DNA of 64,000 nt from Takakia lepidozioides (GCA_030704615.1 CM060731.1:32426001-32490000); one strand, 5' to 3'; counted from the first letter of the stretch, positions 1 through 64,000 are shown. The notes: generated by a model from the letters alone, not told the origin. Program-made: numbers and translations.

Positions 1-44
1 ATTTATTCTTCAGGTTTATAGTATAAATAAAAAGAACACGGGGC

Positions 45-323
45 CAGTGATTTTTTTCTTAAATTTGAAAAATAGCACGAGTGGCTACAAGAAATAGCTA
101 TATATTCTGTTCATCCATTGAAGATTTGGATAGAAACATCCTCCTATGTACTTTCATCCATTTATATCATCCACATTTGGCGAATTCATCCATTATTTTT
201 TTTTTCCTTGTAGAAGTTTGGCGATTTCATCCATGAAAAAATTGGGAATTTACGACAGAATATTGCATTTTCATGTTTTGAGGTCGCCATTTCGCGATTT
301 TTCGCCAAAAACAAAAAACACTG
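45..323. mobile_element. hAT-like MITE
   Basis: Termini CAGTGATTTTT...AAAAAACACTG; flanking 8-mers CACGGGGC (37-44) and CACCGGGC (324-331) match at 7/8, as expected for an 8-bp hAT target-site duplication; no coding capacity. Confidence 0.65.
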
Positions 324-851
324 CACCGGGCCGGCATTTATTCTTCAGGTTTATAGTTTATACGTTTATACGCGGAAATGACTAATACTATAATAAGGAG
401 CACGAGGCAACACGAAGGCGTAATGACGTAATGACTATGAGCGAAGTGAAACCGTTGGACACGTTGTGGATCGTAACGCGCGTTGAATCTGGCTACATCG
501 GACGGTCAGAAGGGCATCGTAATGTGGTAGAGCGGTGGCGTGCTTGTTGGCAGCAGAGCCAGCGTCTTCCCGCATCGACTCTGCGTGGTGGCTCTGTCAA
601 TTTGCGTGGACGTATCGGATGTGTAATCTCGGGCGTGGCCATGGTGGTAGAGCGGAGGCGGGGGGGTGGTGCGATGAAGCAGCCGGGATCAATTTTGAGC
701 GTGATGTAGGCCTGGGATCTGTGCAGACATGCTCATGGCTTGCAATCTGCATTTGCATTTGCAGTCGTTCTTTGAGCCAAGAGATCGGGGATTGTTGGCG
801 ATGAGAATTTGAGAGAAATTAGGAGAGGTGAGGGGTAAGGGATCGGGAAAG

Positions 852-3800
852 ATGGCGTCTTGCATCATGCTGGATCTGGTGCCGTTGCTGTTTGTATTGT
901 CTGTACTTATGCCGTGCCCTTGCCGTTGCTTTGGGGATTTAAACCCTAATGTTCTTTCCACGTACAATCGAACATTACCTGTCACATTTCAGTCAGAGTA
1001 TGGAGCTGCAGTCATGCTCCCTCTTTCAGGTTCGGCAGAGGAGCATCAGATATCCCAGCATGGCAGGGAGCTTGTTGCTGACGCTCGCATGAATTTGCAC
1101 GACGATCTTCTGACCAAAGGGTACGAATTCAAATTTTCACCCTTACTTTGCCTCCGGAAAGTACCTGTCAATTCACTCGGAAGCTTCAGTTACGAGTGCA
1201 GAATAATACAAGCCACCGCATCCGCTCCCCAGGTGTGCTCTATTCCTTCTGTCTCTCTCTCTGCTACGGCAAGAACAGACTGTTGCGAACGCGCATTCTT
1301 TGGGAGGGCGTGACTCTTTCTATCGCTTATTTGTGTAGGCAAGGGGTGACTAATTTTACGAACATAGAAGAAGAGGATTTGCCACCTTTTGGCAAGTATT
1401 TGCTCGGTGTTAGCTTGAAATGGTCATGTAAATGGAGTCTTGCCTACTTTGCCGAAGCACTGTATTATTCTATGGGAAGATTCCCTTTTGAAGCGTATTT
1501 TCTTCAGACGATAACAGTGCAAGTAGCTGCGAATTGAACTCGGACTTTATGATACAGTATTGGCTGGATGGGATTGCATTTCCACATTACACATACGAAG
1601 ATTATTGGGGAAAGCCCTTATGTGATGAAAATAGCATATGATGATTGAATGATCTCAACTCTGTGAGGGAATGATGATTGCACACAAACAATACATGTAG
1701 ATTCATTTGAAACAGATTTGGACCAAGAGGCATGTAAGGACGTGAGATCAGTTGATAAGTCAGCTAAGTTTTCCTGAAACAGGATCAATTTGCTGTGGTT
1801 GGAATACAAACATGGACTATACATCTTCCCCGGCACCACATTCTTTTCGGGGAACTTTCACAAGCATGAGCAATGTGATTTACTTATGTTTTCTCCAATG
1901 CTTTTGCCTGTATTTGGCCAGCTCTATTGTCAGGCCATTTCACAAACACCACAACACGATCATTTCTATTTGTAGGTTTTGTTTCCTGATTCCAGCCTAA
2001 AACGCAAGTTACCAATAAAGAGCAGATTAGGATTATCGGGGTAAATAGATTCCAATTGGTTATGAGCCTGAAGAGGTTATATCCATCACAACCAGAATTG
2101 AAATCTGCTCTAACCAGTGGCTTCCTTGTATGGATCTAGTGTCGACCAGTGGCAATAGTTAACCTGATTAATTTGTGCAGGTATTATACAAGCAGGGTCC
2201 ATATAGGCACACCGCCACATGAATTTGCTTTGATAGTGGACACAGGCAGCACCGTCACATATGTACCTTGCTCAACCTGCACACATTGTGGCTCCCATCA
2301 GGCATGCCCACCCCCCAACTTTCTGACCATGCTTGCTCTTCTTAACGATACACTTTTTCCTTTGTCTCATTCCTGGCCCTGAGTGTGACAGGCAGTGTCT
2401 GTTGCCAAATGAGGCTACAGCAACAGTGCTGGAATTGAAATGTGTTGGTCTTTAGCATGATGTGGTAACAGATTGTACAGTAGGACCTGATTTTCTGTTA
2501 CCAGACTGTAGTTGGCTGTGCCCACAGTATGTTTGAGCATTCTTGTAATTCAGGCTGAGTCTCATGTACCTTGGTGGGCAAAACCTCACAACCGGTTCCA
2601 AGAGGGTTAGGATGGCTACAGGGACTATGCTCTGAAGGGTCTCTAAGAACCAACATTCACAGCCAATACTCAATAATGTTTTTAGTGAGGAAAGGGGAAA
2701 CACTCCAGATCCAATCTCTCTCTCTTCCTCCCTGTGCAGCTTGGCATCTTATGCTCACAAGGCACCCTATTTCTGTCCATTGGACCCAGTCTGTAGTTGT
2801 TTCAGTGTCTGTACTTTTTGTCCCAAGACTCCGGTTTTTCATGGACAATGCAAAGTTCTTGGTTTGTTCTACCCTGTGATAGGTGTATAGTTTCTCTCTC
2901 TCTCTCTCTCTCTCTCCCGCTTCTCTCTTCCCACATATCCGGAAAGTTGTTCAAACTGGCAAGGGCAAAGCTCTGGGGCTCACTAAATTTTTCCACTGCA
3001 GAGGGGTCAACTCTGAGGTTAAGAAAACCATGCTTTGTCGCGTTATTAGACCTGCCTTGGAGTACGGATCTGCTATATGGGTTGATAACTCCAACCAGGC
3101 TAAGTCTCTAGAATCCATTCAAGTGGGGGTGCTTAAGGAGTGTATGTCAGCATGCTCCAAAACAGCCAATGTGGCTGTTCGGGGTGAGTTTGGCATTCCG
3201 TCCTTAAGCTCCCGACGAGATGAATTCAAGGTCAGATGGTGGGGTCAGCTGCAACATATGCCCAACACCAGATATCCTAAATTAATCGACTCTATATCTT
3301 GGAAACAGGCCGCCCTGTCAAACAGGCTAAGTCCTGGCAGAAGAGAGTAGAAGAGATCCTCAAGGACCTGGACCTGGATCCGCAAGTCTTGACCCTGCTG
3401 GATAAATCTGACTTAGAGGCTGTAGTGTCCTCAGCCATGTCTGTTGCCATGAGATTGTCTGATGAAAATGAAGTTAGGCAGAAAACTTCCCTGAACTTGT
3501 TTCCAGTCTGTGACATGGGGGAGGACATCTTGGATGACCTCAAGGGTCTACCCACTCTCGGCACTAGACTGAAATTTAAACTCAGGGCAGGAAGCCTACC
3601 TTTGAACAGCAAACAGAAGCAGAGAGGAAGGGAGAGTGCAATTGCCCGTTGTGTGGGCAATCTGAAGACAGTATTCATTTTCTGATACACTGTCCGGGGT
3701 TCTCTCACCAAAGAGACGCTCTCTTCAAATCTATTAAGGGAATTGTGCCTGTACCCCTGTTTACCAACTTTGAAAGTCTCGAGGCTGAGCCAAAAGCCCA

Positions 3801-6800
3801 GGCCCTCCTGAGGCCTAGTTTTTGGGCAAATCACACACAGCAGATTGATGCTTGTGTGAAGGGATTTCTAGAGGATATCTGGAAAACCCGGATTAATTCT
3901 TTATATGGAGGTAAGTCTTACTACCAACGTCAGCCCCTGACAGAGGTAGGTTCTGTCCCTTTTGTTCCGCTCAAACTGGGCGCGGGGTCAATGGCCACAA
4001 GGCTACGGCAAACAACGTCTTATGAGTACAATCTCTCCCGCTTCTGCAGAGTTATAAGTACTTGTCTCGAGGTTGATCTGGAGTCTAGAGGTTGTTTCCA
4101 CGAAGGCCAAGCTGGCTTTCGGCGAAACAGGGGCTGTGTGGATCATATCTTCACTCTAAGCCAGATTATCCAGGGAAGGAAAAAAGAAGGGAAACCCACT
4201 TATGTTTTTTCCTGGATGTCAAAAAGGCTTATGACACAGTGTGGAGAGGTGGCCTATGGTTCCGCCTCTGGTCTTGTGGGATCAAGGGAAAGATGTGGAG
4301 AGTTGTCCACAACTTGTATGCTCACACCAAAAGCTGTGTCACTGGTAACGGACAGAAGTCCAACTTCTTTGACATAGACCAAGGTGTAGCTCAAGGATGT
4401 ACTCTCTCCCCTCTGCTCTTCAATGTTCTACTGGAGTGAGCCCCTCACAAAGGTAGTGTCTGTTCTCTCTCTTTTCGTCCAAAGTGGGCACAGGGCCTAT
4501 GGCCACAAGGCTACGGCAATCAGTGTCGTATGAGGACATTCTTTCCTTTTGTCCCATAAGCTCTTTTATGAAGTTTCCTTCTTTCTTTTTCTCTCATAGC
4601 CACCTTCTTCACATTTGTCAGTGTCTTGGCTTACCAAGGTTGTGAGTGAGGGTTTTCTTTTTTGAGGTTTGATTTGGGGTGTTCCCCCTACTCACAGAGA
4701 AAGAAATACGAACTCTCCATAGGGAGATGAGACTCTACCAACTGTCTGTATGGGGGCAATTGAATATGTTTTGATGTACGACCTGGCATCAACTTAACAC
4801 TGGAAAGTACGAAGTTTATTCCAGCACTGTTACCAGCTGGACTGGTAAGACTCTTTTGCTGGACCTAAAAGATGATAAGAGACTGTAGGATCTGACATAA
4901 ATGCTAGCTATGGACCTTATAGATCATTGTGTCAAGGTAAGGTTTCTGCTGTAGAGAGAATTTTAAACTGCCACCTTGATGTCAGCCTCTGAAAGTGTGT
5001 GCTGAATTTCTGAACCTGAAACAGGACCCACGCTTCAAGCCCGATGCCTCCAGCTCGTATCAGGTTATCAATTGTACAGCATCTGATTGCCAAACTGGGA
5101 CATGTGATGATAATCAGCAATGTGTATATGACAGACGGTACGCTGAGATGAGCTCTAGCACTGGTCTTTTGGGGAGAGACCAAATTGGGTTTGGGACAGA
5201 CAGCCGACTGGCACCCCAGCCCCTCTTGTTTGGGTGTGAAACCACAGAAACTGGAGATCTTTTCTATCAGCATGCTGATGGTATCATGGGGCTTGGAAGG
5301 GGCCCACTCAGCATTGTGGATCAGCTTGTTGGACATGGGGCCATGGCGAACTCTTTCTCACTCTGCTATGGTGGCATGGATGAAGGCGGGGGTGCAATGA
5401 TCTTGGGTGCAATTCCTCCACCTTCCGGCATGGTGTTCACTCCTTCTGATCCTAATCGCAGGTTTTTCCCTGTCTGCTTGGTCAATCAGGCTGGATGGTA
5501 GATTGTGAGAAGTCACAGATGTGGGGTTCAAAGCTATCTATGGGATAATGAGAGCAGGAGTAGAGATACAGACAGAAGAGGACATTTTACACAGGATGTA
5601 AGATTACTTGTGCATGTGTACTTGAAGAAAAGAAAGAAAGATACTTGTTTACAGCCTTGGGAGGCCTCAAGGAACACCAGTAAAACAGCACAGTAAAGCA
5701 CAAGGGGAGAGAGAGAGAGAGAGAGAGAGATTTGCAACTGAAAGCTACCTGTGAGGTGGGGCTTTGGCAGCAATTACTATAATCTCTTATTGAAGGAGGT
5801 CCGAGTTCAAGGAGTCCCTTTGGAGCTGGATGCAAGTATCTTTAATGGGAGATATGGCACAATCCTGGATAGTGGCACCACCTACGCATATCTGCCTGAG
5901 CAAGCGTTCGATTCATTCAAAGAGGCTGTAAGTCTACGCACTTGCTCTCTTGTCAGGTCCATGCTCTATCCAAGTTGGGGCTTTGGTTCGTTGCCAAGTT
6001 CTTGATTAAGAGCTGTAGTCATTTGTCCCAGGGTATGCAGATTTTGACAGAGTATGCAAAGCCAGAAGAAGTGGGGTTGGGGGGAACTGATATGGGCGTT
6101 GTATCCACATACCTTAGACCCCAGAGCTTATCATCAATGCTAAACCTGAGGGGGTGGAAACAATGGTGGGTGGTTGGCACAGGTTGTGCAGCAGTTAGGC
6201 AAACTGCAAGCAGTGGATGGGCCTGACCCAACCTACCATGATATCTGCTATGCAGGTGCCGGAAAGTGAGTCTTTGCTTTTGTAGTATTGTTGTGCATGT
6301 ATCTTATGTGTGGTTTTACAAACTCTGTGCTAGATCACTGTTAAATTCAGTATGTCATATGATGCTTTGCTGCTTTTCAGTGAAGGTGTTTGCTAGTCAT
6401 CTCTATGATGTGCTTCAGCTTGTTTAAGCAGTGTCACAAAGAGAGTTCTGACAGCAGATGACTGACTTGTGATGTGGCAGTGACCCAAGGGAGCTTTGGC
6501 ATCATTTCCCTCCTGTGGATTTTGTGTTTGGAGATGACAAAGTTGTGTCTTTGGCGCCAGAGAACTATCTTTTCAAGGTTCATCCTCATCTATTGAAACT
6601 GCCTTGCAATTACCATTTCTCCTCTGTCTCTCTCTCTCTTTATGAGGTTCTGTGGGAGAGGGAAGTGACCATGGCAAACAATGTCTTATGAGTACATTGT
6701 CTTTCTGAGGAAAGGGGAGATACCCAAGAAAATACTTATTGATTGACAACCTCAGTCACAACTTTGGCAAGCCATGCTGGCCGACCAAGACAGGTTAGAT

Positions 6801-9800
6801 GAGAGTTGCACCAAGTGCAATCTTACAAGAGGAGTGTAGTTCAGCGAATGACTTTCCATGAAAAAGCATGCTTACCAAAACGGTGCAAGATGAAAATGCC
6901 CAGAACATCAGGACCTATCTGTGGCCACAGGGCTAAGACAACCCTGGGAAGAAAACCCAAGCAAAGGTTACATACCCCAGCCAGCAGCCAAAAAGTGATA
7001 GGAGCAAAGGCACCAGCACAGCCATGAATATCATGAAACCAGAAGTGCTGCAACAACCAGTACAGAGACTCTTGACATGCAAGCTTTGGGAGGGGGGGTT
7101 TTGCACACCTACAGCTGAGAATGCAAAAGTGCTTGTTGTCCCCAGGTTTCTTTAGAGAGACCAAGCCCTCCGATGTGTCCTTGCTTGTCCTCAGGAGAGC
7201 AAGATAATCCACGCTCTCTCTTCAGCAATCATCCGTTCAGACCAATTGCTGTTCATGATAGGTCCTAGCATAACCTGCTCGATCTGCAGTGCCAGGCAAT
7301 GTTCTCTCCTGATGGTGCTGTAGACGTTGAGGGATTGCGTCCAGATTCTTGTGGCCCTGAGGTCGAAGAGAAGGCAAAGCTTCAGAGTGCATCCTTCCTA
7401 AGACTGCTGCATTGCTTCTGCCTGGCATGCTGCATAGTATTATATATAATCATTCAGCCAAAATATTTGCGAGCAGCCTGTCCCAATTTCTCCTGTTGTC
7501 TTGAGTAGAAAGAGACCTAGGTGGCAACTGATTGTCGTCATCCCAGCTGAGCTTCTTTGTCCCAAAGAACTTACAGAGAAGCAAAAGCCCTTCCGGACTT
7601 CTAGGTGTTTCTACCCTGTCTTGAAGGCAATCTGTCATCTGTTTAAGAATACTGCAAATCTCAAGAGTCAATCAGGTAGACTTTCAGCTGTGACATTGTC
7701 TCTAGGCCTACCATATTGTGGATATATTTTTGGAGCCTTCAATAGTCGATCTTAGTAATCTTCTTGATAAACGGAATGAGCCTTAACTATGGTAGTGTCC
7801 TTCATTGGCTGTCCTTGGGTCGCTCCCTTATTACTCCATGTATACTAGTTGTGAGGCCTATGGCCTAAATGTTGTGGCAGGCAAATTTTATGAGTAAATC
7901 TCCCTCTTGTCTGGCTGCAGCACACCAAGGTTCCAGGGGCATACTGCTTGGGGGTCTTTAAGAACCAGGATCTTACCACATTGCTTGGAGGTAAAGCTCC
8001 TTTCTCTTGAAATTGCAGTGTTGCTAGAAAGTAAGTCAAGACCCTAAGGAAAAGGCATTGCTTCCTGCTGGTGCGCTGTCTTACAGTTGGAGATCATCCT
8101 ATGTTGAGGTGACACCCCCAACAAGCTAAGCATGGAGCATCAGGGTAGAAAGGTACTCAGACTTAAAATACCCTGGCAGAACTGGTTGACAGGGAGTGTG
8201 AAAGTCCCAAAAAACGAGGCTTTCACAACCTTGTTTGTCAGTCTGCAATCTCATATACTGCATTGGAAAATCCTTCTACTTTTACATTGTTCTCAGACTT
8301 GTATGAAGTGCAGGCTTATCCTGTGTGAAAGTATGTTTTAAAGAACTATTTCTGATTCGTGGGGACGGTCCAGGAATTGTTGTGCGCAACATGCTGGTGA
8401 CGTATGATCGGGCAAATAAACAAATAGGTTTCCTTCGCACCAATTGCACTGATCTCTGGACCACCTTGCCGCCTGATACATCACCATCTGGTACCCCTCA
8501 AGATGCCGGTCTCCCAGCAGGGACCCTAAGTCCAACACCAACTCCAGTTGATAAGCCCCCAGCGAATGTTCCACCTAATGACGAGTCGAACGTCCCAGCA
8601 AAGAACCAGACAAATGCTTCAACACGTAATGGAAGTGTGACTTCAGATGCTTCTCCTTCGCCATCTCCTTCGCTGTTTCCACCGGTATTCACACCTATGT
8701 CACCAGCACCAGCTCCAGCTTGCTTTGGTTAGTATTATCCTCCAATCGCTCCTTCAAACTACAATTTTGAGCACTTTGGTTAGCCTCCAAGATCCAACCA
8801 CAGGAATGTATTTGAGACTTGAGAGTAAGCAAGCAACTTAGGGGTGTAAGAGCCCACCAAGTTGTCTCACTTTCAGCTATAATCGGCTGTCTGGGCTTCC
8901 TGTAGATGTCATAAAGTTTTCCTTTTCTCCCTCAAGATGTTCACGGAGAAGACCGGCTATGGAACTGCAGCTGAAGCCAAATCTGTTCACGGAGAAGCCT
9001 AGCTGTGCTAATTTCATTATCATACTCCCTAGTTTGACGTCAATGCCAGCCTTTGAATGTACTCAGTACAACCCTTTGATGCACTTTTATATCTCAGTAC
9101 GATAGGAGAATTTCACAACTGCATATTCTTATATGGAACCACAGCATTGCTAATATATCGTGAAACTTGACAGATGTGCAGGATATAGGGGGTGTGGATT
9201 TGAGCTTGGCGCTGACTGCAAATATCACCACTTTCTCTGCCTCGTCTTCTGTGTTTTTAGCAGACATGGCACGCGAGCTTGATCTCCAACCATCACAGGT
9301 TGATAGCACAGCAGCTTTTCTGTTTGCTTTAGTGCTTGAAATTAGACCTGCTGATAGGTTGGATAAAACGGAAGGGCGGATGTATAATTCAAGAAAGGAC
9401 ACGGCTCTTTGGCCATGCACGAACAGAGGTTCCTACCAATATTCACTCGTGATGATTAAGCTGATGGGATGGACTGACTTGCTGGGCAGGTAAGTCTAAT
9501 TGACTGCAGGGATGAAATGAGCCAAGTGATTGTCCAATGGAGAATCGTGGCAGCTCCTGGAAATCAACTCTCCTCTACTTTCGCTCAGGTCAGTTCCTAT
9601 GTTGTTTATCCTACTTCCTGTGGACTTCGTTTACTTACAATCCTGATTCTCATTGTGTACTTGGTAGGTATCCACTGTTGGCCTTCAGAGACTTCTCTTC
9701 TCAAATTTGGTATGCTTTCAGGAAGAATGACTCAGAAAAAGTACAGCTCTGGTGGCCACTCCTCACGAAGCTTACACCCTCTTTGGTTCCAATTTTACAG

Positions 9801-10339
9801 AGAATTATCAAGCGCCTACAAGAACATGAAGTGCAGCTGTCAGCAGTGTTTGGCACCTACAACCTTAGTAGCTGGAAGCTCCTGCCACAATCTAGAGGGT
9901 AAGGCCTGGATAATTGTTCTCAAACTGTTGCAATTTCCTGTTTGGTTGTACGCAAAGTGGGGAGTAAGTAGAGCTTTTGTAGTCCCTTGAAGCACTTTGA
10001 ATCTATCTGGAAATGCCTCCTTTACAGGAGTAGGAAAACTTGAAATCTTTTGAATGATTTGCTTGGACACTTAACGGTGGCACCGTGTCAAGCAATTTAA
10101 GAACAGGCCCTGCCTTTTGAGTGATCAATAGAGTGATGATTTGGTTTTGATGGATCAGATCTTCCAAGAGGTATGGTGGCGCTGTTGTGATTGCGGGAGT
10201 GTTGACAGCAGCAGCGATACTGGTGGCAGTTGCAGGCAGCTTAGTGTACTGGTATCTTTGGAGATTTAGAGATCAAGACCCCGTCAAGTATACTACTGTG
10301 AACCCTTTGAATGATGAGGATGGGTTCGAAGAACTATGA
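852..10339 (+). CDS. A1-family aspartic protease with C-terminal transmembrane anchor (atypical plant aspartic proteinase), 12 exons
   Basis: Exons 852-1120, 2181-2301, 5025-5461, 5771-5927, 6183-6265, 6481-6577, 7921-7990, 8374-8727, 9174-9298, 9490-9588, 9801-9898, 10159-10339 splice in frame. Signal peptide, ARMNLHDDLLTKGYYTSRVHIGTPP, catalytic DTGS and DSGT motifs, LLGGIVVRNMLVTYD, Pro/Ser-rich linker, hydrophobic segment and a short cytosolic tail. All introns GT-AG except intron 2 (GC-AG). Confidence 0.92.
2940..4530 (+). mobile_element. Degenerate non-LTR retrotransposon (RTE/RTE-X-like), two rearranged pieces in intron 2 of the protease
   Basis: Post-RT region (RPALEYGSAIW...AVRGEFG) and CCHC finger (CPLCGQSEDSIHFLIHC) at about 2940-3910 with frameshifts; RT motifs (QAGFRRNRGCVDHIF, FLDVKKAYDTVWR, GVAQGCTLSPLLF) at about 4090-4435; both pieces end in the same 3' motif ATGGCCACAAGGCTACGGCAA. 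Confidence 0.85.
6760..7800 (-). mobile_element. Decayed LINE-like fragment in intron 6 of the protease
   Basis: Broken minus-strand ORFs rich in W/C/H resembling L1 C-terminal regions; no intact diagnostic motif. Confidence 0.3.
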
Positions 10340-11280
10340 TGTTATTATTTAATTTGTACATTGTTCCATTTTTTTACTCAATAAGATATTCGAGAATTTT
10401 ACTTCTTCAAGGATTATTCTGGGTGTCTGATTGTTCATCAACATTATTATTTGAAATAGTCGTCCACAAAGCATATGTGGACTCGAGCAACTGGACCTTG
10501 TTACTCTGATAATATCCTGAGGCTCCAACATGTTATCAGTTGTGGCGTTGAGGATAAAGCATGGTCATCTGCAAGCCTGTAGTTAAGTCAGCTTTGTTGT
10601 GAGGTCAAATCCAGGTGAGTCAAGTTATGGATTGTACGGAAATGTCTGGTTCATGGTGTAGGATGGACTGCGAGACTGCATGATGAAGAAAAGAGAGAGA
10701 GAGAGAGTACCCCTCTCTTCCTAGACTACTTAACGAGACCGGAGGCAGCTCTAATACTATTTCTGTGCATCCAACACTCCCCATCTTTTGCCTTTTATTC
10801 ACCCAACTCAACTATCTCTTAATCCACATTCATAATATGGGTTAACCCCAACAAAGCCTAGAAAGGGGCACTGTTGCGCCTCTCCTTAAACCCTCTCCCT
10901 TGGATATTACCTCCTCCATTGTACTCCAACGATATCCCCCCACCCACTCACACTATACAGACGGCTCCCAAACGGGCTCCAAAGCAAGTTATGGGATATT
11001 TCATGCTGCTACCAACCAAGGCACATCACATAAACTACCTCCCCCCCCCCCATCATACTTCTGTTGAGTATGTTGAGGATTTAGGCAATGTTGAAGAGAG
11101 TAATATCTAGAGGCTTCTAGTTAGGACTAGACCTAGTTAGTTGAGTGGAAGCATCTCAAGAAGCTTCCCCAACAAGGGTTGCTCGTGGTCAAAGCACGGC
11201 GGCTAGGGCTTTGACTTCGGGTTTGCACAATGGTTCGACCACTAAATTCAATTGTCGAGTTGAAATTTCTGAGGCAGATG

Positions 11281-11706
11281 CCCTCTATAATCTGATTTTA
11301 TGGCACCCAAGGGACTCTCTCCCCCAAAAAGCAGACCAAAATTCCAAAAACTGAGATAGGCTGCTTTGTATGTGAAATCTGGGGGGTAAATTGTCATGGT
11401 TTGGCTTCTTACCCAAGTACACCCATGAGGTGATATTTGTTTTCTAATTCCTTTGGTAAGTAAGTGCACACTAACATTTCATAGTGCCTTGTCCAAAAAA
11501 TCGGCGTTTTGATCAATTTTGAGCCCTAGATGTTGTTTTCAAGATTGCTCATTATTTTAAGGCACCTTAAATTCCTATGCGTGCTTCTCCCTAACCCCCT
11601 CGCTTTACTTTCATGAATCACTTCCATCCACTACCATCCATAAAAGCTGGATTGTGGCAGACGACTGACGCAACCCGATTCGGGTTGCGTCATCGTTTAG
11701 GGGTCA
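11281..11706. mobile_element. Non-autonomous DNA transposon fragment with a piggyBac-like terminus (copy 1)
   Basis: Colinear with about 51870-52392 (shared GGCTGCTTTGTATGTGAAATCTGGGGGGTAA, CCCTAGATGTT); ends in palindrome TGACGCAACCCGATTCGGGTTGCGTCA followed by TTTAGGGGTCAA. Confidence 0.55.
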
Positions 11707-11848
11707 ATCCCAATCCTGCAATTGTATTCCTCAACTTCACTTGCTTTTTTCTCCTGCTTGTTTTTAACTTGCTAGCAATCTTAGGTTCTTCAATGTTGCA
11801 ATTTGGGTTCTGTTTCTCTATTTCTTTGGTGCTGCCCTCCCATATGTG

Positions 11849-12499
11849 GGGCCTATTTCCGTAGTTATGGATCTGTGTTCCGCGATATTAGGCCCTCTTA
11901 ATCAGGCTCACGTGAGCCTAGTCAGGCTCACGCTTAGACAGGCTCACGCTTTAGCATCCCTTCAAAAAGGTTCGGGGTGTTGTATGTGAGCCATAAATGG
12001 TGTGTATACATGTGTGTAATGTGTATGCGGTCTGTGGTGGGATCAATCAATAGATTGGATGCCCCTTCCATGGCAAGATGGTCTGCTGCTTCATTTCATT
12101 TGAAGCGACTTTAATGAAGTGTATGGCTTGGCAAATGGAGGTTGCTTGGTTGATGGTGGCTTAGATGAGAAAGTGGTGCGGGTGATGACCGTGTGAGGAG
12201 GGGCTGCCAATATGGTTGTGGATGAGAGACTGTTAGTGTGCTTACACCCTTGGGCTAACATCAGCTAGGGCTTTGCCTCATCTATGGTGCAATCCTAGGA
12301 GCGACGCTACGGCGTGAGCGATGAGCGCACGCTCACGCGGGGCTGACGTGGCGTGAGCGCAGGCTAACGCACTGTGACGTGGCGTGAGCCCACGCCCATG
12401 CCACGTCAGCCCGAGCGGAGGTCACGTCAGCAGATGCCAGAGGACGGGCGGTCGAAGAAAGGGTATTCCCGTTGGACCTATATCCGTGGGAATAGGCAT
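11849..12499. mobile_element. Probable MITE with degenerate terminal inverted repeats and GCTCACG/CGTGAGC subterminal repeats
   Basis: GCCTATTTCC at the left vs GGGAATAGGC at the right; clustered GGCTCACG motifs at about 11905-11950 and their complements GCGTGAGC at about 12310-12390. Confidence 0.35.
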
Positions 12500-12639
12500 C
12501 TACAGTATGATGAAATTAGACCCCATTATGTAAGAAGACCCCATGGCTTCAATGAATAGGTAGGACTGTAAACCGCCGACCTATGCTGCATATTGCATAC
12601 AAGACGATAAAGAATCCACCATCTTCAAAGGCATTCAGT

Positions 12640-12905
12640 ACATAGTAGAATTGGTGTGCTTCGAAGCACACCGTTTCTGCCCCATCCAAAAGGCTCTTTT
12701 TGAGGTCTCTTCAGACAGCAACAGAAAGCATGGAGGGTAATTGAAAGGGATTGCATACATAGCAGAAATGGTGTGCTTTGAAGCACACCGTTTCTGCCCC
12801 ACCCGGAAAGGCTTTTTTTGAGGTCTCTTCAGACAACAACAGCATGGAGGGTACTTGAAATGGATTGAATACATAGCAGAAATGGTGTACTTTGAAGCAT
12901 CTGGA
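12640..12905. repeat. Tandem repeat, about 116-bp unit with a long palindromic core
   Basis: Three successive cores of AGAAATGGTGTGCTTTGAAGCACACCGTTTCT at about 12648, 12764 and 12879 (the last partial). Confidence 0.75.
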
Positions 12906-13404
12906 AATGGGGTCAGGCACGATGGTGTGCGGCACCACACACTATTTTTCCAACCAACCACACCACACCACTTTCCTACATTGTTGTGAACCCCAAACAT
13001 CAGCCCCCATCACTCGCGCAACGTTGCTTTCATAGTATGCATCCTCCACATCTTCCTCCATGTCCTTTGTCTGGACCTCCTCTGTTTCTACAAGTGGGTT
13101 CTCGACAACCACTTTCTGCATCTTCTCCTGCAATGTTTCGACAGACGGGTCAGTACTGCAGAGATCGTGTGCGGTGCCGCACACCACTTTCCTACATTGT
13201 TGTGAACCCCAAACAACAGCCTCAATTCCTACCTTTCCAATCAAAGCACACATTCAGATGGAGCTTAAACGGTGTGCGGCGTCGCATACCGTTTGTGCAT
13301 TCTTCTCTACCCACTTCAACATTCCATGTAACCTTCTCCATGAGCTTGATGGGGTCCCGAATTCGGTGTTTTTCAATGGGCAGAAAGGGTGTGCGGTGCT
13401 TTTG

Positions 13405-13571
13405 CCCCAAAGTGTGCGCGGGTCTCGTGGAGGAGCAAGGGGGGACCGTTATGCCCCGGTGAGCAGCCGAAGCTCCGAGTTGGCCCGACGGCCAGTTTGG
13501 GAGTTAGGCGCGCGCATCAAAGTAAGCAACTATGACTTAAAAAGGGAGTTACCAAAGTGAGGTGCGCGACA
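13405..13571. mobile_element. LTR terminal fragment
   Basis: Closely similar to 35703-35869; both stop at the same ...GTGCGCGACA end (CA terminus typical of LTRs). Confidence 0.6.
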
Positions 13572-14709
13572 TTCAATGTGTCAACGAGAGCTTCCTTGAC
13601 GCTCTTGCTGCCAGGGCGAGGAAGGTGGCACACACCAAGTCTCTGGAGGAGCTGTTAGAGTCGTTGAACATCCACCACCGAGCCCTCCATCGAAAGCCCC
13701 CGCGCGTAGACGTTGTCTTAGGTTACCTAGTCCATTGCTCCTCAGTGGACCAAATTACTTTCGGCAAAAATCTGGCTGCTCTCCCCGATTGAAGCCGCCT
13801 GGAAAATGGGAGTGCTTAAAGACTACAAATGTGACTGTGACAGCCACACACAATTGCCACCTCATATGAAGTGAAATAACTAATTTGATCCAACAATTGA
13901 AAGGAAACCAAAGTTCAAGTGAGCCTACTGCTCAACACACACACCATCGAGGGGACAATGGGACAGTAGAAGGACAATCATGAAGGATTGAACCCAGGAT
14001 CACCCTGGTTATGCACAGGCAAGCCACAAATTCCCACCAACTGGGCTGCCTGCTCAAGTGCGAAAGAGGGGTACTGCTACCCTGTCCAATTTCAGTGCTC
14101 CTAGGCACTCACTCTATTCCGTAATCCTCACAAGCATATCTACAGTAACCTTTGACAAGTTTCACAATGCCAGAGTCTTGTGACTAGACTGCATGCCTGC
14201 AAATTCACATATGTGGGCACACCCCCACAAAACTGAGAGAGATGCTCAGGCAGGCAAAGAGTAGGCTTCGTAATCATAAACCTCTTTATCCAATCATGGT
14301 GCAGCCAGAAAATAAATAATCTTGGCCTCCCAAACTGTTATACATGCAGTCATCAACAGGCATGCATTGCCACTGTTCAGAGATGAACAAAGCCTGGCCT
14401 ATCCAAAGATACTTGGCGCATGTCAAACACCAAGCCCTTCCACTCATATCATCCCACCATTAAGTACAGTTCAAACCAGCTTCCAACTTCCTCAAGACAT
14501 CCCCTCTGCTTACTCATGTGGGCAGACCCACAACTTTAAATTAACATTTCCAAACTTGCCAATTGCAAGGCAAAATGCAACAGGTCTGTGTGCAGATGTG
14601 GTTTGAGCACTGACTTCAAGCCATTTGCAAACCACCCATTATTATAAAACCCTCAATGCCAAACACAGACTAGGTACCCAAGGTTTTTGGACTCCATGCA
14701 AGCACTAAA

Positions 14710-15112
14710 TCAAGAATCTAATAACATCACACAGACTTGATACTCTGCCGATGGTCCTGCTTGTAGTGCAGGCCTTGAGGTTAGAAGCGGTTGCAGGGCT
14801 TTCACCATGATACTCATGTTGGGGCGAAAGTCCCCTTCGTACTGCACACAGAGTGCTGCAACTGCTGCCATCTGCCATTCCAACCCAAACTTGCATCGGA
14901 GTTGTTGAGAGAACCTAAATATGGAGCTAGGGGCTGCCATAAGTCAGCCAATTGCTGAAGAGAACATCTACTATGCAATCTCTTGCAATGAGAATGCAAC
15001 TCAAAAGGTTGACACAAAAACCTACCTTGGCAACTACCTTCGGAGGATAGTCACCATTCGGCTTGGGATCAACGCATTGCTTTACTTTGTCCTCGCTCAA
15101 CCTTGGTGTTGC
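14710..15112 (-). pseudogene. PTI1: PTI1-like receptor-like cytoplasmic kinase, last two coding exons only (gene fragment)
   Basis: Exon 15112-15026 encodes [29 protein letters not shown]; exon 14871-14710 encodes [30 protein letters not shown]; canonical splice sites; no upstream kinase exons found. Confidence 0.85.
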
Positions 15113-15225
15113 CTGAAGAGTAATAAATACAGAAAGTTAGACAACCACCAGCTTTTGATGTTCGCCTTATTCTACACAAGGTTGCAATGCTCCATGGATA
15201 TGGTGGAAAGGTGAACAATGGCAGA

Positions 15226-15438
15226 AACAAGAAGATCAAGATGCATTGCGGGCAGTTCCAAAAACGTTGCGCGGCGATTTCTATTGGCCTATTTCGCGCG
15301 GGTCGTCCGGGCAAGTTCCAAAGAAATTGATGACGACGATGACCTGTCTACGATGACGTGGTGACGATGACGTGGCACTATGGCACCCTATTCCTGCTCT
15401 ACGCTAAACTAGCTTTCGACCTTCGGTCGTCGCTAGAA
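15226..15438 (-). mobile_element. Helentron/Helitron2-like 5' end (copy C)
   Basis: Minus strand reads TT-CTAGCGACGACCGAAGGTCGAAAGCTAG..., followed by GTCATC-type micro-repeats; inverted near-identical copy of 22371-22560. Confidence 0.6.
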
Positions 15439-15479
15439 TTGCTTGTTTTTTTGTTAACACGCCCTTTAAGTAATTATAG

Positions 15480-15612
15480 TGAGAGGAGAAAAAGTAACCT
15501 CTTTCATAGAGTACAATGCTGGACAGGGAGGAGGAAGAGATCATACCACATCCGACAAGGTAGTCAGGATTGAGCCCAAAATCACCCTCTCAGTGCTGTA
15601 TTACCAACTAAT
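15480..15612 (-). mobile_element. tRNA-derived SINE (degenerate)
   Basis: Homologous to 63210-63360 (GAGAGGAGAAAA..TAACCTCT, CATACCACA, AGGATTGAGCCC, ACCAACT). Confidence 0.5.
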
Positions 15613-15825
15613 GTCCGTGATCTGTATTTTAGTTGGATTTTGAACTTGCATTTTCTGTTTAGTATGATGACCACTGTTTTTGTAATTGCAGGACCTTACC
15701 ATTCAAGTTATATAAGACTTACCGCCAGGAAGGTAATTCTTGGCTCTGATAGAGGGGCCGACTCACACATCTCCTACAGGTTTTTTGAAGGATTGATTCA
15801 GCAGGTGTTGGCATTTGTGCCTTAA

Positions 15826-16420
15826 CCCTTAAACGCCAAGTGCCATAGTTTGACTTTTTCAGAAAACATGACCCCTTAAGTGAAGAAAAGGTGTAACTTT
15901 CAAAAAATTAACTTTTTAAGGAACTCCACCGCACATTAGGTGCATACCTTCCTCCTTCATCCACCTGCCAAGAATTTGAGACCCAGATCCACAAAATGCC
16001 ACCGTTGAATGTGGGCCCCATTATTGGGGCCCTTTTGAGAAACATATCCATTTTTGGTAATTGTTTAAAGATTTGAGTGACGGGATCAAATGGGATTGAG
16101 GCGAAATTAGCAGGGTTTCATCCCCTTGAGATCATCCAACAAGCCAAAAAGTATCCAATTTGGCCAATGCATGTGATGTTGCCACTTGGTCAAACTATCT
16201 CATGTTTCTCTCCCTCTGTCACGTGTGAAGAATGAAAAGAGAATTACCTTTATCAAATCGTGACCCCCTTTGCAACTTGACAGATTCGAGGCAATCCCGC
16301 AATGAATCTTGGTGTGCCAGGTGCCCAAGAACACTATATATTTTTTTCACAGAGAATGCAAAAAGTTATTCAAATTTTTCTAAACCCAAAGCCCGAAACG
16401 GGCTACTGGGCGTTTAAGGG
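15826..16420. mobile_element. piggyBac-like MITE
   Basis: TIR CCCTTAAACGCC (12 bp perfect, 15/16 extended) at both ends, flanked by TTAA at 15822-15825 and 16421-16424; 595 bp, non-coding. Confidence 0.85.
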
Positions 16421-18139
16421 TTAATGCACGTACTGCTTGTTCTGCGTCAGAGTCTCAAGTGATAATCGGTCGTAGCTTGGTTTATATTTGTGTAAGCATC
16501 CCACCCAGGCTGTACAGGCGCCTGCAAGAAGCGCCCCATACAAACAAAAGTTTCGACTAGTGCTTTGCGGTTGGTGCAAGTACTGGTCGGTTGCCCTATG
16601 TTAGTAATTCACAAAACAAATACTATGCGAATGTGGTGCACATCGTTCCACAGCACGCACCGCCCACAGTAACAAGTGATGCAGCTGAAACCGGCTTGAA
16701 GCGAAAGTTGGGCGTGTGTTGCTTTTGGTGATACTCATGCACTCGTGTGGCTCACTTTTCGTTTTTATAGGAAGGGGAAAAGGAAACATACTCAAGTTTA
16801 ACGCGCACGTGTAGAAACTTACCGTACGGTCGACTGTGGTTGCCAGGCAGACAGTCAAATCCCCACCGCCTGCCCTGTTGCCGCTAGAAATTACAAGGGT
16901 GAAGTGTGGTAAAAACAAAGCAGCAGCGGATAGCGCGGTGGTTGGGTGCATTGAACTTTGCGTGGGCCCTGTCCATAGGAATTAAAAAGGGGGGATATAT
17001 ACTAAAGCATAGAGGGATTTACAGAAATAACTCTTGTGTAAGGGGGTCCAAGAAAAAATAGGTAGGCGCCTAAAGGACCACGAGGCCCATTTACGCCCGC
17101 GACCTCCCACTCTAATCCCTCTACCGCGGTTGGATGTTCATGAAATCGAACGGTGAAAGAACAGTGAAAGTTTAGAAGTGTGAAGCATGCCCCTCCTCTC
17201 GAGGTCATCTCTCTCGATTTGCTCCCGGCCTCACATGTAGCAACTTTATGTCAATCTAAGCTCAATGTGGTTGGCGGTTGGAAGGAAGTTGCGACTGCAA
17301 CTGCTCCTTCCTAGTGTAAAGATATGTTTCACTATCTACTTTGGCTCCAATTTTGGGCTACGATGGCTATTGTGTCTACAATTTATTTTTTGAATATGGC
17401 GCTGGCACTAAAGTACGAGGCACATATGGGACAATCTAGGGAATGGATCTGCCAGGTGTATGAAGCACGCTATTTTTTTCCGCTCACAACCCCTCGAGTC
17501 CCGCCGCCCTCCCCCACTCCTTCGAGAGCTCCCTTGCTTCACACTGTTCCGTTGCATGTCTTCCTGATCTCTATAGCTTCAAGTTGACCTTCCTTGCTTT
17601 TGGCTTAGACATTTTAAGGGTTTATGTAACCTACATTATTGTAGTTTAATGAGTCCTTTGCATTTTTGATGAGCGCTACTTACTTTAGTGGAGATGGTGA
17701 GGGCACCTTCTTCTTCGACCTATTTCAGCCTGTTTTGCCCTCTCATTAGACTCGTCCCTGAATTTGCATATTGATTGTGTACGTTAGCTCTTTGGGTGGA
17801 TTTGTGGTGCATGGGTAGATGGTCCATTGGAAGCTACAACAGCAGTGGCACAATTGATAAAATCAGGCACTGGCACTGAAGGCACCTTCTTCAACACATT
17901 TCACCCTGTTTTTCCCTCTTATCAGAATTGGCCCTAAATTTCCATGTTGAATTCTGCAAGTTAGCTGGTTGAGTGAATCTTTGATAGGTTGGAGTGACTT
18001 TGACATGATACTGCCAATGTGACAACAAAAAAGTATCCAAAAACAGGTAACAGAGATGAAGAGAAGCTGTAGAATGAATACTTTTCTGAACCCAGTCTAT
18101 GGTAGGACAACCGAGGCAAAAAGGTGAATGTCTGTCAGG

Positions 18140-19650
18140 TTACCAGATGTCATTCTGAACATTGCCTTGGTGGACATGTATGCCAAATGTGGGTGCATCG
18201 AGGATGCCAAGGGAGTATTCAACACTATCGCTGAATGAGATGTGGTGTTATGGAGTGCAATGCTTGCGGGGTATGCACAACAGGGGCGCGGGATGGAGGC
18301 TTTAGAGACGGTATGAACAAATGATGGGGGAAGGAGTGAAGCCCGACCACATAACGTTTGTGTGCGTTTGCAGTGCGTGTGCCAGCCTGGTAGCCCTGGA
18401 AAAAGGGAAAGAGATCCATACCAATGTCATCCTGAACACTAGGGGTATGCACAGCAGGGGCGCGGGATGGAGGCTTTGGAGACGTATGAGCAAATGATGG
18501 GGGAAGGAGTGAAGCCCGACCACATAAGGTTTGTGTGCGTTTGCAGTGCGTGTGCGAGCCTGGCAGCCCTGGAAAAAGGGAAAGAGATCCATGGTGACAT
18601 CATCAAATCTGCAATTGTACCAATGTCATCCTGAACACTTCTCTGGTGGACATGTATGCCAAATGTGGGAGCATTGAGGATGCTCTACAATCCACTCCCA
18701 GAACCAAATTTGTCAAGGAGAGATTCAATTCCCAGATGCCCCACTTTGAATGGATCGGGCTACTCGCCTTGACTTTGAATTGATGGCCTCCTCCATGTCA
18801 CTGACTGGAAACAGGTTCAAGGAAGTTTTTTGCCGCACTTCATGGCCCTGTGCACATGTTCATTTAAAAGTACTGGCATCCTCTAATTTTTAGTAGTACA
18901 GGAAAGTAGGTTGTTTCGGGATCTGTCTATTTTTTGAAATGTGCGAACCTTTGGTGGTTATAGCGTGGTGCGAGAGGCCATGGCTACTCAGTTGCCCGCT
19001 GGTGCTGTCGCGGAGCAGTTCAAGGGCAGAAATGAGGTTCTCTAGATGGGTTGGTCAAACCCTCCCTGGTGGTGACTCTCGGTGGTTTTGCAAGAGGTCC
19101 ATGCATGTGACATCGTCAAAGCTGGATTTGTACCAGATGTCATCCTGAACACTGCCCTGCTGGACATGTATATCAAATGTGAGTGCATCAAGGATGCAAA
19201 GGGAGTGTTCGACAGTATGGCTGAAAGAAATGTGGTGTCGTGGAGTGCGATGATTGCAGGATATGCACAGCAAAGGGCGGGATGGAGGCTTTGGTGACCT
19301 ATGAGCAATTGATGTGCGAAAGGGTGAAGCCCAACCACATCACATTTGTTTGCGTTTGCAATGCTTGTGCAAGCCTGGCAGCCCTAGAAAGGTGCAATGA
19401 GGTCCATGGTGACATCGTCAAAGCTGGATTTGTACCAAATGTCATCCTGATCACTGCCCTGCTGGACCTGTATGTCAAATGTGAGTGCATCGAGGATGCA
19501 AAGGGAGTGTTCGACAGGATGACTGAACGAAATGTGGTGTCGTGCAATTCAATGATCGCAGGATATGCCCAGCATGTTGTCATAGGGAGGTCCTGCAACT
19601 ATTTGAAAGAATGTAAAAGAACGGCTTGAAGCCGGACAGTATCACCTTTA
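18140..19650 (+). pseudogene. PLS-class PPR repeat fragments
   Basis: Repeated, frameshifted motifs such as [38 protein letters not shown] and VKPDHITFVCVCSACASL, interrupted by unrelated DNA at about 18685-19090. Confidence 0.85.
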
Positions 19651-19659
19651 TATGTGGTC

Positions 19660-21607
19660 TCTCTGGGTAGATGGTCAACTGAATGCAGTAGTTGCAGCGG
19701 CACAGTTGATGAAATCAGGCACCTCATCCATGGCCACAACTTCTGAAAGAGGGTCAAGAGAGGGAGTCCACAATACCTCTTCTGGCACTTCTGGGCATGT
19801 GAAGATACTTCGTGCAACAAGCAGACTGGCAGAGGCTCTACAGACTATAAACCAAGGAGGCATTTCAGCAGATTCAGATACGTATGCTTATCTCTTGCTT
19901 AAGTGCATCAAGATGGGAGGTCTGGAAGCTGGAAAGCAGGTGCACACTCACATTATCCAAAGTGGATTCACGTCAATTTTTTTTTCTACTCAACTCCCTT
20001 GCCAACATGTATGTTAAGTGTGGGAGCATCATGGGTGCTCATCAAGTGTTCAACAGAATGCCTCAACGATGTTTGATCATGTGGAACATAATGTTGGCAG
20101 GATTTACCAAACACGGGTGTGGTAGGAATGCTTTGGAGACCTATGAGCAAATGCTGCGCGAAAGAGTGAAGCCCAACCACATCACATTTGTTTATGTTTA
20201 CAATGTGTGTGCAAGCCGGGGAGCCCTCTGGAATTGTACCAGATGTCATTCTGCAAACTGCTCTGGTGGACATGTATGCCAAATGTGGGTGCATTAAGGA
20301 TGCGAAGGGAGTTTTCAACACTATGGCTGAACGAGATGTGGTGCCAGGGTATGCACAGCAAGAACGTGGTATGGAGGCTTTGGAGACTTACAAACAAATG
20401 ATGGGAGAAGGGGTGAAGCCCAACCACATCACGTTTGGGTGCGTTTGCAATGCGTGTGCAAGCCTGGCAGCTCTGGAAAGGGGCAAAGAGGTCCATGGCG
20501 ACATCTTCAGAGCTGGAATTGTACCAGATTTCATTATGAACAATACCCTGGTGGACATGTTTGCAAAATGTGGGTGCATCTAGGACGCAGTGGGAGGGTT
20601 CAACACTATGGCTAAATAAGATGTGGCGTCGTGCAAGCCTAGCAGCCCTAGAGAAGGGCAAAGAGGTGCATGGGGATATCGTCAAAGCTAGAATTATACC
20701 AAATGTCATTCTAAACACTGCCCTGGCAGCTCTGGAAAAGGGGAAAGAGGTCCATGGCGACATCTTCAGAGCATGGTTGTCATAGGGAGGTCTTGCAACT
20801 ATTTGAAGGAATGCAAAAGAACGGCTTGAAGTAGTATGTGTTCTCTCTGCTCCAGCCACACTGGCCTTCTGAATGAAGGTAGATGCTACTTCGATTCTCT
20901 GATTCAAGATCATGGTGTCACTCCGATAGTATAACACTTTGGCTGCATGCTGGACCTTCTTGGACGTGCGGGACAACTAGATGAGGCAGTGGACCTGATT
21001 AATAAAATGCCAATTAATCAGTGTTGTGGTGTGGAAGGCCTTGTTTAGTGCCTGCAGAATCCATGACAATGTAGAGATGGCTCAACGTGCAGCAACATCT
21101 ATCCTCAAGTGGAATGAATGTCACGACTTTGCTATCAAACATCTATGCTGCAGCTGGCACATGGGTTGATACTGTAAAGGTGAGAAGAATGATGAAGGTC
21201 AGAGGGGTTGAAAAGGAGCCAGGTCGCTGCTGCATTGAGGTTTGCAACAGGGTGCACACCTTCATTGTAGATGACAAGTTGCATCCCAGAATTAAGGAAA
21301 TCCATGCTGAGCTGAGAAGATTGTCTGGGAAGATGAAGGAGGCGGGGTATGTGCCTGACAGGCGCTTTGTATTGCATGATGTGGGGAGGAGGAAAAGGAA
21401 TTTTCTCTTTGCTACCACAGTGAGAAACTGGCCATTGGTTTTGGGCTGATCAGCATGACCCCTAGGACACCTCTCCGTCTCATCAAGAATCTTCGAGTGT
21501 GTGGTGGCTGCCACACCTCCACCAAATTCATCTCAAAGATTGTTGGCCGAGCAATTGTTGTATGGGACGCTGAAGATGGGATTTGTTCTTGTGGTGATTA
21601 CTGGTGA
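19660..21607 (+). pseudogene. PLS-E-DYW RNA-editing factor pseudogene (PG-type DYW)
   Basis: N-terminal leader, PLS repeats, E motifs (LLSNIYAAAGTW), PG box [29 protein letters not shown] and CSCGDYW-stop at 21596-21607; many stops and frameshifts, and the usual RFHHF segment is deleted. Confidence 0.9.
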
Positions 21608-21661
21608 AAGGATGTCTTCTTGGAAAGATGCGAGTGTCTTGCTTCATTCATTGATCTGTGA

Positions 21662-22316
21662 CTTAGCTACTCACACCATCCACCATTTCCTGAAAGTATT
21701 GACCATGATGTACTGTTGAGTGCATTTCCTGTGCCATAAAGCCACAGGAAATGATAGTGGGGTCTACCCGGCATAGGTGGGAGGTCAGCCGGACTTGGTG
21801 ATTTTTGACTGATTCTGGTGACAGTGGATGGAAATCAGAGTGTTGTCCTAATTTTGGTTTTGGGTGGTGGAGCTTCTCCAAAGCTTGAAGATGGAAGTGA
21901 ATACGAATTTTAATGAGCTTGATGAGAGGGGCAGCCCTGTGCACAAGTTTGTTCATCTTAAATTTGGACATGTTTGTTGTTTCTCGTGGTGTGGCTTTGG
22001 ATGGAGCCCTTGATGAATTTACATGAATATTGTCAAAAGCTAGCCTTAACCCACCAAGATCCAATCCCACGGTGGATGCTTGAAAGTTCATATAGCGAAT
22101 GGAAGGGTATTTGGGTATGTTGTTATTGATTGATGCGGCTTGTGAAAATTTGAACATTGAAATGCAGATCCGCCATTTTTCTTCCAGAAAAAAACAAAAC
22201 ACGGGATCTCTGCATGTAAACACCGTGGGGACGACCCACCCTTTTTTTTTTTGTGAAAAATTGAACTTAGTTCTCAGAATTCGTCGCTAGTAGTTCGGAG
22301 CAACGCGAAGCCCTAG
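21662..22316 (+). mobile_element. Helentron/Helitron2-like 3' region (copy A)
   Basis: Near-identical inverted copy at 63392-64000; ends TCGTCGCTAG (22281-22290, reverse complement of the 5' subTIR) + short hairpin + CCCTAG|TTT. Confidence 0.65.
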
Positions 22317-22370
22317 TTTATTTGTGGATCAGAACAAAATAAGTTGTATTTTTTTCCCCACCGCTTATAG

Positions 22371-22560
22371 TTCTAGCGACGACCAAAGGTCGGAAGCTAG
22401 TTCAGCGTAGAGCAGGAATAGGGTGCCATAGTGCCACATCATCGTCGTCATCAATTTCTTTGGAATCTGCCCGGATGGCCCGCGCGAAATAGGCCAATAG
22501 AAATCGCCGCGCCAACGTTTTTGGAACTGCCCGCAATGGCAGATCTTGATCTTCTTGAAC
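22371..22560 (+). mobile_element. Helentron/Helitron2-like 5' end (copy B), head-to-tail with copy A
   Basis: TT-CTAGCGACGACCAAAGGTCGGAAGCTAG palindrome (22373-22400); shares about 190 bp with 15226-15438. Confidence 0.6.
22478..22520 (+). promoter_or_regulatory. E2F-like site and CCAAT box inside the element 5' end
   Basis: CGCGCGAAA (reverse complement contains TTTCGCGC, the E2F consensus) followed by GGCCAATAG and GCCGCGCCAA; the E2F-like site and CCAAT box are conserved in the copy at about 15265-15300. Confidence 0.4.
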
Positions 22561-23602
22561 TGCAGGAGCTCTGCGTTTTCCGCTCGCATTGCAGCTTTTC
22601 CCGCTCCCTCCTGATGTGTAAACTCCACGCTCCTTCTTGCTGTCTGCAGCTCCCTGGCGAAGAGGTTGTCCTTACCTTGCAAGCACAGGCATGGATAGCT
22701 GAAGGAGCCGGGATCAAGTGTGGGTCCAGAATCATCCAAAAGGGCCGGATTTCAAGCTCTAGATTACCTATGATTCGAAAGGACAACAAATGGGGAGGAG
22801 TTTCTTGTAGACGGAATTGGAAGCTTTCACTCGTGATTGGGTGGGAAAGAAGAAAAGTGCAGCTTAGATTACACCTTACTTCCTTGTTTCAGACCCGCAC
22901 AGTGAGTCTCCATGATTGATTTTCCATGAGCACGAAGGGTATGTCAGGTTGTGTTTGGTTGCAAAAGTCCCACATCTGCTTGAAGCTAAACCCAAGTTTC
23001 AAACCTAATCTTACATTGACTAGATTGTAATTGTTGTCTGTCTGCCATAACCTCCCTATACCCAGTGTTCACTGGAAACAATAAATGCAAACTGTGAGAC
23101 TGACATTCAAAGCTGAAGGTTGCTCTTTTTCCATGTTTCAGCCTTCTTGGCCATTATTTTTGTGACCATTGTTTTATCAAACGTGGTGATAATGATGCAA
23201 TTTGGATATAACCATATGTGTTATAGGAATCCATCTGTGTGTTAGTGTCCCTAAGATTTACTAGTTGATCGGGATCTGAAGGACCCTTTAGTCCCTCATT
23301 CTGTAGTGAGGGAAGCGGTTAAAGTGAAGGGCCTTTATTCAGTAAAAAAAACCGTTTAGACAGGTTGTCTAATTTACCTTGTCATGTTCTGAAGCTTGCA
23401 TGGTTTGATTCCAGAACCATTCCTCCAAGAAGAAAAGATGACATTTTGGTATACATCTGTGAACAGATTTGATTCCAGAGACAAAGGGTTACAGGGGTTG
23501 GACTTTGTCTCAGATGTGAAAATTGCAGTCATTTGTAGCAATTTTGGATGCTGCTTGAATGCTAGTTATGGGACTGAGGTGAGTGGACGGGCTGGTGATC
23601 AG

Positions 23603-23701
23603 AAGCGCAAATTGTCGAACATGCTTGGACCTCCCTGGAGCAAAGAGGACCTAGAGCTCTTCCATCAAGCATTTCGGAAATATGGCAGAGACTGGAAAAA
23701 G
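23603..23701 (+). pseudogene. ALY: ALWAYS EARLY (LIN9-like) SANT/Myb exon, isolated fragment
   Basis: AG/GT-bounded 99-nt exon encoding [33 protein letters not shown], the conserved ALY N-terminal SANT segment; the rest of the gene is absent. Confidence 0.75.
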
Positions 23702-23974
23702 GTATCTTATGACCACAATTGACTTGTTGAGATTGTTTTCTGGTTGTACCAAAATCTCTTGTCATCTTGACTGCTTTTTGCAGCAACAATTGAAGCGAGC
23801 AGCGAATTGTCTCTGTAGGTCCATCTATATCAGGTTGACACTGGAATTTCAATGCATGTTGTTTGTGAGGCACAAGCAATTGTCCTATTTGTTGATCCAT
23901 CCCGCTGTGTGATTTCACGCAGCAGAGAATGTCTCTTAGAACAGGGGGCTGCAGTAGACACTCTACGAGATTTG

Positions 23975-24815
23975 GTGTCGTGGAGTGGATGATTGCAGGG
24001 TATGCAAAGCAAGAGCACGGGATGGAGGCTTTGGAGACCTATGAACAAATGATGGGGGAAGGGGTGAAGCCCGACCACATCACGTTTGTTTCCGTTTGCA
24101 ATGCCTGTGCAAGCCTGGCAGCCCTAGAAAAGGGAAAAGAGGTCCATGGTGACATCGTCAAAGCTGGAATTGTACACTGCCCTAGTGGACATGTATGCCA
24201 AATGTGGGTGCATTGAGGATGCGAAGGGAGTGTTCGACAATATGGCTGAACGAAATGTGGTGTCGTGGAACGCGATGTTCGTAGGATATGCCCAGCATTG
24301 TGTCATAGGGAGGTCCTACAACTATTTGAGGGAATGTAAAAGAATGGCTTGAAGCCGGACATTATCACCTTTATATGTGTTCGCTCTGCATGCAACCACT
24401 CTGGCCTAATGAATGAAGGAAATCAAGATCATGGTGTCACTCCGACAGTAAAGCACTTTGGCTGTATGATGGACCTTCTTGGATGTGCGGGACAACTGGA
24501 TGAGGTAGTGGATCTGATTAATAAGATGCCAATCAATCCAGACGTTGTGGTGTGGAAGGCCTTGCTTCATGCCTGCAGAATTCATGGCAATGTGGAGATG
24601 GCTGAACGTGCGGCAACATCTATCCTCAAATGGGATGAACACTAGGATGTCGCGACTTATGTGTTGCTATCAAACATCTATGCTGTAGCTGGTAGGTGGG
24701 ATAATACTGCAAAGGTGAGAAGAATGATGAAGGTTAGAGGGGTTAGAAAGGAGCCAGGTCGCTGCTGCATTGAGGTTGGCAACAGGGTGCATACCTTCGC
24801 TGTAGATGACATCCC
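23975..24815 (+). pseudogene. PPR PLS-E(-DYW start) pseudogene fragment
   Basis: PLS motifs, E motifs (VVWKALLHACRIHGNVEMAERAA, LLSNIYAVAGRWD) and PG box PGRCCIEV, then truncated by an LTR fragment at about 24835. Confidence 0.85.
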
Positions 24816-24834
24816 AGAATTAAGGGAATCGATT

Positions 24835-24936
24835 TATGGCAAACCACCACGAAAACCCTCGACTCCCAGTGATGAGTCGCGGTGAGTCTTGGCCCACTCA
24901 CCACGGCCCCTATGGACCGTGATGAGTCCCAAGACT
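24835..24936 (+). mobile_element. LTR fragment (same family as 34918-35557 and 60726-60985)
   Basis: Shares GGTGAGTCTTGGCCCAC...ATGGACCGTGATGAGTCCCAAGACT with the other two copies. Confidence 0.65.
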
Positions 24937-26447
24937 GTTTAAAACAGCCACTGAATTTGGAGACTCTCCACCCTGATCCTGTTCCTCTCTGCTTGAAAGT
25001 CTACGCGAAACCAGGTTTTCACTCCAGATGAAGGTATCGTCAACGATGCCTTAATACCACTCATATTTTTGGTTTCGGACGTCCCCTCACTGGGCAGACT
25101 ATCCACCCCTAATCTTGTTCATCTCTGCTTCAAAGTATGTCTCAACGTAGATTTGACAGGCCAGATTAAGGCATCGTCCTCCATATTTCAGTACAAAATA
25201 GCCACTGAATGTGGATACTGTCCACCCCTGATCCTGTTCCTCTCTGCATCAAAGTATTCTCCCGAGGTTTGCTCCCAAATCAAACAAGCCCAGATGCTGG
25301 CAGGGCATGGGAGGAAGAGTAGGAAACATGTATCTTCATACCAGGTAACTGGATCCAGTCCGCCGCAGTTCCAGTGGAAATAAGGAGGCAGATTAAGGCA
25401 TCGCTGATGACACCTTAATGACGTCTGTACACTTTTGAGGCATACTTTGAAGCAGATATAGGATTAGTGGTGGATAGTCTGCACTCTGAGGGATGTCTGA
25501 AACATAAATGAAGATGCGAATTAAGGCATTGTTGACGATACCTTAATATGGAGTGTAAAATCTAATTTTGGGGATACTTTGAAGCATAGAGGAAGAGGAT
25601 CGGTGGTGGAGAGTATGCACATTGAATGACTGTTTTAAACAGAAATAAGAAGGGAGATTAAGGCATTGTCAACGACACCTTAATCTGGCCTGTGAAATAC
25701 ACTTTTGAGGCATGCTTTGAAGCAGATATGAACATGATTATTGGTGGATAGTCTGCACTCAAAGGGGATGTCTGAAACATACATTAATAGGCGAATTAAG
25801 GCATCGTTGACGATACCTTAATATGGAGTGTAAAATCTGTTTTTGGGGATACTTTGAAGCAGAGAGGAACACGATCAGGGGTGGAGATTATGCTCATTGA
25901 AGGGCTGTTTTAAACAGAAATAAGGAGGCAAATTAAGGCATCGTTGACGACACCTTAATCTGGTTTGTCAAATACACTTTTGAGGTATACTTTGAAGCAG
26001 ATATGAACAGGATTAGTGATGTATAGTCTGCACTCAAAGGGGATGTCTGAAACATACATTAATAGGCGAATTAAGGCATCGTTGACGATACCTTAATATG
26101 GAGTGTATAATCTGATTTTGGGGATACTCTGAAGCATAGAGGAAGAGGATTGGGTGTGGAGAGTATGCACATTGAATGAGTGTTTTAAACAAAAATAAGG
26201 AGGCAGATTAAGGCATCGTTGACGACACCTTATTCTGTCCTATCAAATACACATTGATGCTTACTTTGAATCGGAGAGGAACAGTGTAACGGGTCCAGAG
26301 TGTGACGACAGACGACAGCTTGATCTATGATATTATTTCAAATGTGGTGGATACTTTGAAGCAAATGAAGAGTATTTTTCAATAGGTGGGTGTATTTAGA
26401 AGCAGGGAGAAAGAGTCATAATAAGGCATCGCTGACGACACCTTAAT
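24936..26447. repeat. Array of about 137-bp units, each carrying a 28-bp near-perfect palindrome
   Basis: ATTAAGGCATCGTTGACGATACCTTAAT-type cores at 25031, 25166 (half), 25393, 25521, 25658, 25796, 25933, 26071, 26208 and 26421; alternating A/B units give a roughly 275-bp higher-order repeat; the first units are inverted. Confidence 0.9.
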
Positions 26448-26559
26448 AGTGGTCTGAATCTGTTGTGGGAAAACACAAATGAATGCAGAAAAAATAAAAA
26501 AATAAAAAATAAAAAAAAGGTGGGGAAAGCCAGCCTGCACAAGAGACATCTGTTCCTGA

Positions 26560-29140
26560 TACTCAAGAGGAAGACCCATCTGACAATTACGAAGATAAAG
26601 TGCATTCACTGATGTACACCTCCAAGATAAACTCCAGCATGGTCATAAATTCCATGGAAGTTCGGGACGACATTCTTATGATTCCCCTAGGCAGGATGAT
26701 TTCCATCTTGCCGTTCGTCCAACCCTGCATCATGATATCAAGAAGCTACAGGGTGATTTCATCCACGGGTACTTGAAGGGCTCCGCAGTTTTTTACGTTT
26801 CAGTGACAGGCATCCAGGGATCAGAGAAAATGGTTGACGAAGAGATTATGGCCGGTTGGGACCTGCTTTGGAATGAGGTGAATTCGGAGTTTGAGGCAGA
26901 GCTTTCCCATAACCCATCTCACATGCAGTACATGGGGAGAGATGTTCTTCGTATGGGATGGTAATCACCGTTTGGTTGCCTGGATGGAATATATCACGAG
27001 AATGTATGCCGACAACAAAAACTGGCACCACCGAGTTCTGCCAATGGTTTTGGATCCACAAGGCAAAATAACACAACTTCTGACTGCCATGCACAATGTC
27101 AACAAGTAAGTCTTGTTGGTTTCCTCTCTGTGAATTACATGTCTGTCCCTCGCTTCAAGACTATTGTACTCATATGCTTTGAATGCAGGGGCACGGAGAC
27201 ATCACACGTCACCACGAACATAATGCATACACTGTTTCAGATGCAAAGTATAGGAGTCATGCTGTTGGAAACATTCTCCAGCGTCTTGTCTGCGGAGACA
27301 CTGAAGAAATGCCAAACAATCAAGAAGTCTGAAACTTGGTACTTTGACGAGGGAAGCTTTCCTTGGGTACTTGTACGCGGTAAGACTAGTTCCTTGTTAG
27401 ACTTGTGTTTTCTTTCATTTTTGGATTGAAGTTGTCCTTACATGGCCTGAGATGTAATAATTGGCCACCGTTCATGTGTCACAGCAAGAAATTGCGGATG
27501 CTAGAGAGCGAGCCAAGCTGGAGTATTATGCCACTACTTCGGAGGAAGAGAGAACAGCAAACATGGTGGAGAGCAAAATGAAAGATGAGATGGATACGGC
27601 GAGGAAAAACCTCAAGAGTGCGTTTGACAAGCACATACAAATTGCTGACCTTGGGCTGGGAAAGAGGTTTCTGGAGCAGATTCGGATACACTGGAATAAG
27701 CCTACCAAGCCTGAGATGACACAGGAAAAGATCCACCGTCTGTCGATTTCTATGGTTGAGCCGGCTCAAAAAGTGAGGTGGCTCAAAATCTGGAACTCGG
27801 ATCCAATCATCCGAGACACAAACAATTTCCCAAAACCGCATAGGGACCCTGAGACAGGAGTGGTGACACCTGTGAGCGACCATGCATTTGAGACATGGTT
27901 GCATAAAGCCACCTTCTGGAGTCAGGTAAGAATTTCCAAACATTCTACATTGTTCATAATGAACATCAGTTATGGAGTCCTGCCTCTTAGTGCCTGGATT
28001 AAGATGTCGTTGACGACACCTTAATCCTCAGAGTGAAATGCAGCCATTTATAGCAGTTCAATGGCCATTTCTGTTGCATTCAAGGAAATGCTCTAAGCGG
28101 GATGGTCTTCTTGTCTGCAGGTACTTTCGCTTTGTTCTTATTCTGGAGAAGACACTGAGTGAGGATCCAGACTTCATTCGTGGATGGGCGAACCCAAACG
28201 ATGAAACCACAATGTACACTGCTGGCATTGTGAAGGACTGGGGTCGGGCACATTACCATGACTGTGCTGGGTACGTGGACTGCCCCAGAGCTTCGACTCC
28301 CTGGGAGGAGAATGTCATGAGGAATCAGAACGAAAACGCAGATTCACTGGCCCCCCCAGACAGATGAGGAGTTGCAGCAAAGAGCCTTGGCGCAACCGGC
28401 CACCCCTGCTGACGGCAAGAAGAAAAAGAAGGGGAAATAGACAGTGGAGGCTTTTGTGACTGCTGAGGCTGCTGGGGAAGCAGTGGCAGACCCTTCTGAG
28501 ACTGCTGGGCCACTTGGGGGTTCTGTTGATTTGACTGTGCAACCTGCCCAGAAACAGCAGACACAGGTTGCCAACACATCCACTGCGGTAGATCAGCACA
28601 GTACACACATAGCAAAGAAACGCCCTTACAAAGCACGGCTCTGTGTGTCTAGGGTGGTGGGCCTGCACTTCCAGCGTAAAACGGCCAACGTGAGCTTCCT
28701 CCATATGATGGAGTCAAGAAAGTCCACTTTCGTGGGGGTCAAGTCACCTACATGGGACCATCTATGCTCTTTCCTCACCCTGGTGAGCCCACCGCATCTA
28801 TCATACTCTGGTCATTTTGTTGCATTGTTGGGGGTGCGTAGGTGGTGCATTAAGGTGTCGTCCACGACATCTTAATATGGGAGGTACAACGGATCACTGG
28901 TTCGTGTGTCTCGACTGCAATTTGTCTATCTCATTCGATTGTCTGTCCTCATTTCAGGTGACCAGGACGCCATGTTGGGCGAATGGAGTGCAGCAGCCCT
29001 ACGCGACAGATCTTGTCATCCTTGACATCCCAGATGGGCTTCATGTGCCTGATATCATTCCCACAGATGTGACTCAAGCCTGGAATGCTCATAATCCATT
29101 TTACTGGCAGTGGGCCTTCTCTTTCAGCAACAAGCACTAG
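26560..29140 (+). pseudogene. Intron-containing gene for a ParB/Sulfiredoxin-like domain protein with a C-terminal amino-methyltransferase-like motif; frameshifted and 3'-truncated
   Basis: Reconstructed across frameshifts: IPLGRMI..VRPTLHHDIKKLQGDFIHGY..AVFYV...MFFVWDGNHRLVAW (about 26680-26985); GT-AG introns after 27105, about 27379 and 27925; helical middle region; last exon (about 28959-29140) ATDLVILDIPDG...AWN...WAFSFSNKH. Confidence 0.6.
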
Positions 29141-29997
29141 ACGAAAAACGTGGAATAACCACTCTGTTAACCACTCATTTTGAGTGGTAAAAAAACACTA
29201 AATCACTCTGGCCCCAGAGTGACGAAGAACCAGTGGATTAGGACAAGTGAGTGGTAAAAGACATTACGTGGCATCAGTGGTTAAGGACAGTGGTTTGAAC
29301 CACTCACGTCCGGGTCCACCTGTTCGCTGACATGTCACAGTGGTAAATTAACCACTATGACGTATAAACTCATGAATGTGACGTGTCACTGAGATAAACC
29401 AACCACTTCTGACGTGTCACAGTGGTAAACTGACGTGTCATAGTGGTAAAGTAACCACTTCCGTTTTCAAGTGGACACGTGGAAGTCAGTGGTCCGTGGA
29501 TGATATTGGAGATTATGTTGACACGTGGCGACACTCTCAGCATTGACACGTGTCCTGTGTCGGTGCTACGAAATGGATGGAGTGAAAAATTCAATGACTT
29601 CCGAAACCACTTGTTGAGTGATCGTGAAATGACTCACAGAGTCATTCTATGAAAACTGAGAATATACAATATCACTCAAACCGTGGTTATGTGAGTGGAT
29701 GACGTCTCTCAGCAGGTCATTGGAATGATTACCCAAATAGTGGTGTCTCTCTGAGTGGGAACTATGGATTGGAATGATTACTAACAGAGTGGTGTATAAA
29801 TGATTAGGAATACCACTGGAGGAATTCATACCACTAATACAGTAATATATAGGTGATTTCTTATACCACTACAGGAGTGGTAATGGAGGCAATTGTGTGT
29901 ATTTGGCTACTCTTACAGTTTTAAATTATACCACTATTACAATGGCATGCAAGTGATTAGGAACATGACTAGAGGAACACATACCACTATTGTAGTG
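29135..29997. mobile_element. CACTA-like non-autonomous element
   Basis: Starts CACTAGACGAAAAA; dense ACCACT/AGTGGT subterminal repeats; possible right end ...TGTAGTG at 29997 (only CACTA matches; flanks AAG/AAA). Confidence 0.55.
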
Positions 29998-30229
29998 AAA
30001 GAAGTACCATTGGGGATTCAAGCTCCACAAAATAAAATAGAATCCCAGAGAGTAAGTGTTGGAACACTGTCAACAGAATCCAGCCATGATAAAAGTCTGA
30101 GCCTAACTTCTACACGGCGTCTCCGCATGCATGCTAGGAACACTGAATTGCTTTCCTGCCTTCTTCTCATTGCCAGCAATGTCTACGCCCGGACGAACAA
30201 AATTGTAAGCCCTCTTCATATTCTTCTCT

Positions 30230-31470
30230 AGCCAGGGCTGCCAGGCTCACATTTGATGTAGATGTACACCAGGGGAATGTTCAGAATGACATCTGGTACA
30301 ATTCCAGCTTTGATAATGTCACCATGAAGCTCTTTGCCCCTTCCCAGGGCTGCTAGGCTCCCATATGCATATTACAAACACAAATAAACATGACCTGGTC
30401 TTGCTCATCCCATCCCACATCATTTGCTCTTAGGTTTCCAAAGCCTTAATCCCATACCCATGATGCACATACCTTACAATCATGGCACTCCAAAACACCA
30501 CATCTCGTTCAGCCACCTCTCTTGATCATCTTTCAGAAGCTGTGGTCATGGTTGAGGTTCCTGATTTGATCAACTGTGCCGTTGCAGCTGCTACCTTTAG
30601 TTGACCATCTACCCATGCAACAGGTTTCTTGTAGCTATTGATCCACATGGAATCATAGGTAATCTGGAGCTTGAAGTCCGGCCCTCTTGGATGAATCTGG
30701 ACCCAGACTCTATCCCTGCTCCTTCAGCTATCCATGCCGCTCCACAAATCATGCATACATGCCTTGCTGCTAGCACCTGACAACGATAGCCTAGATTTGT
30801 TCTAGGAAACACCCAACTCAACTTATCACTATGGTCAATTGCATCTGCTACTCTCTATAATCCAACAGACATTCACCTTTTTGCCTCGATTGTCCCACCA
30901 TTGACTGGGGTTAGAAAAGTATTTATTCCACAGCTTCTCCCCGTCTCAGCTGTTACTTGTTTCTGGATACTTCCCTGTTGTCACATTCGCAGTACCATGT
31001 CAAAGTCACTCCAAACTATCAAAGGTTCACTCAACCAGCTAACTTGCAGAATTCAACATGAAAATTTAGGGCCAATTCTAATAAGAGGGAAAAACAGGGT
31101 GAAAATGTGTTGAAGAAGGTGCCTTCATTAGCAGTGCCTGATTTTATCAATTGTGTCGTTGCTGCTGCGGCTTCCAGTTGACCATCTACCCATGCAGGTT
31201 TCTTGCAGCTATTGATCCATAGGGAATTATAGGTAATCGTGAGCTTGAAGTCCCACCCTCTTGGATGAATCTGGACCGGCCAGACTCTACCCCTGCTCCC
31301 TCAGCCATCCAAGCTCTGCACAAATCATGCATACATCCTTCCCTTGCTACTAGCGGCTGACAATGACGGCCTACAATTGTTCCAGCAAACACCCAACCCT
31401 ACTTATCACCCATGCAGAATTCAACATGCATCTCAGGGCCAAGTCTGATGAGAGGGCAAAACAGGCTGAA
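30230..31470 (-). pseudogene. Inverted PPR gene fragments (two copies of the N-terminal leader plus PLS motifs)
   Basis: 30866-31195 is the reverse complement of about 17810-18135; leader AWIAEGAGIESGSRFIQEGRTSSSRLP occurs twice; PPR motifs at 30230-30510. Confidence 0.75.
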
Positions 31471-31824
31471 ACGTGCCCTCACCACATTGTCCTTCACCCA
31501 TGGAGGATTTGACCGACCATCAACCCAAAAGGACCTCTTGTGTGTGTTGTTTATTTGTAGTCAGGTAATGTCGGATTGGTCTGTGAGAACCACCACGGTG
31601 CAGCAGGCAGAGATTGAAACACGGTCTGCTAAGACCTGCAAACTGACTCTCCCAAGAACCTTGTAAACATTAGGAAAAATACCAAATCATGGTACTCACA
31701 GGAGTCAAGAGCCCACCTTTGCAGGATGGACGAACTTCTTCACGTCGTACATTAAGAAAAGCCACACCTGGTGATTGCGGTTGTCCCACCATCGTGAAGG
31801 ATCGGTATAAAACTCAGAAACGTT

Positions 31825-34010
31825 GTCTTGATATCGAATTAGGTCATCTCCATGTCCACTGTTGCTGCTATTGCAAGGATTGTACGTATGGAGTCATATT
31901 TGACCACAGGTGCGAAAGTTTCAGCATAGTCAATGCCTGCTTGCTGGGAGTAGCCTTTGGCGACCAGCTGTGCCTTGTATCGCTCAATCTCTCCATTCGA
32001 CTTTCTTTTCACCTTATAAATCCACTTGCACTTCACAGTCTTTCTTCCAAGAGGCAACTTACCCAATGTCAATGTCTTATTTTTAATCAAGGACTCAAAC
32101 TCCTCATTCATTGCAACATTCCACTCTAGTATTCTTTCTGCCTCGGAGTAGTTTCTTGGCTCTTCAAACAGTTCACCTGCTCTTGCACAATATGCATTTG
32201 ACCCTCCAACGCTTCCACTTCCTGGCTTCCACCATTCACCATATCTGTTCGGTGGTTTCTTTTCTCTTTGTGAGCGCGCACGAAGTGTCGACTTCAATGT
32301 ATTTGCTTGAATCCCTTTTGTGTTCACTTCTTCTTCAGACAATTCAGGGGTTATTACAATGTCTGAAGCTGGTCTGATTATCTCTTCGATGACTTCTTGT
32401 TCGTGATTCTGAACCCTCTCATCCCTCCTGCCTCCGGGATCTAAGGGTAGCTGCAAATCTTCTCTATTAAGATTAGGCAACACTGCTCCATCTCTTGTGG
32501 TTGTTAGGGTTTCATTTATCGTGCGCATACACCTCGCTACACAACTACACCGCTGTCCAAACCACACAACATATACATACACACAAATCAGTTTGCCACA
32601 ATGATTAATAAAAACTAGCCACCATCACTCATGCATTACGAGTCAAGCCAAGCACACCCCAAAAACTATGGGGAATCTGCACTACGCGCGTCATAGCCGA
32701 CGCGGGAGGTTCAACTCAAGAGAGATGAGCCTCACCGCGCGTTCGCCGTGAAGATAAGCCACGCCCAGGGGCCAACAAATATCTTGATCCCTGGGTTGAC
32801 ACTTGGATCAAGCCCAAGTGTCATATATAAAAACTAGTTATTTATTGGCTAGTTTCACACTACTAGTAAACTTTACTTGACAGAGTACATGAACTGCAGT
32901 ATGAGTTGCCTCTGCCCAAAGTTCAAGCGCTATTCCTTGTGCATGAAGCATGCTTCTCGCGCTCTCCACTATGGTTCTATTATCTCTCTCTGCAACTCCA
33001 TTTTGTTCAGGTGAGTATGGGGCAGTGGTTTCGTGTTTGATTCCTACATGTTGGAGATACTCACTGAGCTCCTTACTCTTGTATTCTCCCCCTCTATCTG
33101 ACCGTAATTTCTTGATCCTTCTCCTTGTGTCATTCACAACCATCTTCTCTAATTTCTGGAAACAGGAGAACACTTCAGATTTGTTCTTCACAAAGAACAC
33201 AAACCTGTAGCCGCTATGGTCATCCTTAAAGAGGACAAAATATCTGGAACCTCGCACTGAATCTATGCTCATGGGGCCGCATACATCTGAATGGAAGAAC
33301 TCTCCAGGTTTCGTTGCCTTTTCTCGATCTTGGTTAGCATGGAAAAGTAATTGGTATTGTTTCCCGTACACACAACCTTCACAAAAAACATCATCTCCTT
33401 GATCACTCAACTTTGCTTATGTGGCTTGCAATATCGTCATCTGCCTGCATCTTGTACTCAAAGAATTTTTGCTGTAAAACATATTTATTCTCAGATGCAT
33501 TTTGTTCATGGATTGTGATCAACCGTGACCACATCTGATGGGATGTGTTGCAATTAATCAACCTTTGCAAATGCTTTTCATCAACAGCATCACATATGAA
33601 CATTTTAGCAGTGTTATTATCTCTGTCCCATTGCTTCAAAGCCTCTTCTCCAACTACACTTGATCGCTCTATCGAACTATCTACAGCTCCATAGATTTCT
33701 TTGGCCTCAAACACAATTTTCATTTGGAACTTCCATAGCTAGAAATTCTCCCCAATGAACCTACTAATGTGAGCCATGTCCTTGAGATCTTCTCCCCCTT
33801 TCATGTCGTAATACTAACTTTTCAATTGTGAAGATGAGGTATAGTGTGTGGTGGGCCCATAAGCTGTTGAGTTTTGCTAATCAGTCTGCTTCCACTAGCT
33901 CTTAGATCACATACTAACCACAATCATGCAATGAAGTACACACAAGAAATGAATAACAAATGAATAAGCTTGAATTGTATTGAGCCAAAAGTATAATCTG
34001 CTTTACTCTG
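31825..34010 (-). mobile_element. Ty1/copia LTR retrotransposon, internally deleted and interrupted
   Basis: Gag/UBN2 (33403-33804), integrase (CEGCVYGKQ, HSDVCGP, LRSDRGGEY, PEQNGVAERDNRTIVESARSML; 32838-33410), RT start (CKWIYKVK, RYKAQLVAKGYSQQAGIDYAETFAPV; 31850-32150); PBS-like TTATGGGCCCA next to the LTR end at 33865. Confidence 0.9.
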
Positions 34011-34545
34011 CACACTCAGCTAACTCCATGAAGCTACACTGTATGAGAGTCACCTATTGTCGCTATGGTTCAGTGATCGATAAGCGAAGCAGCGGTAGTC
34101 ATCACCCTATATCTATTTTGAACTACTCAAAAGTGAAATAGCAAGAAATCTATTGTCAAGAAACAAGAAGGCCGTTATAGTCCAGGTGTGCGCTCAAATG
34201 TCTCATCCTCGTAACATCGGAATGTATCAGCTGACCAAGATCACGATCAAGAACTAATTAGCACGTGACCATGTGAGATGCACATTTTCTTTAAAAATCC
34301 CCTTCTTGTCCGACCATAACTCTGCATCAATCTGCCTTGTAATATACATATATGCATCTTGAACTGATCAAGAGTACTCCTTCTGTGAGGCTGTCTTGGA
34401 TTTTCTCATGGCAATCAACCCCTTGTCGTTTAACTTAAACTGTGCTAGTGCTAGTTCACGTGCTAGTGCGCACCTGGCGTGTGCGCATACTATAACTGAG
34501 CTACCGAGGGGGTTGCCTTGTAGTGCGGGCTAACGCGGAAGTTAC

Positions 34546-35869
34546 GTGCTTCCGTTCACGTATTATAATCGTGTAACCTCGGGACGAAGTCGTAGTGCGG
34601 CTTCGGCGTGTTCCCATACCTCAGGCCAGCATTCCAAGGCGGACCCAATTGTAGTGATTGGGGCGCGCAGTTGGTTCAAGGTTATCTTCCTAGTCAAAAA
34701 AGGGGTTCAAGGTAAACCCTTGCTCAAGGTGATGCCAAAAACGGCATCAAGAGCGGTCGCAAGCAATGTTGTTGCAGTAAGGCGATTCGATCCTCGGGGA
34801 GGATTGTTCCTTGGCCTTGAAGTGGGCCAAGAAGAGTGCACTGGGTGGAGCTTGAGAGGCTCCATCCTTGGCCGGGACTTGGAGGAAGTCGGCTGAACTA
34901 GCTAGTGGAGAGTAGAGTCAAATGGGGGTTTGGTTCTTTGCCATGGGACGCCATGGTATGGAAACAAACTCCTTGATATTGGACGCCACAACTTGGATGT
35001 TAGTTTCTACAAAATGGACAAGTCGATGAGGACATCGACTCCCCGTTGGTAGGGGGGTGTGTCGCGGCCCTTTGCCTTGAGGGCGGGGGGTCGGGACACA
35101 AGAGGGGCTGCCCCTGTGGTAGGGGCAGTGGCAACAATAGGTACGGGGGCTGAAGCACCCTTGAGTGCCCAAGGCACTCAAGGAGGCGGAGGTGCTCACT
35201 AGATGGAGCCCCGCACACCGGGTTGCGGTGGGGGTGGTTCCACGAGGGGTGGTGGTAGCTTAGTGGGTCTTAGTAGGGGTGGCGTATGACTCACCATGGA
35301 TCGGAGACCTTGTGGTGGGAGTCGTGGGGAGTCTTGGGACTCATCACGGTCCATTGGGGCCGTGGTGGGTGGGCCAAGACTCACCGCGACTCATCACCGG
35401 GAGTCAAGGGTCTTCGTGGGTTATGGGCTACCATCTCCAAATTTTGCAGGTTTCATGGCGGATAGTGCTCAGACAAATTTCAATGGTGTTTGAATTGTCT
35501 TCGGAGCGGGCGACCCAAATGATTGGGTTGTTTGTGAAACCCCCGCGGACAGTCACAGAAGTATATATAGGGAGTAGTAACCCCGAGAACGGTGCAGGCC
35601 CGTTGGTGACCAAAAACTAGTGAGTAAGCGTGCGAGCCGAAAAGCGACCAAGGTGTGGGGAGCTGTTCCGGATTGCCGACAACCAAAGGGAATTTCCACT
35701 AGGCCCAAATCGAGCGAGGGTCTGGTGGAGGAGTAAAGGGGGACCGTTATGTCCCGGTGAGCAACCGAAGCTCCGAATTGGCCCGGCGGCCAGTTTGGGA
35801 GTTAGGCGTGCGCATCAAAGCGAGTAATTATGACGTGAAGGGGAGCTTACTGAAGTGAAGTGCGCGACA
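34546..35869. mobile_element. Nested LTR remnants (outer LTR ending at 35869; inner LTR about 34918-35557 on the minus strand)
   Basis: Inner segment begins TGTGACTGTCCGCGGGGGTTTCACAAACAAC on the minus strand and matches 60726-60985; outer end matches 13405-13571. Confidence 0.55.
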
Positions 35870-35870
35870 T

Positions 35871-36050
35871 TTACACTCCACTCAATTGATTTCTTAGGCA
35901 TACACTATCGGCTGGCACAATATTTACAGCCTTGTAGCAAATCATGATCTCATCAACCATCACCATCTTGTTCATATTCCACACTTTCTTGCATTTTGCA
36001 TTAATTTCATCATACACACAACGCACCTTGCTCACCTTAGGACCCAAAAA
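35871..36050 (-). mobile_element. piggyBac-type DDD transposase fragment
   Basis: KVRCVYDEINAKCKKVWNMNKMVMVDEIMICYK, then after a frameshift KYCASR*CMPKKSIEWSV, matching the piggyBac VDE.M..YKG....RQYMPKKP.KWG motif; truncated by the LTR at 35869. Confidence 0.7.
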
Positions 36051-36959
36051 AGATGTCACAAACTGTTTTCCAGCACATATGGCGCAATCGATCCAAATTT
36101 AGGATATCGAGTTCAGTATGAAACCACAGACACATTATTTCATTGGAAAGCCCTTGAAGTTCTCGTCTTGCCCATATAAATTGTTCTGTGATTTGACAAG
36201 TTTAAGGGGTCATAAATGAGTCTTGAATAACACAAGGTTCAAATGTCCCAAAATGTTGTAGTCCTTTACGACTCATTTTCACACCCATAACATGTGAAGG
36301 TCCTATCAGGGATTTTCATGTGCTTATGTAAAGTATGGAAAAATGCAAAAAGGACAATAGACCTGCAAAACCAGAAATACCCATTATCATAGGAATTTTC
36401 TACTACGCGGTATGCATAACTTAGGGGCACCAAACTTTGGTACTACTAAATCTCAAAAATTTGAACATAGTTCTTTCACCAAAAGTGTTTAGCTACCGAA
36501 AAGGAATAAGGCCATGTCCTTGAAATGGCTACAAGGTCCTCCAATTTTGAATTTGAGGCCAAAATGAGTTCTTACAAATCGTGTATCATTCATTGCAAAT
36601 TATTTTAAAATTAAAAATATATCAAATAAACTCCTAAAAATTATACAAGCATGTGCAACACTGAAGTAGGCATCAAACACACCAAACCCGGTTTGGATGC
36701 GATGAGGGGAAAGCAAATGGTGACAAACGGAAGTCGAGTTAGTATCGTAAATTCAATATTAGCGGTGTACGAGAAAAATTGGAGGTATACAAGAGGGTGT
36801 ACGAGCATCCAATGGATGGGGTCGAGGTGCCCACTATCATCTGTAAATTTTATCACGTTTTCATCGCAACATGTCATGTCCACGCGCCGCAGTGTAACGC
36901 GCCAGCAGTCAAAATTTAGTCATTTTCAGGAGTGTCAGTGGTACACATTAGCATGTTTT

Positions 36960-38160
36960 CACCCCAAAAGATGAAGGCAACATAGGATATTGGACTCAAA
37001 CTTGTCCCAAGCCATGACCTTCATAATGATTGGATAAGCAAAGAATAGAGAAAGAATATCTCGATTTATTGCCAATAACAATGGGTATTTGGCAAAAACA
37101 ATTATGCCCATGAGCAGACAAACCTCTACAAATGCTAGCAGCTCAAGGATAGCAAGGGGCTTCCTGGCATGCCCACCCCTAGTCTCAAACTTCATTGTCT
37201 CTGTTGCATACACATTGCTCTTTCTACAAATTTGGACTAGTACATGTTGCCTCTAAAACAATTGAAAAAAAGACAGGGTTATGGAATCAGACATGTGAGG
37301 CAGAGTTGGCTCAGGTGTAGAGCTAGCAAATTCACTTTGATTGTTGGAAATATGGTATCCAGAGAACCCCAAGTTTTTGGACCAAACCGTGTATCGAAAG
37401 ATGGTATATTCTCGACAGGTAAGGGCTCTATGTCAATGTTACATGTTTCCCAGTCATCCTCGCAAAACAGAATCACCCTCATACTCTTCTATGGGATCGA
37501 CATCATCCCCCTCATTCACATTAATATCAAATTCAAAGGTAGGGAACTCCTGAACAAGCTTTGAGAATTCGGCACATATAGTGGACAACAAATGCCTCAC
37601 ACCCACTAGATCCCATAAACATCTTCACAAATCCAGACAAGTTGTCATAGGTTTCTAGAACACATCCAACCACCCAGTCAATCTCGATCTCTCTCACATT
37701 ATTTTCTTCTGTGGGTTCATGAAGGCATGCCAAATGCATATTTACTCTCCACTCCAATGTGACAATTTGTCTAGGCACTTGAGACAGTAACTGAGAAGTC
37801 TTCTTACAGATTCTTTTGGATCTTGGGGAGACCATTGGCCGAACTCCCCTTGGACCCAGATGAATGGTCCTGGAATTTCCCCAGAGGGCCTCCCTCTCCC
37901 AACTAGTGTGGAATGCCACGAAGACTCTTTGTACTAAATCTTGATCCCCAAAATTGAGATAGTGTGGGCTGCAGTTCTTTCAAAGGGGACCTACAGAGAT
38001 TTGGAGAAACAAAAGCAACAAGCAGATTGTTACGCACCTCACCCGAAACCCACTGGCCCATCACATTTTTTCCACAGAAGGGCCCTCGGACTCGGAGACC
38101 TCTTTGCACGAGCTGGTTGAAACTTGAGAGTTGACATCAGGCCACATGGTTTTCCTTACA
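36960..38160 (-). mobile_element. Degenerate L1-type LINE fragment
   Basis: Broken minus-strand ORFs with L1-like post-RT motifs (VAWDK-like KVMAWDKF; W-rich C-terminal stretches). Confidence 0.4.
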
Positions 38161-40882
38161 AGGAATTGACTTCATCATGTCTGAAACCCTGAGGATCATC
38201 CTCCTTTCTTCACGCTGTCCAATCCAAAACCAGGTCTTTCTTACCAAAAAAAAATGCCAGATGTGTGGCTTCGGGTGTAACTTGGCCAAATGCAAAGCAC
38301 GAGGTGGAGGTGACAAGGCGAGCAAATGCCACTTAGATAGGCAACCAACATTTTTCCTCATCTGCAGTGAGGAGGTCGCGTGCTGCTCTACTAATTCCGC
38401 CCAACGAATTAGAATTTTCACCGCATGGATAATCGAGTTTGGCAACGTTTCCGAAATTATTTCTTTGACCAATCAATTCAAATTAGAATCTTTCCAATTT
38501 CATTTTCGACAATGTTCTGTCCATGCGCGTTTCTTCCGGCACTTTCTCCGAACAAGCCTCTTTGCTCCCGCAAGAGTATCGCTCAATACCAATAGACGAA
38601 GCAATGTCTAGATTTTTATTTTTATTTTTATTTTTATTCCTGAACTTGCTCTTCAATTTGCAAATTGTTCGTTCTTCAAGTTAAATTAACGACGAATGGG
38701 ATCAGCAGCATCGGTGGGATGTTCTTCTTTTGGGGTGGGCATACCTGAGCAGCTGCTTCACTCGTTCCTTCCCGCGGGGAGCGACGTGGCGAAGGGAAGG
38801 GGCTGTGTGGAAACTAAAAAAGAGTTCGTACATTTAGTCAAGGTGTGTTGGAGGTGGTGGGGGCTCGAGCACCTCTGTTGCCTTCCACTTAGGTTCCATG
38901 AATACCCATGTAAGAGAAAGTGGAAAACTGAAGTAATTAAAATATATTTTCATCGTGAATAGAGGTTCCAATGAGAGAGATAAAAGACTCCAGCCAAAAG
39001 TTAAAACCACTTTAACTAATAGCCATTTCACTTTATGTTTATTGATCTAGCATTTACACTAGCTCGATCCATCACAATATGGTGATAGATAGCACATTAA
39101 TGTGAAGTAGGAGCCCACCTCCATTCATCACTCATGAAATGTAAAAGAGATAAATAAACCCCACATGTGGTATGATACTTGGTCATCTTAATGCAATCAA
39201 AATACATATCCCCACCCCCCCCAACCTTCAAATGCTATGCTGAAATTGGATATATATCATCCAAAATAATGTCCTCTTTGTCAATAAAAGTTATGTGCAA
39301 GCTAGCAATTTTAAAATCTAATTACATGTTTGATGATCAATGAAGAACATACTAATCCATGACATGGTTATAATATTTTCTTTTACATAGTGAAGAGTAC
39401 TAGTCCAAATTGAGACATATTAATGCATTTTTTTCATAAATATATAATCGTAAGCATAAGATTATCATGTCATATATGAAACATAAACATAATCACGGGG
39501 TGATTTTTCCAGTGTAAGCTTTCATGGCCCTATTGGTGGTTATTTTTTTCACCTCATTTCTGGGCTCTGTTCTCCGTTTCTCCCCCTCACCCCCTCATAA
39601 AAACATAACAAGTCAAGACATAGTAGATATGACTTTAATATCCAAAGTTTTTGATACCTTCGTTTGAAGCTATTAGATGCAAATTATTCGACATATGTTT
39701 CTTTGAGTCACACGCGAAATGTTGGTAGACAAGTTTTTATTGTGACAAAAATCAGACATCGACCTTACATAAAGATGGTCTACTCAACATATATTAATAA
39801 ATTGGTCTAGCTCCTAAATTTTCATATTCATGTAAGAAAACATAGCCTAGTCGTTTATGTGATATATTCATGCTATCTATAATCTCACATAGAGTATCAT
39901 ATTTATACATGAAAAAAAAACTTGACTAATTATACTATATAGTAATTACCCCCCCCCAAAAAAATAAAAATGTAGTAGTGAATTCTTAATGTTTAACTAG
40001 ACCTCCATGCCTGCTCCAAACTTGATTTCCCTCCGACTCCGATTTGCTTGCAATTGTGCAACTCATAGTGCTTTCTTGCCTTGGCGATGTTGGACTTTGC
40101 AAGCAATAACAAACACTTTGTTCTTCCAACACTGCCATTGCCGGTGGAACCTTCTCACCATCTTCATCAGCCCCATCCTTTCTTCATCTTGATATATTTG
40201 TTCCACACCTCGTCTTGGCTTAGATTACTGCAGAACACCAAAAACCACCTCTAAATTCTGGGTTCGTGTCCCCGTTGGGCTCACGTATTATTTCCGGGAT
40301 ATATAATGGGCTCCCATGTGCTTTGCCAAGCCCGGCCCGTCGGGAGAGAAGTAAACGGAGAAGAGAATCAATCATCTCTTTTCTGGCCAGTGACCGTAGC
40401 AAATTAAGCATTGTTCGGGAAGATGAAAGCGGGGCCAAAACCTCTCCTCGCTTTACTCAGAGAACAACGAGCAAAAAAAATATAGATTTTTATTGCTCAC
40501 TACCTGCTTCAACCATACTATCTGCGGAGCTTATGGCCATCTTTGAAGCAATCTCCAGCTAACCTCATCCCCCCCCACCCAAATACTATATTTTCATGCA
40601 ATATATCGAACTGATATTATGTCAGCATGACAACAACTCTAAGGGTAATGTTGCTAACGTTCTTACCAGAGAGGGTACATAACCATTCCTTGGCTGTAGC
40701 ATCCCCTTAAAGACATAGTCTAGTATAAGTTTTACCTCCTGGAACTTGAAGTTAAGACAATTTGAGTAATAGGGGAAAAGAGGTTGTTTGAAGAAAAAAC
40801 ATGCCACATTGCTACTGTTCCCTCTAACTCCACAAAGATTTGACAAGTAGCTGTGGCCAGAAAGTGGGGAGAGGCTACCATA

Positions 40883-41347
40883 CTATGGACCATGTCCAGT
40901 TTTAGAGCACCATGCGGCTAGATGTTTAGTTTTACCATCTGATGGATCAACGTAGGAATCTGTACAAAGTATACAGAGATTTCCAATCTCAAGTAGATCG
41001 ATTGTATATTGATGAGTGCCACACTGTATTTTACTAGATGACTTGGAGCTCCAAAGCAGTTGACTTGCCTCATTATAAACCACAAGGTTTCCATCGTCTT
41101 GCGCAATCATGAAACAATTGAAACCGTGCCCACTAGTGTCCGTGGCCCACATGGGTTTCATGTCGCCATGGTGAATGTAATACAACACCAAATTACAATC
41201 ATCTTGCATGTACAATTTATAGTTTCCGCTAAAAATTGCATATCCCGATTGCATGATCCAGTATCCATTCACTGGACGCATAAAAAGTAATGTCATAACT
41301 ATTAGAATCATCCCCATGACTTTGCTCATACCAACAAGAGTCTCCAT
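40883..41347 (-). CDS. Secreted bulb-type (GNA/curculin-like) mannose-binding lectin
   Basis: 154-aa intronless ORF with a hydrophobic signal peptide, QxDxNxVxY sites MQDDCNLVLY and AQDDGNLVVY, PMWATDT motif and a degenerate third site; TATAAAT on the minus strand about 130 bp upstream. Confidence 0.85.
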   Translation of the reverse strand: METLVGMSKVMGMILIVMTLLFMRPVNGYWIMQSGYAIFSGNYKLYMQDDCNLVLYYIHHGDMKPMWATDTSGHGFNCFMIAQDDGNLVVYNEASQLLWSSKSSSKIQCGTHQYTIDLLEIGNLCILCTDSYVDPSDGKTKHLAAWCSKTGHGP

Positions 41348-42117
41348 ATTTTAAAGTGCTAGAAAGATATAATCTAACATCCACTAGTCGAGGTCCAATG
41401 AACATATGATTGTAGAACTACGAACTAAGAGCAAACCACTTTTGAGTCTTCACAAGGTCTCACAATGCTTATGATATTTATACTTGAATTCCATTCTCAA
41501 TCCTAGTTTTCTAGTATAATCTAGACAACAATACATGATATAATAATAAATATAATAATATTTATTATCATATTAATTTTAGAAGACTCAAATAATAATA
41601 GTATAGTAGACAAAAAGGTCAAGAACATTGGTATGGCCAAGAAATGTATTAGTTGCGTTGATCGCTCTACACATAGTGAGCATACTAAAATTGGAGGGTC
41701 TATCTAATTTTGACATCTCCAACAACTTTGGTAGTTTTGGCTATCCAGCTAGCCTGAGACACTTACATGTCGTATCTGTTGAGTCAATGCCAACATCCTA
41801 CTGTACATTACATCCGCATCATGTGATACAACCAAACCAAATGGCATATAGACAAACTTAATAGATCCTAGGCCTAAATGGAACAATGTCAATGTAAACT
41901 AATGAAACAGTATAGGATGACGACCAGTCTATTAATCTGCCATTTGCACTCGTCTATGATGATAGAGCACATGATGTCATATTATCTTATGTGACATATT
42001 TTTTTAATTCTAGTATAGAGCATTTGTATAGTATAGATGTCATAGAACATACATAGTTTTATATTTCCTCTATCAGTCATTCTTCATTGTTAGCGTTGAG
42101 TCTTGCATGCAACATGT

Positions 42118-42475
42118 CTAACATGCTATATTCACAGCCCTCGTTATGCATCTCAACTTTAATTTACCTAAACCCAAATCTCTACAGTTAACCCCCTCTA
42201 TGTCAAGGATATGTGATGTCCTAAAAATATATATATCTAAAATTAAACCATCTTGTATATTTATTGCAACACTGGTATACCCAAAACGAGGAATATACAA
42301 CAACATCAAATCTAGAAAAAAAACTGAAAATTGATACTGAACTCACTCCGTACTACTCATACTCGCTTTGTACAGGTTTTATAAAGGTTGCACATCTATT
42401 ATAATGTTGAAAGATAGGGAAGAAAATTGCGGTCGTCAACAATCTCCATTTCATCATCTTTCCCACGCCACTCAT
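42118..42475 (-). pseudogene. Possible decayed paralog of the adjacent lectin
   Basis: Similar N-terminus (MSGVGKMMKWRLLTTAIFF) and remnants FDVVVY and NIQDGLILDIY across frames. Confidence 0.3.
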
Positions 42476-45131
42476 ATTTGTTTTTACATAGATGCTGTGT
42501 AGGTTTGCATGTTTGTGGTGCTCGACATTGGTGGATAGCATAGATCTCAATTTTAACTAATTCCATACTTTTGGCTTAAATTCGGAAAAAGTTTAATATA
42601 ATTTTTATTTAAATAAAATAAAATAATAGAAATATTATAAAATAATGAATCAATCAACTTTGTGAAATTGCATAACTCAATTCATAAAAATTAAAAAACA
42701 AATCGTAAAACGCCAACATCAAAGTCGAATGACATACATTGGATAATAAAATGGTAGATATAACATAGAATGAGATAACTTCTTAACAATTACAAATTTA
42801 ACATCCCAGCCATTAAGGTATATAAGTTAACCACTGCGGGAATTGTTTTTGAATGAGCTTCAAACATCAGAATGAGGTTTTAGGATATAGGCTTAAGATA
42901 AGCAAAAGTATCAGTGACAAACAAATATGGAAGAGCGTTTAGGGCCAATGAAAACTTTCAATTAAGTATCCCAACCACTCTATAAAGCGTATCCCAAGGG
43001 TGGATTTTTTTTTTTTGGAATGTCATTGAGCTTTAATCATAGATATGAGGTTTTAAGGTATAAGATTTATGATAAGCACAACTATCAATTGGAAAATAAT
43101 AATGGAAGAGTATATGCAACCTGTCAAATTTTTCAATCAAATATCCCAACCAATATATCGTACCTTGTGACACTCCATATTACTCGCGTAACTTTATTCC
43201 TTAAGTAATTACTGTTGGGATAAAGAAAGCCGCTTATTAGCTGGCATGTCTACATTTGGATTCAGATTTGTCTTCCTTCAATAGTTAAATTTATAATGTG
43301 AAAATTAACCTACGTGGTGGTTTATTTGTCTCAGTACTTGGGTAGATTTTGGACGGCCTATGTGTGGTGACCACATGGACGTTCTGTTTAGAGTTAATCT
43401 TACATTTTAACGTGGGGGCTTGGGCTAAATTCGTGGCACGCATACTTTGGTATTGATTCTGGTGTACCCGTGTGGATGAGCTGTATTGTGATTGTCAGCT
43501 GTTTCTGAGCAATGGATGGGGTTAGTTAAGAAGATGCTAGGCTTGAGGTCAAAGTCATGCAGTCAGAGTGCATTTTGGCATTTCTAATTTTATCCTAGAA
43601 ATAAATAGAAGAATTGGGAGAGAGTTGGTGGTCCCAATTTTATCCCATAAAATAATAAATAAAGAAACCGTGACTGTTAGAGCTAGAGTTGATACTCCAC
43701 GTGGCTGCTAGCTTGTGAGGTTGAGTTTTCCATGAGCAGAGGCATATTTTTAGATTCTGATTCAGGGATATTCTCACAAATATCCGAGGAATATTTTGTC
43801 GAACCTACTACCGAACCTATGGCACTGTTCGGCGCCAAACAGTGCGGGCACCTATGTTTTTGAAATTTATTTATTTATTTATTTATTTTCATTTTTTTTA
43901 AAAAAAGTGTATGAAATGGGGTTCGGCGCCGAACCTTCAATCTTTGAGGGGTTATATGCAATAAAAATCTCAAAATGGGCATAGTCCATAATCCGAACCT
44001 ATCCCGAACCTCAAACCTATCCCAAACCTAGAAGTGGTTCAGCAAACAGGGCAACAACATGCTTCTTCGTTGTTCCATACCACACAACAATCGACACATA
44101 TTCTTGCCATATACGAGGTTGCCGTCCATCCGCCATCCGCCATCTGCTATTTTCTACATCTTTACCCAAATGAAGAGTTTGTTCCCCCCCCCAAGATCCT
44201 TGGTTACCTCACAGGTGTTGACGTCGTTGGCTGATCCCTGCAAACTGCTAAGTTGAATTTCGGAACAGAGCAACCCACTGTAGCATATTGGTTCTGGTTC
44301 ATGGTGGACTGACTTTCCTCTTGACTCGGATTTCCATACTTGCACTAGGGACTGACTCGTGGGTTGAGACTGAAGCAACAAGCTTTTTGACATGTTCTCT
44401 CCCTTGCAGCTTGTTTGATCCCCTTGGACCTCACAAATTTCCACCTAGCTTGGTCCATGGCCTAGACCCCGGGCAGCGCCCCAGGCCAGCCCAAAACTAT
44501 GATTTTTATGGCGTCCCGCGATACGGCCTTTTTGCTATTCCCTATTCCAGTACCGAGGCCCTGTAATACGAGCCCCGGGATTACAGGGCCGAGGTGCTGG
44601 AAGCCCCGCGGGATAATGCCCGCGCTGCCCGCGCTCGCTACCGCGTGGGCAGCCTAACTCTGAAATTCTCCCAAGGTAGGTAGGCGTCTAAGGCTACATG
44701 TAGACTATACACGTTCCGCTCCCTCTCACACCGTATATTTATTACTGATCCATCCTTTCCTCCCGAAGTGTGAATGAAGGTACAAAGGAAGCAGAGGCTC
44801 TGGACACCTCATAAAGAGCAAAGCCGTCTGTCCCTACCACCCTCCTTATTATCGTTCCCTTGCCTCGGCAGGCTGCCTGTCATCACCACCTTCTCTCTCT
44901 CTTCCAAGTGCAACCTATTCTGCTCCTTCTCAACACACTGTCTCTCTCATTCCTCCCGCCCAATTGTTTATGAAACAGCTACAGTAACCTTTTAGCTTGA
45001 TCACTTCAAGCGCAGTATGCGCATGTCTAGTAGGTGCATGTTCTCCTAGCTCTCATGTTCAATCGCACATAGCCTTCCTGCCGAGAGAGGCCTCACCTGG
45101 TCCTCTCTCTCCATCCGTCTCTTGTCTCACA

Positions 45132-50284
<5,153 letters not shown>

Positions 50285-51869
50285 ACCACTTTCAATCGTC
50301 TGCTCAACTCTTGAGATGTTCTTGGAAAAGAGAGTAAGCCTTGGAGTACACTGGAGGAACGGGCCACATGTCGACCCCATGTAAACGTCTTAAACATTGA
50401 CAAAGAAGTGTGGAGAGCATTAGCCCGACATCCCAACAAATCCGATTGTCTTTTGAGAGCTAGGCGGATGGAGCCACAGACACAAACAGTTCATGGCACG
50501 CCAAGATATCTCGGTCCACTTGATGTTTTCGACATTCTTGAGTACAAACAAATTGAAACTCATGGCATGCAAGACTGCCAGGAGATGGTGGAAATATGAG
50601 AAACTTCTAAGTTACAACGGAAACAAATAAAATTTCGTGACTAAACCTCATCAAATTATAGGAAAATGTGCTTCACTTCCTAGGCCATACAATGCAGCTG
50701 ACCCCTGTCATCTCTCATCTCATTTTTTACTTCACCTCAATTACACATTTGCAGTTTACATTGTGAGCCCTCTCCACTGTCCAATAATGGCAAAAAGCAC
50801 CCGCAAACAACCCAGACAGGCACTTTTCTTTAAAACATCATTGTGATGGGGCTAACTTGATGCCACAAAGATAGTGACAAATAAATTTGAGCACTGGTGC
50901 TGAGGGCACTGGCAAACAACTTTTCCTAGATTCTATTTTTATAACAGGGAAACATCCAGAAGCAGTGACAGCTCAAAAATCAGGCTCTTAACAGTGAGAG
51001 GAGAAAATAACCAGTGTTGGGCAGTTCTTAGATTTATGGTTTGTAAGGGGCAGCTCTTTGAAAGTGGGGGTCTGCTGGAGCTCCACCAATGCTGGGGTTT
51101 GGAAACTCCCATTTTATTTACCTTTCCAGTTCCAATAAGTTTCAAATTCTTCAGCTTGGATGTTGTCGGTTCTTGTTGGTTTGAGCATCTCTGCAAAAGA
51201 TAGGTAAACATACAAGCCAAGCAAAACATGCAGTGAGGTCAAAAAACGATTATTGTTTAAAGGGCTCAAGCAGAGCGTGCCTGAGAGCAGCCAATGGCGA
51301 GCTCGCGATGGGGTGGGATTCGGGGTTTTCTTTTGGTAGTAAGTGTGCAGGTGGTTGTAATAATTTGGGGTCTGCTAAAGATGGTCCGCTAACGCTGGTC
51401 ATTGGGTCCGAAGTCCAGTAACTGCACAGATGGGCCCACTTCACTTCACCTTGGATAAATGTTAACAGCGGGAATAGAAAAAAAAAAAAATCGTCTAAGT
51501 GAACACTTTTTTTTTTTGTTTTTTTGTTTTTTTGAAGAGAACAGGGGAGTGGCCCTGGATACTTGAATGATTATTGAAGGGAAACGCACTAAAGGACGAG
51601 CTAACTTTTGGGAGTTTTCCCAAAAAGTGGGCCATACCCTCCATTGCTGAGCTGTAACTTCCTACCCCCTTACATCCAGCTGGATGAACCGTTCCATTTC
51701 ATCCCTACCTACTACATGAAGGTCCTCATAGAATTGTAGCACTTTTGACCCTTCCATTTAGTAGATTATAAAAAGAAAATTGAACAAGTTGAAACCATGA
51801 AACAAAAAAGAGAGAAAAAATTGCTTTGACCATGCAAGTTTGGTGATTTTACATTTTTTCTTGAAGAAA

Positions 51870-52392
51870 TGGCCTCCAGAATTCGGATAAGGGGCAACCA
51901 ACAGGTCATCTCCCAGAATCTCAGACCAAAATGCCAAAAATATGGGGGGGCTGCTTTGTATGTGAAATCTGGGGGGTAAGAAAATCTTGTTTTGGCTTCT
52001 TTCCCAAGTACACCCATGACGTGACATTTGTTTTCCAATTCCTCTGGTAAGTAAGTGCATAGTAACATTTCATGGTGGCTTGTCCAAATTTTTTGGCATT
52101 ATGATAAATTTTCAACCCTAGATGTTATCTTGAAGATTGCCCATTTGGTTGCCACGTAGGCAGGTCAATGGTGCTCTAACACTGGATTTCATGAAACCTT
52201 GGCATTTTGCAAAATTCTAGGGAGTAGAGCTTTTATGATTTTTTGGCGCTGTAAATTCCCACGTGTGCTCCTCTCTGACATGTACAATTCATCTTCAATG
52301 TTCACTTCCATCCAATATCATCTATGGGAATTGGAGCGTGGCAAGTAATCTGACGCGACCAGAATCGGGTCGTGTCATCCTTTAGGGATTAA
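51870..52392. mobile_element. Non-autonomous DNA transposon fragment with a piggyBac-like terminus (copy 2)
   Basis: Colinear with 11281-11706; ends TGACGCGACCAGAATCGGGTCGTGTCATCCTTTAGGGATTAA. Confidence 0.55.
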
Positions 52393-53074
52393 CATTTACA
52401 AGATGTAATATTTTTTATAAACAAAATTATAAAATTAACACTTATGAAATAAAGTGTATGGAATCATAAAATGATAGAGTGGAAATATGAATCGATTGTG
52501 GTCTGACGAGCTTCTCTAAGCTGCATTTCATCAAGTTCTCTCTATCTGTGCATCTCATGGTTGAAATGGTTTTCACAACGTCATAAGTCAAAAAATAAAA
52601 TAATCAACCTCCATAATCTCAAACATCTCAAGTTATGGAAGCTGAACATACTCCTATTGTATAGTATTAGCTTCTGATCACATTAGTACTATCTTTTGAT
52701 TACCTTATGATCCTCTGATTGGTTATGTTTTGGGATGTAATCTTATCTCAAGATGTATAGTTGGATCATATCTCATGTTATTAGGTGAAGCCTTTAACAT
52801 ATTTCTTACGGGCAAATTAATGACGAGGGGAGTAACATTTGTTAGCAAATAACACTTCACATTTGCTACTGTACACATGTAGGGGAGTAGAGTTTTCTTG
52901 ACAGTTATGATAGTTGAACATTTTATAGAGGTAACATTTATCAATGTGGATTGTATGCCCAGGTTCTCAATCGGGTGCCCTCTCAAGGTTCCTAAGGGCG
53001 GCGGGTCCGAGCCCTCCATGGATCATGTGATTCCAAAGGCTTGGAACGTGGCTTTTCCAGGAAATTAAACACTA

Positions 53075-53245
53075 AAAATAACCTCTTTCAAAGTATCCTC
53101 AACATTAGGCTCCAAGCACAAGGGACGCTCAATGCAGGTGTCCCAATGGAAGGGGGAGAAGAAGGAGAAGATCATATCCCACGCAACAAGGCAGCAGGAT
53201 TTGAACCCAGGTGCCACTCACTCTATTCAATTGAGCTATTGACTG
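53075..53245 (-). mobile_element. tRNA-derived SINE
   Basis: Minus strand has A-box-like TAGCTCAATTGA and B-box GGGTTCAAATCC; body homologous to 63210-63360. Confidence 0.55.
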
Positions 53246-54153
53246 GTGGTTTTTTAGATGGCAATACCTTATAAAATGTACTTGCCAATTTTTAGACTGT
53301 CATAAAACTTTGGGGATGATTATTTTAGTGACGACTGAAAGTCGGAAATTAGTTTTAGTGTAGAGCAGGAAAAAACTCAACTACCACTCCACCTTTCAGC
53401 TGCCCCCTTTTCATAATGATGAATGTTTTTCGAAGAAGAGCCTACCCGAAAAGGAGGCAGTCACCCTCTCAAATGAAGTGGCCCTTAGTTATGCGGAACA
53501 TGGCTGGACACTCTCATGCACATTGAACTGTATTATAACATAGCACAATTGGTTGTATAATGAAATTAGGACGTGATAATAGCCATTGTATTTCAGGTGG
53601 GATAAGAGCTAAAACCTCCATCCCACTGTACTTGTAGTAACCAGGGGGCTGGTTTTGTTTTGTTTGTTTTGTTTATTTTGTTGTTTATCAGACCTGGCCC
53701 TCCACCATAGCCCCCGTAGGGCGTGGGGGGTAGTGGTTTAGCCAGGGAAGTCAACTGCCCATAGCCGGGGGTAAGGCGCCCCCGTGCGGACCGAGACAGG
53801 AGTTGACTCTTGGAGTGCACACTGCACAGCAGGGAAGCGGGCCCAGCCCAAACACCCCACGTGTTGTATTATTTATTTATTTTGTGGATATAAGCCGATC
53901 TTGCATTTTAATGGGGGTCTCTCACCCTACACTATTTGATTTAATCTATACCTCCTTAAGGGGTTATTGTGTGCATGCTCCTTTGTCAGCGGTAGAAAAA
54001 TTCCGTGCTTGGAACTAGAGAGAGCCTGGGTGGAGGCGGTGCAGCCTAGCCAGAGAGGAGCAGGCGCGACCCAACCCACGGGGTTGAGCAGGAGAGGTAG
54101 AGGCAGCTAGAGAGGGGGGTGGATCAAAAGTACACGGCTATAGTGGCACAACG

Positions 54154-54830
54154 TGTCAGTCCCCGCGGAGAGGATGACCTAACGAGCTGGAAGCCCTTAA
54201 ATAGATATAGATAGGACGAAACAGTCTTTGGCCCCACCATAGGTTGTATTTGTGCCCCCAAGCGGGCATGATTTGAGGTTTCTTAAGACAGTTTCTGTAC
54301 ATCTGAGAAGGTGCGACCACGACGGGAACTTGCTCTCGGACTGGTCTTGACATTCTCGGATGTTCCCGAGGGGTTCCCGCAATCTGATAGGGCGATTTTA
54401 GCATCGTTGGTCTTCCCCCACGACATTCTTCTTGGGAGGTATTTTTTTCGGAATTTTAAATTTATAAATATTTTCCTAATTTTTTTGAGGAAAAAATTCC
54501 CATATAAGAATTAGGATTTTTGATTGAACTTTTTGAACTTATAAAAACTTGAGTGACCAAAGGGTGATTGATTGACCCTTTTGCTTTGCTTATTAACTTT
54601 CGTCAAGCTAAAGATAGGAAAGGGACAAATTAGCCGTTCTTAGGGAGAGCTTGGCTCAAGCCTCGGAGAAGAAGGGGCATTGGGAGAAGGAAGTGGAGTC
54701 CTCTCCTCTTGGATTCGGGAGGTGCTTTGTGAAGGGGTAAGATAGACCCCGGTTATAAGCGGCTTGGGAACCCAGGCAGTAGGTGTTAGTTATAGACTTG
54801 GAAGGCAATTACGTTCTAAACCTTAAATAC
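54154..54830 (+). mobile_element. Possible solo LTR remnant
   Basis: Begins TGTCAGTCCCC; LTR-like composition with a TATAA motif; no partner found in the window. Confidence 0.25.
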
Positions 54831-55035
54831 CAATAACATGCAAAATTTGACGAAAGTCCTCTCCAAACACTACAGTGAGGCCTCCAAAAAGTTGTAGCCT
54901 CCAAAAAGTCTGTTGTCATTGCGTATATTTCACAGTGTACGATCAACTGCATCCGGACAATGACGATGTTTCATAGGAACTTCATCCTAGATCATCAAGG
55001 AACAATCTCGGAGAAGATCCACTCCTTACGATGTT

Positions 55036-56420
55036 TTATCTATAGCACATTGAATCTTTATTGATCTGGATTGAAAATTTGAAAGTAGAATGTGTAGTTT
55101 GTCCATCATCAAGGAGAATAGCAGCAATACCAAAGGATGCAACACATATTACGATCTTGCCTTGTGCACAAAGTGCAAGGGTGATGGAGTTGTAAACAAA
55201 TGTTTTTCTTGTTCCGACCGGTCTTTCGATGAAAAAAATTGTACCACGATGTTCGGTCACTGATGTTCGGACTTCGTCATAAACAATAGATTGTTCAGCA
55301 TTAAGTTGGGTTGACGAGCCCTGAGCGCACGTAGTCAGGGCAATGACATACTAGCCTAGTGGGGTCGTGGTAAATTGCGGTGTAGGTTGGGCTCAAGGAA
55401 CCGCCTACCCGGCTGCGGTTAGTGCAAGGTTCGCGGACTGTATGGGGGCCTAAACTATCGTTTCTAATTTCCTACCGGCAAAGAGGAGCTCAAATGCTCC
55501 CCTCTATAGGACGATTTGCGTTTCCTAGTCCTAAATGGATCTAGAGGACAAATCGTAGAAGCCTCGCTTCGAAGGTCAATGTTGTGGCCCGGTATATGTA
55601 TATTAAGGTTAAGAGAAAACATGCGTTTGGCTCAAGAATCTTTGGAAAATTGGCAGTTCACGAGCTGGCTGCTACAAGTTGGGAGTGACACCATTCAAGT
55701 CGATGAGCATGACAACATTTCTCTTCCACAACCAATGGTGCATGGTCGACATATATAATCACTAATTGACTCCGTCTACAATGGTATTAGAGATATAAAA
55801 TTCATACAACGATGAATAATTCAAAGATTGAACCATATTATCAACTCGATATTGTTGACAATATCAACAATCATATAATTATTCACATGTTCCAAGGAGC
55901 TCACATTTCATAATGCAGATTCAGTACTTCTTGAGTTAGGAGCTGAAAATCTAATCTGTATCCTACAAAATATCTTAATTCTTTGGAGTTGCTAGGATTG
56001 CCACCTTCGAAGCTCAATCTTAAAGTTGGATGTCCAATCATGTTGTTGCGTAATATAGCTCCAAAACGTGGGCTTTGTAATGACTCACGACTCATAGTCA
56101 CACGTCTCAGTGATCCCGTCATTGAGGCACGCATTTTAACTGGTACACGTGCTAGAGAAACAACATTCATTCCCAGAGGAGATACCTTTTAAATTTAATC
56201 GAAGACAATTTCATGTGAAGATGGCTCTTGCTATGACAATCAACAAATCACATGGACAATATGTAAAACATGTAGGTCGAGATCTCCGAACACCCGTACT
56301 CTCTCATGGTCAATTATAGGTGGCACTCTCGGATCATATCAGCAAATTTGTTGACAATACTTCTCCCCGATCAAAATGTACCAAAAACAATGAATATTGT
56401 ATATACAAAAATATTAATAT
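55036..56420. mobile_element. Helitron RepHel PIF1 helicase remnants (N-terminal part on -, C-terminal part on +)
   Basis: Minus 55036-55310: LNAEQ..FFIERPVGTRKTF..VASFGIAAILLDDGQTTHSTFKF. Plus 55510-56420: [61 protein letters not shown]. Confidence 0.88.
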
Positions 56421-57539
56421 AAACTTCTAACTCTTTCACCAAATTCCAATTTCTAAATCCCCAAATAATCCCAAATAAAGTTTCCAAGGCTGCTGTCCCC
56501 TGTTCTGCAAACAAAAAAAATTAAAAATTAAAAAAATTGACAAATCTCTAAATCACATTACATTGTTGCTCATTTTGTTCATGTTTACAATATTCTTTAA
56601 ACATTAGTTCATTCATGTACCACACATTCTTTGTAACGAAACAAATATCCAATTTCATTTTAATATATCGATTTCAATTCTTCACACATGGGCCTCAACA
56701 TAGGAGACGCACTTGGATACATAGGGGATTGCACTTGGACTTAGATGACACACGACAATGGCACAAGCTACCATAGTTATGTGTCAACAACACAATTATA
56801 AATATCCATGATTTTTTTTCATATGCAACTGCAATTCACAATTATAAGTACTGCGATTTATGGCTCTTAGATAAATTATGTTTGGACAAATGCACCCTCA
56901 TGACCATTGCATATCTGGTATTATATAAATTGGGCTGACCATAAACCTATATTAATTTCCTTGAAATTACCTAATTATACTCCTTCATATCTCATCAACT
57001 AGGATGAGCCATTACACACACACGGCTCGTCGCTTGTTCACCTTCATTTCAGGCTTTTTAGAGTGAAGAGTAGGTAAGGCCATATGCTAGAGCCACAAAG
57101 GAGGACAATGTAGGAGTTCTATTGCCTGGTCAAAGCCCCAATATGGGAGATCTATCACATTTACATTTGTACTTTGTGATTGCGTTTCAGGCGTTATCTA
57201 TGTTCCAATGCTAGCTCTTGTGCACCCAGTGTTGGCGTGATGAAAGGTTGAAGAGAGAAAAACATTTTCTCCAGTTTGAGATAGCCAACATCAATGAGCA
57301 TGAAACACCTAAGAAATGAAAAGTGTTACTACATGAGGCAGTATATAAAACACTGCATTATTATGTATTTCTCACTTCCAAAGAGGAAGACGAGCCAAAA
57401 GGTTGGTGTCACTTCACCCTAAAGAACTACTACCTTCCATTTGGTAGGAGAGCACCTTCTTAGGGCTGTAACTTGGACCAAGGACTCGAAAGTTTCTAGA
57501 TACCCACAGAATAAGTGATCGGTTGACCCCTTTTATAAC

Positions 57540-57640
57540 TTAGTTGGCCATAATGGGCAGCATCCAACATACATGTATGTGGCGTTGAACCCACAACCAC
57601 TTGTAAGGTGGCCTTGTGCCCTAACCACTGGCCCATCTTT
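57540..57640 (-). mobile_element. tRNA-derived SINE-like element (second family) just downstream of CER1
   Basis: Minus strand GGGCCAGTGGTTAGGGCAC...GTGGGTTCAACGCC (A-box and B-box like); no full cloverleaf. Confidence 0.4.
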
Positions 57641-57710
57641 GGCTGGCTTTCCACGCTTTCAAAGTGACTAGCTTTGGGCAAAGCTTAGTACTTTTGCACA
57701 TCCATACCTT

Positions 57711-60700
57711 TCACACCGGCTTGAAGCCGTGTTTCATAGCAGCTGCCCAAGTCAAATCAATCCTATTGACATCAATAGCCCCTACTTCATGGTGATCCCA
57801 TCCTTCCAAGGCATGAACCAAGCCTCCTGCATGACAGGCATGCACCACTCCTCTCGGCATGGTCATCTGCACAAATACAAAGTTGATGATCAGCATGACT
57901 TCCTCACCACCAGGGCCTCGTTGCTTTAGTGAATGGCTCAATAGGAAGGCTATATTTGTGGGCATGCACCAACTACAGAAGAATGCACTGGACTTATGTG
58001 GTGATTTCGACAACTGAAATATTGTTGCATCCAACAGCAACATGTCACATGACAGATATATCTGACAGAGAAAAACAGTGAACCAAGGCAACCTGATCGG
58101 TCAATGATTGGGAGCAGACATGATTGATAGATTAGGACTATATGGAAGCAAAGACAACCTCGCATGATCGCAAGCCCTTGATGTCTTTGGGTAGCTGCAT
58201 GGCAGCAAGCTTGCCATAAGTACAATCCGCGCGTGCCTCAATGATGGGAGGCACAACGAACTGATGGAAGTAAGTCCCAGAAGGTGCCCACTTCTGATCC
58301 TTTGGTGTGGCCCACTTGCCCATGACCCATGTCTGCATCATCCAATATCAGCATCAAACCTCCCTTCATATCATGCTTCCTGAGATTTGTACATATCAGA
58401 TGGTGACACTGCTGTGAGTGGTATTTGAAAAGGTCGCTGGAAAAGAGATGCAACCAACTACATAATGTTCAAATCAGAACCAATATGCTTGTTACTTGTG
58501 GGGACAAAGGGAGGGCAGACAGAGAGGATTATCAAGTAACAGCTTCACCCCCTTCTGAGATAGGGAACAGCTATTTCGAAGAAGCACTGTATACCGGACA
58601 GTTTCGGCCCTCTTGATACTTCGTAACTCGCACAAGGTAGCGCCGAGACTGCACTGGCACTTCTGCTAAAATGCTCTCATAGCGTTCCTGTGATGCTGTT
58701 AACATCTGCCACACCGCCCACCATAGAAGGCTGTGTAACGACTGCGAATTAGACTACTCCAGATAGTTAACTAATCTGTGAATGCTACCAGCTAAGGACA
58801 TTTTTGTAGCTCTCTCTCAAGCAACGACATTACACTCACAGCTACTTATAGTCCACTCCAAAACAACAATACACTAGTTCCCAAAGAGTCAGAAACAAAA
58901 TGCACTTGGCATCCACGCAACGCCAATATACTGTGCCTAATTACAACGTTCCAACAACTTCATCTGACACAACTGAGTCGGGCACTCTAATCACAAACTG
59001 CAAGACAAGATGATTAGGAGATTGAACCCACCAATACACGCACACCTTGTCGGCACAGGTAAACTGCAATGGCTCGGCCAAGCTTAGACGTTGGACCAGT
59101 CAAGAATATTTCATGCACATCTGTTGGAAGCTTGTCCAAAATCACTGCTGCTGTCAGAGTGTTTCCGTGGACCACCCTGATGCGCAAATCCTTATGCTTG
59201 TTCACGAACAGCGTTCCCCCTCCATTCAAACTCTCATTCTGTTTCAGAAATTAGACAAAACACCAGCTCCAGAAAGGTTACATAATGACAAGAACAAAGT
59301 ACACCAGGAACAACATCATGCCAACACGATCAACCAGCTATCAACCACAAAATTTAATAATATACTAGAATGCATCCCCTGCAGCATATTTGGAGACTCA
59401 AAAAATACCAACTGTTTGTGTCCAAGTCACCTTTCGGCCTGCAGAATATTGTTTGGTGACAAAACCCAGGACTTGAGCTACTAAGGATGCTGAATATGCT
59501 GTTAAAGGACAAGACAGGTAGAGAGATTCCACCTTGTTAAGAGCCCCAAGGCTGATGACACCAGCTCCTTCATTTTGAGCTTCCAAAATAGCTTGCTCAA
59601 TAAGCTTGTTTATTCGCACCTTTTCAAAGGGTAAGAAATACTGCAGATAAAGTGAACCCACATGTAAGCATTATTAGAGTGCTTACATTTTCCATTTACA
59701 CATCCAGACAGATCTTTCCTTCATAAAATTGCCATAGTAATACCCATTTCACAGATTCAAGAAGCCGACAATGGACGATCGTATGCACCTGAAAACCAAA
59801 TCTGGGAATGACCCAGGTTTGCATGCGCAAATCATATAGATGGTATTTGTCAGCAACAAAAGGTTGGCCGAAGATCCACAAGAGGGCCAAAATAGGCAAG
59901 GTAAGCGGCCAGAGAGGCCAAAGAATCCAATGTTGCGAATAAGGCCAAGCAGCAAATGACGTGATCCCGAATGGAAGATGGAAGGTAGACAGCAGCTCTG
60001 TGCCGTGAGCCAGAAATACAAAATCAGGCTTCTCCTTTCGCCCTGCCCCAACCAACACACCCAGTTAGTTTCCACGTCACCTTCTTCTAACTTCTTCCAC
60101 TGTTAGCCCCTGCTGTCTGTCCAATATCTGAATACCAACACAGTACTTACAATGTTAAATGTGTGAAAAGCAATTGAGAGAGACACACACCTTGTCGCAC
60201 AGTATGATAGAGATCATCACTATGTTTATCTGCAGTCCCGCCCAGGTAATCATAAAGAGGCATGAAGAGCGAAAAGTTGGTATGTACTTGTGAATGATGC
60301 AGTGAATGGTACCTGCCAATCACATCCAAAATTTCGTTACCAAAGCCATCGCAATGATCCATGCGGTATGTGTCATGTTCATGTCTGCATGAAGAGCTCA
60401 ATGGGTGGCACGTGAAAATACACTTCCAGAAGGAATAGGACTTACGTTGGGGTGTAAACGAGGTACTTGAGAGGTGGAAACACGCGGAAGACCCAGGTAG
60501 GCACAAATTCCCAGTTGCAATGGCCAATTGCATTCATGAAGTCGAAGAATAGCCAGTAAAAGTAGAACATGCCAATTGATGCCCCTCCAAGAGCCCATGT
60601 GCCAAGAAATGGAATTGCAAAAATTCCCGTGTACATCAGATGCTCAGCAAAAGGATGCACTGACCCTGCACTTGTTTCCCATCCATTCAGATTTTTACAA

Positions 60701-62363
60701 GCCATTGAAGCCAATCCATGTAGTATGTAACAGGTTCCGCGGGGGTTTCACAAACAACACCGTCCTTTTATGGCGAACCACCGCGAAAACCCTTGATTCC
60801 CGGTGATGAATTGCGGCGAATCTTGGCCCACCCACCACGCCCCAATGGACCGTGATGAGTCCTAAGACTCCCCACGACTCCCACCACAAGGTCTCCGGCC
60901 GATGGTGAGTCCTATGTCACCCCCACTAAGACCCACTAAGCTATCACCAACCCCTCGTGGAACCACCCCCACCGCAACCCGGTTCTCCTGATTGTGGTCG
61001 CCTTAGTGCATGGATGTTCATGAGGATAGCCACTGTTGAATGTAGATGGTGGGGTGTCTACAGATTTCAAGAACACCCGATATGTCAACTTGCATTCATT
61101 CAAGGGCCACTGAGGAGGTATTGAAAGACTAACCTGTGGCTGGTTCAGAGATGAATGAAGCATGGTGATGGGAGTGGTATCTTGAATAAAGAAAGTGGTG
61201 ATGGAGTGCTCGATGTCCCCAGTAGTAAACAAGCTCCGTGGGCCCCATGTGGAGAAGTAACAGCATAATGATTCCCCGTTGATTCCAAAAGGGAAAGTTG
61301 GAAAAACCAGGCAGCACTCCATGCACTATGGTTGCCACGAGCACATGCAATAGAATGTAGTCTTCCCTGACCTCCCCAATTCAACACTGTGTAAGTGATT
61401 ACTCATCATGTTCGAAGTCCTTGAGACAGTTGAAATAAAGCAAGGAGTCGCATGAGCATGTGGATGCGAAATTGGTTTTGAAATCAACATCTGAAAGGTG
61501 TCCTTGAAAGGCTTGCAGGGCAGTTGTCTTACAATTGTCTCAGACATTCCCTTTTCACAGCCTCGTCAAGGCGAAACTAATTCAGTCTATGAATGCATAG
61601 GTCCTGCAGTCAACCAAATACTTTCATAGTCACAACGGTGGAAACATTGTATTGTTCAAATAATTAGTGCGGAAGGTTCCACCTAAAAATCTCTTCAATA
61701 TGGCATACCAATTGCTCTCTCGGTCCACCTGCTCGAAGCTGATGCCTTTGGTTTGAATTTGATGTTTATGGACAAGAAAATGACAGCGAGATAAGGTCAT
61801 CCACAGTTGGCCATGCAGATATCGGAGCGCAGACACAATGAGCATGTGCAGGCACCAATTGTCCACATCGTAACCCCCCAGTAAATTTGCATGAACTGCC
61901 TTCACCACGAATGGCGCATATATCGTATACTGCACCACCTCACAACCCCCGCCCCATGCACAACAGGTCTTTTTTCAGCTGTAATGCCACACACCCTCGG
62001 CCTAATGGCTACAGACAAGTATTGTATCCACCTCTCAAGCAGTTAACGGTAGCAATGTCTATATTGCTACAGGTGTTCACCTGAAATGACACAAGAATTA
62101 AAAAGGGTTAATCCGACCACGCCTTCTCTTGCTTCTTGGGAGAAAGGCTCGTGAGCTGCCTGGAACTTCCCGACGCACACCTTTCAGACTTTCGCAATGT
62201 GCACAAGACTAAACGTGCATTTTAACAATATCACCTTTGCCGAGCTCAGGTCCACCATTGCAAACGTTAAGCACACAGGAAAAACATCAGCACCGATACA
62301 CACCTTCCAGTTTCCGAGTCTCTGCCATGGCCAGTCCGAGAGCAATCCCGGCGAGCTCGCCAT
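57711..62363 (-). CDS. CER1: Very-long-chain aldehyde decarbonylase CER1-like (cuticular alkane synthesis), 11 exons
   Basis: Exons 62363-62304, 61929-61709, 61366-61134, 60665-60446, 60312-60191, 60042-59789, 59640-59533, 59238-59032, 58705-58595, 58332-58159, 57866-57711, all GT-AG and in frame; [13 protein letters not shown], His boxes (HRALHHH, YHSHHH, YHSLHH), [11 protein letters not shown]2 C-terminus ([12 protein letters not shown]). Confidence 0.93.
60726..60985 (+). mobile_element. LTR fragment in CER1 intron 3
   Basis: Starts TGTAACAGGTTCCGCGGGGGTTTCACAAACAAC; reverse-complement homolog of 35216-35557. Confidence 0.7.
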
Positions 62364-63209
62364 TGTGTCTGAGCGCCGAGAATCAAACAGGCCACAATAG
62401 TGAACCTCACAATGCACTCCGAAATTCCATCGGCAAATGCAAGAACGCGTATTAAACGGACCTCCACAATGTGCTAACTGCACGTCCTCCACACAAGCGA
62501 TGGAGAATCTTACAGGGAACCAAAGCCAATTCCACAAAGCCCTGAAGAGAGATCTAAATGTGATATAAATGGATTTCCTCCAAACAGTGGTGCAACTTTC
62601 TGCAAAGCAGATTATATTAGTGCCACCGCGTTATTACAAAACGCAAGTGCCCGTGTTACACATTTCTGCACAGTTTTTTTCAGGTGGGACATTACGGTGA
62701 TTGGAAGGAAGAAAGAAACAAGATTTTACGGTCTCAAAAAGGAAGGGACTAAGCGCATGGAAGCAGCAGGGAAGGAAGACGATGGTAGCACAGCTGCAGA
62801 TGCACAGTGTCTGCATGCACGATCCCTGCGTCTTTACCAACTCTTATGGGATCACGATAAGCCAAGGGAACGGACGCAATGTGTAGATACTCGGGTTCGG
62901 GGAACCCTACATTCATGGGAACACGAGAACGCTGGAGGCATTAGTGTGTCTAGGGATTGCAGCCACGAAGGACGGGCGGGTAAACGTAACATGGTAGATA
63001 ATAGAGGTGAAAAGGCGAGCAACCTGCACCACTGGCTGGCGATAGGCACCCTGACCGAACGGATAGGCGGGGCCTTCATATGCCTCTCCACGTGTCCTCA
63101 CGCCACTTCGCCACGTCACAAAACTGAGATATTTCTTGCCTTTTTTTCTTTTTTCTTTTTTTAAAGGGAAATACCTGGGAGCGACACCTCACAAATCAGG
63201 CCCCTTGAT

Positions 63210-63360
63210 AGAGAGAGAGGAGAAAATAACCTCTCAGTAACCTCGCCGTAATGCGCAGGGAAGGGGGAGAAGAGCATACCACACCCGTCAAGTAGCAGGA
63301 TTTGACCCCAGGGTCATCCGGATGGCACTTGGTGCACTTTACCAACTGAGCTACTGACTG
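63210..63360 (-). mobile_element. tRNA-derived SINE
   Basis: Minus strand A box TAGCTCAGTTGG (63342-63353), B-box-like GGGGTCAAATCC (63298-63309), non-tRNA body ending in (CT)n. Confidence 0.65.
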
Positions 63361-63391
63361 TTGGTTGCTATTTTATGTTTGGAAAAAAAAA

Positions 63392-64000
63392 CTAGGGCTT
63401 CGCGTTGCTCCGCACTACTAGCGACGAATTCTGAGAACTAAGTTCAATTTTTCACAAAAAAGGGGTGGGTCATCCCCACGGTGTTTACATGCAGAGATCC
63501 CGTGTTTTGTTTTTTTCTGGAAGAAAAATGGCGGATCTGCATTTCAATGTTCAAATTTTCACAAGCCGCATCAATCAATAACAACATACCCAAATACCCT
63601 TCCATTCGCTATATGAACTTTCAAGCATCCACCGTGGGATTGGATCTTGGTGGGTTAAGGCTAGCTTTTGACAATATTCATGTAAATTCATCAAGGGCTC
63701 CATCCAAAGCCACACCATGAGAAACAACAAACATGTCCAAATTTAAGATGCTGATCAAACTTGTGCACAGGGCTGCCCCTCTCATCAAGCTCATTAAAAT
63801 TCGTATTCACTTCCATCTTCAAGCTTTGGAGAAGCTCCACCACCCAAACCCAGAATTAGGACAGCACTCTGATTTCCATCCACTGTCACCAGAATCAGTC
63901 AAAAATCACCTCTTCAGTCAAGTGCAATTGTGGGCCGACTTCCTACCTATGCCGGGTAGACCCCACTATCAGGAAATGGTGGATGGTCTGAGTAGCTACA
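63392..64000 (-). mobile_element. Helentron/Helitron2-like 3' region (copy D), runs off the window
   Basis: Reverse complement of 21662-22316; subTIR CTAGCGACGA at 63418-63427; terminus next to an A-run (a T-run on the element strand). Confidence 0.65.

Follow-up and report, generated by a model that had tools for sequence, protein, structure and literature searches.

A very abundant, probably Helitron2/Helentron-type transposon family with PPR-DYW gene sequence beside its ends in Takakia lepidozioides

Analysis of a 64,000-bp stretch of the Takakia lepidozioides genome (GCA_030704615.1 CM060731.1:32426001-32490000; hereafter, the window) revealed four transposon-type ends. They are probably termini of a non-autonomous rolling-circle family, assigned to the Helitron2/Helentron group (HLE2), that is very abundant in this seed-free land plant. 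The family carries PPR-DYW sequence, so it may have multiplied such genes as DNA and not as RNA copies.

Structure of the Ends

The two 5′-type ends were located at 15438 on the minus strand (element C) and at 22371 on the plus strand (element B), with a common stretch of about 190 bp. The likeness ran from TT to ...GATCTTCTTG (B, 22371–22557; C, 15438–15228), with about nine substitutions and a 27-bp length difference in a GTCATC-type micro-repeat, which was longer in C; the flanks outside the two ends were unrelated to each other. The conserved 5′ region of B (22371–22557, plus strand) consisted of TT (22371), the 5′ inverted repeat CTAGCGACGA (22373–22382), a hairpin (22373–22400), a core, and the micro-repeat (approximately 22436–22455). 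That of C (15228–15438, minus strand) carried TT at 15438–15437, CTAGCGACGA at 15436–15427, the hairpin, and the micro-repeat. Both ends read as had been described, with TT and a subterminal inverted repeat embedded in a palindrome, followed by GTCATC micro-repeats. The hairpin at 22373–22400 and its counterpart in C formed an interrupted stem of 5+5 bp, in which CTAGCGACGA paired with downstream bases (-8.4 kcal/mol; z -2.9 and -2.2).

The two 3′-type ends were located at 22316 on the plus strand (element A) and at 63392 on the minus strand (element D), and at least 590 bp were common to them at 94–99% identity. A 21662–22316 aligned to D 64000–63392, and the likeness ended within three T's past CCCTAG. 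The layout of both ends was TCGTCGCTAG-N20-CCCTAG. The 3′ tip of A (22281–22316, plus strand) had TCGTCGCTAG at 22281–22290, 20 bp, and the terminal CCCTAG, followed by T's; in D (body and tip 63385–64000, minus strand), the 3′ inverted repeat was at 63427–63418 and CCCTAG at 63397–63392, followed by nine T's (A's at 63391–63383). The inverted repeat and CCCTAG beside a T-run that had been described were present at both ends. The short hairpin also reported there was weak: the candidate stems were only 3–4 bp, their register differed between A and D, and they folded no better than shuffled sequence (z +0.3 to +1.05).

Ahead of the tip, the 3′ body of A (21608–22280, plus strand) consisted of 3′ UTR and of sequence nearly absent from RNA-like runs, and it was common to D and to many contigs genome-wide. 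Element D left the window at 64000, which corresponds to A 21662. The interval of about 55 bp that had been described between a stop codon and the shared 3′ region was an artefact of this window edge; contigs from elsewhere in the genome bridged the stop codon (21605–21607) into the 3′ region.

The exact 10-mer CTAGCGACGA occurred four times in the 64-kb window, once per end. With up to one mismatch, five matches were found against 0.92 expected, and none of the shuffles reached five. The 10-bp inverted repeat was perfect at all four ends; its distance from the boundary was 2 bp at the 5′-type ends and 26 bp at the 3′-type ends. A perfect repeat linking both end types, with MULE-type elements and foldback repeats nearby, could also be expected of a cut-and-paste element (MITE or Pack-MULE-like) with the inverted repeats CTAGCGACGA/TCGTCGCTAG. 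This origin is very unlikely, however: the repeat is terminal at one end and lies 26 conserved bp inside at the other, no duplicated target was seen beside any end in the window, and direct head-to-tail joints are unexpected for TIR elements. Weaker copies of either tip were not found in the window. One further match, CAAGCGACGA at 57027–57036 (one mismatch, 1.7 kb from a helicase fragment), was rejected as an end because the surrounding sequence does not resemble a terminus.

No complete element with one 5′ and one 3′ end was found in the window. B was cut by another element at 24833, C had no 3′ end within 15 kb, and A had no recognisable 5′ end; all four copies were incomplete or ran off the edge, and their cargo was pseudogenic. 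The four termini had been said to bracket host fragments. The ends and the adjoining cargo were confirmed, while the bracketing would have to be deduced, because no element in the window has both ends.

Probable Assignment to the Helitron2/Helentron Group

Helitron2 elements are defined by repeats of 8–15 bp lying 0–2 bp from the 5′ end and 20–30 bp from the 3′ end (PMC3627910). The asymmetric 10-bp repeats described above fall within these ranges, and the 5′ hairpin of the group was found in B and C. As described by Bao and Jurka (2013, PMC3627910), Helitron2 resembles the present family in its short asymmetric repeats, of which the 5′ repeat forms a hairpin and lies 0–2 bp from its end and the 3′ repeat lies 20–30 bp from its own, and in the T at the 5′ boundary; the group includes non-autonomous derivatives. 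The present family differs in that its 3′ hairpin is at most 3–4 bp and its ends also read TC...CTAG, and its placement does not draw on a RepHel protein. The only helicase sequence in the window was a Helraiser-like fragment (55039–55350) unlinked to the ends, and no Rep/helicase gene with the present ends was found in the window. Of the predicted Helentron-type pack element, the terminal design and the cargo fitted; the 3′ stem-loop was weak, and no two-ended copy lay in the window.

T's were found at the boundaries throughout: TT preceded both 5′ repeats and was also present in 50 contigs, T-runs followed CCCTAG, and fused ends read CCCTAG-TT-CTAG. This pattern may point to insertion at TT without target duplication.

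Alternatively, the ends could come from a canonical Helitron (HLE1) or an intermediate lineage, in which case the family would still be rolling-circle, the inverted repeat would have arisen by chance, and the Helitron2/Helentron label would be wrong. The ends read 5′-TC(TAG...) and ...CTAG + T, in agreement with 5′-TC / 3′-CTRR (PMC3627910), and HLE1 makes up most of the known plant Helitrons. Nevertheless, HLE1 is unlikely here. The base preceding TC is T, not A, in both B and C, and the A|T target of HLE1 is not seen because this T belongs to sequence shared by 50 contigs. HLE1 elements lack a 5′ hairpin and asymmetric inverted repeats, both of which are present here, and no convincing hairpin lies 10–12 nt before CTAG in the present ends.

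Among published systems of the Helitron2/Helentron group, HINE/DINE-1 elements (Thomas et al., 2014, PMC4067079) have a TT target preference. They resemble the present family in their partly palindromic subterminal inverted repeats, T's at the boundaries, a microsatellite that follows the 5′ core, tandem arrangements, and a very high number of copies. HINE/DINE-1 elements are short and non-coding, whereas the present ends flank kilobases of host gene sequence; Helentrons are defined by an endonuclease domain, while the present family is likened to them by its termini.

FoHeli of Fusarium (PMC5148889) shares with the present family a 5′ T-C-stem-GAA/AAA loop-stem and joined ends, and its 3′ repeat lies 20–40 bp from the end, compared with 26 bp here; some of its Helitron2-type subgroups lack a 3′ hairpin. 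FoHeli differs in its fungal host and in that its joined ends are rare circles, whereas the present joints had ordinary-locus depth.

HelenSM92 of Sphagnum magellanicum (HLE2, HELIANO; PMC11417382) has a land-plant host and short terminal inverted repeats, as here, and inserts at TT sites; the likeness is one of description, not of terminal sequence. HelenSM92 is autonomous, with RepHel and a captured GIY-YIG domain, whereas the present family is non-autonomous; no PPR cargo is reported in HelenSM92 (PMC11417382). Elements of this type had been called best known outside land plants, which was overstated. A Selaginella element (Helitron-5_SMo) with Helitron2 features was published in 2013 (PMC3627910), and a 2024 study reported HLE2 elements from 13 species of land plants and gave an example from Sphagnum (PMC11417382). 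Novelty for land plants cannot be claimed, because Helitron2-type land-plant elements had already been published (PMC3627910, PMC11417382).

Copy Number, Boundaries and Head-to-Tail Junctions

Abundance was assessed on contigs from a same-species DNA run, of which 8200 matched 21300–23300 at 80% or higher. The 3′ tip was covered by about 94 distinct contigs and the 5′ tip by 107; the spacer that separates the tips (22317–22370) showed almost no extra depth. Because over 100 distinct contigs covered the 5′ tip, the possibility that the shared 5′ segment was a single-copy host promoter duplicated segmentally was ruled out. When contig depths were summed, the two tips and the DYW domain came to the same order, about 270–330 thousand, compared with about 55–85 for single diverged contigs; copy numbers taken from these sums are rough, since depths are not copy numbers. 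The 5′ boundary was sharp: 50 contigs of the DNA run broke exactly at 22371, and their flanks were unrelated and A/T-rich (agreement 0.38). Exact-pattern scans with the 5′ and 3′ tips gave no match in a metagenome contig collection, which lacks the present genome.

The 3′ end of A was followed head-to-tail by the 5′ end of B, as had been noticed at a distance of about 55 bp; the measured spacer (22317–22370, no strand assigned) was 54 bp, with TAGTT on both sides. At three or more other loci the spacer was missing, and the ends were fused directly as CCCTAG-TT-CTAGCGACGA. Contigs with fused ends (joint 22313 to 22368) were found in the same-species DNA run (three) and in another run (one), and the joints showed the depth of ordinary genomic loci. 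Head-to-tail 3′–5′ junctions were the only connection seen between the two end types.

These junctions are open to a second reading, with no transposon at all: a PPR-DYW family would have multiplied through unequal recombination and duplication, tandem or segmental, and the ends would mark its flanks, the 3′ region lying downstream of one gene and the 5′ region upstream of the gene after it. In favour of this reading, A and D have the entire 3′ flank of a DYW gene in common, the ends lie head-to-tail here and, without spacer, elsewhere, and recombined PPR pieces fill the window. Spread by duplication is nonetheless quite unlikely: flanks are unrelated in the 50 contigs that break exactly at 22371, versus three contigs that are joined, the 5′ region of B and C fronts unrelated genes in different places and on different strands, and the complementary 10-mers at the two end types are given no role.

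Under the rolling-circle assignment, the mechanism is proposed by analogy with HLE2 and Helraiser. A Rep/helicase encoded elsewhere would nick the T-flanked 5′ end where CTAGCGACGA forms the hairpin. One strand would be peeled off, stopping where the complementary TCGTCGCTAG sits 26 bp before the CCCTAG end, and the peeled strand would be circularised before it enters T-rich (TT) sites, with no duplication of the target. Head-to-tail dimers could arise from missed stops and template switches, which could also take up host DNA between the constant 5′ region of about 190 bp and the 3′ tip. It is from these relatives that we infer the transposition chemistry, the TT insertion without duplication, and the role of 5′ and 3′ ends in delimiting single insertions.

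Cargo Adjoining the Ends

Different host fragments had been noticed right inside the ends, and this was found to be so, with PTI1-like exons, PPR-DYW pieces, a Myb/SANT exon, a PPR-E fragment, and a DYW end with its 3′ flank. In B and C, the common 5′ region ran to the same breakpoint, behind which different host DNA followed in the same orientation, introns included.

The cargo of C (14713–15118, minus strand) consisted of only the last two exons (approximately 15011–15118, and 14713–14874) of a PTI1/CARK1-like receptor-like cytoplasmic kinase. Searched one at a time and unjoined, these exons matched PDB 5xd6 residues 244–279 (E 7.5e-11) and 274–304 (E 4e-11). Part of the upstream intron preceded them, and no earlier kinase exons were found upstream of the C cargo.

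Three pieces were distinguished in B. The first (22584–22776, plus strand) was a PPR-DYW gene piece with part of an intron (22584–22685) and a PDF-module exon (22686–22776). This exon reads ...WVQNHPKGPDFKL*ITYDS, stop included, and breaks off where the family continues MWIN...AWVDGQL. An interpretation of 22584–22776 as promoter and 5′ UTR was dropped, as translation showed the PDF-module exon behind an intron acceptor. The second piece (23396–23722, plus strand) had been named an ALY exon; a Myb/SANT domain was found (PF00249, E 7.3e-06), and the ALWAYS-EARLY-like identity remains the label of the original prediction. The third (23929–24833, plus strand) was a fragment from PPR repeats to the E motif, 79–85% like A 19227–21305. 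It was cut at 24833 by a foldback-repeat arm, the start of a neighbouring ParB/methyltransferase element.

The cargo of A (17805–21607, plus strand) was a mosaic PPR-DYW pseudogene ending ...CSCGDYW with TGA at 21605–21607. It had two N-terminal starts (17805 and 19652) and internally duplicated PPR repeats; the reading frame shifted near 21440, and part of the DYW domain was deleted internally. The DYW end, the 3′ body and the 3′ tip were continuous in many contigs; near-identical DYW copies joined to the transposon-type 3′ end would, by rough contig depths, number thousands. PPR-DYW sequence looks less like a fragment captured now and then than like what mainly accompanies the 3′ end, in massively amplified form.

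Gene-fragment Helitrons of maize and Pack-MULEs likewise have constant ends and variable, co-oriented exon/intron mosaics copied as DNA. They are HLE1 or Mutator elements with mostly scattered fragments as cargo, whereas here PPR-DYW dominates beside the 3′ end.

Recombined PPR pieces were found all through the window.

Possible Relation to PPR-DYW Expansion

The sites of C-to-U editing in organelle RNAs are specified by PPR-DYW proteins, which number in the thousands in hornworts, Takakia, lycophytes and ferns. It is possible, and is proposed here tentatively, that the Helitron2/Helentron-type family was a main vehicle of PPR-DYW expansion in this genome, with genes, entire or in large part, copied as DNA between the ends thousands of times together with introns and 3′ flank. 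Depths of the same order at the tips and the DYW domain, the continuity from DYW to the 3′ tip, and the co-amplified intron and 3′ flank hint at such a role.

A 2026 survey (PMC13386178) ascribes the multiplication of PPR genes among hornworts, Takakia and lycophytes to retroposition, as dispersed duplication, and the present ends could accordingly be UTR sequence of retroposed PPR-DYW mRNAs. For the copies seen here, retroposition is already contradicted, and as an explanation of the ends it is extremely unlikely. The 3′ boundary carries no poly(A) at the A or D end. An intron piece (22573–22639) and the 3′ body beyond about 21850 were abundant in the DNA run and almost absent in RNA-like runs; the intron (22584–22685) and the 3′ flank were co-amplified with the exons. 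The lack of poly(A), together with amplified intron and 3′ body that are poor in RNA, indicates that the copies were made from DNA. In addition, the 5′ end fronts unrelated genes.

Against the expansion proposal, most members of the PPR-DYW family do not match the 5′ region of B ahead of the intron that precedes the PDF exon, so that a link from the 5′ tip to the gene is conjectural. The usual upstream sequence of the family, GCTGGGCTTCACCTGTAAACAAT, was absent from the window. If the link fails, this would be one more abundant land-plant HLE2 family with ordinary gene-fragment capture. If it holds genome-wide, it would offer a concrete, testable DNA-level mechanism for PPR-DYW expansion and would clearly exemplify how a single functional gene family, as opposed to random fragments, is multiplied by a Helitron2-type element. 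If the expansion proposal is true, the editing-factor repertoire of an early-diverging land plant would have been built largely by a rolling-circle transposon and not by retroposition.

Other Sequence Features

Rfam and ARAGORN searches of the whole window found nothing. A spurious ORF of 186 aa across the 3′ body had no homologue in a protein collection, which lacks the present genome. In a profile-free search, the family-specific N-terminal ORF had its best matches among PPR proteins of Diphasiastrum and Calypogeia (31–40% identity).

Terminal Sequences of the Four Element Copies

Reading of the sequence at each of the four predicted ends confirmed that all were present, belonging to four incomplete element copies designated A, B, C, and D. 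The 5'-type ends had the pattern TT-CTAGCGACGA-CC(A/G)AAGGTCG(G/A)AAGCTAG; TT-CTAGCGACGA started at 22371 (+) in B and at 15438 (-) in C. B and C were similar over about 190 bp, through ...GATCTTCTTG (22557 in B, 15228 in C), but about nine positions were substituted, and a GTCATC-type micro-repeat differed in length by 27 bp. Their outer flanks had no relation to each other. The 3'-type ends had the pattern ...GAATTCGTCGCTAG-N20-CCCTAG followed by T's, and GAATTCGTCGCTAG-N20-CCCTAG ended at 22316 (+) in A and at 63392 (-) in D. The 3' regions of A and D shared 94-99% identity across at least 590 bp, and the similarity was lost at most three T's past CCCTAG. The 10-mer CTAGCGACGA occurred exactly four times in the 64 kb, once per end, in opposite orientation between the two end types. 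No complete element carrying both a 5' and a 3' end was found within the 64-kb window.

A hairpin with a stem of 5+5 bp was found at the 5' end (22373-22400, -8.4 kcal/mol, z -2.9 and -2.2). The hairpin described for the 3' end was weak: the stem was just 3-4 bp, its register differed between A and D, and the folding was no better than that of shuffled sequence. A distance of about 55 bp had also been reported between the DYW stop codon of A and the shared 3' region. The similarity of D to A ends at 21662 in A because the window stops at 64000, and the gap is therefore no boundary; the stop codon (21605-21607) was bridged into the 3' region by contigs from elsewhere in the genome.

The 3' end of A and the 5' end of B were arranged head to tail with 54 bp between them, and this spacer had TAGTT at each border. 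This arrangement may reflect a separate insertion nearby, or one that later entered the junction of a dimer.

A SINE-like repeat about 200 bp long was observed in two copies (about 70% alike) near the ends; its head is tRNA-like and its tail A-rich. The tail of the copy at 15440-15660 (-) adjoins the 5' end of C, and the copy at 63150-63360 (-) begins about 35 bp past the 3' end of D. ARAGORN and Rfam gave no match for these repeats.

Comparison With Known Helitron Groups

Helitron2 elements are defined by terminal inverted repeats that are asymmetric and 8-15 bp long; the 5' repeat lies 0-2 bp from the end and forms a hairpin with downstream bases, and a hairpin follows the 3' repeat, which lies 20-30 bp from the end (Bao and Jurka, PMC3627910). 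The Takakia repeat is 10 bp long, its distance to the boundary is 2 bp at the 5' end and 26 bp at the 3' end, and the 5' hairpin is present. The same terminal design has been described for the Helentron-derived HINE/DINE-1 elements, which are bounded by T's, target TT, have a microsatellite following the 5' core, and reach very high copy numbers (Thomas et al., PMC4067079). The 5' end also has the stem-GAA-stem form of the Fusarium FoHeli elements, some of which are without a 3' hairpin (PMC5148889). Like canonical Helitrons, the Takakia ends read 5'-TC and CTAG-3'; however, the base preceding TC was T, where the canonical target between A and T calls for A. The ends are probably those of a non-autonomous Helitron2/Helentron-type family, represented here by incomplete copies with genuine host-gene cargo in a head-to-tail arrangement.

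Helitron2-type elements are already known in land plants, and the Takakia family is not the first. Helitron-5_SMo of Selaginella was listed with Helitron2 features (PMC3627910), and HELIANO reported the Helitron2/Helentron group (HLE2) in 13 species of land plants; the example from Sphagnum has TT sites and inverted repeats that are short (PMC11417382). The original prediction was partly supported: it held for the Helitron2/Helentron design, the host-gene cargo, and the head-to-tail arrangement, but not for the 3' hairpin or for novelty in land plants.

Host-Gene Cargo of Elements A, B, and C

It is well established that Helitrons capture gene fragments. In A, B, and C, the cargo lay on the strand of the element throughout. 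In C, the cargo began about 110 bp past the shared 5' region and consisted of the two terminal exons of a PTI1/CARK1-like cytoplasmic kinase; searched separately and unjoined, they matched residues 244-279 and 274-304 in 5xd6, a chain of 305 residues. Part of the upstream intron with its acceptor stood before them, and no earlier kinase exons were present upstream. The cargo of C, with a partial intron and without earlier exons, is therefore a piece of genomic DNA in the orientation of the element.

In B, a PPR-DYW piece opened mid-intron at 22584, 26 bp behind the same breakpoint as in C, and ran through the acceptor into a PDF-module exon (translation ...WVQNHPKGPDFKL*ITYDS). This exon contained a stop and was broken off at 22776, where intact relatives go on MWINSYKKPVAWVDGQL. 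A Myb/SANT exon was identified by domain search at 23396-23722 (+), and a PPR-to-E-motif fragment by sequence comparison at 23929-24833 (+). The latter was truncated at 24833 by a single arm of a foldback (self-complementary) repeat, at the edge of a neighboring ParB/methyltransferase element. Full copies of this repeat of about 200 bp were located at 35217-35419 and 60781-60983 (91% alike), with the half copy at 24833-24936. The ParB/methyltransferase element also contained a 275-bp tandem repeat (25377-26284, 3.3 copies, 86% matches), inverted relatives of which lay at 24935-25257.

Element A carried a PPR-DYW pseudogene of mosaic structure: two N-terminal starts were present, repeats were duplicated, a frameshift occurred near 21440, and the DYW domain, which ended CSCGDYW, was shortened. 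Downstream of it followed a 3' body of about 700 bp and then the 3' tip. Inverted 5' parts of PPR-DYW genes (intron, PDF exon, and N-terminus) were also observed at 30246-31475 (-), with a 577-bp tandem duplication; they were 83-89% like A at 17805-18135, and one copy had an intact PDF reading frame (RVWVQIHPRGPDFKLQITYDSMWINSYKKPVAWVDGQL). Pieces of a Copia-type LTR retrotransposon (gag, integrase, and RVT_2; 31842-33738, -) adjoin these fragments.

Abundance in Public Sequencing Runs

Logan contigs of public runs were aligned to 21300-23300. The DNA run X1 is from the same species and comprises 254 Mb of contigs; of these contigs, 8200 aligned at 80% identity or higher, the majority at 90-99%. 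The 3' tip was covered by about 94 distinct contigs and the 5' tip by 107, and the 54-bp spacer had nearly no depth beyond that explained by the 12 terminal bases falling within its bin. Fifty contigs lost the match exactly at 22371, and the sequence beyond was unrelated and A/T-rich (agreement 0.38). Such a sharp break with unrelated flanks is characteristic of a transposon boundary, and these 50 contigs excluded the alternative that the shared 5' segment was a segmentally duplicated single-copy promoter. Direct joints of the two ends (CCCTAG-TT-CTAGCGACGA) were found in three X1 contigs and in one contig of a second run (X5); the joint contigs showed ordinary-locus depth, so head-to-tail dimers are present elsewhere in the genome.

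Summed contig depths, which are not copy numbers, were about 270-330 thousand at each of the two tips and in the DYW domain, 60-140 thousand in the 3' body, and 11-43 thousand in the B/C-type 5' region past the micro-repeat. Single diverged contigs had depths of 55-85. As rough figures only, the summed depths mean hundreds to thousands of copies.

Possible Relationship With PPR-DYW Expansion

The DYW domain (21300-21567) and the PDF exon (22686-22776) were each covered by more than 100 distinct DNA-run contigs at 80% nucleotide identity or higher. This contig coverage points to a very large, young PPR-DYW family with many pseudogenes. A 2026 survey proposed that PPR genes in hornworts, Takakia, and lycophytes expanded mainly by retroposition (PMC13386178). 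In the runs X6 and X7, abundance relative to X1 was about 1/10 to 1/30 for the DYW domain and the PDF exon, about 1/100,000 for the intron piece 22573-22639, and about 1/1,000 for the 3' body past about 21850 and for both tips. These uneven ratios showed that X6 and X7 are RNA-like, and that the intron and the 3' flank, which is almost missing from both runs, were amplified together with the exons. No A-run was present at the 3' boundary. For the copies here, retroposition is contradicted both by the co-amplified intron and 3' flank and by a 3' boundary without an A-run.

The interest of the Takakia family rests mainly on its possible role in PPR-DYW expansion. It could be a transposon family tied to PPR-DYW genes at the scale of thousands of copies, which would be new if true; a full-text literature search found no paper linking Helitrons to PPR-DYW genes. 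Against this reading, most family members differed from the 5' region of B upstream of 22584, and the depth figures are rough.

Helicase Remnant and Other Genes in the Window

A 104-aa ORF at 55039-55350 (-) corresponded to the N-terminal part of a PIF1 helicase (domain E 1.1e-23), and its sole PDB relative was the bat Helitron transposase Helraiser (7lcc, E 7e-08). No Rep domain or recognizable terminus was found near this short remnant, which sat between genes for a CER1-like protein and a serine carboxypeptidase. LINE-type reverse transcriptase ORFs were located at 3580-4436 (+). Pfam matches on ORFs identified host genes for a TAXi_N aspartyl protease (4980-8729, +), a B-lectin domain (40886-41350, -), a serine carboxypeptidase S10 (44988-48388, +), and a CER1-like fatty-acid hydroxylase (57714-62630, -).
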